64,000 nt of DNA from a phage: sequence record PZ445427.1; one strand, 5' to 3'. Positions 1 through 64,000 of this stretch are shown in pieces. A program made the translations under genes and the position numbers. Position 1 is the first letter of the stretch, and the number at the start of each line of letters is the position of its first letter. Under the pieces are notes generated by a model. The model did no database searches. It was not told the origin of the DNA and saw only the letters and a list, made by a program, of their open reading frames with translations.

Positions 1-173
1 TCATCTTCACCACAGAAGCGACGGAAGCCAGCTTCAAAGTTAGGCAAGCTACATACTTCCTCTAGATCGTACTCATCCCACAAGGATTTCCCACTAGCAG
101 TATCAGTACGGAAAGCACGAACACCACTATCTACACTCAAACCTGCACCACTAACAACGATTAGTCTACGCAT
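1..173 (-). CDS. Sir2-like NAD-dependent deacetylase, N-terminal part (gene continues left of window)
   Basis: Minus-strand ATG at 173..171; translation MRRLIVVSGAGLSVDSGVRAFR... matches sirtuin GAGxSxxSGIxxFR NAD-binding motif; TAATG overlap with upstream gene. Confidence 0.5.
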   Translation of the reverse strand, partial: MRRLIVVSGAGLSVDSGVRAFRTDTASGKSLWDEYDLEEVCSLPNFEAGFRRFCGED

Positions 174-325
174 TATACGATTCCTTGCTTGAATCCTTCG
201 ATGATATTTTGGAGCAGAATTGCTTCTTCTGGGCGAACCTTCTCTTGCTTAATAAGTATATCCAAACCAGCAATACAGGTAGCTACTCCAGCATTATACC
301 CAGCATTCCACTGCTCCATGAGCAT
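173..325 (-). CDS. hypothetical small protein (50 aa, internal Met of track ORF 173..451)
   Basis: Track ORF 173..451 overlaps 336..539 in another frame; only the part after stop of 336..539 is likely coding. Confidence 0.25.
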   Translation of the reverse strand: MLMEQWNAGYNAGVATCIAGLDILIKQEKVRPEEAILLQNIIEGFKQGIV

Positions 326-335
326 ATTTTCTAAA

Positions 336-539
336 TTACTTTTTAGATTCTGATTCAAGAAGTCCATAAAGTTTTTCCTCCAATTCCATAATACGATTTT
401 CGTAAGAAGCACGCAGCTTCTCGATGGACAAAGCACGAACTGTAACTTCATCTGAATTGATCGCTAGCTGAGCTAGATCTTCTGTTTCCATACGTCCGTT
501 GTAAATTAAGCGATATTTAAGATGTTTTACGTTTTTCAT
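336..539 (-). CDS. hypothetical protein (67 aa)
   Basis: ORF with AAGGAAC RBS upstream of ATG 539; in operon with flanking minus-strand genes. Confidence 0.45.
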   Translation of the reverse strand: MKNVKHLKYRLIYNGRMETEDLAQLAINSDEVTVRALSIEKLRASYENRIMELEEKLYGLLESESKK

Positions 540-548
540 TCTTGTTCC

Positions 549-830
549 TTAGTTCTGTACTGTAAATTCATTCTTATCACAGTGAGCATAATAATACCCA
601 TACATACGATAAATTTTAACAGCCTTAGTAGATCCTTTGGATTCTTCATAATCAATCCAGAGCCACTTGTCTTTACCTACATAATGTACCCGAAACTTCT
701 TAACTTTCTTATCATTCCATGTTGCAACAACACGACGATAATCAAATCCGCCTAACCAATCGAGAGCCTTACGTTCATCACTAGGCTCTCCAAGATGTGA
801 AACATCTACTTTAGGAAGCAATTCGCTCAT
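549..830 (-). CDS. hypothetical protein (93 aa)
   Basis: ORF preceded by GAGGAG RBS and a T5-type promoter on minus strand. Confidence 0.6.
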   Translation of the reverse strand: MSELLPKVDVSHLGEPSDERKALDWLGGFDYRRVVATWNDKKVKKFRVHYVGKDKWLWIDYEESKGSTKAVKIYRMYGYYYAHCDKNEFTVQN

Positions 831-857
831 AGCTTTCTCCTCTCAAATTTATAAATC

Positions 858-886
858 AATTATACATAAGTTTTAGCTCGAAAGCA
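858..886 (-). promoter_or_regulatory. sigma70 promoter (minus strand) TTGCTT-17-TATAAT
   Basis: plus-strand attata 858..863 and aagcaa 881..886 give minus-strand -10/-35 with 17-bp spacer; followed by ATAAATTTGAGAGGAG box. Confidence 0.6.
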
Positions 887-889
887 AAT

Positions 890-920
890 AAAATAAAAGC
901 CAGGTCGACTAGCAACCTGG
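890..920 (-). terminator. rho-independent terminator downstream of nrdD
   Basis: Stem gccaggt/acctggc (898..904/914..920) followed on minus strand by TTTTATTT. Confidence 0.6.
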
Positions 921-928
921 CTGATTCA

Positions 929-2803
929 TTATTTAGCGCGAATGTCCTGATGTTTCACTCGACCCATAACCTCATGTTGTTTGCCTGGGTTAAATGGACG
1001 AGCACCTGGATTTCCAAGATATCCGCAAACTCGACGAGTTACCTCAAGAGTCTCAGGATCATGATTGCCACAAATTGGGCATTTGAAACCATCCTCAGAA
1101 GCTATAGTTTCACCCAAGAACCCACATTCCCCACAAGAGTCTACTGGAGTATTAATACCGAAGTAATGAACTTTACTTGCAGCATAGTTAATAACCCATT
1201 CCAGTGCATCAGGGAATCGTTTCATATCCGGTAATTCCACATAGGAAATGCACCCACCAGAAGCAATAGGAGTAAAGTTAGACTCATAATCAAACTTCAC
1301 ATTTGGAGCAACCTTACGTTCTACATCAAGGTGATGGGAATTAGTGTAATATCCTTTAGCCAGAATATCTTCATGCTCTGGGAAATACTCACGGTCTAGG
1401 CGACAGAAGCGATCACATAGAGATTCAGATGGTGTAGCATACAGACTATACCCTAATTGAGTCTCTTCCTTCTTCTGATCAGCACGATCACGCATGTATT
1501 GTAGCACACGTTGAACGAACTTGATACAAGACTCAGACATTGTATCTACATCTTTACCAAACATGAGTTGCAACATTTCGTGGCAGCCAATATATCCTAG
1601 GGATACAGAAGCACGCTTGTAGAAATGATCAAATACATATTCATCTGGCCCCAGACGTAATCCAAAGGCTCCTGACATATAGAGGATGGGCGCAGCTTTA
1701 GCTTGAATGTATTTTAAGCGATCAACCCTCCACTCCAATCCTTTTAACGCGGTATCCACACGCAGCTCAAGCAGATCGAAGAATAGATCAATATTTCCTT
1801 CCGCTTCGATAGCAATTCGAGGAAGGTTCACAGAAACAACACCTAAGTTATTACGGCCAGAAGTTTCACCATCTTCCGCAGCAGCTAGGAATGAACGACA
1901 GCCCATAGAGACTTTGTAGTCACCAGTAACTTCTACAACCTTATCATAACTGATATAGTCAGGATACATACGTTCAGCAGTACATTTCATAGCTAACTTC
2001 TTGATATCATAGTTAACATCACCAGGTTTCATGTTAACACCATCACGAAGTACAAATACCAGTTTAGGGAAGATAGCTGTACGTTTATTAATACCCAAAC
2101 CATCCATACGCACTTCTAAGATTGCTTTCTGTACAAGACGTGCTTCCCAAGAAGTTCCTAGACCAAAACCAAAGGTAATAAATGGACTCTGACCATTAGA
2201 GTTGAACATCGTATTGATCTCATACTCTAGACCCTGACAGGCATCGTAAACTTCCTTCTCAGTCATTTCCGTAGCCATTACAGATGCTTTAGCTTCATCC
2301 TTAGTCCAACGTTTTGCAAACGCATGATTCTTATCATAAGACTTACGAACATAAGGAGCCAATACTTCATCTAATCGGTCTACAGAAGTACCACCATATT
2401 GATGTGAACTAACCTGAGTGATAATCTGAGCTGTGATAGCAGCCGCAGTAGTAATAGAGTTTGGCGTACTGATTTCAGCATTACCAACCTTCATACCGTT
2501 TTTCAACATATCTTCCAAAGCAACCAGGCAACAGTTAGTCATACCTAACGCAGCGTAATCAGCATCATGGAAGTGAATATCACCAATCATGTGAGCATTT
2601 CGAATCTGGATTGGCATTTCTTCCAGAATCAGATATTTACTCAATTCCCCTGCAAGCATGTCCCTTTGTGTAGGGAAACGTTCTGAGGGCTTATTGGCAT
2701 TATTAAACAGCAGCTCTTCATCTGCTGAACCTTCGATAATTTCTTTGCAGTTTCGAATCAAGGACTGCATTCCTTTATACTTTAGTTCTTCATTGCGATT
2801 CAT
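929..2803 (-). CDS. nrdD: anaerobic ribonucleoside-triphosphate reductase (class III)
   Basis: 624 aa; C-terminal glycyl-radical motif RVCGYLG and CxxC...CxxC zinc site; AAGGAGG RBS. Confidence 0.9.
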   Translation of the reverse strand: MNRNEELKYKGMQSLIRNCKEIIEGSADEELLFNNANKPSERFPTQRDMLAGELSKYLILEEMPIQIRNAHMIGDIHFHDADYAALGMTNCCLVALEDMLKNGMKVGNAEISTPNSITTAAAITAQIITQVSSHQYGGTSVDRLDEVLAPYVRKSYDKNHAFAKRWTKDEAKASVMATEMTEKEVYDACQGLEYEINTMFNSNGQSPFITFGFGLGTSWEARLVQKAILEVRMDGLGINKRTAIFPKLVFVLRDGVNMKPGDVNYDIKKLAMKCTAERMYPDYISYDKVVEVTGDYKVSMGCRSFLAAAEDGETSGRNNLGVVSVNLPRIAIEAEGNIDLFFDLLELRVDTALKGLEWRVDRLKYIQAKAAPILYMSGAFGLRLGPDEYVFDHFYKRASVSLGYIGCHEMLQLMFGKDVDTMSESCIKFVQRVLQYMRDRADQKKEETQLGYSLYATPSESLCDRFCRLDREYFPEHEDILAKGYYTNSHHLDVERKVAPNVKFDYESNFTPIASGGCISYVELPDMKRFPDALEWVINYAASKVHYFGINTPVDSCGECGFLGETIASEDGFKCPICGNHDPETLEVTRRVCGYLGNPGARPFNPGKQHEVMGRVKHQDIRAK

Positions 2804-2832
2804 TATACCCTCCTTCTCTAACTAAGACTACT

Positions 2833-2861
2833 ATTATAACTCATTCGAAGGCGGATGTCAA
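2833..2861 (-). promoter_or_regulatory. consensus sigma70 promoter for nrdD (TTGACA-17-TATAAT)
   Basis: plus-strand attata 2833..2838 and tgtcaa 2856..2861 = perfect -10 and -35 on minus strand, 17-bp spacer, about 25 nt upstream of nrdD start. Confidence 0.65.
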
Positions 2862-2912
2862 CAATATTTTACTATAACATTCTGTAAATTGATCTGAGTC
2901 AAAAAATTTTAT

Positions 2913-2941
2913 TTGCCAACCTCTATTAAAAATAGTATAAT
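2913..2941 (+). promoter_or_regulatory. sigma70 promoter TTGCCA-17-TATAAT
   Basis: ttgcca 2913..2918, tataat 2936..2941 in divergent nrdD/phoH intergenic region. Confidence 0.45.
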
Positions 2942-3053
2942 CACGCGCCCGTGTACGCGATATAAAATGATTATCTAGTACCACACATCTCCCAATAAAA
3001 GCAAGCAAATTTTTTATTTAAAAGCAATATCATAGGCTTATTTAAAATTGTAG

Positions 3054-3082
3054 TTGCTTTCTCCCGTATATATTGGTATAAT
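3054..3082 (+). promoter_or_regulatory. sigma70 promoter TTGCTT-17-TATAAT (phoH)
   Basis: ttgctt 3054..3059, tataat 3077..3082. Confidence 0.55.
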
Positions 3083-3155
3083 ATATTTGTAAGTTGATAA
3101 ACAAGATCTTTTTGTTGATCCTCTGTTAGCGAAGTACACTATAGGAGTGTTATTT

Positions 3156-3908
3156 ATGGGAAAAGCACGTCAAAAAAGAGAGAACCGCAATGGTTCAAGA
3201 AAGCGTGGCAACAAGTACGAGAGTAACGTAATTCAAGCAGATTTCTCTGGTGATTACGCCAATCCAGTTGCTAAATCCCTAGTTGGTAAAAACCGTGAGC
3301 AAAAATCATATATCAATATGATCAAGAACAACACAGTGACTGTGGGTATTGGTGAACCAGGTACTGGTAAAACCTTTATTCCATCCGTTCTTGCAGCTCA
3401 GGAACTCGTAGACATTCACTCAGATATTGAGCAAGTGATCCTCGTGCGTCCGAACGAACCTCTAGGTAAATCTCTTGGTATGCTCCCAGGTGATCTGGCA
3501 GAAAAGCTAGAGCCTTGGTTGGAACCAATAGCCGATGGCATGAAATGGGCAATCGGTGATCACGCCTACAAAGGATATGTCGAACGTCAGAAAATTAAAT
3601 TCCTGGCTATCGAACATGCCCGTGGCCGAACTTTCAACAACTCCTATGTAATTGTCGATGAAGCTCAGAATATCTCCGTTGAAGCAATGATCTGTCTCTT
3701 GACTCGTGTAGGACAAGATTGTCGTTTAATTATCTGTGGGGATATAGCGCAGAAAGACATCAAGGGTGATTCAGGTCTAGCACTTCTTATGGAAGTCTAT
3801 GAGAAGTATGAAAACTCTCCTTTCTCTATGATCGAACTGATCGACAACGTTCGCTCACCAGAGTCTAAAGCATTCTACGATATCTTTAAGGATATGGGGA
3901 AGGTGTAA
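3156..3908 (+). CDS. phoH: PhoH-like ATPase
   Basis: Walker A GEPGTGKT, PhoH-like fold; likely start ATG 3156 after AGGAG (track start 3147 is GTG). Confidence 0.8.
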   Translation: MGKARQKRENRNGSRKRGNKYESNVIQADFSGDYANPVAKSLVGKNREQKSYINMIKNNTVTVGIGEPGTGKTFIPSVLAAQELVDIHSDIEQVILVRPNEPLGKSLGMLPGDLAEKLEPWLEPIADGMKWAIGDHAYKGYVERQKIKFLAIEHARGRTFNNSYVIVDEAQNISVEAMICLLTRVGQDCRLIICGDIAQKDIKGDSGLALLMEVYEKYENSPFSMIELIDNVRSPESKAFYDIFKDMGKV

Positions 3909-3909
3909 T

Positions 3910-4152
3910 ATGGGAAACGTCGTACATCTGCACCGCAAAACTAAGATCCACCGTACTTCACTGAGTGCTGCTAATATGATTACACGTAAGGAAGGGGAAG
4001 AAAGTCCTAAGACTACCCTAGCGTGGAAAATTGTAGCCTCTAATCCAAATCGGCCTTTTAATTATAATGAACTTTCAACATCAGTAGATATTCTTCTGAG
4101 GGCGAATGCGAAAGCAAAAGTAATTAATCAAGCCGAAAAACTAGACTGGTAA
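3910..4152 (+). CDS. hypothetical protein (80 aa)
   Basis: ORF directly coupled to phoH stop (TAATATG). Confidence 0.4.
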   Translation: MGNVVHLHRKTKIHRTSLSAANMITRKEGEESPKTTLAWKIVASNPNRPFNYNELSTSVDILLRANAKAKVINQAEKLDW

Positions 4153-4273
4153 TATAGAAGGCCTGGGTATGAAAATACTCGGGCCTTTTCTATCAGAAAA
4201 TTTTATTTGCCAAATGACTGAGAATAAAGTAAACTATTTCCTAAATCCTGATAACTACAAAAAGGAAAGCCAA

Positions 4274-6604
4274 ATGAGCCATCGCATAGAAAAAGTAATC
4301 AAACGTGACGGTACTGTAGAAGACTTTGCTCCTGAAAAACTCAATGGTTGGGCAGTGTATGGCTGCAAAACAGTTGATGTAAGCTGGTCATCCATCACTA
4401 TGGCTGCTCAAAAAACTCTACCTAAAGGTGTTGTAGACTCCGACACCCTAATGGATGCGTTAATTAAAGCCGCTGAAGGTCTTATCAAAGATAACCCAGC
4501 ATATGATGTGCCAGCTAAGGAATTACGTCTTGCGCAGATGCGTAAACGTCTATATGACTCCTTCGAGCCTCCTTCTCTGCGTTTCTTCCACGATCATATG
4601 GTTAGTGTTGGAGCTTGGGAAGACATGAGTGCATGGATTAGCGATGATCAGTTTGATGCTCTGAATCAAGTTATCGATCATGATCGCGATCGTTTATTCA
4701 CCAGTGGTGGACTGAAACAGTTCTTCGACAAGTATTCCCGTCGTAATATTGCAACTGGTGAAATTTATGAAACCCCGCAGTTTGCCTACATGGGCATGGC
4801 AATGGCGATGTTATCTCAACCTAACTGGACAATCCTAGATGCAATCGACCTCTACAATGCAATGTCGCTCCACAAAATCAACGTTCCTACTCCACCTCTC
4901 GTGGGTCTTAGGAGCAGCGACCGCGGTTTTGCTTCTTGTTGTCTTGTTGATAGTACTGATACCCTCGATTCAATCGACACAGCCGAGCATATCGTCTTCA
5001 AAATGGTCGCAGCCAGAGCGGGAATCGGGTATCATCTTGAAAGCCGATCAATTGCTGATCCGGTGCGAAATGGGGCATTCCCGCATTCCGGAAAACTGCC
5101 ATATTATCGACACATTGACCGTTCAGTAAAAGCTAACACTCAGCAAACCCGTGGCGGTTCTGCTACTGTGTCTTATCCATACTTCGATCCTGAAATCATT
5201 CAGTTGATGCAGGTTAAGCAGCAACGTGCTACAGACGAGAATAAAATCGATAAGATGGATTATTCTCTGAGCTTTAACAACCTTCTGTTAAAACGTTACC
5301 TGAAAAACGAAGATATTACGCTAATGTCCTACTTCTACGCACCAGAAGTTCATGAAGCGTTTTATGGTGAAGATGAGGCTAAGTTTGAAGAAATCTACGT
5401 GGCAGCGGAGAAACGTGTGGCATCTCTTACAAAGACCGACCACGAAGGAAAAACAATTCCAGCAGCTCCTAGAATCTCTGCAAAAGAAATCCTAGATACT
5501 TGGTTACGTATCCGTATGGAAACAGGGCGTATGTATGCTCATCACATTGGTGAATCTAACCGTCATGGTAACTTCCTTGACCCGATTCGTATGACCAACC
5601 TTTGTGTTGAAATTACTCAGCCAACCCGTCCATTCCATCACATTACGGAACTGTATAAAACCCAAGATCAGTTAGACGATATGCGTCCAGAAGATATTGG
5701 TGAAGTATCTCTGTGTAACTTAGGTGGTGTTGTACTAGGCCGCATGGAATCTCTGGCTGAATGGGAGAAAACTTGCTACATCCTTCTGAAATTCGTTGAT
5801 ACAATCATCGAGATTCAGGATTACCCATTCCCAACTATGGAATACACGGCTAAGAAACGTCGAAACGTTGGTATTGGCCTGATGAACGCAGCAGGTGCAA
5901 TGGCAGCAGAAGGTTTGGCTTACGAAGGTGTTGAAGCTCGTAACTGGATTCACCGTGAAGCTGAAAAACTGTCTTACTTCCTGCACAAAGCATCTGTACG
6001 TCTGGCTAAAGAACAAGGTGCATGTGACTGGTTTAATCGTACTAAGCCATCCAAAGGAACTCTGGTAATCGACACGTACAAGAAAACTGTTGATGAACTG
6101 GTAACCGTAGGTCTAGAAATGGATTGGGAATCTCTGCGTGCAGATATCCTGAAATACGGTATGCGTAACTCTGTTCTGACTGCTCAGATGCCGGGTGAAA
6201 GTTCCTCTGTACTGCTAGGTGTTACTAACTCTATTGAACCACCTCGTAAGATTGTATCTATCAAGGGTAGTGCAGTGAATAAAGTAATTGCAATTGCTCC
6301 AGGTGCAACCGATTGGGATACATTAATGAGCTATAAACTGGCTTATGATGTAGATCGTATCGAGTGGATCAAATGGGTAGCAACCATGCAGAAATTTTTC
6401 AGTCAGTCTATCAGTACGAATATGTACTATGACTACACCAAGTTTGAGAATGAAATCATTCCTGGTCCAGTAGTAGTTCGTGATTTCATGACTGCTGTTA
6501 AGTACGGTTGGAAAACTTGGTACTACGCTAACTTCAACACTGAAAATGGTGGTGGAGCTGGTGAAGAAGCAGCAGGTTGTGCATCCGGTGGTTGTAACCT
6601 ATAA
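4274..6604 (+). CDS. nrdA: ribonucleoside-diphosphate reductase large subunit (class Ia)
   Basis: ATP-cone VIKRDG start, C-terminal CxxxxC tail; start taken at ATG 4274 after AAAGGAAA (track ORF starts earlier at 4169). Confidence 0.9.
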   Translation: MSHRIEKVIKRDGTVEDFAPEKLNGWAVYGCKTVDVSWSSITMAAQKTLPKGVVDSDTLMDALIKAAEGLIKDNPAYDVPAKELRLAQMRKRLYDSFEPPSLRFFHDHMVSVGAWEDMSAWISDDQFDALNQVIDHDRDRLFTSGGLKQFFDKYSRRNIATGEIYETPQFAYMGMAMAMLSQPNWTILDAIDLYNAMSLHKINVPTPPLVGLRSSDRGFASCCLVDSTDTLDSIDTAEHIVFKMVAARAGIGYHLESRSIADPVRNGAFPHSGKLPYYRHIDRSVKANTQQTRGGSATVSYPYFDPEIIQLMQVKQQRATDENKIDKMDYSLSFNNLLLKRYLKNEDITLMSYFYAPEVHEAFYGEDEAKFEEIYVAAEKRVASLTKTDHEGKTIPAAPRISAKEILDTWLRIRMETGRMYAHHIGESNRHGNFLDPIRMTNLCVEITQPTRPFHHITELYKTQDQLDDMRPEDIGEVSLCNLGGVVLGRMESLAEWEKTCYILLKFVDTIIEIQDYPFPTMEYTAKKRRNVGIGLMNAAGAMAAEGLAYEGVEARNWIHREAEKLSYFLHKASVRLAKEQGACDWFNRTKPSKGTLVIDTYKKTVDELVTVGLEMDWESLRADILKYGMRNSVLTAQMPGESSSVLLGVTNSIEPPRKIVSIKGSAVNKVIAIAPGATDWDTLMSYKLAYDVDRIEWIKWVATMQKFFSQSISTNMYYDYTKFENEIIPGPVVVRDFMTAVKYGWKTWYYANFNTENGGGAGEEAAGCASGGCNL

Positions 6605-6613
6605 TAAAAACAA

Positions 6614-6640
6614 GGAGATCTTCGGGTCTCCTTTTTCTTT
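6614..6640 (+). terminator. rho-independent terminator after nrdA
   Basis: ggagatc-ttcg-ggtctcc hairpin then T-run. Confidence 0.6.
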
Positions 6641-6650
6641 GAAATTTTAC

Positions 6651-6679
6651 TTGCTAATCGCTACCAGATTTGCTATAAT
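6651..6679 (+). promoter_or_regulatory. sigma70 promoter TTGCTA-17-TATAAT (nrdB)
   Basis: ttgcta 6651..6656, tataat 6674..6679. Confidence 0.6.
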
Positions 6680-6710
6680 ATTCCTGAAATAGTGAGAAAG
6701 AGGAAAATCA

Positions 6711-7856
6711 ATGACTACTTTACTAAACCTGAATTGGGATCATACTAACGCTGACCTTTTCCTGGGCGATTCTCTTGGTATCGCAGATTACGTTCGTGTA
6801 GCACATCCTGAACTTGAGCGTCTAGCACTTCTGCAACGTTCTCAATTTTGGACTGAAACTGAAATCAGTCTGGAAGCTGATAAGAAACAATGGCCAAACC
6901 TCCCGCGTGATATCCAGGAAATTACTCTCCTGAACTTAGCATGGCAAACTCAAACAGATTCTTTCATTAGTCGTGCTCCTGAGGCAGCTATTATGCCACT
7001 TGTAAGCCGTCCTGAATTGGAAGGTATGCTCAAGCAGTGGAGCTACTTCGAAGATCTACATAGCCGTGCGTATAGTAACATTATTCGTAACGTTCTGACT
7101 GACCCAGCAGAATTTATTGATTCTGTAACTAAAAACCAAGAAGCATTTGCACGTATCGCAGATTCTGTTGAACTGTTTGATGAATTGTATCTGTTAGGTC
7201 AGTATTTCCTTGCAGTACGTGATCATCAGGGTGATAATACTTATCCAGAAACTGAGTTCCCTGAAGTTAAACGTGAAACTCAGGCTAAGCTGTTAGATGC
7301 TTACTTTGCAATCTACGGTCTGGAAGCAATGCAGTTCTACGCATCTTTTGCATGTACCTTTGCTCTAGCAGAGAACGATATTCTGCAAGGTATTGCCAAG
7401 AACCTGCAACTAATTGCTAAAGATGAAGCTCTGCACACTCAAATGTCTAAAGCTATCATCCAGATTATGTTTCAGCAGTTTGATAAAGATCTGGTAGATG
7501 AAGCATTAGCTAAAGCACCAGCACAACTCCTAAAAACTCTGAAAACTGAGATTGAATGGGGTCACTTTATCTTTAAAGGCCGTAGTCTGATTGGTTTGAA
7601 CGCAGAACTGCTTGAAGAATATCTTTACTTTGTAGGACGTAACGCATTTATGCATATTGGTGTAGAATGGCCAAGCCACTTACCTGTAATTACTAAGAAC
7701 CCTATTCCGTGGATTATGAACTGGTTGGATACTACGTCTTTACAACCTGCTCCGCAAGAGATTCAGATTGGTGCGGCATACCGCGTAGGTCAGGTCACAG
7801 AAACCTCTGCTGATACTCTGAAAGATCTTGGCAACGAATTTGAGGGTATGTTCTAA
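6711..7856 (+). CDS. nrdB: ribonucleoside-diphosphate reductase small subunit
   Basis: 381 aa, ferritin-like diiron R2 fold, AGAGGAAA RBS. Confidence 0.9.
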   Translation: MTTLLNLNWDHTNADLFLGDSLGIADYVRVAHPELERLALLQRSQFWTETEISLEADKKQWPNLPRDIQEITLLNLAWQTQTDSFISRAPEAAIMPLVSRPELEGMLKQWSYFEDLHSRAYSNIIRNVLTDPAEFIDSVTKNQEAFARIADSVELFDELYLLGQYFLAVRDHQGDNTYPETEFPEVKRETQAKLLDAYFAIYGLEAMQFYASFACTFALAENDILQGIAKNLQLIAKDEALHTQMSKAIIQIMFQQFDKDLVDEALAKAPAQLLKTLKTEIEWGHFIFKGRSLIGLNAELLEEYLYFVGRNAFMHIGVEWPSHLPVITKNPIPWIMNWLDTTSLQPAPQEIQIGAAYRVGQVTETSADTLKDLGNEFEGMF

Positions 7857-8386
7857 TGATAGCAGCAATCTATGCAACTGGGCCGAATGGGGAGTTCGGC
7901 CTCAACGGTAAACTCCCTTGGGGTTCTTTCAAAGAAGAACTAGATATCTTCTACGCTACTTTGGATTCTCTAGCACCTGATAATATTATTGTAGGAGCAG
8001 GAACTTGGTTAGCCTTCCCTGAGACTCTGCAAAAAAGAATACTAGGAGATTCTGACCTATTTATTTATGCAAATAGACCACTACCTAACTCTGTAGGATC
8101 AGCCACACGCATAAGTAACATTGGATACAGTCTACCTGATTTCCTCAAGGAAGAAGTAACTGTAGTATTAGGGGGAGCAACTCTGCTTCTTGAAATGTAT
8201 GTCAAAAATCATCTAGATATGGCGTATATCTCTACTATTACTTCAGCTACACCATTATCTGCTGATGTACATCTGCATCATCACATTACTTTAACTAATT
8301 CAATGGCAACTAGAATGGACTATGTAGCAGGACAGAATGCAGATAAAACACTTTCTTTCTTACAAGAATTGGTGATATTTAAATGA
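7856..8386 (+). CDS. frd: dihydrofolate reductase-like protein
   Basis: N-terminal GLNGKLPWG and IVGAGTW / VLGGATLL motifs as in phage DHFRs; translationally coupled to nrdB and thymidylate synthase. Confidence 0.6.
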
Positions 8387-9237
8387 GGCAATATATTGAA
8401 ACTGGAAAACGTATTCTAGAAGAGGGTGTATGGGTAACGAATCCTAGAACAGGGGTTCGTTGCCTAACTATTATTGATGCAGACTTTACCTTTAACGTAG
8501 GAGCAGGAGAACTGCCGCTAGTAACTACTCGTAAAGCATTTGCTAAACAAGCAATAATGGAAATGATCGGATATCTCCGTGGGTACGACTCAGCAGCACA
8601 ATTCCGCGCTATTGGTGTTAATACATGGAATGCTAATGCAAATGAAAATATTGCCTGGCTAGGTAATCCATTCCGTAAAGGCGAGGATGATATGGGACGA
8701 GTCTATGGTGTTCAAGGACGTCATTGGACTAATTCTGATGGTATGGTATTTGATCAGTTAGCCAAAGTCTATCATAATTTGAAAAGAGGGATTGACGATC
8801 GTGGAGAAATTTTAACTTTTTGGAACCCTGGGGAATTTCGTAAAGGATGCCTACGTCCGTGTATGCATACCCATCAATTCTCTATTTTAGGTGATACACT
8901 ATACCTAAACTCTTTCCAGAGGTCTAATGATTTCTTGCTGGGCCAAGTATTTAATATGGTGCAATGTTATGCACTTCTAGCTATTATGGCACAGATTACA
9001 GGTCTTAAGCCAGGTATTGCTCGTCAAAAGATTATCAATCTTCATATCTATGAAGATCAGTATAATGTTCTGATGGAGCACAAGCAATTCGATCGTAAAC
9101 CTTTTGCATCTCCTACTTTAGAAATCAATCCAAATATCCAAACTTTGGATGATGTATTAACGTGGGTAAATAAGGATGATTTTACTGTTCGTGGCTATGA
9201 ACACCATCCTGCTATTGCATACCCATTCACAGTCTAA
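8383..9237 (+). CDS. thyA: thymidylate synthase
   Basis: 284 aa; catalytic RPCMHTHQF motif; ATGA overlap with upstream gene. Confidence 0.85.
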
Positions 9238-9242
9238 TTCAA

Positions 9243-9267
9243 ATAGCCCTTCGGGGCTATTATATTT
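9243..9267 (+). terminator. rho-independent terminator
   Basis: atagccc-ttcg-gggctat hairpin followed by TATATTT. Confidence 0.55.
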
Positions 9268-9276
9268 AAATTTCAT

Positions 9277-9305
9277 TTGCTTACTGAGTGAAATTCAAAT
9301 ATAAT
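9277..9305 (+). promoter_or_regulatory. T5-type early promoter
   Basis: ttgctt 9277..9282, 17 bp, tataat 9300..9305. Confidence 0.6.
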
Positions 9306-9329
9306 ATATTTTATAAATTGGAGACACTT

Positions 9330-9584
9330 ATGGGACTCTTTAAAAAGAAAGTTTATTTAACACAAAGTCAAGAACGCAGGTTCTTAGCTCTGTCTCAGTA
9401 TTACCATTTACCTTTCGATCATTTCATAGAACGGGCGTTAGAACAATTCCTAGAAAAGGAATTAAGGGCAATTAGACCTGAACCGCCAAGAGCACCAAAT
9501 GATGCACAGAGAGGTCATCCACGTATCCCACCTATGCCGCCAGTTCCACCAGCGACTAGGGTCATTATAGAAGGTGAAAAATAA
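9330..9584 (+). CDS. ribbon-helix-helix-like small DNA-binding protein with Pro-rich tail
   Basis: ATG 9330 after GGAGA; N-terminal KKVYLTQSQERRFLALSQYY resembles RHH beta-strand/helix; C-terminal PRIPPMPPVPP. Confidence 0.45.
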   Translation: MGLFKKKVYLTQSQERRFLALSQYYHLPFDHFIERALEQFLEKELRAIRPEPPRAPNDAQRGHPRIPPMPPVPPATRVIIEGEK

Positions 9585-9853
9585 TGTCTATTCTTTTATC
9601 TGCTTTAGAAGCAAAACAAAATACTATTGCTAGTATTAAAAAGGAAGTAATTGACTTAGAGTCACTTATTGCCGTAGAGATTGACAAAGCCATCAAAGAT
9701 AAAGAATTTAACTGTCACATCCAGGGATTGACTGAATATTCAGAAAATGCTAGAAATAGCGTCATGCAAAAACTTAGCAAACTAGGTTATGTTGTGGAAG
9801 CTAAGTATGAGCAACGTGAAGGTTTTTGGCTTGAAATTGATTGGAGCAAATAA
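9584..9853 (+). CDS. hypothetical protein (89 aa)
   Basis: ORF translationally coupled (TAATG) on both sides. Confidence 0.5.
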   Translation: MSILLSALEAKQNTIASIKKEVIDLESLIAVEIDKAIKDKEFNCHIQGLTEYSENARNSVMQKLSKLGYVVEAKYEQREGFWLEIDWSK

Positions 9854-10329
9854 TGTCGGTTTTCCACATATATACAGATGGTGCATGTAAGGGCAATCCT
9901 GGTTTAGGTGCGTGGGGATTCGTTGTCTATAATGATAATGATGATCGTATTGGCTCTAAATCTGGCTTCAGCCATAAAACTACTAATAACGAAATGGAAC
10001 TTACTGCAATTGTTGAAGTTCTTCGTTGGTCTACTAAGAAAGATAATCGTCCAGTAATTATCTACACTGATTCTGCTTACTGCAAAAATGGTATGGAAAG
10101 CTGGATGTGGTCTTGGCAGAAGAAAGGATGGAAGAAAGGAGATGGTGAAACTCCTCTTAATCTAGAACTCTGGCAAGAAGCGTTTAAACTAACTCAACAG
10201 TATATTAATTTCCATGATACTAACCCAACCTTTGTTAAGGTTAAAGGTCACTCAGGTATTCGTGGTAATGAAGAAGTTGATGCTCTATGCAATACTGTAA
10301 TTACTGAGCAAGAACTTGCTGAGATGTAA
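9853..10329 (+). CDS. rnhA: ribonuclease H
   Basis: HIYTDGACKGNPG and ELTA motifs of RNase HI; ATG 9853 overlaps upstream stop. Confidence 0.8.
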   Translation: MSVFHIYTDGACKGNPGLGAWGFVVYNDNDDRIGSKSGFSHKTTNNEMELTAIVEVLRWSTKKDNRPVIIYTDSAYCKNGMESWMWSWQKKGWKKGDGETPLNLELWQEAFKLTQQYINFHDTNPTFVKVKGHSGIRGNEEVDALCNTVITEQELAEM

Positions 10330-10349
10330 TAAATAATTTAAAAATTCAC

Positions 10350-10378
10350 TTGCTTAAAGCCCTCGAATTTAGTATAAT
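10350..10378 (+). promoter_or_regulatory. T5-type early promoter
   Basis: ttgctt 10350..10355, 17 bp, tataat 10373..10378. Confidence 0.6.
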
Positions 10379-10405
10379 ATTCGTATTGAAAGTGAGGAGG
10401 GCTTT

Positions 10406-10684
10406 ATGCGAATTTACAACTCAAATTCATTAGGATTTAAACCTTTGAGAAAACGCGCACAATCTCCGCGTCAGATCAGAAAGGCAAATATTGGTGAGCC
10501 AGAAACTAGGCTTCCACCACCTCCGGAGCAGCGTCTAGTTTATCTAGATGAAGAATTAGCCGAAAGGGAACGCAAAGCTCAAGAAGAAATTGAGCGCAAG
10601 AAACTGTGTACTGCTCCTGCATATAACAAGGGTGGTTATCAGTACGTTTCCAGTGAGGAACAAGCTAAGATGATCGGCAGATAA
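10406..10684 (+). CDS. hypothetical protein (92 aa)
   Basis: GAGGAGGG RBS. Confidence 0.55.
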   Translation: MRIYNSNSLGFKPLRKRAQSPRQIRKANIGEPETRLPPPPEQRLVYLDEELAERERKAQEEIERKKLCTAPAYNKGGYQYVSSEEQAKMIGR

Positions 10685-10700
10685 TTTTTAAAAAATTCAT

Positions 10701-10729
10701 TTGCTAAACGCTTCAAAATTTCGTATAAT
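10701..10729 (+). promoter_or_regulatory. T5-type early promoter
   Basis: ttgcta 10701..10706, 17 bp, tataat 10724..10729. Confidence 0.6.
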
Positions 10730-10767
10730 ATATCTCATAAATTGATCAACAAAAAGGAAAACAAATA

Positions 10768-11283
10768 ATGGCTAAGCAGAAAAACGCAAAAACTCAGGCA
10801 GCTCCGGCAGTTAAAACTTTCGCTCAGACCGAAGCCAATCGTAAGGCTCGTCTGGAACGTCATCTGCGTAAGCATCCTACTGATGCTCAGGCTCAGACTG
10901 CCCTGAAGTCTGCGGCTCCGGTTCGCCAGAAGCCGAAGGCCAAGAACTCTACTCGCGCAACTGCTAAGCAGATTGTGTTCATCAAGGATGAAGGTCATAA
11001 GTCTGTACCGGTAACTCTGAGCTTTAACGGCGGTGCTGAGATGTTCGCCCGCAACGGTATGGCTCTGAAAGACTACGAAAAAGCAGTCAATCAGAAGCGT
11101 AAGCCAATGGCTGACGTAATGCGTGAATCCCGTGGACAGTTTGGCTCCGTTAAACCGAATATTTTCGGTGTAGAGTATAGCCGTGACAACGTTCGCGCTC
11201 TGTGCTACGGTATCGGTATTAAGTTTACTGGTGCTTCTGATCGTAAATCCGCTAAACCTACTCGTAAGCGTAAAGCGAAGTAA
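10768..11283 (+). CDS. basic (K/R/A-rich) hypothetical protein, highly expressed codon style
   Basis: 171 aa, AAAGGAAA RBS, strong codon bias (CTG, CGT, GCT); antisense ORF 10735..11307 is spurious. Confidence 0.6.
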   Translation: MAKQKNAKTQAAPAVKTFAQTEANRKARLERHLRKHPTDAQAQTALKSAAPVRQKPKAKNSTRATAKQIVFIKDEGHKSVPVTLSFNGGAEMFARNGMALKDYEKAVNQKRKPMADVMRESRGQFGSVKPNIFGVEYSRDNVRALCYGIGIKFTGASDRKSAKPTRKRKAK

Positions 11284-11344
11284 TGATTGATGGGGCGAAA
11301 GCCCCATATACTAACTCTTTCTCTGACTAATTAAGGATATTTTT

Positions 11345-11560
11345 ATGTTCTCTAAGAAACCACGTTCCGTTACTGAAATCGTTGCTTCCTTTACCACTAT
11401 TACTGATGAACTTCAAGCTCGTATTGAAGCTGACCAGAAAACTGCTGCTGATATTCAGAAACAGCAGGAAGAACTCGCTCTGAAACTGGCTGAAACCAAT
11501 AAGAGTGAAAAATCTGCTCAAACTATTAAGGAAAATATCCTTAAACTGCTGGGCAAGTAA
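11345..11560 (+). CDS. hypothetical coiled-coil protein (71 aa)
   Basis: AAGGA RBS. Confidence 0.5.
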   Translation: MFSKKPRSVTEIVASFTTITDELQARIEADQKTAADIQKQQEELALKLAETNKSEKSAQTIKENILKLLGK

Positions 11561-11601
11561 TTTAAATCAGGGGGCGAAAGCCCCTCTTATTTGGAGAAAC
11601 T

Positions 11602-11814
11602 ATGCGTAACTTCGTTGCAAAGAATGATTTTAACCGTGCTAGCACTCACAAGTCTGCTAGAGACTACACTCGTCTTTCTAAACATGAGCTTCTAGAAGAA
11701 ATCATGGAAGAAAACTGGGATGTTAGTGAAAATGGAACAGACCTGTTTGAAGAAGAGGAACTTCCTCTGAAAGACCCCAAACAGTGGGAGTCTATTAAAG
11801 AGACAGCTCTTTAA
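11602..11814 (+). CDS. hypothetical acidic protein (70 aa)
   Basis: GGAGA RBS. Confidence 0.5.
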   Translation: MRNFVAKNDFNRASTHKSARDYTRLSKHELLEEIMEENWDVSENGTDLFEEEELPLKDPKQWESIKETAL

Positions 11815-11844
11815 TAGTTTTCTACAACAATAAAGGACATAATT

Positions 11845-12546
11845 ATGAAATTCAAGCCCTTTGGTATGCTGGACATTGAATCTCTAGGTACTCCAGGAAA
11901 TTGCGGTACTACTCATATTGCAATGCCTTCTTTCGCTTTTGTAGCGATGCACGGAATTGATAAAGATCCTGATCTGGTATTCGTTACTCTAGACGTTCAA
12001 GATCAGCTTAATGCGGGTGCTAAGGTAACTGCCTCTACTATTGCATTCTGGATGGATCAAGCTAAAAACAGTCCATCTGCGCTCCATATTATGGAGGCTC
12101 TAAATGGTCGTAATCCTAAACTGATTGCCTTCCGTGATGGTAAGCATCACTGCACTAATGACGTAGGCTCTAATTATGCTGCCTTCTCTATGGCTCAGAA
12201 CATTATGGAATTGTCTCTAGGAGATAATGCTCTGTATTACGGCAATGGCCCAGAGTTTGATATGACAATCTACTCTGCAAATACGTTCCATGCCGGAACC
12301 CATGAAGAAATAGTTCCGTGGAAATTCTGGAACTTAGGTAACGTTCGATCTTTCCGTAATCAGTGGATGCAAGCTGGTTATAGCTATAAAGATCTAGAAG
12401 CCGAAGGTGCTAGCTGGGCAAAAGCTAAAATGGAAAAGATGGACACCATTCGTTATGGAATCTATCCTGTGAAGCATGATCCAGCATTCGATGCTTTAGT
12501 TGAAAGTTATTGTGTAGCCGTCATGATCGAAAAAATCAAAATTTGA
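11845..12546 (+). CDS. DEDDh-type 3'-5' exonuclease-like protein
   Basis: Exo I motif LDIES near N-terminus and Exo III motif HDPAFDA near C-terminus. Confidence 0.5.
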   Translation: MKFKPFGMLDIESLGTPGNCGTTHIAMPSFAFVAMHGIDKDPDLVFVTLDVQDQLNAGAKVTASTIAFWMDQAKNSPSALHIMEALNGRNPKLIAFRDGKHHCTNDVGSNYAAFSMAQNIMELSLGDNALYYGNGPEFDMTIYSANTFHAGTHEEIVPWKFWNLGNVRSFRNQWMQAGYSYKDLEAEGASWAKAKMEKMDTIRYGIYPVKHDPAFDALVESYCVAVMIEKIKI

Positions 12547-12547
12547 T

Positions 12548-12576
12548 TTGCTTTCAGCTCCAAAATTCTGTATAAT
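12548..12576 (+). promoter_or_regulatory. T5-type early promoter
   Basis: ttgctt 12548..12553, 17 bp, tataat 12571..12576. Confidence 0.6.
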
Positions 12577-12616
12577 ATATTCATAAATTTGAGAGAACAA
12601 CAAAAGGAAAACAATT

Positions 12617-12799
12617 ATGCCAGTATCTAAAAACGTCCGTAAAAATGGTAAAGTAGCAAAACGTAACCTGGGTCTGCGTCGTATGGCTGAACGTCAGTCC
12701 GGCATCCAGAAAATCTTTAACGTACTGAATCGCGCCAATCCGAATATTGATAACAGTTCTGATACTGTTCTGCGCACTCTGCTCGCAATCGGTCTGTAA
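12617..12799 (+). CDS. small basic protein (60 aa)
   Basis: AAAAGGAAA RBS. Confidence 0.5.
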   Translation: MPVSKNVRKNGKVAKRNLGLRRMAERQSGIQKIFNVLNRANPNIDNSSDTVLRTLLAIGL

Positions 12800-12853
12800 T
12801 AGACCGTTTTTAAAACAAATTCAAATCTCAAACTTCATATAAGGAAGCAAATA

Positions 12854-13492
12854 ATGACTACTCGTATCTCTAAAACTCGTGCTCTGGCAACTATCAAGTC
12901 TCTGGAAGCTAAAATCCGTAAAGCTACTGAACAACAGCTTTTGATTGCTGTTGGTGAAGGTAAAGACAAGAATCAAGTTGTCGTTGGTGCTGCAATCGAA
13001 GTAGATGCTCTGTCTACTCGTATTAAAACTGATTTCCAGTCTCTGCTGGATATGATGACCCAGCGTGATCATCTGAAAGCAGCGCTGATCAAGAGCAATG
13101 CTGAAACTGTTGTAGAGATCGGTTCCCGCTCTATGACTGTTGCGGAAGCAATCGAAGCTAAGCGTTCTATGGAACTCAAAGCTCAGTTGCTGGCTAACAT
13201 GCGTAAGCAGTTCCATGCTGCTACTGTTAAGTTTAACACTCAAAAGGCTCAGTTTGATGCCAAGTATGAGCGTTTGCAGGATACCATGGCTACCCGTGAC
13301 AAGAAGACTTCCGAGGATGAAGTTAAGATGCAGCTTAACCTGCTGGAACTCAAGAACACTCCGTTCCTGATCGATCCGCTGGAGCTGGAAAAGCTGATCA
13401 AGCAACACGACGAAGAGTACCAGGACTTTGCAACCAACGTTGACTTTGTTCTGTCTGAGTCCAACGCCTCTACTTTTATCGAAGTAGAGTAA
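12854..13492 (+). CDS. hypothetical protein (212 aa), highly expressed codon style
   Basis: TAAGGAAG RBS; antisense ORFs 12821..13408 and 13249..13464 are spurious. Confidence 0.6.
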   Translation: MTTRISKTRALATIKSLEAKIRKATEQQLLIAVGEGKDKNQVVVGAAIEVDALSTRIKTDFQSLLDMMTQRDHLKAALIKSNAETVVEIGSRSMTVAEAIEAKRSMELKAQLLANMRKQFHAATVKFNTQKAQFDAKYERLQDTMATRDKKTSEDEVKMQLNLLELKNTPFLIDPLELEKLIKQHDEEYQDFATNVDFVLSESNASTFIEVE

Positions 13493-13501
13493 TAATTTAA
13501 A

Positions 13502-13855
13502 AGACTAGTAAATCGGTAGACGAAAGCCCAAGCATCTTACCTCGCAGCAGCGGTTGAAATACGAGGTTAAATAAGACCGCTGACCATACTATAAAGTATA
13601 ATCTATTGGAGATTATGTTTATTACATCAGACATTTAATCTGACACGTAAAAACAAAAGGTCGTTGGTAGTACCAACACAACTTCAAAGATCAACGCTCA
13701 AGTATGAAAGCTGAAAAGTTAAAAGCACTCAAACTTCTAACCTTCTAAAGCTAAAAGATGCAAAGTATTCGTTGATGATTCAAACCCTAGATCAAAGGTA
13801 CATGGCTCATAAGATATGGCCTGTGGCGCCTCTAGGCTGTTTATCGGTTTACTAG
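13502..13855 (+). other. ORF-free structured region closed by long-range stem (candidate ncRNA or processed 3' UTR)
   Basis: agactagtaaatcgg at 13502.. pairs with ccggtttactagtct at about 13840..13855; no ORF of 60 aa or more and no tRNA motif inside. Confidence 0.3.
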
Positions 13856-13876
13856 TCTCTCAATTTAAAAATGTAT

Positions 13877-13905
13877 TTGCTAATTAGTTTAGTTTTCTAT
13901 ATAAT
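13877..13905 (+). promoter_or_regulatory. T5-type early promoter
   Basis: ttgcta 13877..13882, 17 bp, tataat 13900..13905. Confidence 0.6.
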
Positions 13906-13935
13906 ATATTTTTAAATTGATGAGACGAGGCTATT

Positions 13936-14253
13936 ATGATTTTTCATATTCTGATTGATGATGTGCGTAACCTTCATGGAATGGACATTATCATTCGAAC
14001 CCCCGAAGCCGCTGTTGAGTTTCTGAATAAAACCGATACCACAGGTCATTTCGTTTATATGGATAACGATCTGGCTGTAGATGGTATGGAAGGTTATCAA
14101 ATTCTTCGTTTACTCCTAGAATTTGGTCAGAGACCCAAGAAAGTGGTACTAGTAACCTCGAACCCAGTAGCTAAAGAGACCATGCGTAATGATCTCTTAG
14201 ACGAAGGGTATCAAGAAAGCCCTAATCGTATTGAGTACGATTGGCCGGAGTAA
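13936..14253 (+). CDS. CheY-like receiver-domain protein (orphan)
   Basis: ILIDDV acidic pocket, YMDNDLAVDGMEG around the putative phospho-Asp, VVLVTSNP; 105 aa. Confidence 0.4.
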   Translation: MIFHILIDDVRNLHGMDIIIRTPEAAVEFLNKTDTTGHFVYMDNDLAVDGMEGYQILRLLLEFGQRPKKVVLVTSNPVAKETMRNDLLDEGYQESPNRIEYDWPE

Positions 14254-14258
14254 ATAAA

Positions 14259-14708
14259 ATGAAGGCAGCTTTGCTTTTAATAGCTGCCCTAACCTATAGC
14301 TTCAATAGTCATGCGACCTACGACTCAAAGCAGATTGATTGCATTGCAAAAAATATCTACTTCGAAGCACGAGGTGAGGGCACTAAAGGAATGATCGCAG
14401 TTGCACAGGTTACTAAAAACCGTGTTAACTCTGGTACTTTTCCTGATTCTTACTGTAAAGTAGTATATCAGTCTAACCAGTTCTCTTGGGTGGCCAAGAG
14501 ACCAAAAGTTGATAAAACCGATGAGGCTTGGCAAGTTGCTAAGAATTTAGCTAGAGTGATATACTACGTTGATTTACCACAAGATCCAACACATGGAGCG
14601 TTATACTTCCATAGTGGTAAAGATAAACCGTACTGGACAAAGAAGTTTAAGAAAACAACGAAGATTCAAGGCCATACGTTCTACAAGCCTGTGGTTAAGA
14701 AAACTTAA
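14259..14708 (+). CDS. secreted SleB-like cell-wall hydrolase (Hydrolase_2 family)
   Basis: Start ATG 14259 after GGAG gives signal peptide MKAALLLIAALTYSFNSHA; motifs NIYFEARGE, AVAQVTKNRV, YQSNQFSWV. Confidence 0.6.
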   Translation: MKAALLLIAALTYSFNSHATYDSKQIDCIAKNIYFEARGEGTKGMIAVAQVTKNRVNSGTFPDSYCKVVYQSNQFSWVAKRPKVDKTDEAWQVAKNLARVIYYVDLPQDPTHGALYFHSGKDKPYWTKKFKKTTKIQGHTFYKPVVKKT

Positions 14709-14716
14709 AAATTCGA

Positions 14717-14745
14717 TTGCTTAAAGCCTTAAATTTCTGTATAAT
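14717..14745 (+). promoter_or_regulatory. T5-type early promoter
   Basis: ttgctt 14717..14722, 17 bp, tataat 14740..14745. Confidence 0.6.
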
Positions 14746-14776
14746 ACTTTCATAAATTAATGAGAGGAAGCGAAAT

Positions 14777-14947
14777 ATGAAATCAGTTGTAATTATTGGT
14801 GTTAATACTCGTGGTATCCGTACTACGAAAACAGTTAAAACTACTAACGTTGCTGAAATTACTACAAACCCTAAGAAGTTTGATTTCGCTAAAGTCTCGG
14901 CAGTTATGACAGAACAATCTTTTAACCAAGCACTGGGAATTAAATAA
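14777..14947 (+). CDS. small hypothetical protein (56 aa, below track cutoff)
   Basis: GAGAGGAAG RBS then ATG 14777; stop overlaps next start (TAATG). Confidence 0.45.
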   Translation: MKSVVIIGVNTRGIRTTKTVKTTNVAEITTNPKKFDFAKVSAVMTEQSFNQALGIK

Positions 14948-15390
14948 TGGAAGAGAATATTCTAAATGTTTTGCGTAGGGCTTTGCAGGAATCTAAGGTT
15001 GATGGTTCTGATAAAGAAGTAGCTAAAAGCTACCAGACCATAATCGGAGATCTTCAGCGTGTTGATAAAGACTTCATTACTTCTGAACAGTTTGTATCTT
15101 ATCTAAAAGCTCAACTGAAAAGCATTAATCAGACGAAAGCTAAACTTCACGGTCAAGACCTTGATAATTATAGCTTGCAGTCTGCTCAGTATGAGTATAT
15201 ACTGAACAAATGGCTACAACAGTATCTGCCGCCTCAGTTATCTGATTCTGAGATTCGCAAATACTTTGCAGAATTAGTTAAGTTGAACCCTGGGATTACA
15301 AAAGGTATGCTGATGAAAGCGATTAAGGAAGAGTTTCCTGGTCGTTACGACGGTGGCATTGCTGCTCAGGTTGCTGGCGAATTTAATTAA
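14947..15390 (+). CDS. YqeY/GatB-domain-like protein
   Basis: 147 aa; LNVLRRALQESK ... ELVKLNPGITKGMLMKAIKEEFPGRYDG resembles YqeY family. Confidence 0.45.
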   Translation: MEENILNVLRRALQESKVDGSDKEVAKSYQTIIGDLQRVDKDFITSEQFVSYLKAQLKSINQTKAKLHGQDLDNYSLQSAQYEYILNKWLQQYLPPQLSDSEIRKYFAELVKLNPGITKGMLMKAIKEEFPGRYDGGIAAQVAGEFN

Positions 15391-15398
15391 AAATTGAT

Positions 15399-15427
15399 TT
15401 GCTAAACGCCTCAAAATTCTGTATAAT
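15399..15427 (+). promoter_or_regulatory. T5-type early promoter (very close to classical P_N25 sequence)
   Basis: ttgcta 15399..15404, 17 bp, tataat 15422..15427, then AGATTCATAAATT. Confidence 0.65.
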
Positions 15428-16286
15428 AGATTCATAAATTAGAGAACAGCGAGCCGATTACGCTGAGTGAGTTTAGTGATTCCTACTAGGATAGCTATTC
15501 CACTGAATAGAGTCGGTGAGTTGGAGACTAGTAAGTACTCTGAGAGAGGCTACGAGCTAACGCTTATTGCTATTGATAGGGAACTGAAAATCTGCGGAAA
15601 ACTCGGGAGCTGTCCCGAAATCTCGTAAACTCTTCTCTAGTTTATGTTAGTGGGGTGTCGAACTGACTTATGTGATAACACTGCCGTCCTAGTATAAACG
15701 GTAATATCAAACCGTAACTGGTGGAAGATGCAGGTTCGAATCCTGCGGTCGGAAAGAATCAGATAACTCGGGCTTATACCGGATAAGCATTCGCTGCTGG
15801 AGTACATACTATGACGGTTCAGGAGGTACGCCACCTGATCAGTATTAGGTTAGAATCGAAACAGCTAAACCACGAGGAAACCTGACGGCCTCAACCAAAC
15901 TCGGAACTCGGGATCACTGCCTAGTGTGTGCCCCGTTTAACCTGAGACTAGGCATCCAGCTTCGCATCGAAAATCGGAGGTGCGATTCTAACAGACCGCG
16001 TGAATATGAGAGTGGGAAACGCTGACATGAGAGATGTCACTAATGGTGCCCAATAGTACAGGTAATTCGCGATAATTCCTGTTGAGCGGCAGCAGTAGGC
16101 TGGGAGTCATGACCTAAGCCTAACCGAGTTCTTCACATACGGAGAACATAACCACAAAGTCACCCTGACTTAAACTGGAAGATATTGTCTGACGGAAGGG
16201 CTGCAGAGCTTAATCTGAGGGGGCTGACCCTACCTACCGTCGGGTATCTTTAAGAGCTTTTATAAGAGTTCTTAAAAATACCTAAA

Positions 16287-16361
16287 CGGGGTGTAGTCTA
16301 AGGGATAGGCAGGAGTCTTCTAAATTCCTTTATGCAGGTTCGAATCCTGTCACCTCGGCCA
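16287..16361 (+). tRNA. tRNA-Arg(TCT)
   Basis: Acceptor cggggtg/cacctcg, anticodon loop cttctaa, T-arm gcagg-ttcgaat-cctgt, CCA encoded. Confidence 0.75.
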
Positions 16362-16387
16362 ATTTTATTAACTGCTAGGAAAATAAA

Positions 16388-16588
16388 GTGAAAACACGAT
16401 ATATAGTAAAAGTAGTAGGTGAACATTCACAAGTAAATACCACCGATGTTACAGCGCTAGCATTTGAAGTAGTCTCCGGTATAGTCATATTTCATAACGG
16501 AGATATCAAAGCTCCTGAATTTGCTGTGGATGCTAGCCTGTTTATTTCTGCAACTAAAGTAACTGTAGTAGCTAACTCTTCTAAATAA
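16388..16588 (+). CDS. hypothetical protein (66 aa, GTG start)
   Basis: AGGAAA RBS before GTG. Confidence 0.45.
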   Translation: MKTRYIVKVVGEHSQVNTTDVTALAFEVVSGIVIFHNGDIKAPEFAVDASLFISATKVTVVANSSK

Positions 16589-16599
16589 TAAGGAAATAT

Positions 16600-17544
16600 A
16601 TGTTTACTAAAAACACTAAAGAACTGACTTCCGATCAAAAAGTAATTCGTACTATTAAACGTTGGGGTGTTGGTGCTGTAGTTGGTCTTGGCGCTCTTAT
16701 TCTGGCTCTCAATTCCTACACAGTTGTTCAGGATGGTACTGTTAAGACTCAAACCTTCCTGGGTAAAGTTAGCCCGAACCCTGTACTGCCAGGCTTCCAT
16801 ATTGTTAACCCATTTGCTTCTTTTGATACTTTTAGTACGAAAGATATTTCTATGAAACTGGATAAACTTCAGGTTCCTAGCCAGGATAAGTTTAAGTCTA
16901 CTGTTGACATTACCGTTATGTTGCAGTTTGATGGTGCTAAAGCTCCTATGAACCGTGTTAACGCAGGTACTCAGGATCAGGCTCTGAACAAGTACGTTGA
17001 AGAGAAGATGCTATCTACGATTCGTGAGTTTGGTAAGTCTGTACCAAAAGCACAAGATCTGTTCGACGCTAAGATTCAGGCTCAACTGCAAACTGCTATT
17101 CAGCAAGAAGTAGAGGAGTATGCGCGTCCTTATGGTTACACCGTTAAGCAAGTATTCCTTCAGGATATTACTCTGCCACCGGTAATCATGGAACAGGTAC
17201 AGAACACCAAAGTTCGTGAAGAACAAGTTAACGCTGCAAAAGCTGAACTGGCTCGTGTTGAACAAGAAGCACAACAGAAAGTTAAGCAAGCTGAGGCAGA
17301 TCGTTCTGCTCGTGAAAACATGGCAGTAGCTAACGAACGTGACGCAGATGCTAAACTGTACGCAGCTAAGAAAGAAGCTGAAGCTAACGCCGCTCTGCAA
17401 CGTACCATTACTCCTGAAATGATTCGTTGGAAGCAGCTGGAAGTTGAAATGCTTCGTGCTGAAAAATACCAAGGTGGTGTACCGCAGACTGTTGTTGGTA
17501 CTGGCTATGATGGTCAAATGATCATGGATATGCGTAACAAGTAA
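16600..17544 (+). CDS. SPFH/band-7 (prohibitin/HflK-like) membrane protein
   Basis: N-terminal TM segment then SPFH-like core (VVQDGTVKTQTF, PGFH, DITV) and long coiled-coil tail. Confidence 0.6.
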   Translation: MFTKNTKELTSDQKVIRTIKRWGVGAVVGLGALILALNSYTVVQDGTVKTQTFLGKVSPNPVLPGFHIVNPFASFDTFSTKDISMKLDKLQVPSQDKFKSTVDITVMLQFDGAKAPMNRVNAGTQDQALNKYVEEKMLSTIREFGKSVPKAQDLFDAKIQAQLQTAIQQEVEEYARPYGYTVKQVFLQDITLPPVIMEQVQNTKVREEQVNAAKAELARVEQEAQQKVKQAEADRSARENMAVANERDADAKLYAAKKEAEANAALQRTITPEMIRWKQLEVEMLRAEKYQGGVPQTVVGTGYDGQMIMDMRNK

Positions 17545-17568
17545 TAGTTACACGTAATCTTCGAACCA

Positions 17569-17601
17569 AGCCCGCGTTTCCTCCGAGAGCGCGGGCTTTT
17601 C
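17569..17601 (+). terminator. rho-independent terminator
   Basis: agcccgcg ... cgcgggct hairpin then TTTTCT. Confidence 0.6.
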
Positions 17602-17611
17602 TGTATTTAAG

Positions 17612-17654
17612 ACAAAAGAAAAGCCCCTTACCTTTCGGCAGGGGCTTTGTTTTT
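17612..17654. terminator. bidirectional terminator between convergent transcription units
   Basis: aagcccct ... aggggctt hairpin flanked by A-run upstream and TTTGTTTTT downstream. Confidence 0.6.
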
Positions 17655-17861
17655 GGTTTAGAACCATATACTCTTGTTACAGCAACCACCCATACGGGAG
17701 ACCAATCTTGACTGAAAATCTACTCTAGGGGGCAGGATAAGAGTAGGCTTAAAGGCAAACGGATTGAACACCGGTATTTGCGTAAACATTGCTGGAGAGC
17801 AACAACGTGCTACAGGCATTGGGCAGCATGATGTAGGTTTTCTACAACACATATAAACTCC

Positions 17862-18281
17862 TTAGGATTTCTCCCCATTTTGCGCTTTTGCAACTTGACT
17901 TTGACAGAAACTATTAAACTTACCCATAAGTGAAACAAGTTGCTTCCCATCCTCTGTTTTAGCGAAGTCTTCGAAAAGGGCTAGAACAGCCTGTCCTTCC
18001 GCAGATACCTGCGGTTGTTGGGTTTGTTGAGTCATCTGCTGCTGTGGTTGCATTTGCTGAGGCATCATCTGCTGAGGCACCATTTGTTGCATTTGCATTT
18101 GCGGCTGCATTTGCATCTGGTTGATGTTTCCCTGCGGGTTTTGCAGGGAATTTTGCATTTGCTGTGCTTCTGCCAATCTCTGTTGCAACTGTTGTAAGTA
18201 GGGGTTATCCAGCCCCGGAACGGGCTGCTGGGAGCCCATACTTTGATTAAATCCGTTGTTCACAAAACCATATTTACTCAT
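17862..18281 (-). CDS. Q/M-rich low-complexity protein (139 aa)
   Basis: GGGGAGGAG RBS; central QMQMQPQMQMQQMVPQQMMPQQMQPQQQ tract. Confidence 0.6.
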   Translation of the reverse strand: MSKYGFVNNGFNQSMGSQQPVPGLDNPYLQQLQQRLAEAQQMQNSLQNPQGNINQMQMQPQMQMQQMVPQQMMPQQMQPQQQMTQQTQQPQVSAEGQAVLALFEDFAKTEDGKQLVSLMGKFNSFCQSQVAKAQNGEKS

Positions 18282-18303
18282 GATGGGCTCCTCCCCTTAA
18301 TTA

Positions 18304-19299
18304 TTAAGCCGGCAGTTTAGCCTGCAGACCAGCCAGAGTCTGAGTGATAGCACCAAGACTTACAGCGATTTGGTTGATTACCTGACCGTTAGCACCGCTA
18401 CCCTGAGCGATAGCTTCACGCAGACGGCATTCGTTCAGTTCGTCCTGAATACGCGCAGTAGTTACACCAGCGATTGCAGACTGAAGTTCACAGCAGCATT
18501 CAGCGATCTGACGTTCCAGAGCGTTCTGGTTAGCACAAGCCTGAGCAGCTACAGCAGCGAACTGGTTGTTAGTCTGGATAGACTGAGCAAACATGATCTG
18601 AGCGGTATCGAACTTGTCTTGAGCACGTGCGATCTGGTTAGCAGCGAAAGCTTGATCCATTTGACGAGAAAGATCGAACTGACCCTGAATAACATTACGA
18701 GTTTCCTGACAGATCTGGTTGGACAGGTTAGCACCAGTACCGTAGATCGTAGTCAGAAGCTGTTGAGTACTAGCAGCTTGAGCAGCTCCTACACCATTTA
18801 CTGCACTCAGAACAGCACCAGTACCCTGATTAGCTTCAGTACGAGTAGTGTTGATTGCAGCTAGAATACTTGCAGTATCCTGGTTAGAAAGGATCGCATC
18901 CACAGCAGTTCCCTCAGCGGCAACACCAGCACCGCGGCCAAAACCACCGAAACCACCGAATCCGCCTGTTAATAGAGCACCGATTAGGATAGCTCCGAAT
19001 AGACCCATACCTTCACCACCGAAAGCACCATTAGCAACTGCTGGGTAACCACCCATTAGGCCAGGGAAGCCACTAGTGAATACGTTTACTGGTTCTTGCA
19101 TTTTATGTTTTCCATGTTTATGACAATGTTCATCATCGTCATCTTCTTCATCATTTTCATCGTGTTCACGATGTTCTTTTTCGTAGGCCTTGACCTTCTC
19201 CCACTTTTTCTTGTCTGATTCTTCGTGACGACGCAGTTCTGCTGCTACGCCAGCGACCGTATCAGGACTCTTAGCTACTTCTTCTGTCATTTTTGACAC
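18304..19299 (-). CDS. membrane-anchored Gly/Ala/Gln-rich protein (331 aa)
   Basis: AGGAGGTG RBS; acidic His-rich segment, TM LFGAILIGALLTGGFGGFGGFG, A/Q-rich C-terminal half; antisense track ORFs inside are spurious. Confidence 0.6.
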   Translation of the reverse strand: MSKMTEEVAKSPDTVAGVAAELRRHEESDKKKWEKVKAYEKEHREHDENDEEDDDDEHCHKHGKHKMQEPVNVFTSGFPGLMGGYPAVANGAFGGEGMGLFGAILIGALLTGGFGGFGGFGRGAGVAAEGTAVDAILSNQDTASILAAINTTRTEANQGTGAVLSAVNGVGAAQAASTQQLLTTIYGTGANLSNQICQETRNVIQGQFDLSRQMDQAFAANQIARAQDKFDTAQIMFAQSIQTNNQFAAVAAQACANQNALERQIAECCCELQSAIAGVTTARIQDELNECRLREAIAQGSGANGQVINQIAVSLGAITQTLAGLQAKLPA

Positions 19300-19351
19300 C
19301 TCCTAGTATATAGAAAATGTGTGTCTCTTTGATCACTCATCCATATCATAT

Positions 19352-19380
19352 ACTTTACATTACCCCAGCGAAAATGTCAA
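19352..19380 (-). promoter_or_regulatory. sigma70 promoter (minus strand) TTGACA-17-TAAAGT
   Basis: plus-strand tgtcaa 19375..19380 gives minus -35; -10 TAAAGT 17 bp downstream. Confidence 0.45.
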
Positions 19381-19496
19381 GGGGTCTTTAAAAATTGCCC
19401 CCGGATTTTTAGTGGGGTAACAATTTCTGGACTTCACCACTCACCTGCTACCCTTAAGTGCCCTGCGATTTTCCACTAAAAAGTTTAAAAATTCGA

Positions 19497-19525
19497 TTGC
19501 TTGAATGCTAAATTCTCTGTATAAT
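19497..19525 (+). promoter_or_regulatory. T5-type early promoter
   Basis: ttgctt 19497..19502, 17 bp, tataat 19520..19525. Confidence 0.6.
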
Positions 19526-19555
19526 ATATTTATAAATTTGAGAGAGGAATCAAAT

Positions 19556-20611
19556 ATGATTAAGACTGGTCTAGTAATTGGTAAGTTCGCACCATTAACG
19601 CGTGGTCATATTAACCTAATAAACACAGCAGCAACTATGTGTGAACGAGTTATTGTTGTAGTTAGTCATGATAATCGTTGGCTGGATAAGCAGAACACAC
19701 GTGATCAGGAAGTATTACAGTTAAAGAATCGACTTCGTTGGTTAGAACAAACTTACGCGGATATTGAGCACATTTCGGTAGAGTACATTATTGAAGATGA
19801 TATTCCTGAATATCCGAATGGTTGGCCGGAATATGCTAGAATCCTTAATGAAAATTACGGACATTTGCCTGAGATCACCATTTTCTCTAGCGAACTAGAC
19901 TATGATGCAGAATATAAGAAATATCTGCCGAAGTTTGGTCATTATATTGTAGATTCTGATCGGACTCGTGTTCCAATCTCAGCTACAATGATTCGTAATG
20001 ATCTTATGAAGTATTGGGAGTTTCTTCCTAGCGTAGTTCGTAAAGATTACGTGCGTAAGGTTGTAATCATTGGGACTGAAAGCTCGGGAAAGACTACTTT
20101 AACAAAATACCTTGCGAAGCTATACAACACTTCGTGGGTAGAAGAATATGGCCGAACGTATTGTGAAGTTGATCTAGTTGGTAACGAAAATCTACTTACC
20201 AGTGAAGATTATAGTAAAATTGCGTTCAGACACAAAGAGCTAGAGTTTGAAGCAGAACGTACTGCAAATAAGATCATGTTTGTGGATACAAATGCTTTTA
20301 TTACTGAGTTCTACCACAGACTTTATGAACATCGTAAGAATCCTGTGGTTACAGCAATTGCAAAAGAAGAACATTACGATTTAGTAATTGTTCTAGCGCC
20401 TACTGTTAAGTGGGTAGATGATGGTTTACGTATTAACTCCGATCGTTCAATTACTTCTGAACTGTTCGAGCAGATGAAGAAAGAATTTCCAAATCAGTTC
20501 CCTGAAGGGCGTACTGTTTACATCGACTCCCCGGACTACAAAGTTCGTATGGACGAAGCAGTAAACGCAGTAGACTGGCTGATTCATCACTTTAACGTTG
20601 GAGAGTTTTAA
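19556..20611 (+). CDS. nadR: NadR-like bifunctional NMN adenylyltransferase / ribosylnicotinamide kinase
   Basis: GKFAPLTRGH nucleotidyltransferase motif and IIGTESSGKTTL P-loop; start ATG 19556 (track start 19505 lies in promoter). Confidence 0.7.
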   Translation: MIKTGLVIGKFAPLTRGHINLINTAATMCERVIVVVSHDNRWLDKQNTRDQEVLQLKNRLRWLEQTYADIEHISVEYIIEDDIPEYPNGWPEYARILNENYGHLPEITIFSSELDYDAEYKKYLPKFGHYIVDSDRTRVPISATMIRNDLMKYWEFLPSVVRKDYVRKVVIIGTESSGKTTLTKYLAKLYNTSWVEEYGRTYCEVDLVGNENLLTSEDYSKIAFRHKELEFEAERTANKIMFVDTNAFITEFYHRLYEHRKNPVVTAIAKEEHYDLVIVLAPTVKWVDDGLRINSDRSITSELFEQMKKEFPNQFPEGRTVYIDSPDYKVRMDEAVNAVDWLIHHFNVGEF

Positions 20612-20612
20612 T

Positions 20613-21290
20613 ATGACTAACTATCTTGTAAATGACTTTAAAAACTGGAAACCTTTGGAATATCTGTGGCTGTTTATAGCAGTCGCCTTTATTAGTTTAG
20701 CAAACTATAATGGTACAGCTCTAGATTGGGCTACTGCAATAACCAATGTGGTTTGTGTTATTCTGGTTGCAAAAGGACGTGTTTCCAACTATATTTGGGG
20801 CTTAGTGGGTGTTCTTACATATGGTATTACAGCTTTAAACGCAGATCTTTATGGTAACGCTGCACTAAACCTGCTATACTACGTTCCTATGCAGTTTTAT
20901 GGAATGTACTTATGGCATAAAAATAAGCCAAGTAATCTGCCAGATGTTCCAACTAAGGTTCTGACTAAAGCCCAAGCTCTGCTGACTCTAGGGATTCTAG
21001 CAGTAGCCACGTTAGGGTATGGTAGTTTCTTAGCTACTACGGCTGATCCATTCCCAATGTTGGATGCATTTACTGCGGTAGGTAGTGTGATCGCTATGTG
21101 GCTTATGGTTAAGCAGTATGCCGAGCAGTGGCTGATCTGGATTGCTATTAACATTGGTACTGTGTACATTTGGCTTGTAACTGCTCAATCTACAGGTGCA
21201 TCTTATGCAATCCTAGCAATGTGGCTAGTATTCTTAGGTAACTCTATTATGGGAGCCTATAAAGGATACTTTGTACGCGTTAACAAATAA
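20613..21290 (+). CDS. pnuC: PnuC-like nicotinamide riboside transporter
   Basis: Polytopic membrane protein immediately after nadR; start ATG 20613 after GGAGAG. Confidence 0.6.
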   Translation: MTNYLVNDFKNWKPLEYLWLFIAVAFISLANYNGTALDWATAITNVVCVILVAKGRVSNYIWGLVGVLTYGITALNADLYGNAALNLLYYVPMQFYGMYLWHKNKPSNLPDVPTKVLTKAQALLTLGILAVATLGYGSFLATTADPFPMLDAFTAVGSVIAMWLMVKQYAEQWLIWIAINIGTVYIWLVTAQSTGASYAILAMWLVFLGNSIMGAYKGYFVRVNK

Positions 21291-21296
21291 AGTAGT

Positions 21297-21325
21297 TATA
21301 GCCCTCGCTTAGAGGGCTATTATAC
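21297..21325 (+). terminator. hairpin, probable terminator
   Basis: tatagccctc-gctta-gagggctat stem-loop, weak U-tract. Confidence 0.4.
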
Positions 21326-21337
21326 AGAAATTTTCAC

Positions 21338-21366
21338 TTGCTTTATATAGAAAATTTCTGTATAAT
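21338..21366 (+). promoter_or_regulatory. T5-type early promoter
   Basis: ttgctt 21338..21343, 17 bp, tataat 21361..21366. Confidence 0.6.
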
Positions 21367-21396
21367 ATATTTATAAATTTGAGAGAGGAATCAAAC

Positions 21397-21693
21397 ATGA
21401 AACGCATTGTACTTGCATTGACTCTAGTATCTACTTCTGTATTTGCTGTTCCACAACAGGAACTTTGTCAAGTTCAGGTTTGTAATAAGTTAGAACGATT
21501 TACTTTGGATATTTGGTCACACATTAAAGATAATATGGGTGAACAGTGTTTTGATATTGTTCTGCCAAAAGAGCAGGCTGTTCCTGGTGCTGTTCTTAGC
21601 TCAGAGTCACGTTGGTGGCAGGGTTCTTCTATCAACCCAACTAAGAAGTCAGTGACACGTATCAAACAGGTATATCAGTGCAATGTTCAGTAA
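21397..21693 (+). CDS. secreted hypothetical protein (98 aa)
   Basis: ATG 21397 gives signal peptide MKRIVLALTLVSTSVFA; track start 21379 is TTG inside promoter box. Confidence 0.55.
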   Translation: MKRIVLALTLVSTSVFAVPQQELCQVQVCNKLERFTLDIWSHIKDNMGEQCFDIVLPKEQAVPGAVLSSESRWWQGSSINPTKKSVTRIKQVYQCNVQ

Positions 21694-21701
21694 AATTTCA
21701 C

Positions 21702-21730
21702 TTGCTTAATGCCGAAATTTTCTGTATAAT
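21702..21730 (+). promoter_or_regulatory. T5-type early promoter driving tRNA cluster
   Basis: ttgctt 21702..21707, 17 bp, tataat 21725..21730. Confidence 0.6.
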
Positions 21731-21744
21731 ATATTCATAAATTT

Positions 21745-21838
21745 GGAAGATTAACCCTAAAGGTAAGGGAGCTGTTTGCTAAACAGCCAGTAACTGTGGA
21801 GACACGGTGTGCCAGTTCGAATCTGGCATCTTCCTCCA
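21745..21838 (+). tRNA. tRNA-Ser(GCT)
   Basis: Acceptor ggaagat/atcttcc, anticodon loop ttgctaa, long variable arm, T-loop ttcgaat, CCA. Confidence 0.75.
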
Positions 21839-21843
21839 AATTT

Positions 21844-21921
21844 GGTTCTCAAGCTCATTTGGTATGAGCCGTCGCCTCATAAGCGAAAGGTAGGTAGGTT
21901 CGAATCCTCCGGGAGCCACCA
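21844..21921 (+). tRNA. tRNA-Met/Ile(CAT)
   Basis: Acceptor ggttctc/gggagcc with G-U pairs, anticodon loop ctcataa, T-arm with one mismatch. Confidence 0.55.
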
Positions 21922-21938
21922 ATTAATTAGGAGACTAT

Positions 21939-22124
21939 ATGTCTAGATTCTACGAAATGAAGAAAGCATTAGAAGAATGTCGGTGTAAGGACTGTCATGG
22001 TGGTGGTAGGCAGGATGATGCAGAACCTGGGGATATTTTCTGTAGAGAATGGGAATGTCCTACATGTAAAGGTACTGGTATCAACCCTGAATATGCAATT
22101 TGTCTAGACATTGAGCGAGGCTAA
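21939..22124 (+). CDS. small zinc-ribbon-like protein (61 aa)
   Basis: AGGAGA RBS; CxxC...CxxC. Confidence 0.5.
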   Translation: MSRFYEMKKALEECRCKDCHGGGRQDDAEPGDIFCREWECPTCKGTGINPEYAICLDIERG

Positions 22125-22125
22125 G

Positions 22126-22464
22126 ATGGATATTTTTACTACTCCGGCAATAAACCTTTTAGGTGTTGGCTTGTTCCAAGCTACGGTGTATCGTACCGAT
22201 GATTCTACTGATGTGGTAACGTTCATCGTACCTGAGTTCTTCCTAGAAAAGTTCTTTGAAGAGTTTGAGCAGTTCCGTGAAGAACACAATGCTCATTCCG
22301 ATATGGAAGATCTAGCAGCTATGTTCCCTGCGGTTTACGGCTATATCTTTGAAGGTAATGGCCTAGATCTTAATAAATCTGAACTCGTTGAACTTAATTG
22401 GGGCATCAATTTTGAGGTTGGCTCTCCATTCCCTCGATATTTCCAGGGTTTAGAGATTCGCTAA
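22126..22464 (+). CDS. hypothetical protein
   Basis: ATG 22126 after previous stop; track start 22111 is TTG. Confidence 0.5.
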   Translation: MDIFTTPAINLLGVGLFQATVYRTDDSTDVVTFIVPEFFLEKFFEEFEQFREEHNAHSDMEDLAAMFPAVYGYIFEGNGLDLNKSELVELNWGINFEVGSPFPRYFQGLEIR

Positions 22465-22472
22465 GATTACAT

Positions 22473-22549
22473 GGGGGTGTAATCGAATTGGCATAGGTAC
22501 TGGACTTAAAATTCAGGTTTTGTGGGTTCGAATCCCACCACCCCTACCA
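22473..22549 (+). tRNA. tRNA with anticodon TAA (Leu-like, short variable loop)
   Basis: Acceptor gggggtg/cacccct, anticodon stem ctgga/ttcag loop cttaaaa, T-arm gtggg-ttcgaat-cccac, CCA. Confidence 0.5.
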
Positions 22550-22564
22550 AATTAAGGAAATAAA

Positions 22565-22686
22565 ATGAAAGCTATTAAGAAAGCACTACGTAAATTTATG
22601 TACTGTCGTTTCCATAGTATTAAGGCTTCAACTAATGGTACGACTTACGATCGCTATGATCCTAAGTTTGGCTTACATTCTAAATA
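22565..22686 (+). CDS. small hypothetical protein (40 aa)
   Basis: AAGGAAA RBS then ATG; below track cutoff. Confidence 0.3.
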
Positions 22687-22700
22687 ACTGGAGATAATAA

Positions 22701-22907
22701 ATGGCTAATCCTGAAATTACTGCACAGCGCTTTATGCTGAAAGGTATTATTGCTGAAGCAGGCATGACAGAAGAAGTTGCAGATTTTCAAAAGCAGTTCC
22801 TAAATATTCTCACTCAAGCCAAAGAGCTAGGAGAGAAAGAACATGGCGCGGCTATTATGGCAATCACATTGGTTGGGCTTGATCTGGCAGAAGAATCAGG
22901 AGTTTAA
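22701..22907 (+). CDS. hypothetical protein (68 aa)
   Basis: GGAGA RBS. Confidence 0.5.
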   Translation: MANPEITAQRFMLKGIIAEAGMTEEVADFQKQFLNILTQAKELGEKEHGAAIMAITLVGLDLAEESGV

Positions 22908-22937
22908 CTCCTCCAAGCAGAAATTTTAAAAATGTAC

Positions 22938-22967
22938 TTGCTTTTTACTTAAGATTTCTGCTATAAT
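22938..22967 (+). promoter_or_regulatory. T5-type early promoter
   Basis: ttgctt 22938..22943, 18-bp spacer, tataat 22962..22967. Confidence 0.55.
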
Positions 22968-22997
22968 AGTTATATAAATTGATGAAGGAGTTAACGA

Positions 22998-23273
22998 ATG
23001 TCAAAACGTGTTACTTCAACTGGTGTTGAAAGTGCTGTTTGTAAATCCTGGGGTGGCTGGGAAGGTGAGATTGAATGGCTTTATTTCTACGATGTAGAAC
23101 TTCTGCCGGAAGTCAAAGCTAAATGTGTGGAAGCTGGTATGGCTCCTGATGCAAAGGCTGATATCGAAATCACCATGACTAAGCTAGAAGGTCGTGTAAT
23201 TACGCTCAATGATGATTATGAAGAAGTGTTCGAGCTTCCATTCAAACTGAGTGTCACTCCTAGCTTCGAGTAA
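22998..23273 (+). CDS. hypothetical protein (91 aa)
   Basis: AAGGAG RBS. Confidence 0.55.
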   Translation: MSKRVTSTGVESAVCKSWGGWEGEIEWLYFYDVELLPEVKAKCVEAGMAPDAKADIEITMTKLEGRVITLNDDYEEVFELPFKLSVTPSFE

Positions 23274-23309
23274 CTGATATAGCACTGAGCAAGTTCTTTA
23301 AAATTTGAC

Positions 23310-23338
23310 TTGCTCAGTCCTTCAAAACTTGATATAAT
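23310..23338 (+). promoter_or_regulatory. T5-type early promoter
   Basis: ttgctc 23310..23315, 17 bp, tataat 23333..23338. Confidence 0.55.
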
Positions 23339-23403
23339 ATTTATCTAATTTGGAAACATATTTAAAAGTGTTTAAATGAGAATTTTTGAATACTTCTAAA
23401 TAT

Positions 23404-23491
23404 GGGCGTTTATTCCGTAAGTGGTAGCGGAGGGGATTGTAAATCCCTGGTCATTGCGACTCGAGTGGTTCGACTCCATTAACGCCCACCA
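23404..23491 (+). tRNA. tRNA-Tyr(GTA)
   Basis: Acceptor gggcgtt/aacgccc, anticodon loop ttgtaaa, long variable arm, T-loop ttcgact, CCA. Confidence 0.75.
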
Positions 23492-23508
23492 AATTAAAGG
23501 TAAAGGAT

Positions 23509-24000
23509 ATGTATATTGATCGGATAATTCAAGAAGCTGCAAATAGGGGTATTATACAGTTGGGTTCACCCGCTGATATAAATAAAGATCTAATATTAGA
23601 AAGCCTCACATTTGGTACAGCTAACTTTGGTCGCGATAGTAATCGTCGATATAGCTTGAAGTTATCTGCACTATCTTTTATCAAGTATAACAAAAGTATT
23701 GGAGAAAAATCCAGCTGTGGTTTTATTTACGCAATAACTAACCCAGCTTGGGATAACTATGTAAAAATTGGTATGTCTTCTGATCCTAAAACAAGATTAA
23801 GAAATTACCAAACCTATTCTCCTTTACGTGATTATAAGTTAATACATTGGTCATTCTGGTTTAATGCTAGAGAAGCGGAGAAAATGCTTCATAATAGCTT
23901 TCCTGAACGGCTTAACGAATGGGTAGTGTTAGACAGAGGTGTAGACGAAATACTTTCCGAGTTTAACAATTTATCCAATAAGCAATTTAAGTCCTGTTAG
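23509..24000 (+). CDS. GIY-YIG nuclease-like protein (T5orf172-type domain)
   Basis: CGFIYAITN ... YVKIGMSSD ... RLRNY arrangement typical of GIY-YIG/T5orf172 domain; sits inside tRNA cluster; stop overlaps tRNA-Glu. Confidence 0.5.
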   Translation: MYIDRIIQEAANRGIIQLGSPADINKDLILESLTFGTANFGRDSNRRYSLKLSALSFIKYNKSIGEKSSCGFIYAITNPAWDNYVKIGMSSDPKTRLRNYQTYSPLRDYKLIHWSFWFNAREAEKMLHNSFPERLNEWVVLDRGVDEILSEFNNLSNKQFKSC

Positions 24001-24067
24001 ACAAACTGGTAAAGTCACTACCCTTTCAAGGTAGGATTTGCGGGTTCGATCCCCGCACAGGACGCCA
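23991..24067 (+). tRNA. tRNA-Glu(TTC)
   Basis: Acceptor gtcctgt/acaggac, anticodon stem ctacc/ggtag loop ctttcaa, T-arm gcggg-ttcgatc-cccgc, CCA. Confidence 0.7.
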
Positions 24068-24075
24068 ATTTCTGC

Positions 24076-24152
24076 ATTCCTAGAGTGTTACTGGACAGCA
24101 TGTCGGTCTCCAAAACCGTACGGTCTAGGTTCGAGTCCTAGTAGGTTTGCCA
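24076..24152 (+). tRNA. tRNA-Trp(CCA), acceptor stem imperfect
   Basis: Anticodon loop ctccaaa, T-arm ctagg-ttcgagt-cctag, CCA; 5' acceptor pairs only 5 of 7. Confidence 0.4.
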
Positions 24153-24158
24153 ATATTT

Positions 24159-24233
24159 GCACCTTTAGCTGAGATGGATTAGCGCTTGCCTGAAGAGCTT
24201 GAGAGGTTCGTTCAATTCGAACAGGGTGCACCA
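24159..24233 (+). tRNA. tRNA-Phe(GAA), weak anticodon stem
   Basis: Acceptor gcacctt/agggtgc, anticodon loop ctgaaga, T-arm gttcg-ttcaatt-cgaac, CCA. Confidence 0.45.
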
Positions 24234-24252
24234 ATTAATCAATATAAGGCTT

Positions 24253-24633
24253 ATGGAAACAAAAACGTGTAATAAGTGTGGAAATACATTTCCCTTGAGT
24301 ACGGACTACTTCTTTAAAAGTGGTAAGCAAGTCTCAGGAAAACAAAAATGGAAACCTATGTGCAAACAATGCGAAAGTATATCTCGTATTGAATACTATA
24401 ATAATACAATTGCCGAGGTTTTTCCTGACTTACATTGTGCTATTTGTGGGTATAACAAGTGTCCACAGGCGATTGATTTCCATCATTTAGAGCAGGATGA
24501 TAAAGAGTTTAATATTAGTGAAGCTAGACGGGGTACGTTTAACAAAGAAAAACTAATAGAAGAGCTTGAGAAATGTGTACCTTTATGCTGTAGGTGTCAC
24601 AGAGAATATCATGCTGGAGTTATTGAGCTTTAA
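24253..24633 (+). CDS. HNH endonuclease-like protein
   Basis: CAICGY...HHL...N...CCRCHREYH HNH/zinc motif; start ATG 24253 (track start 24199 overlaps tRNA). Confidence 0.65.
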   Translation: METKTCNKCGNTFPLSTDYFFKSGKQVSGKQKWKPMCKQCESISRIEYYNNTIAEVFPDLHCAICGYNKCPQAIDFHHLEQDDKEFNISEARRGTFNKEKLIEELEKCVPLCCRCHREYHAGVIEL

Positions 24634-24647
24634 ACTGAAAAATGTAG

Positions 24648-24676
24648 TTGCTTAAATCCTTAAAGTTCTGTATAAT
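24648..24676 (+). promoter_or_regulatory. T5-type early promoter
   Basis: ttgctt 24648..24653, 17 bp, tataat 24671..24676. Confidence 0.6.
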
Positions 24677-24704
24677 TATTATATAAATTGAACTGGAGAA
24701 CTAG

Positions 24705-24893
24705 ATGAAAGCACCTAAACCGAAATTAGTTAAGTTCGACTGCTGTGACACTGAAATCTTATTTACTAAGTTTGGTGAATTTAAGATGTGTGAATGTGGA
24801 ACATGTGGTTATGATCATGGTGATGGATATTATTGCAGAACCCTCGGGCCTTCTGAACTAATCCACTTCTCATGGCCGGAAAGTAAAGAATAA
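24705..24893 (+). CDS. small Cys-rich protein (62 aa)
   Basis: GGAGAA RBS; CCxxC...CxCGxC. Confidence 0.5.
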   Translation: MKAPKPKLVKFDCCDTEILFTKFGEFKMCECGTCGYDHGDGYYCRTLGPSELIHFSWPESKE

Positions 24894-24895
24894 TA

Positions 24896-24971
24896 CGACC
24901 GTTGGCTGAATGGCTTAGGCGGAGGCCTGCAAAACCTCCTTATGTGAGTTCGAATCTCATGCGGTCGTCCA
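24896..24971 (+). tRNA. tRNA-Cys(GCA)
   Basis: Acceptor cgaccgt/gcggtcg, anticodon region ctgcaaa, discriminator U, T-loop ttcgaat, CCA. Confidence 0.6.
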
Positions 24972-24978
24972 AATTTTA

Positions 24979-25061
24979 GGGTCGTTAGCCAAGCGGTTTG
25001 GCGGTGGACTGTTAATCCATGTCGAAAGACAACGTAGGTTCGAATCCTACACGGCCCGCCA
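24979..25061 (+). tRNA. tRNA-Asn(GTT) with unusually long variable arm
   Basis: Acceptor gggtcgt/acggccc, D stem gcca/tggc, anticodon stem gtgga/tccat loop ctgttaa, 13-nt variable arm (gtc-gaaa-gac), T-arm gtagg-ttcgaat-cctac, CCA. Confidence 0.6.
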
Positions 25062-25164
25062 TATTCTGTGTAGAGTTAAGTAAACCGGTAGCCAACCAGC
25101 TATCATTGCTGATATCGAATTCAGTCACAGATACCATTTTTCATTAACAACTGAGGAAATAGAT

Positions 25165-25350
25165 ATGACAACTCGTGCAATTGCTCGACTAGAAGCTGAT
25201 CGTGATAGTCTGATTAATAATATTAAGGTTTGGGATCAAGAAATTGAAAACCAAAAACTGACATTAATTCAAGATATGCAACAACAGAATGCCCGTCGTG
25301 AAGCTCTAAAAGAGGTTGAGGAAGCTATCGAAAAACTCAAAACTGAGTAA
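25165..25350 (+). CDS. hypothetical coiled-coil protein (61 aa)
   Basis: GAGGAAA RBS. Confidence 0.5.
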   Translation: MTTRAIARLEADRDSLINNIKVWDQEIENQKLTLIQDMQQQNARREALKEVEEAIEKLKTE

Positions 25351-25359
25351 ATAAATTAT

Positions 25360-25436
25360 GCGATCGGGGCTGGCTTGGTAATGGTACTCCCCTGTCACGG
25401 GAGAGAATGTGGGTTCGAATCCCATCGGTCGCGCCA
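25360..25436 (+). tRNA. tRNA-Asp(GTC)
   Basis: Acceptor gcgatcg/cggtcgc, anticodon stem ctccc/gggag loop ctgtcac, T-loop ttcgaat, CCA. Confidence 0.75.
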
Positions 25437-25442
25437 AATAAT

Positions 25443-25518
25443 ACATCCATAGCTCAATGGTTAGAGCTACCGCCTCTTAAGCGGAGGGTTCTAGGTTCAA
25501 GTCCTAGTGGGTGTACCA
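25443..25518 (+). tRNA. tRNA-Lys(CTT)
   Basis: Acceptor acatcca/tgggtgt, D stem gctc/gagc, anticodon loop ctcttaa, T-arm ctagg-ttcaagt-cctag, CCA. Confidence 0.65.
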
Positions 25519-25519
25519 A

Positions 25520-25731
25520 ACATCAGAGCAGCGTGATGTACTGCAAAGACCCAAAGTCCGGGGTGGACTTCTTGATTCAAAGGAGCAGGCATTAATTATC
25601 ATTCTAGCGTGGTGGAGAGGGGACACCAGCTTGCCGAGGGTAGAAGCTCGTTCGATTCGAGTGAAAGAATGGTTCTCGTAAATCCGCACAAGTGATAGTA
25701 GGTTCAAGTCCTACCTAGATTGACTCATTAT
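25520..25731 (+). other. unresolved tRNA-like region (two T-arm-like hairpins without canonical acceptor stems)
   Basis: gctcg-ttcgatt-cgagt at 25646..25662 and gtagg-ttcaagt-cctac at 25698..25714; no 7-bp acceptor partner found by eye. Confidence 0.3.
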
Positions 25732-25805
25732 GCGTTCGTAGTTAAAAGGTATAATTTTTGGTTGCCAACCAGAAGTTGAGGGTTCGATTCCCTCCGACCG
25801 CACCA
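25732..25805 (+). tRNA. tRNA-Gly(GCC)
   Basis: Acceptor gcgttcg/cgaccgc (1 mismatch), anticodon stem tttgg/ccaga loop ttgccaa, T-arm gaggg-ttcgatt-ccctc, CCA. Confidence 0.65.
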
Positions 25806-26053
25806 AATTTAGGTTTCTGCTTCCTAGAGAACTGACTCCTAGATAAACAAGGCGATGAGTTTCCGGCCGGTTCTAGTCGCTGAAAATCCTCCCGACCAGG
25901 TAGGTGTAAGTAAACGAAAGTTTACTTATTAAGTAAGTCCGACACATCGGCGGGTGTGTTCTAGTACTTAAAGAAGGTCTCGCAAACTTTCTCGCTAGCA
26001 TGAGTTGATAGCTCGGTGACTTACCTAATAAGTAAATTTATTAAAAAATGTAG

Positions 26054-26082
26054 TTGCTATTTAGCTTAATTCTCTGTATAAT
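26054..26082 (+). promoter_or_regulatory. T5-type early promoter
   Basis: ttgcta 26054..26059, 17 bp, tataat 26077..26082. Confidence 0.6.
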
Positions 26083-26114
26083 ATATTTTATAAAGTGAGT
26101 TAACAAAGAATATT

Positions 26115-26192
26115 CTCCGTGTAGCTCAGTTTGGCCAGAGCGTTTCGTTTGGGGCGATAGGGTCGGGGGTTCAAATCCTCCCACGGAGACCA
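26115..26192 (+). tRNA. tRNA-Pro(TGG)
   Basis: Acceptor ctccgtg/cacggag, anticodon loop tttgggg (G37), variable gggtc, T-loop ttcaaat, CCA. Confidence 0.7.
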
Positions 26193-26198
26193 AACAAT

Positions 26199-26276
26199 TG
26201 CGGGTTAGATCTCTGGTAGAGATCGCTAGTCTCATAAGCTAGAAAGAGGTAGGTTCGATTCCTACACCCGCTTCCA
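26199..26276 (+). tRNA. tRNA-Met/Ile(CAT)
   Basis: Acceptor tgcgggt/acccgct with 1:72 mismatch, anticodon stem ctagt/gctag loop ctcataa, T-arm gtagg-ttcgatt-cctac, CCA. Confidence 0.6.
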
Positions 26277-26297
26277 ATTTAATAGAAGGATTTCGAA

Positions 26298-26462
26298 ATG
26301 AAATTATTTCGTTTAAAAGTAAGTGATCTACGTTCTAGCAAAGATCGTAAGAAGTATCCACTAGCCCATTACGGTAAAGATGAAAATGAAGTGATGGCGG
26401 AATTTGGTATTAATCATCCTTACTTGAAAGTTCACTCTATTAAAGAAGTATACATGTATTAA
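26298..26462 (+). CDS. small hypothetical protein (54 aa)
   Basis: AAGGA RBS; between tRNAs; below track cutoff. Confidence 0.35.
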   Translation: MKLFRLKVSDLRSSKDRKKYPLAHYGKDENEVMAEFGINHPYLKVHSIKEVYMY

Positions 26463-26464
26463 AT

Positions 26465-26542
26465 TGACCGTTAACTCAACTGGATAAGAGTACCGAGCTT
26501 TTACCTCGTAGGTTCTGGGTTCGAATCCCAGACGGTCAACCA
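26465..26542 (+). tRNA. tRNA-Lys(TTT)
   Basis: Acceptor tgaccgt/acggtca, anticodon loop cttttac, T-arm ctggg-ttcgaat-cccag, CCA. Confidence 0.7.
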
Positions 26543-26559
26543 ATTTAAAGGAATTTGTT

Positions 26560-26877
26560 ATGAATATTAACAAAGTTCTAGGAACAATATCAGAAATGTC
26601 TGGTAGAGCTGGAAAACGCTTTACTGAATTATGTATTAAAAATCAAAAAGTACCAGAACATCAATGTCATTATTGTCGAGACTGTGAACAATACCATGAA
26701 ATGTGTGTGGTTGAAGATTGGGTCTGGGATCAGATAAGAAAAGAACAATCCAAAGATATTGTTCTATGTTTTACTTGTATGGAACGACGTTTAGGACGTA
26801 AAATTACTCTTAAAGATCTTAAACATGTTCCCTGTAACGCTCCTTACTTCATTGGTTTTAGAATGGAGAGATTTTGA
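26560..26877 (+). CDS. Cys-rich zinc-ribbon-like protein (105 aa)
   Basis: AAAGGAA RBS; CHYCRDC and CFTC motifs. Confidence 0.55.
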   Translation: MNINKVLGTISEMSGRAGKRFTELCIKNQKVPEHQCHYCRDCEQYHEMCVVEDWVWDQIRKEQSKDIVLCFTCMERRLGRKITLKDLKHVPCNAPYFIGFRMERF

Positions 26878-27010
26878 TGATAATCTGGTTTTACTTAATG
26901 AAACAAAAAGTCAAGCAGTACAACGTATTTTCTGCTGATTTTACTATTGGAATGTTCTTAGCGGGATTATGTGAGTTTCTGTTTGAAGCCTACATCATAG
27001 GAAGTCTTTT

Positions 27011-27084
27011 GCTCGGTTAGTTTAATGGGAGAACCCCGTCTTTACACGGCGGTTGCGATAGTTCGATTCTATCACCGAGTACCA
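27011..27084 (+). tRNA. tRNA-Val(TAC)
   Basis: Acceptor gctcggt/accgagt, anticodon stem ccgtc/ggcgg loop tttacac, T-arm gatag-ttcgatt-ctatc, CCA. Confidence 0.7.
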
Positions 27085-27103
27085 ATTAACTCAAAATAAG
27101 GAA

Positions 27104-27463
27104 TTGCAAATGCAATTATCAAGCAAGGTTCAAGGCTATTTCGGGCATGTAACAATGGAGTTCGCTATCTCTAAAGGTTGGGACTTCGAACAAGATCTAG
27201 CTGAATTCTACAAAGATATTGATCTGAATGTACCGTACATAGGACTCTCTACTGGTCAAGAGATCACAGAAGGCGATGTGTTCAAGGCAAGTCAAGGTGA
27301 GGTAACACCTAGTTTTGCCGAGTTCTGGTTAGGTATTACTTTGAAAGAAGATGCACCGGATGGTGGTGTGGTTATGCAGAGTATGCACTCTGGAAGCTCT
27401 GACTACCTTTTCGTTAGTGACGTTAAGGAAATACAAGAAATCTGCAAAAATGTACTTGCTTGA
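27104..27463 (+). CDS. hypothetical protein (119 aa)
   Basis: AAGGAA RBS. Confidence 0.55.
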   Translation: MQMQLSSKVQGYFGHVTMEFAISKGWDFEQDLAEFYKDIDLNVPYIGLSTGQEITEGDVFKASQGEVTPSFAEFWLGITLKEDAPDGGVVMQSMHSGSSDYLFVSDVKEIQEICKNVLA

Positions 27464-27484
27464 TGCTTAATTTCTTGTTATAAT
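27456..27484 (+). promoter_or_regulatory. T5-type early promoter
   Basis: ttgctt 27456..27461, 17 bp, tataat 27479..27484. Confidence 0.6.
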
Positions 27485-27727
27485 ATTTATATAAATTGAT
27501 GGGGAGAAATCCTCATCAAAGTTCACTAAGGTATTAGCTCGACCTAGGACTGGCTGCCAAAAAGCACGATCCCTACGACTTGGGAGAAGTTCTAGATTAG
27601 TCCACTAGATTCAGTGGCAACTGAATAGTGTATCGGGTTTGTGAAGAGCGGTTATCCTCTACTGGCTAATGTCTGAGGGTAATACGCACACCGAGCTAAT
27701 AGCCTTAGTAAACTAGAAGGAATATCT

Positions 27728-27991
27728 ATGTTTGATCTTAAAGATATGGCTAAGAAACTAATGTCGCAACGTTATCAACAAAGAACCCTCCATAAACGAG
27801 TTTCCGATATGAAGAAACGTTGCAATAATGCTAAGTATTATAATAGTCTTAATAAACTATCTGATGTAGATCTTGCTAAAACTGAAGCAATATATAATCA
27901 CTTAGTAGTAGAATCTGATATAGTGAATAAAGATATTGCTAGGCTAGAAGCTCAGATTGTAGCAACTGTTCTCGATATGTATAGAGAATAA
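27728..27991 (+). CDS. hypothetical protein (87 aa)
   Basis: AGAAGGAA RBS; preceded by about 240-nt ORF-free leader. Confidence 0.5.
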   Translation: MFDLKDMAKKLMSQRYQQRTLHKRVSDMKKRCNNAKYYNSLNKLSDVDLAKTEAIYNHLVVESDIVNKDIARLEAQIVATVLDMYRE

Positions 27992-28000
27992 ATAAATTTT

Positions 28001-28079
28001 GGGGAATGGGTCTGCATGGAGTGGACACCTCGCTTGCACCGAGGACATCAGAACGGTTCGATTCCGTTATTCTCCACCA
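28001..28079 (+). tRNA. tRNA-Ala(TGC)
   Basis: Acceptor ggggaat/attctcc with G3-U70, anticodon stem cctcg/cgagg loop cttgcac, T-arm aacgg-ttcgatt-ccgtt, CCA. Confidence 0.65.
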
Positions 28080-28085
28080 AAATTC

Positions 28086-28161
28086 GGGGTCATAGGTTAT
28101 TTGGTTAAACTTACTGCCTTGCAAGCAGTGGAACTCAGTTCAATTCTGAGTGACTCCACCA
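28086..28161 (+). tRNA. tRNA-Ala(TGC) second copy (divergent sequence)
   Basis: Acceptor ggggtca/tgactcc with G3-U70, anticodon stem actgc/gcagt loop cttgcaa, T-arm ctcag-ttcaatt-ctgag, CCA. Confidence 0.6.
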
Positions 28162-28180
28162 AACAAATTAAGGAAATAAT

Positions 28181-28399
28181 ATGGTATTCTTAGCAGCCTC
28201 TGTAGTTCTTGCAGCTTTAGCACTAGCTATCTATTTTAGAACTATTAAAGATTTAGCTAAAGAAAAGAAAACTTTCTTTACTGATTATTCTTGGGGCGCT
28301 CCATATACCGTCCGCTTTATCAGCTTAGAAGCTATGCTGATAATGGTATTCAGTGGTATAGGTTCCGTTGTTACAGGGTTACTATTTATTTCTAACTAA
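28181..28399 (+). CDS. small membrane protein (72 aa)
   Basis: AAGGAAA RBS; two hydrophobic segments. Confidence 0.5.
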   Translation: MVFLAASVVLAALALAIYFRTIKDLAKEKKTFFTDYSWGAPYTVRFISLEAMLIMVFSGIGSVVTGLLFISN

Positions 28400-28406
28400 A
28401 TAAAAT

Positions 28407-28487
28407 GGGGATGTGGCGAAATTGGCAGACGCGCTAGATTTAGGCTCTAGTCTTCGGGTGTGGGTTCGAGTCCCTCCATCCCTACCA
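28407..28487 (+). tRNA. tRNA-Leu(TAG)
   Basis: Acceptor ggggatg/catccct, anticodon stem ctaga/tctag loop tttaggc, long variable arm, T-loop ttcgagt, CCA. Confidence 0.7.
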
Positions 28488-28661
28488 AACATTGGATTAA
28501 CTCATGATGAAAACTCCTATAACTGATATCTGGTTAGCTGTTAATACATTAACTAAAGAGTATGTGTTTATAGAGTATGGTCAGAGGTATGACCAAAAGA
28601 TGTATAATCTCATACTTCCAGTATCCGCTAATGAAGTTTATGATTTAATCCTGAGATCTAC

Positions 28662-28752
28662 GGAAGAGCAAATCGATTAGGTGACGAAAACCGCTTGGAA
28701 AGTGGCTGACTGGTAAAACGGCTTGAGAGTTCGAATCTCTCTTCTTCCGCCA
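28662..28752 (+). tRNA. tRNA-Ser(GGA)
   Basis: Acceptor ggaagag/ttcttcc, anticodon loop ttggaaa, long variable arm, T-arm gagag-ttcgaat-ctctc, CCA; 91 nt. Confidence 0.55.
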
Positions 28753-28774
28753 AACAACTTACTAGGAAACTAAT

Positions 28775-29131
28775 ATGTCAGAAGTGACAATCTATAATGA
28801 AATGCTTGGCAAAATTTTTACTAGTGTATGCCAAGACCAAGATACTCTTATCTTCATTTGTACTGATGGTAAGAACTATAAGTTTTATCATGAGCAGGAC
28901 TGCTGTGAAGATGTTCATATAGATGATATTATTGGTGATTTACATGACCTTTTAGGTTATCCAATCATAGAAGCAGAGGAAGTAATCACACACGCTACAG
29001 AAGATTGGGATTCAGTAACCCATACATGGTATAAGTTTGCCACAGCTAAAGGCTGTGTAACCGTTAAATGGCATGGTTCTAGTAATGGTTATTACTCTGA
29101 ATCTGTAAACTTTGTAATATACGAACAATAG
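28775..29131 (+). CDS. hypothetical protein (118 aa)
   Basis: AGGAAA RBS. Confidence 0.55.
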   Translation: MSEVTIYNEMLGKIFTSVCQDQDTLIFICTDGKNYKFYHEQDCCEDVHIDDIIGDLHDLLGYPIIEAEEVITHATEDWDSVTHTWYKFATAKGCVTVKWHGSSNGYYSESVNFVIYEQ

Positions 29132-29219
29132 AAGATAGGACGTAGTGGTACGTAACCGGTCTTGAAAACCGGCCCGCTGTAGTGATATGGTGATGGTTCG
29201 ACTCCATTATCTTCTGCCA
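29130..29219 (+). tRNA. tRNA-Ser(TGA)
   Basis: Acceptor agaagat/atcttct perfect, anticodon stem ccggt/accgg loop cttgaaa, long variable arm, T-loop ttcgact, CCA. Confidence 0.75.
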
Positions 29220-29356
29220 AATCTTGAAGTATGCCGGAATCGGTAGACGGGGCTTCCTAAAGGGCGTAAGGGGAACATCCACTCCTCATAAGATACCCGA
29301 AAACGAGGCTGAGATAAATGGTCTATCTCGTGAAGGTTCAAGTCCTTCTGCTTCTT
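29220..29356 (+). other. unresolved tRNA-like structured region
   Basis: Hairpin gagata-aatggtc-tatctc followed by T-arm-like gaagg-ttcaagt-ccttc; no canonical acceptor stem found. Confidence 0.3.
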
Positions 29357-29577
29357 GATATTCAATGGCTCAAAGAGTAACGGTGCACCTTTCTAGAGAA
29401 TTTCCTGGGCGAGAATCCAGGTGTAATCAACTAGTTGTTAGTGTGATGAGTTTCGGAGAGCCGCCACAATTGAAAATTCGTACTCGTCTTGAGCTTCGTG
29501 CAATAGAAGATAACTTGATTAGTATTCTAGAAAATGCTATTTGAGGATGGTTTCGCTAACCCTGCGAGTTTTCAATT

Positions 29578-29654
29578 GTGGCTATATCATAATTGGTTAA
29601 TGATCCTGATTGTGAATCAGGCCTATGTGGATTCGAGTTCCACTAGCCACCCCA
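29578..29654 (+). tRNA. tRNA-His(GTG)
   Basis: Acceptor gtggcta/tagccac, anticodon stem cctga/tcagg loop ttgtgaa, T-arm gtgga-ttcgagt-tccac, CCA. Confidence 0.75.
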
Positions 29655-29660
29655 AATATT

Positions 29661-29735
29661 GCGTCCTTATTTCAACGGAAAGAATGTAAAGCTACGAACT
29701 TTACGATCGGGGTTCGATTCCCTGAGGATGCACCA
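29661..29735 (+). tRNA. tRNA-Arg(ACG)
   Basis: Acceptor gcgtcct/aggatgc, anticodon stem taaag/cttta loop ctacgaa, T-arm cgggg-ttcgatt-ccctg, CCA. Confidence 0.7.
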
Positions 29736-29759
29736 ATTAACTTAAACAGGAAAATAATA

Positions 29760-29960
29760 ATGGCTGATTTCTGTAAAGAATGCTCTATCGATATGTGGGG
29801 CAAAGATACACAAGATCTTTCTGGTCTTATCACTGAAGCCGAGGTTAAAGAGGGCTACGGTGCTGTAGTAATCTGCGAAGGTTGTGGTATTATCCGTGTT
29901 GATCATGAAGGCAAACGCCTTGAAGAACCTGAGCCAATCGCAACGGTTCCTGTAGAGTAA
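29760..29960 (+). CDS. small zinc-ribbon-like protein (66 aa)
   Basis: ATG 29760 after AGGAAAA; CxxC...CxxC; track ORF 29625.. overlaps tRNAs and is rejected as start. Confidence 0.5.
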   Translation: MADFCKECSIDMWGKDTQDLSGLITEAEVKEGYGAVVICEGCGIIRVDHEGKRLEEPEPIATVPVE

Positions 29961-29968
29961 AGAATTAT

Positions 29969-30044
29969 TGGGATGTAGATCAATTGGCAGATCGTCGGCC
30001 TCTGACTCCGAAGGTTCCACGTTCGATCCGTGGCATCCCAGCCA
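29969..30044 (+). tRNA. tRNA-Gln(CTG)
   Basis: U1-A72 acceptor tgggatg/catccca, anticodon loop ctctgac, T-arm ccacg-ttcgatc-cgtgg, 3' end CCCAGCCA. Confidence 0.7.
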
Positions 30045-30050
30045 AACAAT

Positions 30051-30126
30051 TGGAGAGTAGTGTAACGGTTAGCACAACGGCCTTTGACTCCGTTAATGGT
30101 AGGTTCGATTCCTCCTTCTCCAGCCA
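30051..30126 (+). tRNA. tRNA-Gln(TTG)
   Basis: U1-A72 acceptor tggagag/ttctcca, anticodon loop ctttgac, T-loop ttcgatt, CCA. Confidence 0.65.
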
Positions 30127-30132
30127 ATTTAT

Positions 30133-30207
30133 GCGTGATTAGTTCAGTGGCTAGAATAACTGGCTTCCAACCAGTAGACACGAGTTCGACTCTCGTATCC
30201 CGCACCA
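30133..30207 (+). tRNA. tRNA-Gly(TCC)
   Basis: Acceptor gcgtgat/atcccgc (1 mismatch), anticodon stem actgg/ccagt loop cttccaa, T-arm acgag-ttcgact-ctcgt, CCA. Confidence 0.7.
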
Positions 30208-30223
30208 AATATAAGGAAACGTT

Positions 30224-30466
30224 ATGGACGTTTTTGAGTTTCGTAATAAAAGCCCCAATAGGCGCGTTTTGATTATTGGTGAAACATATCGAGCTTATGA
30301 GCAAGAAGATGGTTCGGTTTTACTAAACGATGAAAAGCAAGGTTATAGCTTTTATCCAGAAGAAACGTATGAAGAATTTCGTACCAAGTTTCTCTTACCA
30401 GACTGGCTAGCAGTAGCCGAGCAACGAGAATCCGAAGATGGCAGAAAACCTAAAATTAAAGGTTGA
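30224..30466 (+). CDS. hypothetical protein (80 aa)
   Basis: AAGGAAA RBS. Confidence 0.55.
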   Translation: MDVFEFRNKSPNRRVLIIGETYRAYEQEDGSVLLNDEKQGYSFYPEETYEEFRTKFLLPDWLAVAEQRESEDGRKPKIKG

Positions 30467-30612
30467 CAAACAAAAGAAATACGTTGAGGTTGAATTAGGC
30501 GAAGAACGCTTAAAGCTATCCTTCGAGTTTCTTCAGCAGTTGGCGATGACAGTAATGTCTGATAAGTCTCCTGTATTTGAGAAAGAAATCCCGTTGAAAT
30601 GACGGGTTTATT

Positions 30613-30687
30613 GCTCCTAAAGCATTGCTGGCGATGCAGTTGCCTTGTAAGCATCTGAACCGGGTTCGATTCCTGGTGGGAGCACCA
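30613..30687 (+). tRNA. tRNA-Thr(TGT)
   Basis: Acceptor gctccta/tgggagc, D stem gcat/atgc, anticodon loop cttgtaa, T-arm ccggg-ttcgatt-cctgg, CCA. Confidence 0.7.
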
Positions 30688-30702
30688 AATTTAAAAATTC
30701 AT

Positions 30703-30731
30703 TTGCCTTCTCTCTTATTTCTTGTTATAAT
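30703..30731 (+). promoter_or_regulatory. T5-type early promoter
   Basis: ttgcct 30703..30708, 17 bp, tataat 30726..30731. Confidence 0.55.
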
Positions 30732-30761
30732 ATTTATATAAATTAATGAGAGGGAAACCAA

Positions 30762-31055
30762 ATGAAACGTTATCTTTCTGTCGTATTCCAAACGGGTGGT
30801 CAACGCTACACTTACGAATTTCCTGAGTCTTGGAAAATCAAAGAGGGTGATCAAGTTGTTGTGTTAACACCTCGTGAAGGCTTCAAAGTAGTAACGGTTA
30901 AACAAGTATTTCCAAAAGATCACGAACCATCTAAGTCTCTTAACTATAAGATGATTCATGGTCTGGTACGAAAAGTACCTAGAACAGAAGTCGAAGTAGA
31001 TAAAACTGGAGAAGCTAAATACCAGTATACCTCTTACTTAGACGAAATGATGTAA
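30762..31055 (+). CDS. hypothetical protein (97 aa)
   Basis: GAGAGGGAAA RBS. Confidence 0.55.
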   Translation: MKRYLSVVFQTGGQRYTYEFPESWKIKEGDQVVVLTPREGFKVVTVKQVFPKDHEPSKSLNYKMIHGLVRKVPRTEVEVDKTGEAKYQYTSYLDEMM

Positions 31056-31056
31056 T

Positions 31057-31132
31057 GCTCCGATAGTTCAAACGGTTAGAACAGGCGACCGATAATCGTC
31101 AAATCTTGGTTCGATCCCAAGTCGGAGTACCA
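31057..31132 (+). tRNA. tRNA-Ile(GAT)
   Basis: Acceptor gctccga/tcggagt, anticodon stem ggcga/tcgtc loop ccgataa, T-arm cttgg-ttcgatc-ccaag, CCA. Confidence 0.6.
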
Positions 31133-31138
31133 AATTAT

Positions 31139-31211
31139 AGTTAGTTGGCAGAGTGGTTATGCACCTCCTTCATACGGAGTGACTACAGTGGTTCAAATCC
31201 ACTACTAACTA
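31139..31211 (+). tRNA. tRNA-Met/Ile(CAT), CCA not encoded
   Basis: Acceptor agttagt/actaact perfect, anticodon loop ttcatac, T-arm agtgg-ttcaaat-ccact. Confidence 0.6.
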
Positions 31212-31583
31212 CTAAACAGAGGATCAGGTCATTGTACCAGATCCTGCTGAGAAGAGAGTCCACATTCTATAAATGGCCGGGCGTGACAGCAGGAAGTAGA
31301 CTGCAACTCCATGCTATCCAGGAGTATAAATGTAGAAGCTAGGACTTTAGATAGCCATTGTCTTAGCGTGAGCAATCACGTAGTTGCAACAGACCTGGAA
31401 GATCGCAACGTTAAAATCAAAGTTCCAGTGCTTATTTATCTAATCGAGACCATCAATCTCACCGGAATGCTAGCACCCCAACAGTAGCTAGTGATTAGAT
31501 AATAAGCAAGCCTGCCTTCCAGTTTTTATCTTGCTTCTGGGTTAACAAAAAGCTGAGCCAAATTCTAACATCAGGGAGATCTA

Positions 31584-31952
31584 ATGAAAGCATATCAAAG
31601 TCTTAAGTCTGGCGTAATTAACATTGTTCATAACAATCAGATCATTCAACTATATTCTAAAGATGGTGAACTTAAACAGAAAGTTCTAGTCGAAGATCTA
31701 GAAGGTATCACACCTCACTTTGACCCTGAGGCCTTTCGCATTGTAGATGTGGAAGTGGTTCCTCAAGTCGAGGGTGGTCAGCACCTAAATGTCAATGTGT
31801 TAAGCCGTGATCAGCTTTTGGATGCACAGAAACATCCTGAAAAATATCCTCAGTTGACCATCCGTGTCTCTGGCTATGCTGTTCGATTTAACGCATTGAC
31901 GCGTGAACAACAGAACGACGTTATTAGTCGTACATTTACTCAGGCGATATAA
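31584..31952 (+). CDS. grcA: autonomous glycyl radical cofactor (GrcA/YfiD-like)
   Basis: 122 aa; [11 protein letters not shown] and [32 protein letters not shown] closely match the GrcA / pyruvate formate-lyase C-terminal glycyl-radical domain. Confidence 0.8.
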
Positions 31953-32033
31953 TGGGGTTTGGATACGATTTCTCCCAGCTACGCAAGGTAGTCGAGCAAA
32001 CTCCATTTATCTCCCAAGTTTTAGGAGAAATGT

Positions 32034-32333
32034 GTGGATCGAGCATTAAGACGCCATCACCGGCAACGTGTGAAAAACAACCGAAAGAAGTATTGGACAG
32101 TATTCCCTCATGAAGAAAGTCCTAAGCGGTTAGGCATTATTACTACCACGCCTTGCATCTGTTCTTGTTGGATGTGTGGGAATCCTCGCAAATACTATAA
32201 GAATAGTAAAGCAGGTATGAAAATCTCGGAGATTAAAAAGATGGATGCAATGATTATGGGCACCACCTTTACAGGTGGTATCTCTGATGAATTCGACGGT
32301 TTTGTAACTCAAGATATTGTTGAAATTATCTAA
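32034..32333 (+). CDS. hypothetical protein (start uncertain)
   Basis: Track ORF; overlaps an alternative 53-aa ORF at 31952..32113; no clear RBS. Confidence 0.3.
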   Translation: MDRALRRHHRQRVKNNRKKYWTVFPHEESPKRLGIITTTPCICSCWMCGNPRKYYKNSKAGMKISEIKKMDAMIMGTTFTGGISDEFDGFVTQDIVEII

Positions 32334-32342
32334 TTAATAATA

Positions 32343-32378
32343 AACCCCAGCTATTGAATAAGTAGTCTGGGGTTTTCT
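32343..32378 (+). terminator. rho-independent terminator
   Basis: aaccccag ... ctggggtt hairpin then TTTCTT. Confidence 0.6.
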
Positions 32379-32397
32379 TGTATGTAGGATTTTCGAA

Positions 32398-32583
32398 ATG
32401 AAAATTTTTAAAGTGAACTATAGAGGCCTGTGGTTAGGTGGTACAGCTATTGTTGTTGCGGAAACTGCGGAAGAAGCAATCGAACTGGCTAGAAACCATA
32501 GAAGTTCTATAGAGTTCGAAGATGCGAGGGTAGAAGAACTCCCAAGCAGTGGGGTAGTATACAACGACAACGGAGATTACTAA
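32398..32583 (+). CDS. hypothetical protein (61 aa)
   Basis: Track ORF, weak RBS. Confidence 0.4.
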   Translation: MKIFKVNYRGLWLGGTAIVVAETAEEAIELARNHRSSIEFEDARVEELPSSGVVYNDNGDY

Positions 32584-32641
32584 TGTTATATTTTGAAGTT
32601 CGTCCACATTAAGTTAATTCAAAAGACTTAATGGAGGTAAT

Positions 32642-32989
32642 ATGAGCCGTACTTATCGTAAACAATCTGGTGATCAGTGGTGGAAATCAAAAGCTAAGTA
32701 TACTCAGGAGTACACTCTCCTCAAAGGTAGTGGCTACTGGATTCGAGTTACTTACGCTAAATCCTGGGATGAAGTAGAGCAGGAAATGAAGGAAGCAACT
32801 ATCCGCAACGAGAAAAAGGATGGTTACAACTGGGATTCTGTTAGCAAGAATGTTAAGTGGCATTCTAACAAAATGGTTCGTCAAGGGAATCGTCAAGAAC
32901 TCCACCGTGTAATGAGAGATCCAGAAAATTACGACTATAATCGCGACCATGACATGCGTAAGCGTGGTTTATGGTGGTGCTACGACTAA
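32642..32989 (+). CDS. hypothetical protein (115 aa)
   Basis: GGAGG RBS. Confidence 0.55.
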   Translation: MSRTYRKQSGDQWWKSKAKYTQEYTLLKGSGYWIRVTYAKSWDEVEQEMKEATIRNEKKDGYNWDSVSKNVKWHSNKMVRQGNRQELHRVMRDPENYDYNRDHDMRKRGLWWCYD

Positions 32990-32995
32990 GGAAAT

Positions 32996-33493
32996 ATGGA
33001 AACCTGGAAAGACATAACAGGTTTTGAGGGTAAATACCAGATATCTAATAAGGGGAATGTCTCTAGTTATTTATCTGGTAAAATTCTCAAACCCCAAGTA
33101 AATAGACAAGGGTATCTTGTCATCAACCTATATTATGAAGTAGGTAAAGCTAGAAAATTTAGGATACACAGACTTGTAGCTGAGCACTTTATACCTAATC
33201 CAGATAATAAACCCTTCGTTAATCATCTGGATGGTGATAAGTCAAATAATGACGAGGATAACCTAGAATGGAGCACCTCGGAAGAGAATAATAGACATGC
33301 CCGTGAAAATGGTTTAGCTAATTGGGCGAAAGGGGAACAGCATGGTAGGTGTAAACTATCTGATGCAGATATCTTTTGGATAAGAAGTCATTATCAGCCA
33401 AGAAACCGAGAATTTGGTCAAGCTGCTTTAGCTAGGATGTTCGGTGTAAGTCAACCTCACATATCGTATATAATTAACGGGCATAAAAGGTAA
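32996..33493 (+). CDS. HNH homing endonuclease (NUMOD4 + HNH)
   Basis: GFEGKYQISNKGNV NUMOD4 motif and HRLVAEHFIPNP...NHLDGDKSNN...NLEW HNH motif; C-terminal HTH-like tail. Confidence 0.85.
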   Translation: METWKDITGFEGKYQISNKGNVSSYLSGKILKPQVNRQGYLVINLYYEVGKARKFRIHRLVAEHFIPNPDNKPFVNHLDGDKSNNDEDNLEWSTSEENNRHARENGLANWAKGEQHGRCKLSDADIFWIRSHYQPRNREFGQAALARMFGVSQPHISYIINGHKR

Positions 33494-33509
33494 AAATGAA
33501 ATAATTCAT

Positions 33510-33538
33510 TTGCTAAAGAACCTCTTTATTGATATAAT
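33510..33538 (+). promoter_or_regulatory. T5-type early promoter
   Basis: ttgcta 33510..33515, 17 bp, tataat 33533..33538. Confidence 0.6.
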
Positions 33539-33569
33539 ATTTATATAAATTGATAGAGAGGGCTTTGAA

Positions 33570-33851
33570 ATGAAAACTCGCCTAGACTGTGCTGTTCATG
33601 TACTTGAGCATGATATTGTTGGGACTTGTATGTCTTATCATGAAGCAGGTAAAATGATTGTTAAACGTGTTGCTGATGTTTGTAGTTTGAAAATCACCGA
33701 AGATGAAGCAGACGAACTGCTTGGACAGGCAATAGAGAAAACAGAAATTTTCTTGTGCGATTCTTGTTCTTGGTGGTGTGAAGCTCACGAACATTCTTTC
33801 AATGATTATGATGTATGCCGTGACTGTAAAGAGGACGATGAAGATGAATAA
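33570..33851 (+). CDS. Cys-rich acidic protein (93 aa)
   Basis: AGAGAGGG RBS. Confidence 0.55.
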   Translation: MKTRLDCAVHVLEHDIVGTCMSYHEAGKMIVKRVADVCSLKITEDEADELLGQAIEKTEIFLCDSCSWWCEAHEHSFNDYDVCRDCKEDDEDE

Positions 33852-34143
33852 GTTTATTATTGCTCTGGTAATTTCAGCAGTCAGTTTCGGTTCTCTGGCA
33901 TCTACCAAAGTTTCTATGAAAAATGGTAATGTTAAAGTTCAGCAGAATGGCATTACCACCGAATATGGTAAAGTACGTGATGTAAAAGAACGTAATGGCA
34001 AAGTAGAAATATATACTAATAAAAACTTCTCTACTCCGGCTGTTACTGTTAGTAAACGTGGTGAAATCACTACTCAACGTACTAATAGTTCTGATTCTTT
34101 TACTTGCCGTTATGACTGCGGCTTTGAAGGTGAAGATGAGTAA
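33844..34143 (+). CDS. secreted protein with signal peptide (99 aa)
   Basis: ATG 33844 gives MNKFIIALVISAVSFGSLA signal peptide; track start 33778 rejected. Confidence 0.5.
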   Translation: MNKFIIALVISAVSFGSLASTKVSMKNGNVKVQQNGITTEYGKVRDVKERNGKVEIYTNKNFSTPAVTVSKRGEITTQRTNSSDSFTCRYDCGFEGEDE

Positions 34144-34555
34144 TTTAGACCCTAGAATTAAACATGCAGTTGAAGAAATCCAAGATCAAATCGATGAGGA
34201 TTTCACTGTTTGGTCAAGATTTGGTAATGGTGAAGGTTGTCAGCTTTATAGCATGAAAATGGGTATCTCGATTGAACTTAGTATCAATCCCGAGGGTAAC
34301 GTAGAAGCCCAACCCATGTTCAGTGTTCCAGGCTTCTCTGGATTTGTTATGGGCATGAAACTATGTCTACCAAATAAACATCTTTACCGTGTTATCTGTC
34401 AGCTAGAAACAATTAAACATTTCTTGCCAGAAGATAACATTAATGACTACTATCATGAAGTTGTAGCAGCTTACATGATGAAAGAACGCAAACGTCGGAG
34501 AGCAGAACGTGAAAGAGCTAAATCTCAACAGTCTAGTACAGATTCCAGCAACTGA
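34136..34555 (+). CDS. hypothetical protein (139 aa)
   Basis: ATG 34136 (MSNLDPRIKHAVEE); track start 34058 is upstream in overlap. Confidence 0.5.
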   Translation: MSNLDPRIKHAVEEIQDQIDEDFTVWSRFGNGEGCQLYSMKMGISIELSINPEGNVEAQPMFSVPGFSGFVMGMKLCLPNKHLYRVICQLETIKHFLPEDNINDYYHEVVAAYMMKERKRRRAERERAKSQQSSTDSSN

Positions 34556-34805
34556 TGCTGTACTAGACTTCCTCAAGCAGGAACATATTAAGTTCTGGAC
34601 TAACTATGCAGAACAGTACGAAGAAACTTCTAGTGCAATAACATTCGCGGATAAACGAATAGCTGAGTATACAGATCCTAGAGTTAAAAATGGTATGATT
34701 ACCTTACCACTTTGGGATGTAATGGAAAAGTTTGGTAAAGATTTGTGCCCAGGTTGTATACCATTGTTTGTTACTATTCTAATTGACGAAAAGGATCTTA
34801 AATGA
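34509..34805 (+). CDS. hypothetical protein (GTG start, uncertain)
   Basis: Track ORF begins with GTG overlapping previous gene by 47 nt. Confidence 0.3.
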   Translation: MKELNLNSLVQIPATDAVLDFLKQEHIKFWTNYAEQYEETSSAITFADKRIAEYTDPRVKNGMITLPLWDVMEKFGKDLCPGCIPLFVTILIDEKDLK

Positions 34806-35086
34806 TTATCTCTCCATTTGCTTTGTGGTTTGTTATTGGTGCAGTTGTCGCGATTTACAGTCTGATTGATGATCTGTATATCTCTAAAAATAAAGATGTT
34901 ATTCTTTATGTTATAAACAAATATCGTCCGCCAGAATTAGCAGAATTTGACGATGAAAAGATGTTCAAATTCATTATGTCAGGTATGCTTATTATGGACA
35001 CCTTGTTCGGGCCAGTAGCTACTTATTTCTTCTTCCGTAAAACTCGTAAGATGAAAAAGTTCCGTGCTGAAATGCAGAGCAAGTAA
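34802..35086 (+). CDS. membrane protein (94 aa)
   Basis: ATGA overlap start; two hydrophobic segments. Confidence 0.5.
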   Translation: MIISPFALWFVIGAVVAIYSLIDDLYISKNKDVILYVINKYRPPELAEFDDEKMFKFIMSGMLIMDTLFGPVATYFFFRKTRKMKKFRAEMQSK

Positions 35087-35202
35087 AGAACTCGCGTAGG
35101 ACCGAGTTGCGTCACCTGCAACTGTTACGGATAAGGGAGTCGTGCCCCTTAGTGCGGTAAGTGGTGAGTTGGTCGCTGACCTCAACTTTAACTGGAGATA
35201 TC

Positions 35203-35550
35203 ATGAGCTTTATTTTATTTATTGTAGCAGCATGGTTTATTATTGGTTTAGGCTATGCTATTGCAGTTATTCGTCATCTGGATGAATATTCTGCTGAATG
35301 GTTTATTAAGTACCTACGTTTAGACGATCAAGAACACGAGTTCGACAGTGCTGAGGAAAGACAGGCTGTCCAGTCAATGACTCCCAAAGAATGCTTGCTT
35401 TACATGCGTGTAATTGGTTTCTTTGGACTGTTGGTAGCGGGGCCGCTAGGTCTTACTATTGCTCCCTACAAAGAAGTTGTTGACGACATTAAACTATGGA
35501 GAACCGCTGGATCGCTACGTCGTGCTAGAGAATTAAGTAAACAAGAGTGA
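35203..35550 (+). CDS. membrane protein (115 aa)
   Basis: ATG 35203 after GGAGA; track start 35161 is upstream alternative. Confidence 0.5.
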   Translation: MSFILFIVAAWFIIGLGYAIAVIRHLDEYSAEWFIKYLRLDDQEHEFDSAEERQAVQSMTPKECLLYMRVIGFFGLLVAGPLGLTIAPYKEVVDDIKLWRTAGSLRRARELSKQE

Positions 35551-35585
35551 TGATAATCACCTCCTAGCAAGAATAATAATGACAA

Positions 35586-35620
35586 AGCCCAGCCTGCAAT
35601 TTTGCGACTGGGCTATTTTT
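35586..35620 (+). terminator. rho-independent terminator
   Basis: agcccag ... ctgggct hairpin then TTTTT. Confidence 0.6.
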
Positions 35621-35635
35621 GTAATAAAATTTCAG

Positions 35636-35664
35636 TTGCTCAGATGCCACAAGTATTGTATAAT
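35636..35664 (+). promoter_or_regulatory. T5-type early promoter
   Basis: ttgctc 35636..35641, 17 bp, tataat 35659..35664. Confidence 0.55.
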
Positions 35665-35695
35665 ATGTTTATAGATTGAGGCAAAAGGATAATTT

Positions 35696-36394
35696 ATGAG
35701 AATCATTTCAAAGTTCAATGATGTATACGATTTGCAGAATAGTTTATTTGATCCAGATCGTGTCTGGGAGCGTAAAACTGAAGAGCTGCTAGTAAAAGTA
35801 ACTGACGATGTAGAAAAGAATATCGTTCATAATCGTCAGGTGTTTCGTGAGGGTTCCTTATCCTTCCGTGGTGACTTCGAATACTCAGTAAATCCACTGT
35901 TTATTGCAGGCGAAGTTTACTGGTTACATGAACTGTCCTGCTGGCATCCAGCATTCAGTTTCAAAACGTTCAACATCGATGCTGTGTTCGATAAAATGGA
36001 AGAAATGGGATTACATGCCCGTTCTTACTTACTAGATAAGAATCGTGGTGATGTTCGTGAAACCATGCGAGATATGTTGGTTGAAGCAAAACCTAAAGCA
36101 GAACGTATCTTATCTGAACTGCGCGTACCAATTGCATATGTGAAAGGTATTAAGAAGAACGATAACGATGATGTTCGTAACTTCGTAATTCAGACAAACA
36201 TTCGTTTCCATCAGTCAGGTATTCCGTGGCAGGAAATTGAAAGTAACTTATACCGTTTACACCAAGTTCTCGAACAGTATATCTTCGGTGTACTAGGAAC
36301 TGGTGAGCCTGATATGATTACCGTATCAGATAAAGACAGGTTAGCAGCACATGGATTTGATACAAAAACTTCTTTCAGGAATATGGCAAGGTAA
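35696..36394 (+). CDS. hypothetical protein (232 aa)
   Basis: AAAAGGA RBS. Confidence 0.55.
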   Translation: MRIISKFNDVYDLQNSLFDPDRVWERKTEELLVKVTDDVEKNIVHNRQVFREGSLSFRGDFEYSVNPLFIAGEVYWLHELSCWHPAFSFKTFNIDAVFDKMEEMGLHARSYLLDKNRGDVRETMRDMLVEAKPKAERILSELRVPIAYVKGIKKNDNDDVRNFVIQTNIRFHQSGIPWQEIESNLYRLHQVLEQYIFGVLGTGEPDMITVSDKDRLAAHGFDTKTSFRNMAR

Positions 36395-36800
36395 GTGGTA
36401 TATCCTGGGAGCTGGTCTTGCGATAGGTATCGGATTCGGTGCTTATCACTTAGTAAATAAGGTTGAAACCCTAGCTGGGGATCTTGCAATTGCGACTAAA
36501 AAGATCTCCACTCTAGAGACTTCCCTTAATAAGGTGAAAACTGAGAGTGAACTTCGTGAGACTCGAATGAACCAGTATTTCACAATGAATAATATTTCGC
36601 AAGCAGATCTAGACAAAAAGATTAAGCAGTTAGATAAAGCTCTTAGTCGTCAAGATGTTATCGCTGCAAAGCCTGGATTGGTAACATTAATTGCTAAAAA
36701 GCAGAATAAAGAGTTCGAGGAAAGATTAGCATGTTTAACTGGAAACTTGGAGTACTGCTCGCAGCCGCAATCACAATCACAGGCTGTGCAGAAGAAATAA
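36351..36800 (+). CDS. membrane-anchored coiled-coil protein (i-spanin-like)
   Basis: N-terminal TM WYILGAGLAIGIGFGAY then coiled-coil; overlaps next gene. Confidence 0.4.
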   Translation: MDLIQKLLSGIWQGKWYILGAGLAIGIGFGAYHLVNKVETLAGDLAIATKKISTLETSLNKVKTESELRETRMNQYFTMNNISQADLDKKIKQLDKALSRQDVIAAKPGLVTLIAKKQNKEFEERLACLTGNLEYCSQPQSQSQAVQKK

Positions 36801-37084
36801 AACCAGAGCCATCTCATGAGTTAAAGCAAGCTCATGTTGACTGGCCTAAAGGACTTCAGCCGTGTAGCTTTGATTTCAAATTCGAAAAGAAATTAGCTAC
36901 AAATGGTGAAGATGGCGTAGTAGTTGTTGTACCTTACAAAGATTGGAATGCAAAAGCAAAATGCGAGGAAGCAGTTTACTCTTACATTTCACGACTGACC
37001 GGTATGGTTTGCTTCTATCGTCAAGATTTACAAGAAAAACGTTGCTTAGTTTACTATCCACCCATTACAAATAGGAAAGATTAA
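36731..37084 (+). CDS. lipoprotein (o-spanin-like), overlapping upstream gene by 70 nt
   Basis: GAGGAAAG RBS; signal peptide with lipobox LLAAAITITGC. Confidence 0.45.
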   Translation: MFNWKLGVLLAAAITITGCAEEIKPEPSHELKQAHVDWPKGLQPCSFDFKFEKKLATNGEDGVVVVVPYKDWNAKAKCEEAVYSYISRLTGMVCFYRQDLQEKRCLVYYPPITNRKD

Positions 37085-37836
37085 TGTCAGTATTAGTCGG
37101 TTTACATGGTGAGGCTGGTGCGGGAAAAGATACCGTTGCAGAATTAATGATTGACTGGTGTAATGACACGTTCCCAACGTGTTTATCCCGTCGTTATAGT
37201 TTTGCTAAACCCGTTTACGAACTTGCATCCGTAATCCTCGGGGTAACCCCAGAGTTTCTGGGAGAGCGCAGGGGAAAAGAGATTGACCAATGGTTTACAG
37301 TCACACAATCTCAATTGGAGCGAGCTAGAGACGTATGGTTTAAGTATGGTATCGATAAGTTTGAGGACTTCTCGTACGTTTGGCCGATATTTGAAGGAAA
37401 ATACCTTGATCCTCAGCAGTTAATTGGGCAAGCTGATGATGCGCTGTATAGCGTATTTATCTCCCCAAGAAAAATGCTACAGCTTGTAGGTACTGAGTTA
37501 GGAAGGCAGCTGGTGCATGAACGCATTTGGCTCATAATTCTGGAGCAATCCATCGATAAAGACGACCCAGACGTCGCAATCGTTACCGATGTGCGTTTCC
37601 CCAATGAGGGAGAGCTAATCATGGAAACCAATACTCTAGATATGGATTCCATGCTTATTAAGGTTGAATCTGGTATTACTAATAAGTATCGCATCGAGAC
37701 AGATCATCCGTCTGAAAGCGGTATTCCTGAAAAATACATTTCTCATAAATTTGAGAATACCTTCAACGGACTTGATGCACTTCGTACCGATGTGTACCAC
37801 TTCTGTGACTTAGAGCTAGAACCACTAGTTGGATAA
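37084..37836 (+). CDS. dnk: deoxynucleoside monophosphate kinase
   Basis: GLHGEAGAGKDT P-loop and overall similarity pattern to phage dNMP kinases (T4 gp1 type). Confidence 0.65.
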   Translation: MSVLVGLHGEAGAGKDTVAELMIDWCNDTFPTCLSRRYSFAKPVYELASVILGVTPEFLGERRGKEIDQWFTVTQSQLERARDVWFKYGIDKFEDFSYVWPIFEGKYLDPQQLIGQADDALYSVFISPRKMLQLVGTELGRQLVHERIWLIILEQSIDKDDPDVAIVTDVRFPNEGELIMETNTLDMDSMLIKVESGITNKYRIETDHPSESGIPEKYISHKFENTFNGLDALRTDVYHFCDLELEPLVG

Positions 37837-37848
37837 TTAAGGATCACT

Positions 37849-38448
37849 ATGACTAATAAGAAAGAAGAAAAGACTAACCTGTTTCACACTGTTCGCCAAT
37901 CTAACGAATATACCTTTTTCTTTGATGAAGAATTAGGCTCACCGGATGAGTATCGTGATCTATCAATGATACTGATGCAGGCTGGTGAAGATGATGAAAT
38001 TAATCTGATGATTAATGGGCCTGGTGGTTACGTTGATACTGCTGCACAACTATCTAACCTAATCGCTAACTGTCGTGGAACGGTTATTGGACACCTGCTC
38101 GGTCCTAGTGCTTCTGCTTACTGCACAATCTTCCTGTCTTGCCATGGTTGGGTTGTACATCCACATGCTACGCTTATGGGACATACGTTCTCTGGCGGAT
38201 TCTGTGAGAAAGGTCAAGAAATCAAGAAAGCCTATGAATCTTACAACCAGTTTGTAGAAGATATGATGCTCGATGTTTACTTCCCGTTCTTCTCTATTGA
38301 CGAGATCGAGGACATGGTAAAAGAGAATAAGAATATCTACCTCAACAGCAAAGAAATCAATAAGCGTATTGAAATTTTGGCGAATTATCGCAAAGAGCAA
38401 TATAGTAAAGCTCAAGCTCCACATCCAGAAGAACATGGAGAAGTGTAA
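37849..38448 (+). CDS. ClpP-family serine peptidase-like protein
   Basis: LMINGPGGYV and GPSASAYC resemble ClpP/S14 core motifs. Confidence 0.45.
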   Translation: MTNKKEEKTNLFHTVRQSNEYTFFFDEELGSPDEYRDLSMILMQAGEDDEINLMINGPGGYVDTAAQLSNLIANCRGTVIGHLLGPSASAYCTIFLSCHGWVVHPHATLMGHTFSGGFCEKGQEIKKAYESYNQFVEDMMLDVYFPFFSIDEIEDMVKENKNIYLNSKEINKRIEILANYRKEQYSKAQAPHPEEHGEV

Positions 38449-38457
38449 GTAGTTTTA

Positions 38458-38489
38458 AGCCAGAGTTTAACGACTCTGGCTTTTCTTTT
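38458..38489 (+). terminator. rho-independent terminator
   Basis: agccagag ... ctctggct hairpin then TTTCTTTT. Confidence 0.6.
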
Positions 38490-38551
38490 GCCTAAAATTC
38501 TTCTTGACAACGACAAAAAATTATGCTCCAGAAGTGATCTTTAAAAACACG

Positions 38552-38580
38552 TTGTAATTTTCCTCTAGAATTAGTATAAT
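38552..38580 (+). promoter_or_regulatory. sigma70 promoter TTGTAA-17-TATAAT (lysis cassette)
   Basis: ttgtaa 38552..38557, tataat 38575..38580. Confidence 0.5.
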
Positions 38581-38604
38581 GGTAATGGTTAGAGGAGGTT
38601 ACAA

Positions 38605-39261
38605 GTGGAAAAGTTTCTACAACTATTAACGGTACTGCTCCAAGAAGCGAAAGATCCAGCTTCGCTACTAAAACGTCTGCTAACTATCTTAGTTGCTGTC
38701 ATTATTTTCTTGTTTGTAAGTAACACTAGCGAGGTGATGTCATTTTTAAAGACTTTCTCCACGTCTGCGGTTTTACAGGATGTTCAAACCCAAAGGATAG
38801 ATAACTTTCCTAATGTAGCACGAGAAAAGAGCATGGTTCTTTTCTCTCAGACGGGTGCGGATGCTGTTTTTGTAGTCAAGTATAAACCCGATGCTATAAA
38901 CGATTATTCGAACATTATTGCATGGGAAAGCAATGCGCAATTGGATAGGGCTGACTTGGCCGATAAAGCAGTAAACAAGACGTCTGAACTTTATAGACGT
39001 CACCTGGAAGGCTTTAACTACGCTTCGGATTTAAGTGTAAAAGTAAATAAATATATGGGGTCAAATATACCCGCGTTTAAGAACGTTACTTTTAATTACG
39101 TCTATACTTGTCCGTATTTCAACCTAAATAATATCTATGCTGGATACATAGGTATTGCCTGGAAGGATAAACCCGTAGATACAGCTGACTCGGAACAATT
39201 TAAGGAGTACTTAACAAAGCTTTGCTCACCGCAGCAAAGATCATTAGGTAGATCTATATGA
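38605..39261 (+). CDS. holin (T5-type)
   Basis: GTG start after AGAGGAGG; 218 aa with single N-terminal TM; immediately upstream of and overlapping endolysin. Confidence 0.7.
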   Translation: MEKFLQLLTVLLQEAKDPASLLKRLLTILVAVIIFLFVSNTSEVMSFLKTFSTSAVLQDVQTQRIDNFPNVAREKSMVLFSQTGADAVFVVKYKPDAINDYSNIIAWESNAQLDRADLADKAVNKTSELYRRHLEGFNYASDLSVKVNKYMGSNIPAFKNVTFNYVYTCPYFNLNNIYAGYIGIAWKDKPVDTADSEQFKEYLTKLCSPQQRSLGRSI

Positions 39262-39671
39262 GTTTTAAATTTGGTAAAAATAGCGAAAAACAATTAGCAA
39301 CTGTTAAGCCCGAGCTACAAAAGGTAGCTCGTAGGGCTTTAGAACTATCCCCATATGATTTCACAATCGTACAAGGTATTCGTACAGTAGCACAAAGTGC
39401 CCAAAACATTGCTAATGGTACTTCATTTTTGAAAGACCCTAGCAAAAGTAAGCATGTAACTGGAGACGCTATCGATTTTGCACCATATATTAATGGTAAG
39501 ATTGATTGGAAAGATCTGGAAGCATTTTGGGCTGTTAAGAAGGCTTTTGAACAAGCTGGTAAGGAACTTGGTGTCAAACTTCGTTTTGGTGCCGACTGGA
39601 ATAGTTCTGGTGATTATCATGATGAGATCGATCGTGGTACTTACGACGGTGGTCACGTAGAATTAGTCTGA
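39258..39671 (+). CDS. lys: endolysin, L-alanyl-D-glutamate peptidase (M15-type)
   Basis: 137 aa; Zn-binding H...D...H pattern (SKHVTGDAIDF ... GGHVELV) as in T5 Lys. Confidence 0.8.
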   Translation: MSFKFGKNSEKQLATVKPELQKVARRALELSPYDFTIVQGIRTVAQSAQNIANGTSFLKDPSKSKHVTGDAIDFAPYINGKIDWKDLEAFWAVKKAFEQAGKELGVKLRFGADWNSSGDYHDEIDRGTYDGGHVELV

Positions 39672-39681
39672 TAATAAATCA

Positions 39682-39705
39682 AGGCGGGGTAATTCCCGCC
39701 TTTTA
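39682..39705 (+). terminator. rho-independent terminator
   Basis: aggcggg-gtaatt-cccgcct then TTTT. Confidence 0.6.
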
Positions 39706-39746
39706 AAGCAAAGGGGGCTTTAAAAACTTAATGATAGGAGAAAGCC

Positions 39747-40163
39747 ATGTTTGCAGAACTATTCACCATGATATTACTAGGAATATGGAAAATAAGCCTA
39801 GTAGTTTTCATCTTAATGATAATTCTCACTGTTGTCGCACTAGTTACCCAAAATGATACATTAAAGAAAGTCGTTCATGGGCTAGAGTATATAATTATGG
39901 GCACATTCGGCGTTTGCAAATGCAACTGCCAGAGGAATACGAAATATTGTTGGCTTTGGATGGAGTTAGAGAACTGCATCACAGTAGCCCTGGCTGTCTC
40001 ATTCGGTATGATTCTTATGGCCCTTACTCTAGCATTGATACCACTGATGTTAGCTGGGGGAGTCACGGCTTATTTCACCCTTTTCTCCCCTATACTTATG
40101 TATTCAATATATCCAATAACTATGTACTTAGTTAGGAAGAGATTCCCACATCAAGCACACTAA
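39747..40163 (+). CDS. polytopic membrane protein (138 aa)
   Basis: AGGAGAAAG RBS; four hydrophobic segments. Confidence 0.55.
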   Translation: MFAELFTMILLGIWKISLVVFILMIILTVVALVTQNDTLKKVVHGLEYIIMGTFGVCKCNCQRNTKYCWLWMELENCITVALAVSFGMILMALTLALIPLMLAGGVTAYFTLFSPILMYSIYPITMYLVRKRFPHQAH

Positions 40164-40175
40164 TATAAAAAAGTA

Positions 40176-40204
40176 GTTGACTTTCCGCTGAAATTTTTAT
40201 ATAA
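40176..40204 (+). promoter_or_regulatory. T5-type early promoter
   Basis: ttgact 40176..40181, 17 bp, tataat 40199..40204. Confidence 0.6.
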
Positions 40205-40238
40205 TATTTGTATAAATTGAATCAGAGGAGTTTCACAA

Positions 40239-40649
40239 ATGTCAGATCGTTACTATACTCAGATGGCTAACCATTACAATATGGCTCCGTATGAATTGAA
40301 CATCGCATTACGTGACCTCGATTCACCAGAGCGTGCAAAACTTGAGAAAAAGGCGGGAATTCGTATGTCTAGCAATGGCAAGAAACTTACTCGTATTGAC
40401 TTAAATACCATGCTAATGGAAGAGCTTGGCGTGAATATTGAAGGTCAGAAGTTGCCTCTCAATGTTCTTGAAACGATGCTGGATATAGTCAAAAAGAAAA
40501 CCTATAAGAAAGTACAAGTACCGGAAGGCAGGCTAAAAGCCCCTTATCAGGCTGCTGTATCTGAGTGCTTAGGTGCTACCTTAGATCTTAGCACTGCAAC
40601 TGTTAAAGTGATGAAGGCATTTTTGGAGGCCATTAATAAACATGAGTAA
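40239..40649 (+). CDS. hypothetical protein (136 aa)
   Basis: AGAGGAG RBS. Confidence 0.55.
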   Translation: MSDRYYTQMANHYNMAPYELNIALRDLDSPERAKLEKKAGIRMSSNGKKLTRIDLNTMLMEELGVNIEGQKLPLNVLETMLDIVKKKTYKKVQVPEGRLKAPYQAAVSECLGATLDLSTATVKVMKAFLEAINKHE

Positions 40650-40932
40650 ATTAGTATATCTATTAAAGGGATCTACCTGCAATCCGTGCAAAATGTTCGA
40701 GCCTGTATTTGATAAAGTAGTACAGGACTACAGTCTAGAAGTTCATAAAGAGACTGATAACACAGAACTTATGCAGAAATTTGGCGTTCGTCAGGTTCCT
40801 GTAGTAGTTTTAGCAGATCGTCTCCCGAATGGTCGTGTGGAAGCCAACCACATTCTGATTGGTCGTCAGCTTCGTAAAGAAACTATGCACGATGCAATCA
40901 AAAACTTCCTGGAAGATAATCCAGAAGATTAA
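40642..40932 (+). CDS. thioredoxin/glutaredoxin-like protein (CNPC active site)
   Basis: N-terminal GSTCNPCKMFEP CxxC motif in thioredoxin-fold context. Confidence 0.55.
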   Translation: MSKLVYLLKGSTCNPCKMFEPVFDKVVQDYSLEVHKETDNTELMQKFGVRQVPVVVLADRLPNGRVEANHILIGRQLRKETMHDAIKNFLEDNPED

Positions 40933-40940
40933 TAAATCCA

Positions 40941-40970
40941 ACCCAGATCTTAGCTGATCTGGGTTTTTTA
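40941..40970 (+). terminator. rho-independent terminator
   Basis: acccagatc ... gatctgggt hairpin then TTTTTTATT. Confidence 0.65.
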
Positions 40971-40974
40971 TTAC

Positions 40975-41003
40975 TTGCTTTCTGCTAAAAATTTTGATAT
41001 AAT
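40975..41003 (+). promoter_or_regulatory. T5-type early promoter
   Basis: ttgctt 40975..40980, 17 bp, tataat 40998..41003. Confidence 0.6.
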
Positions 41004-41034
41004 ATATGTATAAATTGATGAGAGGAGTATCACA

Positions 41035-41415
41035 TTGAATTACGCATATCTTATAATACATAACAACGTGGTCTGTGGTACTCGTGCTGTAGAGATGGGA
41101 ATCACAGAAGAAAAGTATAAGTCACTGCCTGAAAAGGAGCAAGAATATTATGTTGAGCAAGCTGCTTGGGAATATGCTGAAGTTTATCCCGAAGAACGTG
41201 AAGGCCGTGTTACTATTGTTGTTGCTCTGGGGCTGGTGGGCTGTGATACCGAAGTTGATACAGATCTAGAAACACTTGAAGAATGGGAAGAGCTGGATAT
41301 TGCAGAGCAAAATGCTATTATCCGTGAATCTTTCTGGGAAGCAGTAGACTGTCACGTTGTATTTGAGCCAAACGATACAGAAGCTGAAAAACACACTAAT
41401 TGGATGACTCGATAA
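41035..41415 (+). CDS. hypothetical acidic protein (TTG start)
   Basis: GAGAGGAG RBS 6 nt before TTG 41035. Confidence 0.45.
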   Translation: MNYAYLIIHNNVVCGTRAVEMGITEEKYKSLPEKEQEYYVEQAAWEYAEVYPEEREGRVTIVVALGLVGCDTEVDTDLETLEEWEELDIAEQNAIIRESFWEAVDCHVVFEPNDTEAEKHTNWMTR

Positions 41416-42278
41416 TGAAAAAAGAATTTAACCTGCATGAAATGTTAGTAGTACCAGATGATGTTAACCTGTTCTTCGTAGGAGATATTCACGGCTGTAA
41501 TGATATGCTGGAAGATGCTCTTAAACTAGCAGGGTATAAAGAGAAGCGTGATTATGTTGTCTGTGTTGGCGACCTAATTGACCGTGGCCCGCAGAACTTA
41601 CAGGTTCTAGCCAAATTCTTATATAACCCACGCTTCCGTAGCGTTCGTGGCAACCATGATCAGTTTATGATTGCTGGTGACTATGCCAACTGGATGTATA
41701 ATGGTGGAATGTGGGCAATGAATGATCTGGATACCGATACAATTAAAGGTATCGCAGAAGATATGGCAGTTAAAATGCCAGTATTCATGACTGTACTCCA
41801 TCGTGGCAAGAAATACGGTGTTGTTCATGGTGGAATACCATTCCAATATAAAGATGCGGGATTCGATGTACATACACCTAATTGGGACGATATTATTGAT
41901 CATATCGCTGCAAGTGAAAATGATCCTAATGATCATCCTAGTTATTACATTGAGCCATATCTATGGGATCGTGATGTAATTCAGGAAATTGGTTTTCATC
42001 TGTCTAAGCAAGGTGCAGAGCACCCCTATTTCCAGCGTTATACAGGATTTAAAGATGAACTGACTGTGGAAGTGCCAGAAGTTGAAAGTGTAGATTTCGT
42101 ATTCCATGGTCACACTGGTGTTCCTTACCCAATTCTGTACAAGAACCGTGTTTATCTCGATACTGGCGGTGTTTTCAACGGGCAGTTGACGGTTGCGCAA
42201 GTTAATGATGAAGCTGGTAAGATTATGACATTTACCACTGACAAAGATGATAGCTGTGGTGTACAGAGGATTCTATAA
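41415..42278 (+). CDS. Ser/Thr protein phosphatase (calcineurin-like, lambda-PP type)
   Basis: GDIHGC, GDLIDRG, RGNHDQ motifs; ATG 41415 overlaps upstream stop. Confidence 0.8.
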   Translation: MKKEFNLHEMLVVPDDVNLFFVGDIHGCNDMLEDALKLAGYKEKRDYVVCVGDLIDRGPQNLQVLAKFLYNPRFRSVRGNHDQFMIAGDYANWMYNGGMWAMNDLDTDTIKGIAEDMAVKMPVFMTVLHRGKKYGVVHGGIPFQYKDAGFDVHTPNWDDIIDHIAASENDPNDHPSYYIEPYLWDRDVIQEIGFHLSKQGAEHPYFQRYTGFKDELTVEVPEVESVDFVFHGHTGVPYPILYKNRVYLDTGGVFNGQLTVAQVNDEAGKIMTFTTDKDDSCGVQRIL

Positions 42279-42646
42279 TGGAACGTGAAGAACGTTATGT
42301 AGTTATAAAGCTGTCTGATATTGAGAAAGCCCTAGAATTAGGGCATATCACTCAGAGTAACTTTACCACTTTGGAACATATCTTGTCCAAACTATGGTAT
42401 AGTCGAGCACAACGTGGTAAAGAAGATCTCAAAACCGTCGTGGTAGAGCATGATTGGCCAGAGTACGAAGAAGTCTGGAAAATGCTAGAGAATCGTGTTG
42501 GTTTTGAGCAAGCACGACAGGAAGAACTTGACAAAGGATATCAAGAAGCGAAAGAGCACCATGAGGTTTATGATGAAATATTCAAACTTCGTGGTATTAG
42601 TAGTTATTGTCAGGGTTGGAATAAATATGCGGAGGAAGTTCTGTAA
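42278..42646 (+). CDS. hypothetical protein (122 aa)
   Basis: ATGA overlap coupling. Confidence 0.5.
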   Translation: MEREERYVVIKLSDIEKALELGHITQSNFTTLEHILSKLWYSRAQRGKEDLKTVVVEHDWPEYEEVWKMLENRVGFEQARQEELDKGYQEAKEHHEVYDEIFKLRGISSYCQGWNKYAEEVL

Positions 42647-42852
42647 TGAAGAGATTACTACTAGTATCAGTACTAATACTAGCTGGATGTGATCCTTATG
42701 ATAATAGTATGAGATTCACCGCAGAAGATACTAGACACTTGTGTGATGTAGCTGGAGGTGAGCTGGATAATTCCAGCATCCAAATTGGACTCACAAAAGG
42801 TATATTCTACGATAGTTATACTATTACCTCAACTTGTGTAAGGAATAAGTAA
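42646..42852 (+). CDS. small lipoprotein (68 aa)
   Basis: Signal peptide with lipobox LILAGC. Confidence 0.5.
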   Translation: MKRLLLVSVLILAGCDPYDNSMRFTAEDTRHLCDVAGGELDNSSIQIGLTKGIFYDSYTITSTCVRNK

Positions 42853-43442
42853 TGAAAGTTAAATTCTGGTCGGATTTGCACCTAGACCATCCTGGAACTC
42901 TTCGCTTCCGTCCGTGGTTTAAGAACATGAAAGAGCACGATGAATATATCCTAGATACTTTGTCCAAGCACATTGGCAAGCGTACAAAACTTGTATTGCT
43001 AGGAGATATTGCCGTGGGGCGTGAAGGGTTGGCTAAATTGAAGTCGGTTATCCACAATGTGCCTAACCAATTAATCATGGGCAACCACGATGCTGAACGT
43101 CAGGGTCTGCGTATTAAAGATCTTGTAGACGTTTATGATGATATTCAGGCTCTAGGTAAGCAAACAGGTGGTGGCAAGAAGTTTTGGCTGTCACACTGTC
43201 CATTGCACGAAGCAGAACTTCGTGGTAAGCTAAACATTCACGGACATGTGCACACCAATTCTGTGCGTGACCCACGTTATATCAACGTCTCTTTTGAGAT
43301 GAGCAAGACTCCTATTCCTCTAGAGGATATTGTGTCTGGCAAGTTCACAAGCTATGATAAAGTGGTTAACTGCACTACTGGTGAAATACTCCAAATCGAT
43401 GAAGATGTGGCGGCGGTATTGAGAGGAGATATCAATGTTTGA
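42852..43442 (+). CDS. metallophosphoesterase
   Basis: DLHLDH, GNHD, GHVH motifs. Confidence 0.7.
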   Translation: MKVKFWSDLHLDHPGTLRFRPWFKNMKEHDEYILDTLSKHIGKRTKLVLLGDIAVGREGLAKLKSVIHNVPNQLIMGNHDAERQGLRIKDLVDVYDDIQALGKQTGGGKKFWLSHCPLHEAELRGKLNIHGHVHTNSVRDPRYINVSFEMSKTPIPLEDIVSGKFTSYDKVVNCTTGEILQIDEDVAAVLRGDINV

Positions 43443-43537
43443 TTTTGATGGCATGGCTCGTGAGATATTTATAGCAATAGGTATAGTAGTTCTTATCTCT
43501 TTCTTTACGGGCCTAGGCTTAGGCCTTTTATTTTAAA
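43436..43537 (+). CDS. small hydrophobic peptide (33 aa)
   Basis: ATG overlapping upstream stop; single TM-like segment; below track cutoff. Confidence 0.25.
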
Positions 43538-43544
43538 ACTTCAT

Positions 43545-43573
43545 TTGCTAAAATGCTTAGTTTTCTGTATAAT
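43545..43573 (+). promoter_or_regulatory. T5-type early promoter
   Basis: ttgcta 43545..43550, 17 bp, tataat 43568..43573. Confidence 0.6.
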
Positions 43574-43603
43574 TACTTTATAAATTGATGAGAAGGAATC
43601 AAA

Positions 43604-44035
43604 ATGCAAAAGATTGATAAAGCACTCTTAATCGCAACAGCAGATAAGTTTGAGCAAGTTAAAGCTACTTTTAAGGCAGTCTTTCAGTCCTATGTTCAAG
43701 ACAAATCGAACCCGATTTCTGAGCGTTTGATGATGTGGGAATGTTTTGCTTGCAATGCTCTGCTAATTTCCGATTATAAGGGAGAAGTATCTGAGGAATT
43801 GCATGAGATCTTTATTAATGAGGATACTCCACGCTATCAGTTAGTGAACTTCCAAGATCTAGCTGAGCAAGTTATTCCTGATGATCTTTGGGACAAGTAT
43901 TACGGTGATCCTGAAGAAGATGGTATGGAACCTGAGAAGTGCATCGAACTGATCTGTAAGGATCACCCTGAAATTGCTGAGAAATTTGAGCTAGTATTTG
44001 CTTCTGAGTTCTCAGGTTTCGTTAACGATTGGTAA
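43604..44035 (+). CDS. hypothetical acidic protein (143 aa)
   Basis: AGAAGGAA RBS. Confidence 0.55.
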   Translation: MQKIDKALLIATADKFEQVKATFKAVFQSYVQDKSNPISERLMMWECFACNALLISDYKGEVSEELHEIFINEDTPRYQLVNFQDLAEQVIPDDLWDKYYGDPEEDGMEPEKCIELICKDHPEIAEKFELVFASEFSGFVNDW

Positions 44036-44051
44036 GTAAATAAAAAATTCA

Positions 44052-44080
44052 GTTGCTTTTAGCTTTAAAATTCTGTATAA
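44052..44080 (+). promoter_or_regulatory. T5-type early promoter
   Basis: ttgctt 44052..44057, 17 bp, tataat 44075..44080. Confidence 0.6.
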
Positions 44081-44113
44081 TAAGTTCATAAATTAATGAG
44101 AGAGGAAATTCTA

Positions 44114-44365
44114 ATGGAAAACATGACTAAAACTGAAATGGCTAACGTTCTGGCAATTCTCCTCGATATGCAGGGTTTTGAAGGTCAGCTCATGAAGATG
44201 TCTATTCCGGCAATGAAAAAGATGTATGATTCTCTGAACAAGAATGCTATGGCATTCAACCTTGCAAAACAAGAAGCACGTTTTGCAAAAGAGCATCAGG
44301 CAACTGCGGAACGTCGTGCAGCATCTTTTGAGCGTGAAGTTAAGCAACTGAAAGGTAAAAAATAA
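44114..44365 (+). CDS. hypothetical protein (83 aa)
   Basis: ATG 44114; track start 44096 is the ATG inside the conserved promoter box ATGAGAGAGG. Confidence 0.5.
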   Translation: MENMTKTEMANVLAILLDMQGFEGQLMKMSIPAMKKMYDSLNKNAMAFNLAKQEARFAKEHQATAERRAASFEREVKQLKGKK

Positions 44366-44778
44366 TGACTTACGGCCAATTCTTCTATACACTAGGGCTT
44401 GGTGCCCTAGTTTCACTCTGTATTTCGATGGGCACGACGGGCTATATGCTTAGTCAAAGAGATGCAGATCTACCAAAACCAGTAACTAAAGAAGTATACG
44501 TTTACTCCAGTCCTGAAGTACAAGCAATAGCGGAACGTAATAAAATGCTCGCAGAAGCAAACGTTGCACTTAAACAAACAGAATTAGATGAAGCGTTATC
44601 GAAATATTCTGGGGTTGAAGTAGTAGATGCCTACAAAATGGAAGACTCAATTGAAGTCAAGCTTCAAATTGAAGAGGGTAAAAGATTCTGTAAAATGAAT
44701 GATTCCTCCTTAGTAAAAATTAAGTTTTATGAAACTATAAGCCCCTACATTAAATGTAGTAATGGAGTAACGGATTAA
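44365..44778 (+). CDS. membrane protein (137 aa)
   Basis: Overlapping start; N-terminal TM. Confidence 0.5.
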   Translation: MTYGQFFYTLGLGALVSLCISMGTTGYMLSQRDADLPKPVTKEVYVYSSPEVQAIAERNKMLAEANVALKQTELDEALSKYSGVEVVDAYKMEDSIEVKLQIEEGKRFCKMNDSSLVKIKFYETISPYIKCSNGVTD

Positions 44779-45059
44779 TGATTACAGAAATTTTAATTGG
44801 ATTGCTGGTTCTCACGACTTTAGCAGCAATTGGTGGAATCATTGGCATTCTTAATGCTAATAAAAATATGGAAGCAATGAAGGCCACCAATAATGCGCTT
44901 TGGGAAAAATATATAGCTGCTGAAAAAGATATCGAAGACACGCAAAGACGTTCAGATCTTCTTAAAGAAAAGCTAAAGAATGTTGAAGCTCTTGTTGGTA
45001 ACACTAAACTTCCTATTAAAGTCCTGCGCGCTCAGGTAATCACGGAGATTAAGAAATGA
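44778..45059 (+). CDS. membrane protein (93 aa)
   Basis: Overlapping start; N-terminal TM then coiled-coil. Confidence 0.5.
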   Translation: MITEILIGLLVLTTLAAIGGIIGILNANKNMEAMKATNNALWEKYIAAEKDIEDTQRRSDLLKEKLKNVEALVGNTKLPIKVLRAQVITEIKK

Positions 45060-45301
45060 TGTTAATTATCTTAGCTTTTTATCTGGTTATTGTTGGTGTT
45101 CTGGTTACTAAGTATCACACCTGGACTCCAAAGAACGTTGGTAAAGTAGCGCTGTTTGTTCTGCCAGTTCCTATCATCATTGTTGCTATGTTGTTCACGA
45201 TGTTGGCAGGTAAAGTGACAAAAACTGATGTAAAACGCATTGTAGACGAACTACAGCAATCTTCTGACCTGATCGAGGATATTCTGAAAGATGAAGCTTA
45301 A
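45056..45301 (+). CDS. membrane protein (81 aa)
   Basis: ATGA overlap; two TM segments. Confidence 0.5.
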   Translation: MMLIILAFYLVIVGVLVTKYHTWTPKNVGKVALFVLPVPIIIVAMLFTMLAGKVTKTDVKRIVDELQQSSDLIEDILKDEA

Positions 45302-45623
45302 TTTTAGTGAATTAACCCTGCTGGACGAGTTTCTAGGTTTTGTTACTGAACGTGGGTTTATTAACGTAGACCCCCAGACACTAGAAGTCCTTCAATCTAT
45401 CCAGAATAAAACTAAAACAGATCTGGAAGACTTATGGCGACCGCTTTCTGAGTTAACTCCTCTTAATATGAAAGTGATTGTTAAAAATATTGAAACTGGT
45501 GAAGAACGTGAGATGGTTCGTAAAGAACTAGCTAATAGTTATTCTCCAGAGTCCTTAGTGATGCATCATGACGATGAACCAGAAACACTTTGGACAGCCC
45601 ATTACGTTTGGCGTCTACCTTGA
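45291..45623 (+). CDS. hypothetical protein (110 aa)
   Basis: Track ORF in coupled gene run. Confidence 0.5.
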   Translation: MKLNFSELTLLDEFLGFVTERGFINVDPQTLEVLQSIQNKTKTDLEDLWRPLSELTPLNMKVIVKNIETGEEREMVRKELANSYSPESLVMHHDDEPETLWTAHYVWRLP

Positions 45624-45722
45624 TTGATTTAACAACTGTTACGGCAATCTTAATCTTCGGTTTAGTGGTTGCCGTTTTCATAATCATTGAGCAGGCCAAA
45701 GTAATACGGAGACTTAAAAACA

Positions 45723-45923
45723 ATGCTAAGACTTCTTAGTTCCAAGCTCTCCCAATCCATTTGGGAGTATTTTATAATTCTACCAGCTTTTATGTTAAGT
45801 TGTGCAATCATTAACATTATGTATCAAGAAGCTGGTTGGACAGTCCAAGATTTCCACATTTCACAAGTTCTTCCTTTCATGTATGAAGGCGTTATCGCAG
45901 CAATAAATGGAGTTCGTAAATGA
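45723..45923 (+). CDS. small membrane protein (66 aa)
   Basis: Track ORF; hydrophobic core. Confidence 0.45.
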   Translation: MLRLLSSKLSQSIWEYFIILPAFMLSCAIINIMYQEAGWTVQDFHISQVLPFMYEGVIAAINGVRK

Positions 45924-46387
45924 CAGCACTGCAAAGATTACAGAATTACTGGTTTGATGACCAATTTAATGATTTATTCATCCAGTTGTTTGTCGAAACG
46001 AACGGACGTTTTAACTACCGCTTCTTTAATACTTTCCATGAAACGAAGTTCTCGCATACAGAGATTAACGCAGCGATTCAAGATCTCACTGGTTCTAAGG
46101 TAATTCCTTATCGTGATGTAGATTTTGCACCTGACTGTTTTGGTTTTGAACTGTTTAAGAAAGCATATAAGTTTGGTAAGTTCGAAGATGCACGACATTG
46201 GGTTCATGACTTCTGGTATAATACCGATATCGTCCCTAGCCGTGTACTGATCCTCAACTGGATTGCTAAACAACATCCGCCGAAGGCACAATCGGCATTC
46301 CTTCCAACTGATACAGGAAATCTTTACCATGACACAAAAGAAAAATCCAGTGCTAGAGCAGATGAAGCAGTTGGAGAAGCAGATTGA
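45920..46387 (+). CDS. hypothetical protein (155 aa)
   Basis: ATGA overlap start. Confidence 0.5.
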   Translation: MTALQRLQNYWFDDQFNDLFIQLFVETNGRFNYRFFNTFHETKFSHTEINAAIQDLTGSKVIPYRDVDFAPDCFGFELFKKAYKFGKFEDARHWVHDFWYNTDIVPSRVLILNWIAKQHPPKAQSAFLPTDTGNLYHDTKEKSSARADEAVGEAD

Positions 46388-46712
46388 GGAAGGAAGCGTT
46401 GATGGACAGTCAATTGTCAATCATGCTTTTGATCTTACAGTAGGATGTGCTAATCCGCTGGTGGCAGGTGAAACAGCAGATATTCTTGGGCTTTTAATGG
46501 CAGTTGGCCAGTTAATCGAGATTACCCAAGAAGAGCTAGACAATGATGAAGAAGTAACTGTTCATGATGTTCTCGGTGCTCTAGATCTGATTGTTAATGC
46601 TTATGCCTATAAACGCCGCCACTCAATTGATGAATATCTAGTTTCTCGTGAGATTACCGAATCTCTTCTGGAAACTGCTGATATGGCCTTAAACGGCAAG
46701 CAACTTCACTAA
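46329..46712 (+). CDS. hypothetical protein (127 aa)
   Basis: ATG 46329 after AGGAAA; track start 46263 is upstream in overlap. Confidence 0.5.
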   Translation: MTQKKNPVLEQMKQLEKQIEEGSVDGQSIVNHAFDLTVGCANPLVAGETADILGLLMAVGQLIEITQEELDNDEEVTVHDVLGALDLIVNAYAYKRRHSIDEYLVSREITESLLETADMALNGKQLH

Positions 46713-46719
46713 TCCTAGA

Positions 46720-46747
46720 GGCCAGGACTTAATTGTTCTGGCCTTTC
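46720..46747 (+). terminator. hairpin, probable terminator
   Basis: ggccag ... ctggcc hairpin then TTTCG. Confidence 0.4.
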
Positions 46748-46756
46748 GTGTATACT

Positions 46757-47275
46757 ATGAGAGATAAAATAAACGAATTACTTTATGAGGAAGCACTACA
46801 ATTCCCCATAAATAGATTCACTAAATCAGATGGATCTATTAATAGAACTAAGCTCAAACAACTTCATCCAGACTTCCAGCAAGATGCACTTAATCTTATC
46901 TTTATTAGAAGAGCTGTAGAAGCACATGGTAAGTTCTTTGGATATGAAAGAGTTAAGTATAGAACAATGCAACAGCAGGTTGAGGTCTATTGTCCAGATC
47001 ATGATGGCTACTTCTTGCAAACTGCACGGTCTCACTTAGAAGGATACGGTTGCCGATTATGTGCGCATAAAGTTGTGACACGCTTAACAGAATATGGAGT
47101 GTACACCGTACCAGCACCTTTCCACAAATTTGTAGTTGACGGTGAGCACATAATTTGGTATAATAAAGATCAAAAGTTAAAACAGGAGTTAAAGAAAGAT
47201 GGAGTACGTAGTCTGGTCAAACCCCTTAGCTCTACTCTCCCACAAACTGTTCAAGACGACGTGGGGAAGGCATGA
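46757..47275 (+). CDS. hypothetical protein (172 aa)
   Basis: ATG 46757; 3' end overlaps next ORF by 77 nt in another frame. Confidence 0.45.
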   Translation: MRDKINELLYEEALQFPINRFTKSDGSINRTKLKQLHPDFQQDALNLIFIRRAVEAHGKFFGYERVKYRTMQQQVEVYCPDHDGYFLQTARSHLEGYGCRLCAHKVVTRLTEYGVYTVPAPFHKFVVDGEHIIWYNKDQKLKQELKKDGVRSLVKPLSSTLPQTVQDDVGKA

Positions 47276-47483
47276 AGTCTTTATAGATACAAATCCTTAC
47301 CCAAATAATCATCCATTAGTTCCTACATTATTTAAGGTAAAAATTGATGGTAAAGAATATTTACTAGATTCTTTTGGGCATGAGTTTGTAATAGAAGCCA
47401 TAGAAGATAATAGTATCTCTATGCGTGAAGTAATTAATAGAGCAGCCAACTTTGATAAGAGTTGGATGCTAATCTGGGGTTAA
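47199..47483 (+). CDS. hypothetical protein (94 aa), overlaps upstream ORF
   Basis: AAAGAAAG RBS-like before ATG 47199. Confidence 0.4.
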   Translation: MEYVVWSNPLALLSHKLFKTTWGRHEVFIDTNPYPNNHPLVPTLFKVKIDGKEYLLDSFGHEFVIEAIEDNSISMREVINRAANFDKSWMLIWG

Positions 47484-47484
47484 T

Positions 47485-47670
47485 ATGGAAACACTACTTC
47501 TTGTACTACTAGGTGGCTCACTCTTAACCATTCTAGGCTTGATAATTGTATGCAGTCGCCTCAATGTTAAGAATCTAGAATTAAATAGTGAGAATGAGAT
47601 TCTTAACCGAGAAATTAAACAACATAATATCGCAGCTCGTAAGCTGTTAGATAAACTGGAGAATAGATAA
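47485..47670 (+). CDS. small membrane protein (61 aa)
   Basis: N-terminal TM then coiled-coil. Confidence 0.5.
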   Translation: METLLLVLLGGSLLTILGLIIVCSRLNVKNLELNSENEILNREIKQHNIAARKLLDKLENR

Positions 47671-48281
47671 TGTTTACACAACAAACCATTAAAGTAGTTG
47701 CAGATCATGAACTCGACACATGGGATTACAGCTTTAAAGATCTGACTGCTACAGTACAGTTTAAATCTATGCAACTGTCGTTTTTGCACACTGATCTTCA
47801 AGGTTGCAAGGAATTTCAGGCTAAACTCATGAATGCTCGTGCTATCTTTGGCACAGCTCGCATCCCGGCAGATAATCTGATTAATGCACTAATCGATGCG
47901 GGGTATAAACTCATGAAGACTGAGGTGAACCGCCCTAGTACTCCAGTGACTATTCGGGATCCATGGCAGTCAGGGCCAATCGCAATGCTGAATAATTCTG
48001 ATAAAAGATTAATGTCGGATATGCACAATGTTCCTTGTGGTGGCGTGGTAAGCAATACACAATCATATAAGTTTGGGGAAGCATCTAGCGTAGACGAGTG
48101 GGATAAAGCTGGCGTTGCAATGATGGGCTTTGCAAAAGATCGCGGAGCACAAGAAGACTCCGGAGTTTCTAGGAACTCATATACTATTCGTTTGAGCAAT
48201 CCTAGCAAAGAAGGTGAGCTTGAAGAAATGTTAACGAAAGTATTCGAAGCTATTGATGCAGATAAAGCTAGAGGTCGTTAA
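47670..48281 (+). CDS. hypothetical protein (203 aa)
   Basis: TAATG coupling. Confidence 0.55.
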   Translation: MFTQQTIKVVADHELDTWDYSFKDLTATVQFKSMQLSFLHTDLQGCKEFQAKLMNARAIFGTARIPADNLINALIDAGYKLMKTEVNRPSTPVTIRDPWQSGPIAMLNNSDKRLMSDMHNVPCGGVVSNTQSYKFGEASSVDEWDKAGVAMMGFAKDRGAQEDSGVSRNSYTIRLSNPSKEGELEEMLTKVFEAIDADKARGR

Positions 48282-49171
48282 TGGGATTTTATAGTAATAG
48301 AAAGCCGAAAGGTGTAGTTGGTAAATTCGCGGTGGAAGAGAGACCTTTTCCACCGGTCGATGTAGAGAAACTACGTGAACTTCTCGAAATGTTAGAGGGC
48401 TGCCATGAACGTTGTTACTCTGAGCTTTCTTTAAACGAGAAACGTGTTGTTGAGATGTTCTGTATTCGGTCAGCTAGAACAGTTAGAGGTACTTCTCCAA
48501 AAGATGAAATAAAAGAATACAGAGTTCTAGTGATGCATGCTTGGGCACAACGTTTTGCAGTTCATTCACTTCAGGAATGGTTTAATCTTCCAGCATATAA
48601 AGACTTCCATGTTTATGAAGATGAAGTTATGAATTATAATGAGTTGTACGGTTTGTCATTTAAAAAGACAGGCTCACCAATGCATGATGCACTCAATTCA
48701 TTCCCTGATCATTATCTTCCAGTTCGTGAATACAGAGATCGTGAGGGAAATAAACCTTGCTTCACTATATGGAATAAGTCTAAGACAATATCTGATCTAG
48801 ACAATTATTGGTTCCGCACAAAAGAAGGATTCCTAGGAACAGAACCTTTACCTAAGGATCTCAAGCCTATCCTCCCACCTGTGAAACCTAAGCATGAAGT
48901 AACGATTGCTATTAATAGAATAATTCTAGGAGCAGATGATCTTACTAAACAAATCGCCGCAGTTATTGCAGTTCTGTTTGAAGGTACAAAATCTTCCCCA
49001 CGTTATGAAAAGCTAACTGATAACAAATTGCAGATACCTAACGAGTTGTACGAGAGTTCATGTAAGATCTATGATAACTTCAGTAAAGTAGATTACCCTG
49101 TGAGATCCATCAAAGAACTCATGGAGTATGCGGAGATGGGGATGAAAGGAAATCTCATGTTCGATGAATAA
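48281..49171 (+). CDS. hypothetical protein (296 aa)
   Basis: TAATG coupling; last gene before repeat region. Confidence 0.55.
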   Translation: MGFYSNRKPKGVVGKFAVEERPFPPVDVEKLRELLEMLEGCHERCYSELSLNEKRVVEMFCIRSARTVRGTSPKDEIKEYRVLVMHAWAQRFAVHSLQEWFNLPAYKDFHVYEDEVMNYNELYGLSFKKTGSPMHDALNSFPDHYLPVREYRDREGNKPCFTIWNKSKTISDLDNYWFRTKEGFLGTEPLPKDLKPILPPVKPKHEVTIAINRIILGADDLTKQIAAVIAVLFEGTKSSPRYEKLTDNKLQIPNELYESSCKIYDNFSKVDYPVRSIKELMEYAEMGMKGNLMFDE

Positions 49172-49178
49172 ACTCTAC

Positions 49179-49207
49179 TTGACGTTATGATTTCTGCATG
49201 TTATAAT
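49179..49207 (+). promoter_or_regulatory. strong sigma70 promoter TTGACG-17-TGtTATAAT pointing into ORF-free repeat region
   Basis: ttgacg 49179..49184, extended -10 tg at 49199..49200, tataat 49202..49207. Confidence 0.55.
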
Positions 49208-49213
49208 AACTCT

Positions 49214-49400
49214 ATGAAATAACATAGAATAAAGAGATCCACCCGGATACGGATGGTGGATGGGAAACTTCTATTTCCCCCGTAGCTTGTCGGAGGGCTA
49301 GGGAAATCTTCAGAAGTTTTGTACCATCTCACGCAATTCGTATCCCAGGGGTGGAGCATCTCTCACAATCCCTTGGGGATCTTATACTTATATAAAAACT
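49214..49400 (+). ncRNA. candidate structured non-coding RNA
   Basis: Promoter-proximal ORF-free GC-rich segment with multiple local hairpins (gggaaacttctatttccc; cccagggg ... cccttgggg). Confidence 0.3.
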
Positions 49401-49456
49401 AATACTGTTGAATAGATAAATTAACGTTCAAGATGATACACTTGTTGCCGCCGCTC

Positions 49457-49650
49457 TTCCTAGGATGGCACAACACTTTCTAGTAGACTCCTAAGTTTCT
49501 AGGAAAACTCACACCAACTCAGGCGGTTTTCATATTCCTAGAAACTCTAGCAATAGGCGGTTTAATACAGGGCGGTTATTTCTAGGAGACATTTTTCCAA
49601 AACACATTTCTGGAAATTGCTATCGGATTTGCACTCTGTGTTTCTAGAAA
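49457..49650. repeat. array of about 8 TTCTAG(G/A)A motifs with 3 interspersed (A/G)GGCGGTT motifs
   Basis: tcctagga 49459, ttctagta 49479, ttctagga 49498, tcctagaa 49536, ttctagga 49580, ttctggaa 49609, ttctagaa 49643; ggcggtt at 49522, 49556, 49571. Confidence 0.6.
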
Positions 49651-50222
49651 TTTATGGTCGGATTTGCACAATTGCCTAAGTTTTCATGAACACATACTCT
49701 CCTGAAAATAACAGCATTATTTCGGGCCGAAGGCCCATGATTGCCTGAGTTTTTAGAGCCACAGGAATTTTCACTTGTCAAGCTATTTTGCCCCATTTTG
49801 CTAATAAAATTTCGCATAATCTCGCCCCACGCCCAATTATCCCAAAACATCCCACATTATCCCCAAAAACGCAGCAAACTAGGCGTTGCACGCCCTTCCA
49901 GCTGCTACTTTCGTAGTTCCTCCCAAAATCTCATCGGATTCGCACTTCTCCCCAAACTCACACAATCACACACCCTCCAATCGAAGTCACAAAAATCTTG
50001 TCGGTTCTGCACACCTTAACACTTGTCGGATTTGCACATATTCTAGTAAATCCAGCTGGATTGCATCGCAGTTGCGGATTGCTGGAGTTTTTAGGAAAAT
50101 TCATTGTCGGATTCGCACACTGTAAAAATATTTCCCATCGGATTTGCACACTACCAAAAATTGTCGGATTCGCACATGCACGCTGGCACGTAATCCATGG
50201 TGGCAAATGTCGGATTTGCACA
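49622..50222. repeat. dispersed array of about 9 copies of GTCGGATT(T/C)GCACA
   Basis: Copies at about 49622, 49657, 49932, 50000, 50025, 50106, 50137, 50163, 50209 plus 2 degenerate copies near 50057..50085. Confidence 0.7.
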
Positions 50223-50257
50223 AAAGCGCAGGGCAAAATGAAAATGCCCTGCCTGCC

Positions 50258-50405
50258 GAAATGCGAATGATAATGAGATTGATTCGCATTTGAGAAGTTG
50301 AATGCGAATGATAATGATTCGCGTTTAGAAAGGGGAATGAGAATGGTTATCCTTTACAGAGTTGAATACGAATGAGTCGCATTTAGAAAGCGAAGTGAGA
50401 AACAC
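50258..50405. repeat. three tandem palindromic units AATGCGAAT-N-ATTCGCATT
   Basis: gaatgcgaatgataatga...gattcgcattt repeated at 50260, 50301, 50367. Confidence 0.6.
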
Positions 50406-50416
50406 TGTTATTTAAG

Positions 50417-50425
50417 TTATCCACA
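50417..50425 (+). promoter_or_regulatory. consensus DnaA box TTATCCACA
   Basis: Exact 9-mer; two 8/9 copies TTATCAACA at 50478 and 50490. Confidence 0.55.
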
Positions 50426-50506
50426 GGTTTATTAACAGCACGATTTGACTTGACAAAATCCTAGTGATTTTGAGGCGTTATCAACAGACTTATCAACAGG
50501 TTATTC

Positions 50507-50526
50507 TACTGTATATTTATACAGTA
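50507..50526. promoter_or_regulatory. LexA (SOS) box-like palindrome TACTGTATATTTATACAGTA
   Basis: 19/20 match to TACTGTATATATATACAGTA consensus (CTGT-N8-ACAG). Confidence 0.5.
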
Positions 50527-50555
50527 TTCCTGCGTAGTGAATAACTCTAATATAG

Positions 50556-50587
50556 CTCTAAAACGCTCTCAAACGCATTCTAACGCG
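50556..50587 (+). repeat. 31-bp direct repeat copy 1 (tctaaaacgctctcaaacgcattctaacgcg)
   Basis: Second copy at 54824..54854 with 3 mismatches. Confidence 0.6.
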
Positions 50588-50627
50588 TTTATTTTTGGAG
50601 GACGTATTTTAATAAGGGGAAATTTGA

Positions 50628-50668
50628 GGAAGGCCAGAAAAAGCGGGGCCGATAGTTGCGCCCCGTTA
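50628..50668 (-). terminator. rho-independent terminator (minus strand)
   Basis: cggggc ... gccccg hairpin; minus strand reads stem then CTTTTTCT. Confidence 0.5.
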
Positions 50669-50671
50669 TTA

Positions 50672-50866
50672 TTAGTCCGGTATTTGATGGGAGAACTCTA
50701 CGCTTTCACCGTAGGAATCTACTAGATTAGTGTAGTAACCATACTCATCATATATAAGTTTGTCATACTCTTGATTCTCACAAATTGCGCGGTTTTCTTT
50801 TGTATCTTCTACATAGAATGTATCCACGGTAACACTAGTTTTACGAATAACAATTTTATCACTCAT
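50672..50866 (-). CDS. hypothetical protein (64 aa)
   Basis: Track ORF, last gene of minus-strand operon inside IR-bracketed cassette. Confidence 0.5.
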   Translation of the reverse strand: MSDKIVIRKTSVTVDTFYVEDTKENRAICENQEYDKLIYDEYGYYTNLVDSYGESVEFSHQIPD

Positions 50867-50883
50867 AGTAACGCCCTCTTTTA

Positions 50884-51144
50884 TTAGTATTCTGTATTAG
50901 TTATAACTATAGCCGTATTTTCTAATTGTCCAGCACTTTCCGCTAAAAATGTAATATGTGCTGTATTGTTAATATAGATTGACTTATGCGCATTTCTTAA
51001 AGCATAAGCCCACCCACGGATCGCTGGCAAAATCTTGTCAAGCGATATATTTTGCGCTCTCAATTCCTTAGCGCGTACTGCCATTGCTTCATGTGCTTCA
51101 GTCAGTCCCTTAACTGTAAAAATACCGTTGCCGTGGTTGATCAT
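50884..51144 (-). CDS. hypothetical protein (86 aa)
   Basis: Track ORF, minus-strand operon. Confidence 0.5.
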   Translation of the reverse strand: MINHGNGIFTVKGLTEAHEAMAVRAKELRAQNISLDKILPAIRGWAYALRNAHKSIYINNTAHITFLAESAGQLENTAIVITNTEY

Positions 51145-51270
51145 AGTGCCATTGCTCCTAGAATGAGAATGATTATCAATATCATTGTAAAGCCATTACC
51201 AAATCGTAAACGCTGGGAATGTTTCCCAGCGGTATTATTAGATTTATGGCTTTGTGTTTTTCGCCACCAG

Positions 51271-51471
51271 CTATTCACGGTAAACGCTCCAACCGTCTAG
51301 CTTCCATTCCTCCCCCTTGCGAATATTGAAAAACCAATCATTAAAATTGTAACCATCTTCCGACATGATCACGCCGTTTTCTTTCATGTACAAAAACTCA
51401 TCGCTAGTAAAATATTGATTACTAACTTTGAAACCTTGTTTCATTTTTTCTAACGCTTCATCTTTAGTCAT
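51271..51471 (-). CDS. hypothetical protein (66 aa)
   Basis: Track ORF, 4-nt overlap with upstream gene. Confidence 0.5.
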   Translation of the reverse strand: MTKDEALEKMKQGFKVSNQYFTSDEFLYMKENGVIMSEDGYNFNDWFFNIRKGEEWKLDGWSVYRE

Positions 51472-51812
51472 TGTGCAATTTCCCGAAACGCTGTTTCAAT
51501 ACTTTCAGCGGTTGATTGAATATATGCGCCTTTCATAATCAGGCGCTCTGTACATACTTTGCGGAAAATGTCAATAAATTCATTTTCATTTTCTGCTACT
51601 AATGGCTCACCCATAACCTGTACATCACATGCGCCAAAAGTAAGAAACTGGAAGGCAAGCTCGCGAGCAACAACGGCATTAATCTTATAATGTGATTTGC
51701 CCTCATAGATATTAACCACGCCTTTATAAACTGGTGAAAGCTGATTTAAATAGCTTGCTAATAATGCCGGACGGCAATTAGTAACAAAACGATTACCCTC
51801 GTAAATAACCAT
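51468..51812 (-). CDS. hypothetical protein (114 aa)
   Basis: Track ORF, minus-strand operon. Confidence 0.55.
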   Translation of the reverse strand: MVIYEGNRFVTNCRPALLASYLNQLSPVYKGVVNIYEGKSHYKINAVVARELAFQFLTFGACDVQVMGEPLVAENENEFIDIFRKVCTERLIMKGAYIQSTAESIETAFREIAQ

Positions 51813-51921
51813 TTGTCAAGCTCCTAAAGCTGGGAAAATATCAGGTACATTTTTAAAACAAATGCAGCGAATGAGCAAACAACGCCAACGGTAGCAAACG
51901 CTAGAGCAATATATAAGGATC

Positions 51922-52134
51922 TCATAATACCCCACGAAAAGCAGCGTAAAAGGTGGCAAAGTGTTTAACCGTTTCGGCTACCAAATTTCCGCGCTTGTCA
52001 AATTTCTTTTCAGTAACACGGAAAGCGTTTTTGTTACGTGCTACATATTCGATTTTACAATCTGGACGCTCAAACGTGTTAACATCCACCAGCTTAAAAC
52101 CTTTAGAACGGGCAAGGGAAACATTCTTTAACAT
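51922..52134 (-). CDS. hypothetical protein (70 aa)
   Basis: Track ORF; preceded on minus strand by extended -10 TGTTATAAT (plus 52192..52200). Confidence 0.5.
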   Translation of the reverse strand: MLKNVSLARSKGFKLVDVNTFERPDCKIEYVARNKNAFRVTEKKFDKRGNLVAETVKHFATFYAAFRGVL

Positions 52135-52191
52135 TTGCTTAACTCCTAGAAATCAGGGAAAATTTTCAATCCACCGTTTCGGTGTAAAGGC

Positions 52192-52200
52192 ATTATAACA
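52192..52200 (-). promoter_or_regulatory. extended -10 promoter element TGTTATAAT (minus strand)
   Basis: plus-strand attataaca; no clear -35. Confidence 0.35.
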
Positions 52201-52228
52201 AAAAAGGCCGCCGATTAGGGCGACCTTT
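52200..52228 (-). terminator. rho-independent terminator (minus strand)
   Basis: Minus strand reads aggtcgccc-taat-cggcggcct then TTTTTTGT. Confidence 0.55.
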
Positions 52229-52241
52229 ACAAAACTTTACA

Positions 52242-52763
52242 TTACATATATCTGATTATTGCATCGCCGTATAGCTCGCTTTCAGATCGTAACACTTGCT
52301 CGAAACGCTGGTATTCTAGCGCCCTGTTTTCTTTTGGGAAATAGCAAGCGTTTTCTAGTGCCTTTTGATAAACATGCAATTCATTATCAAAACGCTGAAC
52401 GATCCCCAGTTCTAGCAAGGCTTTATATACTTCATCCTCACCATGACCACCATTAACAAATTGATAACTTTTCGTGAATTGCCAGCGGTACGCCGTTGCG
52501 CCCACGTCTGGATTTTCTACCATGTTGCAATCGTCACACTCGCAATCATTAGCAGACTCATCACAATTCTGACAGATTTCATGATTGCTAAAACTGGAGG
52601 CGTTTTCCATCGCCATTTCATGCAACGGCGTTTCAATATCGCCAGCGAAAAAATGTTCTACGCTTGCCCATTGTTCGCCGTGGGTATTAGTGTAACAGTA
52701 CACTAGTGCAATGATCGGATGATCAATATGTGATCCGGTTACTACGTCGCCATACTTTGACAT
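52242..52763 (-). CDS. hypothetical Cys-rich protein (173 aa)
   Basis: Track ORF; CQNCDESANDCECDDC cluster. Confidence 0.55.
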   Translation of the reverse strand: MSKYGDVVTGSHIDHPIIALVYCYTNTHGEQWASVEHFFAGDIETPLHEMAMENASSFSNHEICQNCDESANDCECDDCNMVENPDVGATAYRWQFTKSYQFVNGGHGEDEVYKALLELGIVQRFDNELHVYQKALENACYFPKENRALEYQRFEQVLRSESELYGDAIIRYM

Positions 52764-52777
52764 TAATTAGTCTCCTA

Positions 52778-53086
52778 TTAATTAGCAGGGAAATAAAGAG
52801 AATTTGCTACATCGTAAAATCCTTTATTCAAGAAAATTACGTCATCACGGACTATTTCATCCATTCCATAATCCAGCAAAGTTTCATCTACAAAAATACA
52901 TAGCCAGCCATAACCACGATCAAAGAAAGCATGATAATTATTCGCGCTTTCTACATGTTCCCATAAAAAGGGACGGCCTTGCTTTTCCCATATAGGAATA
53001 TTGCTTTGATCGTCTGAATAATTAACGTGTGGGCTATTCGGCATCTTTTCGGCTAATTGCGTCAACATGATTTGATTCAGTTGCAT
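52778..53086 (-). CDS. hypothetical protein (102 aa)
   Basis: Track ORF. Confidence 0.5.
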   Translation of the reverse strand: MQLNQIMLTQLAEKMPNSPHVNYSDDQSNIPIWEKQGRPFLWEHVESANNYHAFFDRGYGWLCIFVDETLLDYGMDEIVRDDVIFLNKGFYDVANSLYFPAN

Positions 53087-53118
53087 AATAAGTAGTCTCC
53101 TAACAATTAACAGGGAAA

Positions 53119-53145
53119 TAGTAAAGCGGGGAAATAATCCCCGCT
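53119..53145 (-). terminator. hairpin terminator (minus strand)
   Basis: agcgggga-aataa-tccccgct; same stem recurs at 56588. Confidence 0.45.
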
Positions 53146-53153
53146 AGTTATTA

Positions 53154-54149
53154 TTATTCTGTTTCGGTGTTTTGGGTAAAGGTAGAAATGTCAATACCTT
53201 TTACCATTTCATCGATCATTTCAGCAATATTGAAACTTTGTACCATTTCCAACATTGCCGCTTCCATTGCCGCGCCTGCTACCGCTTTAGCTTTCGCATT
53301 AGTCGGGGCGTACTGGTCAACCGCTACACTCAGCAGGTTAGCGATCACTACACGACCAATCGGCGTATCAATATACCCTTTAATCATAAACGGCGCTTTT
53401 TTCGCCGCTACTTTTGTGATTTGAGTCAGTGCAATTTTACCCGCTTCCAGTTTAGCAGCGTTAACAACGGCGGATTTATTAGCGGCAACGATAGAAGATA
53501 CTTTAGACATAATATTTCCTTTATTTTCAGTAGTTTGCGCATTTGCGCTTGAAGTTTGAGAGTTTACAGCCTGTTTTGTTACGTTGTCAAGCGGTAAAAG
53601 TGTAAATCCAGCGTTTGCAACGTTTGATTCATTCCCATACTCTAAATAATCGTTAGGGATCAACATGTTACCGCTAGCGCGTTCAAAACACAATACGCCA
53701 GTTGTTTCGATTGCGTCACTATCAGCACGTTTAATGGCGCTTGTCAATTCGCCCCAAATACTAGATAGTAAATCTTCTACATCGCTGGAATTAATACCAT
53801 TTACGCGAGTAGCGAAAACCATTTCCTTTTCTTGTACATTGTAACCACGGGCAATATAGCTTTTTTCGTCGTGACCTACAATGATAAAATCAATATCGCT
53901 TCCCCGCTGATTTCGCATGATGTGATAGTCACGGTTGTAAAGCACTAGAACGCGGGTAGGGTCTAGTAGTTGTGTGAAATCACTTAAACAATAATGAGTA
54001 TCATTATTATCTAAAATATCATCGTGAATCTTTTCAACCATTGCCGCCGTATGTTGTAGGCTTGCTGGACTTGATCCGTCTAGCAGGTTGCGCAAACTAC
54101 CCTTAATAATAGTGGCGTTTGCTGGTACTGCAATTCTTACAGTAGACAT
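53154..54149 (-). CDS. hypothetical protein (331 aa)
   Basis: GGGAGACAAAGA RBS; first gene of cassette. Confidence 0.6.
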   Translation of the reverse strand: MSTVRIAVPANATIIKGSLRNLLDGSSPASLQHTAAMVEKIHDDILDNNDTHYCLSDFTQLLDPTRVLVLYNRDYHIMRNQRGSDIDFIIVGHDEKSYIARGYNVQEKEMVFATRVNGINSSDVEDLLSSIWGELTSAIKRADSDAIETTGVLCFERASGNMLIPNDYLEYGNESNVANAGFTLLPLDNVTKQAVNSQTSSANAQTTENKGNIMSKVSSIVAANKSAVVNAAKLEAGKIALTQITKVAAKKAPFMIKGYIDTPIGRVVIANLLSVAVDQYAPTNAKAKAVAGAAMEAAMLEMVQSFNIAEMIDEMVKGIDISTFTQNTETE

Positions 54150-54396
54150 TTCTTTGTCTCCCTCGTTAATCGGTGAGTGAATGATATAGATAATTGTTCG
54201 CTAGGGGCAAGAAAAAAGAAAAGGTTTTTTATTTCTTGCTTACTGCCTGTTTTTATGATAACCGCGCGTTTTCTATTTCTAGCTCTCTGTAAGCGTACAC
54301 AAGGCTTTATTATAGTAAGGGGTAATGCTGAAAAACCGCTTAGAACGCGTTTTAGGCCGCTTAAATTTGATTGCGGTTGTTACTGCTACCATTCTA

Positions 54397-54416
54397 CCCT
54401 GTATATTTATACAGTA
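54397..54416. promoter_or_regulatory. LexA (SOS) box-like palindrome (core CTGTATATTTATACAG identical to 50509..50524)
   Basis: ccctgtatatttatacagtagg. Confidence 0.5.
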
Positions 54417-54436
54417 GGATAACCTGTACATAAGTC

Positions 54437-54445
54437 TGTGGATAA
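54437..54445 (-). promoter_or_regulatory. consensus DnaA box (TGTGGATAA)
   Basis: Exact reverse complement of TTATCCACA. Confidence 0.55.
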
Positions 54446-54485
54446 GTCGCCAAAACGTCGCCTATTACGTCAAGTTATTTTGTGC

Positions 54486-54494
54486 TGTGGATAA
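54486..54494 (-). promoter_or_regulatory. consensus DnaA box (TGTGGATAA)
   Basis: Exact reverse complement of TTATCCACA; 8/9 copy at 54770. Confidence 0.55.
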
Positions 54495-54823
54495 CTTTGT
54501 GAATAACCTAAATGATAGTGGTTCTCACTTAGCCGATAGTTTCTTATAGTTATTATTTCTCTTTAATTTATAAATATATTATATAATATGAAATAGTTAG
54601 TTGGCTAATAGGTTTTTAGAGTATTAATAGTCTGCTAACTGTTTCGGCTGTTACAATCCACCAGCGTGATTATCATCCTAGCGATTGTTAGTCTACTAAT
54701 GCTCTGATGCACGTCCAGACTTATTTGTCAATGAAAAATAACAGCAGAAAATACTTTTTTGAAAAATCAAGTGGATAACTCATTAAATTTCATTTTTGCT
54801 TTTTGTATAAGTTATTAACAGGG

Positions 54824-54854
54824 TCTAAAACGCTCTGTAACGCATTCTAAGCGC
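54824..54854 (+). repeat. 31-bp direct repeat copy 2
   Basis: tctaaaacgctctgtaacgcattctaagcgc. Confidence 0.6.
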
Positions 54855-54921
54855 CTCAAAGGAAAAGATAGGCAATCATAAGGGGTACACCGAGAAAACC
54901 TCACCACGAGGATTTTAGATT

Positions 54922-54949
54922 TTGTCAAGTAGGGCAAAGCAAATATAAA
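54922..54949 (+). promoter_or_regulatory. candidate sigma70 promoter TTGTCA-16-TATAAA
   Basis: ttgtca 54922..54927, tataaa 54944..54949. Confidence 0.35.
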
Positions 54950-55180
54950 TGAAAAAATTACTTGCTAAAATGGTTGTTTTGGTGTTATTCGCGCGCCTGT
55001 TTCATTAAATTTAGTGCGCCGCTGGACGTTTGCGGGTAGTGGTTTTCTTTACGTTTCTTTACAAAAATACGCTTGCGCCATTTTCGGGAATAACCTATTA
55101 TTTATCTCGTAGGACGGCAAGACGGAAACGAAAGGCCAGACTACAACGGCGGGGAAGTTTACCGCCATGCTCTTTAAAAA

Positions 55181-55206
55181 CTAGGGAACATCTTAAAGCC
55201 TATCGG
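55181..55206. repeat. 26-bp inverted repeat, left copy (partner 55468..55495)
   Basis: ctagggaacatcttaaagcctatcgg vs reverse complement of ccgataggttttaagatgttccccgtag; flanked by 12-bp direct repeat gctctttaaaaa at 55169 and 55501. Confidence 0.6.
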
Positions 55207-55240
55207 CGGTAAACTTATACATTATAAGGAATCGACGATA

Positions 55241-55459
55241 ATGATCAAATCAAAAAACGCTTTAGTGATTAGTGCAAAACCTGCTAGCCCACTGGATAGC
55301 AGAACAAAAAATTTGTTGACAGTAGCGCAACGATCTGTAAAATACAGATTCAAGCAATACAAGAAAGGCAAGCAACAAGGGCTGGAAATGGTGTGGCGTA
55401 ATATAATGATTGATTTATATAACTCACATCAAATCGAAAAAAGTTTAAAAAACGCTTGA
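55241..55459 (+). CDS. hypothetical basic protein (72 aa) bracketed by inverted repeats
   Basis: Track ORF; lies exactly between the 26-bp IR copies. Confidence 0.45.
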   Translation: MIKSKNALVISAKPASPLDSRTKNLLTVAQRSVKYRFKQYKKGKQQGLEMVWRNIMIDLYNSHQIEKSLKNA

Positions 55460-55484
55460 CACGCTAGCCGATAGGTTTTAAGAT
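55456..55484 (+). promoter_or_regulatory. candidate sigma70 promoter TTGACA-17-TAAGAT
   Basis: ttgaca 55456..55461 overlapping right IR copy. Confidence 0.4.
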
Positions 55485-55495
55485 GTTCCCCGTAG
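55468..55495. repeat. 26-bp inverted repeat, right copy
   Basis: See 55181..55206. Confidence 0.6.
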
Positions 55496-55623
55496 TAACT
55501 GCTCTTTAAAAATTTGGATAACGGTAATGTTTAGGCTAACTCCTAGCGGATTATAATCTAATAGCGTTTCAAAGTATCGAGGCGCTATTGTGGAATAATC
55601 CCCAATAAACCGGAGTATTAAAA

Positions 55624-55875
55624 ATGCAAAACGTTATTACCGCGCCGAAAGTAGGTCAATCTGTATTCATTCCTTTTGTAACTAAAACGGATGAATTAAC
55701 CGGAAAAGCCGAACGTATTAAAGGTGCGGCGCTTGATCCCTTTGATAAGATTGAAGCGGTCTATGCGGAAACGGAACGCAGTAACCACGGCAAGCCTATT
55801 TATAACGTCCGTGTTAAATCTGGCGACGTTGTAAAAATCATTCAGAAAGATGATAAATGGCAAGCTATCGCATAA
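55624..55875 (+). CDS. hypothetical protein (83 aa)
   Basis: GGAGTATTAAAAATG initiation region (motif shared by several genes in this block). Confidence 0.55.
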   Translation: MQNVITAPKVGQSVFIPFVTKTDELTGKAERIKGAALDPFDKIEAVYAETERSNHGKPIYNVRVKSGDVVKIIQKDDKWQAIA

Positions 55876-56161
55876 ATTAATGCGCCTTACATATCATGCT
55901 TAGTTAGGCAATAAAGATAACTCGAAATATTCCTAGCGTGAACGGAATAATAAACAGCGTATAAATACAATGTTGCCTTATTAATTCTCTGGCAAGCCGG
56001 ATAAGGTGAGAATATAAATATATTCGGGAATTAATAAACCGCTTGAAACTGGAAATAAAAATAAAATGTTTCCGTTATATATTCTAGCTAATAGAATATA
56101 TAGCGATTAACATTTAGTTAATCATAATCCCTTAATTAATAATTGAATGGAGTATTAAATT

Positions 56162-56578
56162 ATGTCTAACGTTAAAACCGAAAAAACCGCAAAATTCTCT
56201 TGGAACGAAGAAAACACCGAAAAGGCTGTTTCTATGTATTCTGAAATGGTCGCTAAAAGCGGAATTGAATTTGCTAACAGTGACGGCCTGAAAGAAATTG
56301 CCGCCGCCGTTGGCGCTGCAAGCCCTGTTTCTGTACGTTCTAAACTGACAAGCGCAAAAGCGTACCAGAAAAGTGATAAACCGCGTAAAGTTGGCGGCGG
56401 GTCTAGTGTCCGTAAAGCTCACTATGTGCGCGTTATGGCTAAACATGCCATTGATGCTGGCGTTATCAAAGACGCTGATGATCTGGCAAGTCTGGAAAGT
56501 GCAAAACTGGAAACGCTGGAAGCCGTAGCGCAATTGTTAGGCGTAGCGGAGGAAGTAAAACAGGCCGCAGGTGAATAA
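56162..56578 (+). CDS. hypothetical protein (138 aa), possible A2-like pre-early DNA-binding protein
   Basis: GGAGTATTAAATTATG; position immediately upstream of the A1-like gene; identity is positional inference only. Confidence 0.35.
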   Translation: MSNVKTEKTAKFSWNEENTEKAVSMYSEMVAKSGIEFANSDGLKEIAAAVGAASPVSVRSKLTSAKAYQKSDKPRKVGGGSSVRKAHYVRVMAKHAIDAGVIKDADDLASLESAKLETLEAVAQLLGVAEEVKQAAGE

Positions 56579-56587
56579 ATTTTAATT

Positions 56588-56612
56588 AGCGGGGATTATT
56601 CCCCGCTATAAT
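56588..56612 (+). terminator. hairpin, probable terminator
   Basis: agcgggga-ttatt-ccccgct then ATAATTT. Confidence 0.45.
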
Positions 56613-56636
56613 TTCCCTTTGACCGGAGTTATTAAA

Positions 56637-56864
56637 ATGATCTTCTTCCCTAGTGAAGCGTTTATTTTAGGTTTATTTATAGTTGCCGCTATATTTATAT
56701 TTAATTACGGCAAATATATAATCTCTATTATCGGCATTAATTCAGCTTATGCCGCTGATATGTTTAAACGTCAAGCTAATAAACAAAAATATCTAGCGAT
56801 TATATTTTTAACGCTGGCTATTAGTTGCGGTTTTAGTTCTAGTCTTATGCCAATTCTAGAATAA
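56637..56864 (+). CDS. small membrane protein (75 aa)
   Basis: ATG 56637 after GGAGTTATTAAA; two TM segments; track start 56619 is upstream. Confidence 0.5.
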   Translation: MIFFPSEAFILGLFIVAAIFIFNYGKYIISIIGINSAYAADMFKRQANKQKYLAIIFLTLAISCGFSSSLMPILE

Positions 56865-56972
56865 TATTGCAAATTATAACGCCTTTTAAATTGTCCTCAC
56901 TTCAGGCAAGGCGTTATATTTGGCAATATTGCCAGTATTAATATTTATCCCTTTATAGGAGTTGATTTAGTT

Positions 56973-58637
56973 ATGAATATTTCCGCAGAAAAACAAGCTC
57001 AAATTCTGAAAATGGCCGCAGATTTTAACTTCTACGGTAAGCGTTTACGCGCTACTAAATTGGAAGTTTGCGACGATATTTCAAAAGCTGTTTATGATAC
57101 GCCGAAACATTCGACCGCAATTTGTGACTGGTTGGAAGCAAATAAGCCAGCGAAACCGAAAGCGGCAAAAGCTGAAAAGGCGATTAAAAATGATGATCGC
57201 CCCGAAGCGGCGGGGATTGTTTCTAGTACCGTCGAACAATGGGAAGTTAAATCCGGTCGCCGTTTTATTCTAACGTCGATTCAAAATAATACTTTCCCGC
57301 ATAAAAACTTTTTAGCAAGTCTGGAAAAATTCGCTGAATATTGCGGCGCTGAATTGCTGGTTAGTAAATTCATTTATAATAAAAATGGATTCCAGAATGG
57401 GGAAGGTAGCGACGGCATCAAATACGATCCCGCATTTAATAAATATATTTGCGAGAAAAACGTATTTTTAAATAATCGCCGCTTTGCTTTCATGGCTGAA
57501 ATTAACGTTTTACCAACGGCAGATTATCCGCTTTCAGGATTCGCAGAAACCGCCACGGCTTTAAATATTGAAGGGCTGGCAATCGGTCACGCTAAAATCA
57601 CCGCTGAAAGTGTACCAGCGTTAAAAGGTGAAGTAGTGCGCCGTATGTATTCAACCGGAACGGCGACACTAAAAAACTATATCCAGCAAAAGGCGGGACA
57701 AAAAGCCGAGGCTTTACATAATTTCGGCGCTTTGCTGGTAGAGTTTGACGACGACGGAGAATTTTATTGCCGCCAGCTTGAAACAATGGACGAAAGCGGA
57801 ATGTTCTACGATTTGAACGTGTGCGCTATCGCTACCGGATGTTATGAAACATCGGGCCATGTTCTAGGCTTGCAATATGGCGATATTCACGCCGAAAAAT
57901 TAGATGATGAATGCGCCGTTGCTTCATGGGCTAGTGAAAACAGCTTGCTTGATATTCTCAAGCCTAAATATCAATTTATTCATGATGTGCATGATTTTAC
58001 ATCGCGTAACCATCACAACCGCGCTAGTGGTGTATTCCTTGCTAAACAGTACGCCGCCGGACGTGATAAAGTTATTGATGATCTTATCGATACTGGACGC
58101 GTTTTAGAGTCTATGGAGCGTGATTTCTCTCAAACAATCATTGTGGAATCCAACCATGATTTAGCTCTTTCACGCTGGCTAGATGATCGTAACGCAAACA
58201 TTAAAGACGATCCCGCAAACGCGGAATTGTATCACCGTCTAAACGCTGCGATTTACGCCGCTATTGCTGAAAAGGATGATACCTTTAACGTTCTAGATTA
58301 CGCCTTGCGTAGTGTCGCAGGTTGCGAATTTAACGCTATTTTCCTGACGACAGACCAATCATTTAAAATCGCTGGCATTGAATGCGGCGTACACGGTCAC
58401 AATGGCATTAACGGCAGTCGGGGCAATCCTAAGCAGTTTAAAAAGTTGGGACGCCTTAACACTGGTCATACTCATACGGCTAGCATTTACGGCGGCGTTT
58501 ATACCGCTGGCGTGGCGGGGTCGCTTGATATGGGCTACAACGTGGGCGCGTCAAGCTGGACGCAAACGCATTTAATTACCTATGCAAACGGGCAACGTAC
58601 TTTGATTGATTTCAAAAACGGTAAATTCTTTGCATAA
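56973..58637 (+). CDS. A1: calcineurin-like metallophosphoesterase nuclease, T5 A1-like pre-early protein
   Basis: 554 aa; full set of metallophosphoesterase motifs (GDIH, IHDVHD, ESNHD, GVHGHNG, TGHTHT); TAGGAG RBS; assignment to T5 A1 rests on size, motif set and gene context. Confidence 0.5.
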   Translation: MNISAEKQAQILKMAADFNFYGKRLRATKLEVCDDISKAVYDTPKHSTAICDWLEANKPAKPKAAKAEKAIKNDDRPEAAGIVSSTVEQWEVKSGRRFILTSIQNNTFPHKNFLASLEKFAEYCGAELLVSKFIYNKNGFQNGEGSDGIKYDPAFNKYICEKNVFLNNRRFAFMAEINVLPTADYPLSGFAETATALNIEGLAIGHAKITAESVPALKGEVVRRMYSTGTATLKNYIQQKAGQKAEALHNFGALLVEFDDDGEFYCRQLETMDESGMFYDLNVCAIATGCYETSGHVLGLQYGDIHAEKLDDECAVASWASENSLLDILKPKYQFIHDVHDFTSRNHHNRASGVFLAKQYAAGRDKVIDDLIDTGRVLESMERDFSQTIIVESNHDLALSRWLDDRNANIKDDPANAELYHRLNAAIYAAIAEKDDTFNVLDYALRSVAGCEFNAIFLTTDQSFKIAGIECGVHGHNGINGSRGNPKQFKKLGRLNTGHTHTASIYGGVYTAGVAGSLDMGYNVGASSWTQTHLITYANGQRTLIDFKNGKFFA

Positions 58638-58689
58638 TTAAATTTAATCGGCGGTTGAAATATACCGCCATTAATAAAAGGTTTATTAA

Positions 58690-58968
58690 ATGGCTAGTAA
58701 AATTAATATATCTATCCCTGATAGCAATTGTTTAGAAGATATTGCATGGTCTGAAATGTCTTTTGATAGTTGCGTTTATTTAGTTACCCGTGGAATGTAC
58801 GCGGGAATGTATGCCGTATGGGATAGTAATATTGGCGAAAATATGATCTTTTTCGGAAAAGATTCTATTCAGGTAATGACAGGCGATTACCTTAATCAAG
58901 AAAGGAAAGACGGCGACGAAACATATTTTCGTAAAACTGATTTATCTTTAAATGTATTTTTTCAATAA
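58690..58968 (+). CDS. hypothetical protein (92 aa)
   Basis: Track ORF. Confidence 0.5.
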   Translation: MASKINISIPDSNCLEDIAWSEMSFDSCVYLVTRGMYAGMYAVWDSNIGENMIFFGKDSIQVMTGDYLNQERKDGDETYFRKTDLSLNVFFQ

Positions 58969-59000
58969 ATCCCGTAATTAAATAATCTGGAGTCATAAAC

Positions 59001-59393
59001 ATGAAACAACAAAATATTCCTTTTGACCGCGCTACTTCTTCCATCGTTCTAGTTTATTCTAACGGCGAACGTTATCACGTTGAAGCGGGGCAAGTTAATT
59101 TCGATTTGCTAAATTATAATGACGCTTTGCAGGTTACTACCTTTGCTTATGATACCGGCAAAGTGGCAAGCCATACGAAAGCAAAAGGCGTTTACGCTGA
59201 TACTTTGACAGTGCAAACAATCATTATTGATGCGCTTAAATCCGGTCTAGCGTTTGCAGTTGTTAAGCCGTGTCCGGTCTGCAATCCCGAAGCTAGCGCA
59301 ATGGTTTATACTTGCGCGGGGATTCGTTCTAGCGTACATGGTGAAGATCTTAGTTTTATTGGTGACGCGCTAGCGTATGGCCTCACTAACTAA
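59001..59393 (+). CDS. hypothetical protein (130 aa)
   Basis: CTGGAG RBS. Confidence 0.5.
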   Translation: MKQQNIPFDRATSSIVLVYSNGERYHVEAGQVNFDLLNYNDALQVTTFAYDTGKVASHTKAKGVYADTLTVQTIIIDALKSGLAFAVVKPCPVCNPEASAMVYTCAGIRSSVHGEDLSFIGDALAYGLTN

Positions 59394-59480
59394 TAGTTAA
59401 TTGAACATTGCCAGCTAATCTAATATAATTAGCTGGCAAGATTGAATTAACCTAAATCCCTTAAATGGAGAATGTAACAA

Positions 59481-60215
59481 ATGAATCAAGTCAACATGAA
59501 TATTACCCGCACTTTCCCGCATATTTCCCGCGTTATGATTTGGGATTTAGACGGAACGATTATAAATTCTTTCCATCGTGTAGCGCCTTGCTTTGATGAT
59601 AACGGGAATTTAGATTTAAATAAGTATTCTCGCGAAGCCTGCAAACATGATTTAATTATGCAAGATTCTTTATTGCCGTTGGTTGAATATATGCGCCAAT
59701 GTATGAATGATGCAAATACATTAAATATAATTTGTACCGCGCGCTTAATGTCTAAAAGCGATTATTTTTATTTACGCAAACAAGGCTTGCGAGGGCGCGG
59801 AAATAGTAATATTCGCGTATTTTCCCGCGATACATTACATAAATACTTTGATGCAAATAAGGTTAGCGAAATATATCACAGTAAAGACGCTGTATATAAA
59901 TCTTATTACTTTGAACTGTTTAAACAGCTATATCCTAACGCTGATTTTACAATGATTGATGATCATAAAGGTGTATTATCGGCGGCGGCAAGTGCTGGAT
60001 TTAAAACGCTGGACGCTCAAGCCGTTAATGATATCCTATCAATCGGCGTAACATTGATCGGTGAAACCTTTATTGATGAATCGCTTGATGATGATAACGA
60101 TTATCAATTCCTAGCCGAACGTTTAAAAATGTGTTGGGAAGGTATGACCGAGGAAGAACGCGCGGAATATAGTACCACTCCGCAACAATTCATTGATAAA
60201 TTAAAAGTTGCCTAA
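59481..60215 (+). CDS. dmp: HAD-superfamily 5'-deoxyribonucleotidase (T5 Dmp-like)
   Basis: 244 aa; HAD motif I IWDLDGTIINS; TGGAGA RBS; last gene of the pre-early-like block. Confidence 0.55.
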   Translation: MNQVNMNITRTFPHISRVMIWDLDGTIINSFHRVAPCFDDNGNLDLNKYSREACKHDLIMQDSLLPLVEYMRQCMNDANTLNIICTARLMSKSDYFYLRKQGLRGRGNSNIRVFSRDTLHKYFDANKVSEIYHSKDAVYKSYYFELFKQLYPNADFTMIDDHKGVLSAAASAGFKTLDAQAVNDILSIGVTLIGETFIDESLDDDNDYQFLAERLKMCWEGMTEEERAEYSTTPQQFIDKLKVA

Positions 60216-60227
60216 CAATTAAAAATA

Positions 60228-60264
60228 AAATAGTCACACTGTGTAATGATAACATGGTGTGACT
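60228..60264 (+). terminator. 10-bp perfect hairpin after dmp-like gene
   Basis: atagtcacac ... gtgtgactat; no clear U-tract. Confidence 0.35.
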
Positions 60265-60378
60265 ATTAGCTTGCTAAGTACCGGGGCGGTAATGAGACTC
60301 ATTCTCATCTAGGGAACCTCTGGGCACACCTTCATGTGTAATCTTATGAGATTTCGAGAATTGGTAATTAGCGCTAAC

Positions 60379-60624
60379 TTAGGAGGAACACCGGTCTACC
60401 GGCTTGTCTCCTGATTCTGACATACGAAATCTCCTCCGCGATGCCCGAGATCCATCCGACCACTCTCGCTCAAACTCCTCCCGTTTCTCCGCAAACTTCC
60501 GCTCCCTTTCCGAAAGCTCCCGCGATACTCCCGCAATATATTCACGATGCTTATTAATCGCCCCGAGTGTTCCGAAGATTCCCGCAAGCACCCTGATAAT
60601 AAAGATAGCTACAAAGCTAAACAT
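60379..60624 (-). CDS. small membrane-anchored charged protein (81 aa)
   Basis: Track ORF; N-terminal TM then ERERKFAEKREEFERE. Confidence 0.45.
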   Translation of the reverse strand: MFSFVAIFIIRVLAGIFGTLGAINKHREYIAGVSRELSERERKFAEKREEFEREWSDGSRASRRRFRMSESGDKPVDRCSS

Positions 60625-60811
60625 CTAATTCCCTCTCAAGTTGGTGAATACGTGCCCGATCATTACGTTGGGAGTCCAGTAACTTATCCATATTAATATT
60701 CAGTTGGGTGACTTTATCCTCTAGCCGCTGTATACGATTACGATGTGACGTCATATATCCAACAATCCAGACAAGCCATACTACAAGTGTAATAAGTCCT
60801 AGCCAATCCAT
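60617..60811 (-). CDS. small membrane protein with coiled-coil tail (64 aa)
   Basis: Track ORF; 8-nt overlap with downstream gene. Confidence 0.45.
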   Translation of the reverse strand: MDWLGLITLVVWLVWIVGYMTSHRNRIQRLEDKVTQLNINMDKLLDSQRNDRARIHQLERELDV

Positions 60812-60916
60812 TATTTGTCTCCCCGCAGCTTACGTTCTATACGAGCTAAGTGGTTATCTAGAATGCACTGTCCGATAATTACCACAACTAGTAAAGCAAT
60901 AATTACTACTTCCATT
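60812..60916 (-). CDS. small hydrophobic peptide (34 aa)
   Basis: ATG at 60916 on minus strand; MEVVIIALLVVVIIG...; below track cutoff. Confidence 0.25.
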
Positions 60917-60987
60917 ATAACCACCCCGCCATAGCTGCTAACCAAAAGAGTACAAAGATAAAGAATAACACAGTCCCGAATCCGAAA

Positions 60988-61302
60988 CTATTTATCCAAC
61001 TTTCGTACACTTCCCCGCGTCTGTTCTTTCTTCTGTTGTCGTCTGACATCTCTTTGCTTCTCCTGTAGTCCTGGTATTTGGAATATCCTAGCAATTGCAC
61101 GAACCATTATGACCGTCCCGATAAGATCCATTACTTCATCGAAGCCGGATTCTTCTAGTAAGAAGGATGTTCCCATCACATCTTCCATTGTATCTTCTAT
61201 GACGTCTTGAATGATTTCGTTAATTGCATCATGTATTGCTTTAGTCCTGGGATCTATTTCAAAGTTAACAGGTTCCTGAAAGGCCTTTTCTTCATCTTGC
61301 AT
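60988..61302 (-). CDS. hypothetical acidic protein (104 aa)
   Basis: Track ORF; overlaps alternative ORF 60915..61100 in another frame. Confidence 0.4.
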   Translation of the reverse strand: MQDEEKAFQEPVNFEIDPRTKAIHDAINEIIQDVIEDTMEDVMGTSFLLEESGFDEVMDLIGTVIMVRAIARIFQIPGLQEKQRDVRRQQKKEQTRGSVRKLDK

Positions 61303-61376
61303 TGTGTTTGCTACCTGTACCTCATCCCAGAAATAAAAATTTTTGTTTACTTCGAGATCTTTTTACTTTATACTAA

Positions 61377-61643
61377 TTACAAGTGACCAGATTGTTCTAG
61401 TTTAAATTTGCAATCGCCATATTTGAGGTCAAACTGTGACAAATCCCACCACCCAAACTTAGTGCGTAACTGAGTTTTAGGGAATCGGTAGCCCACAGTA
61501 CGTGCTTCTCGAATATCTAAAGCATAGTGTTCTTCACCAACATGACCATAAGACTTCACGTATGCCTTACAGAATGGCTCGGGAGCTGGTACACAACCAG
61601 TCAACACTACTGCTGCAACTACGATAGCTAATAACTTTTTCAT
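61377..61643 (-). CDS. lipoprotein (88 aa), possibly Llp-like receptor-blocking lipoprotein
   Basis: Signal peptide with lipobox VVLTGC; divergently transcribed from adjacent receptor-binding-protein-like gene, as T5 llp is from oad. Confidence 0.45.
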   Translation of the reverse strand: MKKLLAIVVAAVVLTGCVPAPEPFCKAYVKSYGHVGEEHYALDIREARTVGYRFPKTQLRTKFGWWDLSQFDLKYGDCKFKLEQSGHL

Positions 61644-61726
61644 AATCGTTCCTCTGTTTAATTTATAAATATATTATAGCAAAATAGAGGGATCTAAGCA
61701 AATACATTTTTAAAGAAGGAGATTGT

Positions 61727-63508
61727 ATGAGTTTTTTCGCAGGAAAATTTAGTGATGGTAAAACTGTATTATCGCTAAACGCTGCTAATGGTGGTGATAC
61801 TGGTGAACACTACTCTCCAAATACTAATAGTATCTTTCACTCAGATATGCCTTTCGTCCTGGTTGATGGGACTTATGAAGCGGCTCTAGGTAATGCAGGT
61901 AATGGATACTTTGTTACTCAGATGCCTTGGGATATTATAAATATTAAATCCAATGATCCGGGTAGAGTTATATTAACTGCTATTGAGATTAATGGTACCC
62001 ATAGAGGATTCCTCAATGGTACTCAATCTCAGGTTGGTAGCTATTTAACTCTTGCGGAGGATCCAGGTTTTAGAGCATTCGCTCAAGTAGGCTTAAGTTC
62101 TGCTTTTGCAATCGGCGATAGTCTAGCACACGGTACTTATATTTATAATAGTGGATTAGGACATGAAGAGTCTATAGCCAGACAAGGTACTGGCGGAACA
62201 ATTATACAATCATCAGATGTGGGTATAGTGAGACCTGGGGGTGTTCCGGTAGGGGAAGCGGTTGCCAGAGCATATGAAATGCTTGGATTTCCTAGAGGAA
62301 CTATTAATGTACCTATAAATGCCGGAGATTTAAACTATTGGGATCCTAACTGGCAGGCACCTATTGGTTCTGCCGGTAGAGGTCATGATCATTTCTACGT
62401 ATGTAACTCAAATATTCGCAGCTATATAGGTAAGAAAAAAGAAATACCGGCAAATGTAAATCATATCTATTCCTCCCCTACTTTTCCTTATCTATATACC
62501 TGTAGAGGTTCGGCTAGTAATATGGGTTCTCAGTCTGTTAACACTGTTTATATTCAGGACTGGTATAATATTACACCTACTAAGGTTATCTGGTATGTTT
62601 TAAACCTACGTTACTCTAATGGTAATATGGTGGTTTCTGGTAATCCATTTACTGGTTCTGATATCCTTATCTCTCCATCTAACTTTACTATTAAAGGGGT
62701 AAGTTTACCTAACTCTGGTTATAAATTTATTAATCAGAATGCCTTTGGTAATCTAGGTTATCGTTCAGATATGGAATATATAGGTAATAATGCTGCGTAT
62801 ACTGGGGTTTTTGGGGATACTACTGCGCGATGTGAATTCATTGGCTCTAGCAATGGTGGATTATGGTCTCCAGTTAACTATGGGGGTGCTGCCTCTCAGA
62901 TTAGTTTATATAAGTTTGGTGCAGGTAAACAATGGTATGTAGATACTAATAGTAATTCCATAGGAAATGAACATGGTCCAGTTTGGAGTCCCTCTACAGT
63001 TCCACTACGATTATTCCCTGGTAACGTTGCTAGTACTTATGTTGGGGATGATATAAATCCATCTTACCCAGCGGCAGGCAACTATTATCAGCCTTTAGCT
63101 ACTGTATGGTTGGGTCTGCCTAATGCTCATTCTACTATTATACTAACCACTGAAGTTATTATGGGTAATATTAATACTGCTGGAATGCCTGTGCGTACTT
63201 ACGGAGGTAGTGCTTGGCAGGTACAAGGTAGACGGCAACAAAGTTATACTGCTGGTGATGGTATATTTCATCAAATACTAACATTGCCTCCAGGATATCT
63301 AGTACCATATCATAGTACTACAGCATATAGTTATACACAGGAATGGGCGAGCCGACCAGATAGTATGATTTTTAGAAGGAATGGTTATATTTATACTATT
63401 AAAAACCTTGGTAATGGCAACGTTGAGTTGGGTGTTATTATCCATGCTGCAGAAGCAGCTGCTATCTTCTTACCAAGACTACGTGTAACAGTTCAACGCC
63501 TAACCTAA
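61727..63508 (+). CDS. tail receptor-binding protein-like (pb5/Oad-like), 593 aa
   Basis: GGAGA RBS; large Gly/Asn/Ser/Tyr-rich beta-type protein; position next to lipoprotein gene; identity by context and composition only. Confidence 0.45.
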
Positions 63509-63518
63509 AGGAGGATAT

Positions 63519-64000
63519 ATGGCAAATGATGTATTAGTTCCCGATCTCATGTCTCCCGAAGGCATGGATGTTATTGAAGCCTATTTACAGTGTAGTAGCG
63601 ACGTTCCTGCCGCCGCTCGTAGTCTTGGTATGTCCGAGATTGCATTTCGTGATATAATGAATCGTGGAGAAGTTAAAAACTATCTCAACGATATATTTAT
63701 GGAAAGCGGCTTCCGTAACCGTGACCGTTTATTCGGAGTTCTTGATGAAGTTATCAAGCGTAAGCTGGAAGAACTTGAAGAAACTGGCATGGGTTCTGAC
63801 CAGGATATCATGGATATTCTCTGGAAGGCGCATAAGATGAAGATGGAAGAAATGAAAATGATGGTAGAACTGGAGAAAGTGAAGGCAGCAGCTCGTACTC
63901 CGGCTAACCAGACTAACATTCAGAATAATATTATTGCTGGAAGTGGTGACGAAAACTATATGAATCTTATTACCGCTCTAGCAGGAGGGGGTAAGAGATA
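63519..64000 (+). CDS. HTH-containing protein, 5' part (terminase small subunit-like); continues beyond window
   Basis: AAAGGAGGA RBS; N-terminal [16 protein letters not shown] helix-turn-helix then coiled-coil. Confidence 0.35.

What the first reader, a model, noticed from the sequence alone, without database searches (positions are those of the whole stretch)
1..21290. NAD-metabolism gene set: Sir2-like fragment, NadR-like NMNAT/RNK and PnuC transporter
The window starts inside a sirtuin-like gene (1..173, minus) and carries a NadR-like bifunctional enzyme (19556..20611) translationally adjacent to a PnuC-like transporter (20613..21290). Together these could let the phage import nicotinamide riboside and rebuild NAD+ during infection, which by established knowledge of NAD-depleting abortive-infection systems would counter such defences. 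The Sir2-like protein could conversely consume NAD or modify host proteins.
Basis: partly seen in the sequence, partly recalled or inferred. Interest (0 to 1): 0.55.

Follow-up and report, generated by a model that had tools for sequence, protein, structure and literature searches.

The report
Known phage NAD-rebuilding operon (NARP3)
This T5-like phage carries a two-gene operon (a nicotinamide riboside importer and an enzyme that turns the riboside into NAD+) that is almost identical to the NARP3 system published in 2026 as a counter to NAD-depleting bacterial defences, so the finding is correct but already known.

Summary
All three features are present at the stated coordinates. The window comes from a T5-like phage (Demerecviridae, Epseptimavirus). 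The NadR-like gene (19556..20611, +) is 350/351 aa identical to Bas30_86 of phage TrudiRoth and to PDB 9x6f/9x6h. The PnuC-like gene (20613..21290, +) is 224/225 identical to Bas30_87. Yan et al. (Sci Adv, Aug 2026) named this pair NARP3: PnuC imports nicotinamide riboside, and the HTH-less NadR phosphorylates and adenylates it to NAD+. Expressed together, the two proteins restored NAD+ and phage plating against Sir2-HerA and DSR1. Every residue whose mutation is reported in the sections of that paper read here is conserved in the window. The operon has its own T5-type early promoter (the P15a equivalent) and ends in a hairpin. T5 itself carries a different gene in that slot, so NARP3 is an accessory cassette.

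The Sir2 piece (1..173, -) is the first 57 aa of the conserved T5-family sirtuin. It lies in a separate operon on the opposite strand, 19 kb away, and it occurs in T5, which has no NARP3. I found no experimental work on its role. A published prediction links it, with a neighbouring HAD phosphatase, to RNA repair.

Verdict: the central interpretation is correct, the 21-kb "gene set" is not one unit, and the finding is already known. Interest is low.

The parts
19487..19559 (+). Early promoter plus initial transcribed region of the operon. -35 TTGCTT at 19497-19502, 17-nt spacer, -10 TATAAT at 19520-19525, RBS GAGAGAGGA at 19540-19548.
   Evidence: Read directly from the sequence. Nearly identical to the feature annotated 'promoter P15a' in the T5 RefSeq record. 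About 115 nt upstream of the ATG are identical in TrudiRoth and Sw2.
19556..20611 (+). NadR-like bifunctional enzyme without an HTH domain. The NMN adenylyltransferase domain spans about res 3-160 and the ribosylnicotinamide kinase P-loop domain about res 168-314. It is the NARP3 enzyme and orthologue of Bas30_86.
   Evidence: domains; the match starts at position 65 of the 411-position NadR profile, so there is no HTH. (350/351 identical to PDB 9x6f/9x6h). (350/351 identical to Bas30_86). (all mutated residues conserved).
20613..21290 (+). PnuC-type nicotinamide riboside transporter, orthologue of Bas30_87. Its RBS GGAGAG at 20600-20605 lies inside the end of the NadR gene.
   Evidence: NMN_transporter, TIGR01528. 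(N. mucosa PnuC 4QTN, E 9e-33). (224/225 identical to Bas30_87). (N45, Q94 and N180 present).
21298..21320 (+). 9-bp G+C-rich hairpin (ATAGCCCTC-GCTTA-GAGGGCTAT) ending the operon. The T-run is weak.
   Evidence: -18 kcal/mol, z -4.7, 0 of 200 shuffles fold as well. The equivalent site is annotated as a terminator in Sw2. The consensus scan did not call it because there is no T-tract.
21328..21400 (+). Second copy of the same promoter/UTR cassette, driving the next ORF (98 aa, ATG at 21397). Together with 19487-19559 it brackets the NARP3 cassette as a direct repeat.
   Evidence: (82% over 73 nt; the last ~50 nt are nearly identical).
1..173 (-). First 57 codons of the T5-family sirtuin (Sir2-like, about 280 aa in relatives). 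The rest lies beyond the window edge. Its ATG overlaps the stop of the upstream small ORF (ATAATG).
839..864 (-). -10 hexamer and initial transcribed region of a T5-type early promoter, upstream of the minus-strand operon (three small ORFs, then Sir2).
   Evidence: 3 mismatches to the cassette. T5 has a promoter annotated at the equivalent place, upstream of T5.100.

Best explanation
Positions 19487..21320 are a self-contained early transcription unit that encodes the phage NAD+ reconstitution pathway 3 (NARP3).

The mechanism has three steps. The PnuC-type membrane protein lets external nicotinamide riboside (NR) into the infected cell. The C-terminal P-loop kinase domain of the NadR-like enzyme phosphorylates NR to NMN using ATP, which also traps it inside. 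The N-terminal nucleotidyltransferase domain then adenylates NMN with ATP to give NAD+.

Because the enzyme has no HTH domain, it is not a repressor. Because the operon sits behind a T5-type early promoter, it should be made soon after infection (inference). The result is that the NAD+ pool is refilled faster than abortive-infection NADases such as Sir2-HerA and DSR1 can empty it, so phage replication can finish.

Basis of each step. Shown for near-identical proteins in the literature: NR binding by the transporter, both enzymatic steps, the crystal structure with NAD+, restoration of NAD+/NADH, and a 10^3-10^4-fold rescue of T7 and lambda plating. Inferred: the early timing, and that the operon does the same job in its own phage.

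The Sir2 fragment at 1..173 is not part of this unit. It is the start of the conserved T5-family sirtuin, an NAD+-using enzyme whose target has not been tested.
For:: NadR-like 350/351 identical to Bas30_86. PnuC 224/225 identical to Bas30_87; same identity to PDB 9x6f/9x6h.

all residues whose mutation abolished function are present (K10, F11, S37, E80, P84, G89, F110, S112, D115, V139, I141, E230 and D275 in the enzyme; N45, Q94 and N180 in the transporter).

alignment to H. influenzae NadR 1LW7: the TxGH motif, ISATxIR, Walker A GTESSGKT, the FVDT Walker B and the WVDDGLR lid are all in place.

domain architecture, and the absence of the HTH.

PMC13464706: biochemistry, structure, and NAD+ restoration and plaque rescue against EcSir2-HerA, AbSir2-HerA and DSR1. 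The same operon was hypothesised earlier by Osterman et al. 2024 and Iyer et al. 2022.

promoter, RBS, 1-nt gene junction and terminal hairpin.
Against: NARP3 was tested only by plasmid expression with the heterologous phages T7 and lambda. The authors state that it was not examined in its native phage, so the role in a T5-like infection is inferred.

NADase defences release ADP-ribose and nicotinamide, neither of which this pathway can use. It therefore depends on NR in the medium (inference from the pathway).

The E. coli and Salmonella hosts already have PnuC and NadR. T5 itself does without the operon, so it is dispensable for the basic life cycle.

The window proteins each differ from the tested ones by one residue (R260S, A25V). 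Neither position is among the functional residues.
Confidence: 0.87

Rival explanations
1. Housekeeping supply rather than counter-defence. On this view the operon mainly feeds the phage's own NAD+-consuming enzymes: the split LigA-type NAD-dependent DNA ligase and the sirtuin, and indirectly the NAD(P)H-dependent nucleotide-synthesis genes next to it. The NMNAT domain could re-adenylate the NMN that the ligase releases, which would need no imported NR.
For: Close relatives encode NAD-dependent ligase subunits A and B and the Sir2-like protein. The operon sits in the early region next to NrdD, NrdAB, DHFR and ThyA. Ligase chemistry (NAD+ to AMP + NMN) is established knowledge.
Against: T5 has the same ligase and sirtuin set but no NadR-PnuC, so these enzymes do not need it. 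The published phenotype is specifically rescue from NAD+-depleting defences, with little cost or effect otherwise. The two roles are not mutually exclusive.
Confidence: 0.2
2. Sir2, NadR and PnuC form one coordinated NAD module. The sirtuin would consume or redirect NAD+, for example by modifying host proteins, while NadR-PnuC replenishes it.
For: All three proteins handle NAD+ or its precursors. Both operons carry the same class of early promoter cassette. At megablast sensitivity the Sir2 gene is found in 220 records and the operon in 208, with similar host spectra. That mostly reflects membership of the same genus.
Against: The genes are on opposite strands, 19 kb apart, with many unrelated genes between them. 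T5 keeps Sir2 (T5.102) without NARP3. The conserved neighbour of the sirtuin is a HAD_SAK_2 phosphatase, not NadR. NARP3 worked in E. coli without any phage sirtuin.
Confidence: 0.07
3. The NadR-like protein is a transcriptional regulator, as several GenBank records name it ('NadR transcriptional regulator', 'DNA-dependent negative transcription regulator').
For: Only the annotation strings in some records.
Against: The protein starts directly at the NMNAT motif. The NadR profile match begins at profile position 65 of 411, so the HTH domain is absent. No NadR box lies near the operon. The paper describes Bas30_86 as HTH-less.
Confidence: 0.01

Closest known systems
NARP3 of Escherichia phage TrudiRoth (Bas30_86/Bas30_87; Yan et al., Sci Adv 2026, PMC13464706; PDB 9x6f, 9x6h)
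   Same: Same two genes in the same order with a 1-nt junction. The promoter and 5' leader are identical over the ~115 nt upstream of the ATG. The proteins are 350/351 and 224/225 identical, and all tested functional residues are present. Both phages belong to the genus Epseptimavirus.
   Different: One substitution in each protein (R260 here against S; A25 here against V). The window, like Sw2 and T5, has three extra minus-strand ORFs (17658..19299) just upstream that TrudiRoth lacks.
Bacterial NadR (E. coli/Salmonella trifunctional NadR; H. influenzae NadR, PDB 1LW7) with chromosomal PnuC (N. mucosa PnuC, PDB 4QTN)
   Same: Same NMNAT plus RNK two-domain enzyme (E 4e-55 to 1LW7) and same PnuC fold family (E 9e-33 to 4QTN). 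Same chemistry: NR to NMN to NAD+.
   Different: No N-terminal HTH repressor domain. The first His of HxGH is Thr (TRGH), as in pantetheine-phosphate adenylyltransferases (the PPAT comparison is from my own knowledge). The two genes are fused into one phage early operon, whereas nadR and pnuC are at separate loci in E. coli.
NARP1 (Adps + Namat) and NARP2 (Nampt + Nmnat) of phages (Osterman et al. 2024)
   Same: Same outcome: the phage rebuilds NAD+ to escape NAD+-depleting immunity.
   Different: NARP1 recycles ADP-ribose plus nicotinamide, and NARP2 uses nicotinamide plus PRPP. NARP3 needs imported nicotinamide riboside and includes a transporter. It cannot reuse the NADase products.
T5-family sirtuin (T5.102; SP15-type sirtuin plus 'Swiss-army-knife' HAD neighbourhood of Iyer et al. 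2022)
   Same: The window fragment is 57/57 identical to Sw2 gp120 and 76% identical to T5.102. The closest solved relatives of the full-length protein are CobB-type deacylases (1S5P, E 7e-17). The GAGxS loop, the TxNxD motif and the HG catalytic His are present in relatives.
   Different: Only 57 aa lie in the window. The full-length relatives have none of the four Zn-ribbon cysteines of CobB. They match no defence-type Sir2 model. Function is predicted (RNA 2'-phosphate removal), not tested.

Membership tests
NARP3 (phage NadR-like + PnuC-like operon) | Two adjacent co-oriented genes, with the NadR-like gene immediately upstream of the PnuC-like gene | tested here: met
   19556..20611 and 20613..21290, both on the + strand, with a 1-nt gap
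NARP3 (phage NadR-like + PnuC-like operon) | Enzyme has NMNAT and RNK domains but lacks the HTH domain | tested here: met
   CTP_transf_like at res 7-147 and AAA_28 at res 168-314. The NadR profile matches from position 65 of 411
NARP3 (phage NadR-like + PnuC-like operon) | Orthology to the characterised Bas30_86/Bas30_87 | tested here: met
   350/351 and 224/225 identities. PDB 9x6f at E 9e-241
NARP3 (phage NadR-like + PnuC-like operon) | Residues shown by mutagenesis to be needed (enzyme: K10, F11, S37, E80, P84, G89, F110, S112, D115, V139, I141, E230, D275; transporter: N45, Q94, N180) | tested here: met
   All are present at the same positions. The residue list comes from PMC13464706
NARP3 (phage NadR-like + PnuC-like operon) | NR uptake, NR to NMN to NAD+ activity, and rescue from NAD+-depleting defence | not testable with these tools
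   Shown for the near-identical Bas30 proteins only, by heterologous expression. Not done in a native phage
Enterobacterial trifunctional NadR (regulator) | N-terminal HTH DNA-binding domain, with NadR-box operators | tested here: not met
   No residues precede the NMNAT motif. No NadR box with 2 or fewer mismatches lies in 19300-19560
PnuC transporter family (Pfam PF04973 / TIGR01528) | Profile match above the curated cut-off over the full domain | tested here: met
   148.3 bits against 27.3, and 121.2 bits against 42.45. Aligns with 4QTN over res 9-215
Sirtuin (Pfam SIR2) | Profile match above the cut-off, with the GAGxS NAD loop and the catalytic His | tested here: inconclusive
   The window fragment scores 17.6 bits against a cut-off of 24 and has the GAGLS loop only. 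The catalytic His lies beyond the window edge. The full-length Sw2 orthologue, identical over the 57 aa, scores 78.3 bits and has the HAHG motif
Defence-type Sir2 NADase effectors (Sir2-HerA, DSR, ThsA; PADLOC models) | Match to a defence Sir2 model | tested here: not met
   No PADLOC family at E <= 0.01 for the full-length Sw2 orthologue
NAD+ riboswitch-controlled pnuC/nadA operons | An Rfam NAD+ riboswitch (nadA or pnuC motif) in the leader | tested here: not met
   Rfam at E <= 0.1 over 1..22000 gives four tRNA-model hits (three clear, one marginal at 15683-15754) and one weak sRNA hit. The leader is only about 30 nt long

The most novel reading that the evidence does not exclude
The NARP3 cassette may be a swappable cargo in a fixed early-promoter slot of T5-like genomes. 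Homology with T5 runs up to the ATG behind the P15a promoter and then stops. T5 carries an unrelated 172-aa gene there. In the window the cassette is bracketed by two direct copies of the promoter/leader module, which could mediate its gain and loss by recombination.

In addition, the NMNAT half of the enzyme might recycle the NMN released by the phage's own NAD-dependent ligase. That would give a phage-private NAD cycle that works without external NR and also feeds the T5-family sirtuin/HAD putative RNA-repair pair.
Probability: 0.2. Interest if true: 0.4.

Novelty: already known. Interest (0 to 1): 0.15.

Why it matters
NAD+ depletion is a widespread form of bacterial abortive-infection immunity, and phages that can refill the pool escape several unrelated defence systems at once. 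This bears on phage host range and on the design of therapeutic phages. For this window, the value is correct annotation. Many GenBank relatives still label these genes 'hypothetical protein' or 'NadR transcriptional regulator'.

Two questions remain open. First, does NARP3 matter in a native T5-like infection? The published study could not test this. Second, what does the conserved T5-family sirtuin do?

Tried and rejected
- Host NadR operator (TGTTTA-N6-TAAACA, up to 2 mismatches): 13 hits in the window against 6.9 expected, and none in the operon's promoter region. There is no sign of control by host NadR.
- NAD+ riboswitch or any other Rfam family in 1..22000: only tRNA-model hits (three clear, one marginal) and one sub-threshold sRNA hit.
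- Consensus promoter/terminator scan: no enrichment over shuffles, and it missed both the TTGCTT-17-TATAAT promoter and the hairpin, which has no T-tract. These were read directly and supported by homology to the annotated T5 promoter P15a and by folding.
- Divergent upstream ORFs 17862..18281 and 18304..19299: no Pfam or PADLOC hit, and only PHROGs of unknown function. They are not NAD-related as far as these tools can tell.
- The 98-aa ORF after PnuC is unrelated to T5.076. The two 331-aa ORFs of the window are unrelated to each other.
- The second 'Sir2' annotated in Sw2 and T5 (gp117/T5.105) is a HAD_SAK_2 phosphatase, not a sirtuin.
- Literature searches for an experimental study of the T5 sirtuin found none in the held library.
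- One Python call failed because loci are stored several to a file and was rerun.
- The large protein-database searches, structure prediction and fold search were not used. The 99.7% match to a solved, characterised protein made them unnecessary.


Full report
**What the window is.** The first 25 kb match T5-like siphophages of the family Demerecviridae, genus Epseptimavirus. The best matches are Salmonella phages EH2 and EH5 (97.7% identity over 95% of the query), and Sw2, Stitch, IrmaTschudi and many others also match. In the annotated relative Sw2, gene order in 1..21290 is as follows: Sir2 (cut by the window edge), three small ORFs, NrdD, PhoH, NrdA, NrdB, DHFR, ThyA, RNase H, an exonuclease, an endolysin-like gene, a YqeY-like gene, tRNA-Arg, an SPFH lipoprotein, the minus-strand ORFs of unknown function (two annotated in Sw2, three ORFs in the window), NadR-like, and PnuC. 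A long tRNA array follows. This is the early region of a T5-type genome.

**Checking the observation.**
- The NadR-like CDS runs from the ATG at 19556 to the TAA at 20609-20611 (351 aa).
- The longer ORF from 19505 listed by the ORF listing starts between the -35 and -10 hexamers, so it cannot be the real start. A strong RBS (GAGAGAGGA, 19540-19548) precedes 19556.
- Pfam finds CTP_transf_like (res 7-147) and AAA_28 (res 168-314). NCBIfam PRK08099 (NadR) scores 256 bits against a cut-off of 201. That match starts at profile position 65 of 411, so the N-terminal HTH domain of enterobacterial NadR is absent.
- PnuC starts one base after the NadR stop (ATG at 20613), with GGAGAG at 20600-20605, and ends at 21290. 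It scores 148 bits on Pfam NMN_transporter and 121 bits on TIGR01528, and it aligns with N. mucosa PnuC 4QTN at E 9e-33.
- The minus-strand stretch 173..1 encodes 57 residues with the sirtuin GAGLSxxSGVxxFR loop. Alone it is sub-threshold on Pfam SIR2 (17.6 bits against 24).
- The fragment is nevertheless 57/57 identical to the N-terminus of the 280-aa Sir2 of Sw2, which scores 78 bits, and 76% identical to T5.102.

**What the NadR-PnuC pair is.** The enzyme is 350/351 identical to PDB entries 9x6f/9x6h and to Bas30_86 of Escherichia phage TrudiRoth. The transporter is 224/225 identical to Bas30_87. The ~115 nt upstream of the start codon are identical too. Yan et al. (Sci Adv, 12 Aug 2026, PMC13464706) named this two-gene operon NARP3 and reported the following:
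- Bas30_87 is a trimeric PnuC-type protein that binds nicotinamide riboside (Kd about 0.66 uM). N45A, Q94A and N180A each abolish binding and function.
- Bas30_86 converts NR to NMN to NAD+ in vitro, and was crystallised with and without NAD+.
- Co-expressing both genes, but not either alone, restores NAD+/NADH and raises T7 and lambda plating 10^3-10^4-fold on E. coli carrying EcSir2-HerA or AbSir2-HerA. It also counteracts DSR1.
- Mutations in either catalytic domain abolish the effect.

Every residue named in those experiments is present at the same position in the window proteins. The two substitutions (R260 against S in the enzyme, A25 against V in the transporter) are not among them. The alignment with H. 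influenzae NadR (1LW7) shows the canonical motifs: GKFAPLTRGH (a TxGH variant of HxGH), ISATMIR, Walker A GTESSGKT, FVDT, and the WVDDGLR lid. The idea predates that paper. Iyer et al. 2022 listed phage NadR among NAD-salvage enzymes. Osterman et al. 2024 explicitly proposed that the NadR-PnuC operon of BASEL phages is a further NAD+ reconstitution pathway.

**Anatomy of the unit.**
- The promoter is TTGCTT (19497-19502), a 17-nt spacer, then TATAAT (19520-19525), followed by a conserved leader.
- It is nearly identical to the feature annotated 'promoter P15a' in the T5 RefSeq record.
- The same promoter/leader cassette occurs seven times in the window. One copy lies at 839-864 (-), upstream of the operon that contains Sir2. 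Another lies at 21328-21400, directly after PnuC.
- A 9-bp G+C-rich hairpin at 21298-21320 ends the operon. It folds at -18 kcal/mol, z -4.7, and the equivalent site is annotated as a terminator in Sw2.
- No host NadR box and no NAD+ riboswitch are associated with the operon.
- Early timing is inferred from promoter homology. It has not been measured.

**An accessory cassette.**
- A BLAST comparison with T5 shows 86% identity from window 16590 to 19559, which is exactly up to the start codon.
- After that there is nothing until a short match of the second promoter copy (21333-21400) to T5 P15a. Collinear homology resumes at the tRNA-Ser/Met genes at 21716.
- In T5, the P15a promoter drives T5.076, a 172-aa protein unrelated to anything in this stretch of the window.
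- NadR-PnuC is therefore alternative cargo in a conserved promoter slot, bracketed in the window by direct repeats of the promoter module.
- At megablast sensitivity the operon is present in 208 phage records. Most are Salmonella (161) and Escherichia (31) phages. By comparison, about 626 records match the surrounding 25 kb.

**The Sir2 fragment.**
- It belongs to a separate minus-strand operon (promoter-like cassette at 839-864, three small ORFs, then Sir2, whose ATG overlaps the preceding stop).
- Full-length relatives are closest to CobB-type deacylases (1S5P, E 7e-17). They keep the catalytic HG histidine but have none of the Zn-ribbon cysteines. They match no PADLOC defence Sir2 model.
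- In Sw2, TrudiRoth and T5, three genes downstream is a protein annotated 'Sir2' or 'hypothetical' that is in fact a HAD_SAK_2 phosphatase.
- Iyer et al. 2022 describe exactly this neighbourhood (SP15-type phages). They predict a KptA-like role in removing RNA 2'-phosphates during RNA repair.
- I found no experimental study.
- T5 has the sirtuin and the HAD gene but not NARP3, so the two are not an obligate functional set.

**Rivals and open points.** The main caveats are these:
- NARP3 has been shown to work only when expressed from plasmids with heterologous phages, as the authors themselves state.
- The pathway cannot reuse the ADP-ribose and nicotinamide that NADases produce, so it needs external NR (inference from the pathway).
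- A complementary housekeeping role is plausible, because relatives encode a split NAD-dependent ligase and the sirtuin, and ligase releases NMN, which is a substrate of the NMNAT domain. T5 manages without the operon, however.
- A regulatory role, as some GenBank names suggest, is excluded by the missing HTH domain.

**Verdict.** The central interpretation is correct and already demonstrated in the literature for proteins that differ by a single residue each. The link to Sir2 is unsupported. Novelty: already known. Interest is low (0.15). What remains of interest is the untested native-phage phenotype, the cassette-swap architecture at the P15a slot, and the uncharacterised T5-family sirtuin, most of which lies outside this window.

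Noticed in passing
window 839-864(-), 12571-12596, 19520-19545, 21361-21386, 21725-21750, 54558-54583(-), 61653-61678(-): Seven copies of a T5-type early promoter -10 plus conserved leader (TATAATATATTYATAAATTTGAGAGAGGA). None are expected by chance. The NadR copy is nearly identical to T5 promoter P15a. Such repeats could act as recombination points for swapping gene cassettes.
   Followed up: partly
window 19560-21716 versus T5 NC_005859 37279-37797 (L006): Homology with T5 breaks exactly at the start codon behind P15a. T5 carries T5.076 (172 aa, annotated as primase/Toprim-like) where this phage carries NadR-PnuC and a 98-aa ORF. The NARP3 cassette is bracketed by direct repeats at 19487-19559 and 21328-21400.
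   Followed up: partly
window 17658-19299 (-): Three minus-strand ORFs (64, 139 and 331 aa; homologues of T5.079-T5.077; phrog_7894 and phrog_8119, function unknown, no Pfam or PADLOC hit). They lie divergently upstream of NadR. They are present in Sw2 and T5 but deleted in TrudiRoth.
   Followed up: partly
window 15628-16286 (+): A stretch free of long ORFs (only a 65-aa minus-strand GTG ORF at 15637-15834), homologous in three blocks (80-87% identity) to the T5 feature 'RNAX, stable RNA with unknown functions', next to tRNA-Arg(tct). It contains a marginal Rfam tRNA hit at 15683-15754 (29.3 bits, right at the cut-off) that ARAGORN did not call.
   Followed up: no
window 16287-31212 (+): An array of 29 tRNA genes interspersed with very small ORFs, typical of T5-like phages.
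   Followed up: no
L002:199-1041 (Sw2 Sir2), L007:2948-3766 (T5.102); only window 1-173 is inside the window: The T5-family sirtuin keeps the NAD loop and the catalytic HG but has lost all four Zn-ribbon cysteines present in its closest solved relative, CobB.
   Followed up: partly
L002:1412-1918 (Sw2 gp117), L007:4089-4595 (T5.105): A gene annotated 'Sir2 (NAD-dependent deacetylase)' in the T5 and Sw2 RefSeq records is actually a HAD_SAK_2 ('Swiss army knife' RNA-repair) phosphatase (Pfam 69 bits). This looks like a propagated mis-annotation.
   Followed up: yes
L004:11378-13487 (TrudiRoth bas30_0038/0039), outside the window: Relatives encode an NAD-dependent DNA ligase split into A and B subunits. 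It is another phage NAD+ consumer and a source of NMN.
   Followed up: no
window about 56973-64000: The far end of the window holds pre-early genes (A1-like, 554 aa; dmp-like) followed by a receptor-binding tail protein gene. The source record is therefore arranged differently from Sw2 and T5, with the terminal-repeat/genome-end junction inside the window.
   Followed up: no

Follow-up and report, generated by a model that had tools for sequence, protein, structure and literature searches.

The early promoters of T5-type phages have been known as a class since the 1980s, and one of them, P-N25, is familiar from expression vectors as the 'T5 promoter'. The promoters P-N25, P-N26, P-K28a, P-H207, P-D/E33 and P11 to P16-17 reportedly go back to Gentz and Bujard in 1985. 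The GenBank record of the T5 genome (AY543070) contains 36 promoter features of 74-75 bp each, located between 10 and 75 kb, whose annotation is said to come from Wang et al. in 2005; classic named promoters are among them, including P-H207, P-D/E33 and P11 to P16-17, and the BF23 record likewise carries annotated promoter features. In the N25 numbering, TATAATAGATTCAT occupies -12 to +2, which places +1 at the A seven bases past TATAAT; the T5 early promoters have an ATATT discriminator in common, T5 P15A shows early kinetics in vivo, and primer-extension products were obtained in vivo from only 11 of 19 in-vitro promoters of T5 (PMC7472727). Reiterated early promoters associated with stem-loops, the promoter-early stem-loops (PeSLs), have been described in T4-like phages (Arbiol et al., 2010, PMC2839356; Comeau et al., 2014, PMC4122927).

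We analysed a window of 64,000 nucleotides of phage DNA (PZ445427.1). An 8-kb query from this window (13000-21000) is 99.6% identical to the Salmonella phage EH3, and the T5 genome is collinear with the window; on these sequence comparisons we assign it to a T5-like Salmonella phage of the genus Epseptimavirus. The strict pattern TTGCTW-N16-18-TATAAT has 22 matches in the window, versus 0.24 expected from shuffled sequences (at most 2 in a single shuffle). The weight matrix scan proposed in the initial annotation, performed with a 79-nt matrix trained on the strict matches with a 17-bp spacer, detected 25 sites scoring 25 to 77 bits, all far above the top score of -4.8 obtained in 30 first-order Markov simulated sequences matched for dinucleotide frequencies. 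With a copy at 22938 that has an 18-bp spacer, the window contains 26 full modules (Table 1), 24 of them on the plus strand (3054 to 44053) and one each at 887 and 61701 on the minus strand. All except 61701 fall within 858-49207, the range in which about 28 copies of one promoter cassette had been claimed. Four weaker sigma-70 consensus promoters without the downstream box (2861 on the minus strand, 4207, 47136 and 49179) bring the total in this range to about 29, and the earlier count was a fair one.

The module consensus is TTTAAAAATTCAT-TTGCTT-AAAGCCTTAAATTTCTG-TATAAT-ATATTT-ATAAATT(T/G)(A/G)AGAG, corresponding to an A-tract, TTGCTT/A, 17 bp, TATAAT, an AT-rich discriminator and ATAAATTxGAGAGGA; no more than 9 of the 26 have exactly ATATT as their discriminator. 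Among 24 units, 17 have the ATG 27 to 34 nt away from the -10 hexamer, and the five modules heading tRNA or non-coding RNA units have kept ATAAATT with no Shine-Dalgarno sequence. At 55316 and 55456, the pre-early promoters combine an A-tract with TTGACA and lack TATAAT-ATATT-ATAAATT. Module 61701 is the one copy located in the late region; the receptor-blocking lipoprotein gene of T5 was reportedly found by Decker et al. in 1994 to be expressed early.

Table 1. Promoter modules and associated features of the window (functions are predicted; strand, position of the -35 hexamer and T5 counterpart given where available)
Feature	Coordinates	Strand	-35 at	T5 counterpart	Remarks
Early module	831..912	-	887	55708-55782 (orthologue)	terminator-like hairpin directly upstream; drives 93-aa ORF starting 830
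Consensus sigma-70 promoter of nrdD	2805..2886	-		53884-53958	TTGACA-17-TATAAT; no ATAAATT box
Early module	3029..3110	+	3054	53638-53712 (96%)	first rightward unit (phoH side)
Weak promoter-like site upstream of nrdA	4182..4263	+			TTGCCA-17-TAAACT; score -7.7; doubtful member
Module	6626..6707	+	6651	50061-50135	upstream terminator hairpin; drives nrdB; homology break at 6681/6686; HNH endonuclease gene hegH inserted just downstream in T5
Module	9252..9333	+	9277	46937-47011 (matched by eye)	upstream hairpin; in-frame GTG 9288 and TTG 9318 precede ATG 9330
Module	10325..10406	+	10350	46337-46411 (94%)	
Module	10676..10757	+	10701	P-H207 (orthologue, 94%)	
Hairpin 1	11290..11307	+			UGGGGC-GAAA-GCCCCA; no U-tract; left boundary of 279-bp cassette
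71-aa ORF	11345..11560	+			between hairpins; present in 372 phage records; no Pfam match
Hairpin 2	11569..11586	+			identical 14-nt core, then CUUAUUUGG; right cassette boundary
Module	12523..12604	+	12548	44393-44467 (96%)	
Module	13852..13933	+	13877	43067-43141 (91%)	
Module	14692..14773	+	14717	P-D/E33 (orthologue, 90%)	
Module	15374..15455	+	15399	P16-17 (orthologue)	no Shine-Dalgarno; heads non-coding unit (RNAX-like RNA, then tRNA-Arg)
Module	19472..19553	+	19497	P15a (orthologue, 96%)	drives nadR-like gene
nadR-pnuC-terminator cassette	19536..21376	+			~1841 bp; bounded by 39-nt exact repeat of modules 19497/21338; ends nominal, crossover somewhere inside the repeat
Module	21313..21394	+	21338	no orthologue	upstream terminator hairpin; 3' half identical to P15a
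98-aa ORF cassette	21397..21693	+			between modules 21338 and 21702; no Pfam match for the ORF
Module	21677..21758	+	21702	P15b (positional equivalent)	heads tRNA-Ser/tRNA-Met; no Shine-Dalgarno
Module, 18-bp spacer	22913..22995	+	22938	P15c (orthologue)	
Module	23285..23366	+	23310	P14a (orthologue, 89%)	-35 TTGCTC; heads tRNA-Tyr
Module	24623..24704	+	24648	P14b (orthologue)	
Module	26029..26110	+	26054	P13a (orthologue)	heads tRNA-Pro directly; small ORF T5.066 inserted downstream in T5
Module	27431..27512	+	27456	P13b (orthologue, 86%)	heads non-coding/tRNA unit
Module	30678..30759	+	30703	promoter labelled P11 in AY543070 (orthologue, 94%)	-35 TTGCCT
Window-specific 165-aa ORF	32996-33493				precedes homology resumption at module 33510
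Module	33485..33566	+	33510		homology resumes at 33497 in all five comparators
Module	35611..35692	+	35636	24443-24517 (84%)	-35 TTGCTC
Module	40152..40233	+	40177	19368-19442	-35 TTGACT
Module	40950..41031	+	40975	18550-18624	strong upstream terminator hairpin; first downstream gene unlike that of T5
Module	43520..43601	+	43545	P-F30 site (equivalent, 89%)	upstream hairpin
Module	44028..44109	+	44053	16245-16319 (96%)	
Sigma-70 promoter	47111..47192	+		13212-13286	TTGACG-17-TATAAT; no ATAAATT box
Sigma-70 promoter	49154..49235	+			TTGACG-17-TATAAT ending 49207; no A-tract, no box; last site in the initial count; faces non-coding, repeat-rich region
Full module	61645..61726	-	61701		outside the initially annotated range; drives 88-aa receptor-blocking lipoprotein gene, divergent from receptor-binding protein gene

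About 23 of the 26 modules are positional orthologues of annotated T5 promoters, with 72 to 96% identity to T5. At most loci, identity to the positional orthologue reaches 85 to 100% for one or more of T5, BF23 and K43, compared with 59 to 76% for the best paralogue of each module. This comparison with T5, BF23 and K43 revealed no concerted evolution among the copies, which evolve as orthologues. The reiterated module of about 80 bp is the strong early promoter that has long been known in T5-like phages, ordinary rather than new, and the initial proposal that almost all early transcription units start with one and the same cassette is borne out by the orthology of the modules with annotated T5 promoters. 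They are very probably early-class promoters recognised by the sigma-70 RNA polymerase of the host. Their activity and early timing in this phage we infer from orthology with T5, in which several of the orthologous promoters are named and one is early in vivo.

In the promoter design that we propose, the A-tract at about -46 to -38 would provide a proximal UP-element subsite for the alpha subunits of the polymerase, upstream of a -35 hexamer that departs from the consensus (TTGCTT or TTGCTA), a 17-bp spacer conserved in its promoter-proximal part (AAATTCTG), a perfect TATAAT and an AT-rich discriminator of six bases, ATATTY. The initial transcribed sequence is conserved from the A of ATAAATT onward. 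In protein-coding units, this transcribed box merges into the Shine-Dalgarno sequence GAGAGGA, so that the predicted 5' UTR is short and of uniform length (about 22 to 27 nt), and in tRNA and non-coding RNA units conservation ends at about +12. The copies are probably alike because each is constrained to one promoter design, and not because they are recent copies of one another.

The start codons located inside the downstream box had been suspected of creating false N-terminal extensions. Such extensions are real in the mechanical ORF calls starting at 19505 (ATG), 21379 (TTG) and 44096 (ATG), for which the ATGs preceded by a Shine-Dalgarno sequence are at 19556, 21397 and 44114. In module 19497, ATG 19505 and TTG 19538 are in frame and produce a false extension, and the in-frame ATG 44096 adds six false codons to the ORF starting at 44114. 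The CDS lengths in phage EH2 (1056, 297 and 252 nt) agree with the three downstream starts. The artefact also occurs at 9277 but is not general, affecting 4 of about 21 protein-coding units, and annotated genomes already take the correct downstream ATG. The ATG or TTG within the box is probably a by-product of the TTGA/TGAG motif, and misleads only callers that begin an ORF at whichever start codon comes first behind a stop.

The idea that these dispersed repeats could support recombination is supported at one locus. In NG_S8, a single hybrid module joins the left half of 19497 to the right half of 21338, and about 1841 bp (nadR-pnuC) are missing; in vB_SenS-AKM_ECS, again with one hybrid module, the left half of 21338 is fused to 21702 and the 98-aa ORF is missing. 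In both phages the deletion removes precisely the cassette between the two copies. These clean footprints suggest, with local support only, that two neighbouring copies served as crossover points for the gain or loss of gene cassettes. It is tentatively conceivable that the modules also act as mobile regulatory cassettes of the PeSL type, that recombination between copies is a main driver by which gene cassettes of the early region are gained, lost and swapped, and that the reiteration is partly due to such spread. Besides the two hybrid junctions, this would fit the presence in T5 of a different gene between P15a and P15b, the terminator hairpin found directly upstream of about 7 of the 26 modules, as in PeSLs, and the changes of cargo right after modules 6651, 26054 and 40975. 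However, among 207 modules of related phages whose two flanks were mapped to the window, only 2 are hybrids, both at this single locus; the longest exact match between paralogous modules has a median of 10 nt and reaches at least 25 nt in only 3 of 300 pairs; and the copies evolve in an orthologous rather than a concerted manner. Breakpoints are not enriched at modules, either in comparison with the remaining non-coding DNA (14 of 42 versus 31% expected, p = 0.40) or, per junction, relative to other gene junctions (14 of 24 modules versus 40 of 95, p = 0.17) and to spacers of 40 nt or more (11 of 24, p = 0.56), so that recombination is not supported as a general property of the modules.

According to work of Kammerer et al. 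in 1986, the transcribed region of T5 N25 reportedly affects late initiation steps with the host enzyme alone, which argues against the discriminator and the +1 to +12 box being mainly a candidate operator or recognition site through which a regulator encoded by the phage would control early transcription, in early shut-off or in modulation by gpT5.026, rather than a feature of promoter strength or escape. Such an operator would be consistent with the retention of the box in tRNA units, which need no Shine-Dalgarno sequence, with its absence from the pre-early promoters and with the proposal that gpT5.026 acts differently on early and late promoters on account of the ATATT discriminator, but gpT5.026 binds RNA polymerase and not DNA (PMC7472727). 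We consider this role improbable.

The motif GGGGCGAAAGCCCC is present exactly twice in the window, at 11292 and 11571 (0 expected), in two hairpins that lie downstream of module 10701 in a single unit, between its cistrons. Folding within 56 nt of sequence showed both to be stable, at -15.2 and -17.3 kcal/mol (z about -3). These hairpins are direct repeats that form the duplicated boundaries of a small indel, and they are probably copies of one intercistronic stem-loop. T5 and BF23 do not have the cassette with the 71-aa ORF, and the unverified GE_vB_N5 record apparently lacks it too; T5 has a single copy of the GGGGCGAAAGCCCC hairpin with a U-rich tail, UCAUAUUUUGG, and its record contains no terminator annotation for either hairpin. 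The reported lack of clear U-tracts is correct for hairpin 1 but not entirely for hairpin 2, whose 3' sequence CUUAUUUGG was accepted as a weak tail by a terminator scan. Our best guess is that they may be leaky terminators or 3'-end stabilisers. The RNase processing sites initially suggested, which the missing U-tract of hairpin 1 and the intercistronic position of both hairpins in one unit would suit, are unlikely in view of the U-rich tails 3' of hairpin 2 and of the T5 copy and of a core that is invariant across all genomes examined and for this reason gives no covariation signal.

These hairpins share with intrinsic (rho-independent) terminators and stabiliser stem-loops a GC-rich stem of 5 to 7 bp, a stable GNRA tetraloop and a position just past a stop codon, and differ from intrinsic terminators in the missing U-tract of hairpin 1 and the weak one of hairpin 2. 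The modules themselves resemble PeSLs in being strong, reiterated sigma-70 early promoters with AT-rich upstream sequence and a Shine-Dalgarno sequence at the 3' end, in the terminator stem-loop adjoining some copies and in the indels between two copies, also seen in relatives of the window phage; in contrast to PeSLs, they belong to another phage family, carry the stem-loop at no more than about one copy in four and show no general excess of breakpoints. Among the closest systems are the T5 early promoters. The window phage differs from T5 by its Salmonella host and its genus, Epseptimavirus, by copy 21338, which has no T5 counterpart, and by some unlike cargo genes, whereas the architecture agrees base for base (A-tract, TTGCTT/A, 17 bp, TATAAT, ATATT, ATAAATT..GAGAGG) and the genomic positions agree as well.

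The repeated early promoter of about 80 bp (hereafter the module, named by the position of its -35 hexamer) is present in 26 full copies in the window, 25 with a 17-bp spacer and one, at 22938, with an 18-bp spacer. The pattern TTGCTW-N16-18-TATAAT has 22 matches in the window against 0.24 expected, and a 79-nt weight matrix derived from the matches with a 17-bp spacer (59.6 bits of information) detects 25 sites at 25 to 77 bits, far above the best score of -4.8 obtained in 30 simulated sequences. Chance or AT-rich low complexity as the source of the modules is excluded by the shuffles. The initial annotation had claimed about 28 copies between 858 and 49207; 25 full modules fall in this range, and four plainer sigma-70 promoters raise the count to about 29, one of them ending precisely at 49207. 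The reiteration of the module is thus confirmed.

The consensus reads TTTAAAAATTCAT / TTGCTT / AAAGCCTTAAATTTCTG / TATAAT / ATATTT / ATAAATT(T/G)(A/G)AGAG, with TATAAT present in all 26 modules. The A-tract, TTTAAAAATTCAT, which may act as an UP-element, lies directly 5' of TTGCTT in the consensus; it is weaker at modules 887 and 40975, where the T-tract of a terminator abuts the module. An ATATT discriminator has been described as common to all identified T5 early promoters (PMC7472727). It is found in its exact form in 9 of the 26 modules, the others having AT-rich variants (e.g., ATTTAT, AGATTC and ACTTTC) that are also present in named T5 promoters.

An 8-kb slice of the window (13000-21000) shares 99.6% identity with Salmonella phage EH3 and is matched by hundreds of T5-like phages (Demerecviridae, Epseptimavirus/Tequintavirus). 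Relative to T5 (AY543070), the plus strand of the window is equivalent to the minus strand, such that the divergent nrdD/phoH promoter region at ~3 kb of the window aligns with ~53.8 kb of T5, and ~49 kb of the window with ~11 kb of T5. The interval between these two points contains early genes and a cluster of 29 tRNAs, and is followed by the pre-early terminal-repeat region and then by the receptor-binding protein gene.

In the T5 record AY543070, 36 features of 74-75 bp are annotated as 'promoter' within 10-75 kb, including P-N25, P-N26, P-K28a/b, P-H207, P-D/E33 and P10a to P16-17, and the architecture of the extracted features is identical to that of the window modules. Equivalent 'early promoter' features of 81 bp are annotated in the BF23 record. 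About 23 of the 26 modules are located at a collinear annotated T5 promoter (the exceptions are marked in the table). By this shared architecture and collinear orthology, the modules are the early promoters of T5 as carried by one of its close relatives, which supports the core interpretation of the initial annotation, which had read them as promoter cassettes; they would be early-class sigma-70 promoters of the T5 type. At most loci, the modules are 85 to 100% identical to their collinear counterparts in T5, BF23 or Kenya-K43, versus only 59 to 76% to the best paralogue in the same genome. Concerted evolution, i.e., gene conversion among the copies, was rejected because orthologues are far more similar to each other than paralogues.

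Promoter modules and associated features in the window (modules are named by their -35 position; T5 counterpart: named equivalents and exceptions only; hairpin: convincing GC-rich hairpin at most 30 nt upstream)
Feature	Position	T5 counterpart	Hairpin
Module	887		yes
Module	6651		yes
Module	9277		yes
Module	10701	P-H207	
Module	14717	P-D/E33	
Module	15399	P16-17	
Module	19497	P15a	
Module	21338	none	yes
Module	21702	match by position only	
Module	22938	P15c	
Module	23310	P14a	
Module	24648	P14b	
Module	26054	P13a	
Module	27456	P13b	
Module	30703	P11	
Module	35636		yes
Module	40975		yes
Module	43545		yes
Module	61701 (-)	corresponding region outside the comparison	
Plainer sigma-70 promoter	2861 (-)		
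Plainer sigma-70 promoter	4207		
Plainer sigma-70 promoter	47136		
Plainer sigma-70 promoter	49179-49207		
Pre-early promoter	55316		
Pre-early promoter	55456		
88-aa lipoprotein gene	61377-61726 (-)		
Receptor-binding protein gene	61727-63508		

In a scan of IMG/VR for the module pattern, nearly all contigs among the matches listed have a T5-like size (104 to 128 kb), and most carry several copies. A few of the matches listed are on contigs of other sizes (187.8, 95.9, 76.6, 73.2 and 51.5 kb), which may be fragments or correspond to other phage groups with the same promoter design.

The P-N25 sequence TATAATAGATTCAT was numbered from -12 to +2 by Klimuk et al. (2020; PMC7472727), which places the start at the A located seven bases 3' of TATAAT, the first A of ATAAATT. 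By extension from T5, transcription from the window modules would start at this same base; early kinetics have been observed by primer extension for T5 P15A, the orthologue of module 19497 (PMC7472727). Our literature search found no directly relevant start-site transcriptomics for T5. In 17 of 24 units, 27 to 34 nt separate the -10 hexamer from an ATG preceded by a Shine-Dalgarno sequence, and this constancy implies a uniform 5' UTR of about 22 to 27 nt. The five modules heading tRNA or non-coding RNA units (15399, 21702, 23310, 26054 and 27456) retain ATAAATT and have no GAGAGGA, which divides the 'downstream box' of the module into two parts: it would consist of an initial transcribed element, common to all units, and a ribosome-binding site restricted to protein-coding units. 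An Rfam scan of the window detected only tRNAs, with no family for the downstream box or for the hairpins discussed below. A marginal Rfam tRNA match at 15683-15754 (+) (29.3 bits for a threshold of 29, with no ARAGORN call) falls in the non-coding transcript 3' of module 15399, in the region equivalent to T5 RNAX.

The two pre-early promoters combine an A-tract with TTGACA and do not have the TATAAT-ATATT-ATAAATT part. The stray module 61701(-), outside the early region, drives the gene of an 88-aa lipoprotein that is annotated elsewhere as receptor-blocking or Cor-like and is divergent from the receptor-binding protein gene. The receptor-blocking function of T5 is expressed early. Both observations are in line with an early-class signal.

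The initial annotation had also pointed out that an ATG within the module misleads ORF calling. The mechanical ORF list indeed begins at the false in-frame starts 19505, 21379 and 44096, which lie within the promoter spacer or box, the real ATGs being located at 19556, 21397 and 44114, and module 9277 presents the same false extension. The problem does not extend further: in-frame extension is blocked by a stop codon in the remaining protein-coding units, frequently one (TGA or TAA) supplied by the box, and annotated relatives use the correct starts (as judged from EH2 CDS lengths).

The same annotation had suggested that these dispersed repeats could support recombination. We compared the region 3000-49300 of the window with five genomes (T5, BF23, EH2, Kenya-K43 and GE_vB_N5), which led to 97 clustered homology breakpoints, 66 of them at the boundary of a gene or tRNA, whatever its type. 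The modules represent 5.3% of the bases yet contain 14 of the 97 breakpoints (p = 6e-4 versus the whole region). However, their share of the non-coding breakpoints (14/42) equals their 31% share of non-coding bases (p = 0.40), breakpoints are not in excess at module-bearing junctions (14/24) compared with other junctions (40/95; p = 0.17), and spacers of at least 40 nt without a module give a similar result (11/24; p = 0.56), the power of these tests being limited by the five comparators and 97 clusters. Since the modules stand out neither from the rest of the non-coding DNA nor from the remaining junctions, they are not general recombination hotspots by this test, and this possibility was rejected for now. 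The longest exact match between paralogous modules has a median of 10 nt and reaches 25 nt in only 3 of 300 pairs.

The suggestion holds locally, for two hybrid junctions at one locus. A flank-mapping screen covered 449 module instances in 129 related loci; among the 207 with both flanks mapped to the window, only two are hybrids, in NG_S8 and vB_SenS-AKM_ECS (L009 2452-2568 and L001 11294-11426). Modules 19497 and 21338 have in common an exact block of 39 nt that begins at the end of the spacer and stops immediately short of the ATG. In NG_S8, a single module whose left half comes from 19497 and right half from 21338 precedes the 98-aa ORF, and this phage thus lacks the ~1841 bp carrying nadR-pnuC and a terminator. 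In vB_SenS-AKM_ECS, module 21338 has kept its left half and terminator hairpin and is joined within AAATTTCACTTGCTT to module 21702, and the 98-aa ORF is thus absent. Both junctions, which mark the crossovers, are textbook examples of repeat-mediated joining. The segment 19472-21758 carries three tandem modules whose cargoes, nadR-pnuC and the 98-aa ORF, are present or absent independently; in T5, a different gene (T5.076) is located between P15a and P15b.

A third repeat-bounded indel of the window is bounded by hairpins rather than modules. Two GNRA-loop stem-loops (hairpins 1 and 2, at 11290 and 11569) flank a 279-bp cassette as direct repeats, and their core GGGGCGAAAGCCCC occurs in the window at 11292 and 11571 only. 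T5 and BF23 have one hairpin copy, between the homologues of T5.089 and T5.088, without the 71-aa ORF of the cassette; its left flank matches that of hairpin 1 and its right flank that of hairpin 2. The overlap between the pair of BLAST alignments to T5 is precisely the 14-nt hairpin core, so that the 279-bp unit was gained or lost by an event with endpoints in the hairpin. This unit (one hairpin plus the 71-aa ORF, 11292-11584) is also present in 372 other phage records, the 71-aa ORF showing 94 to 100% conservation in almost every one of them; in some records, this ORF is mislabelled 'tape-measure protein'. Pfam searches retrieved no family for the 71-aa or 98-aa ORFs. Both hairpins are stable, with the kind of GC-rich stem-loop expected of an intrinsic terminator. 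The description of both as lacking clear U-tracts is accurate for hairpin 1, which has none, and only in part for hairpin 2, which has a weak U-rich tail (5 T in 8 downstream positions) accepted by the terminator scan; the T5 copy also has a weak U-rich tail.

Three ORFs specific to the window relative to most relatives, 32996-33493 (165 aa), 27110-27463 (117 aa) and 23509-24000 (163 aa), abut the upstream edge of a module or tRNA and may be insertions of the homing-endonuclease type. In T5, nrdB and its promoter module are separated by the inserted HNH endonuclease gene hegH (49536-50060), which falls exactly between them and is absent at the corresponding point of the window (6681-6686). The plainer promoter at 49179-49207 (consensus TTGACG-17-TATAAT) is directed into ~1.3 kb of mostly non-coding DNA, with about 10 copies of TGTCGGATT(T/C)GCACA and a series of GAATGAGAATGA-type units in tandem at 49600-50400. 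This repeat region probably corresponds, by its position, to the injection-stop-signal region of T5.

The promoter class described here is not new, having already been annotated in the type phage T5, and what we mainly report is the rediscovery of one of the best-characterised promoter classes of bacteria rather than a discovery. The modules are useful for annotation, marking early transcription units and indicating correct start codons. The added value is modest and evolutionary: the 19.5-21.8 kb segment (P15a / 21338 / P15b) is a small swap site in which the combination of cargo between hybrid promoters varies among related phages, and local evidence that cassettes bounded by promoters or hairpins are exchanged in a T5-like phage is the only mildly new element. 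Searches of the paper library retrieved no account of module or hairpin cassette exchange for Demerecviridae, and nothing directly relevant on T5 st0 deletion endpoints or promoter-linked mosaicism in T5-like phages.

A parallel can be drawn with the promoter-early stem-loops (PeSLs) that mediate gene shuffling in T4-like phages (PMC2839356, PMC4122927). A PeSL combines a strong early promoter with a stem-loop terminator; among the modules, a convincing upstream hairpin is present in about 7 of 26 only (see table). Unlike PeSLs, the modules are not preferential sites of plasticity, within the limited power of our comparisons. As with PeSLs, in two cases at one locus, an indel has a copy at each end and its empty site carries a hybrid. 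It is conceivable, though rather doubtful, that the modules and the small intercistronic hairpins are portable recombination joints moving small cassettes in T5-like phages as PeSLs do, the candidate mobile cassettes being nadR-pnuC, the 98-aa ORF and the 71-aa ORF. If general, such exchange would extend the PeSL idea of shuffling mediated by regulatory cassettes to a second large phage family.
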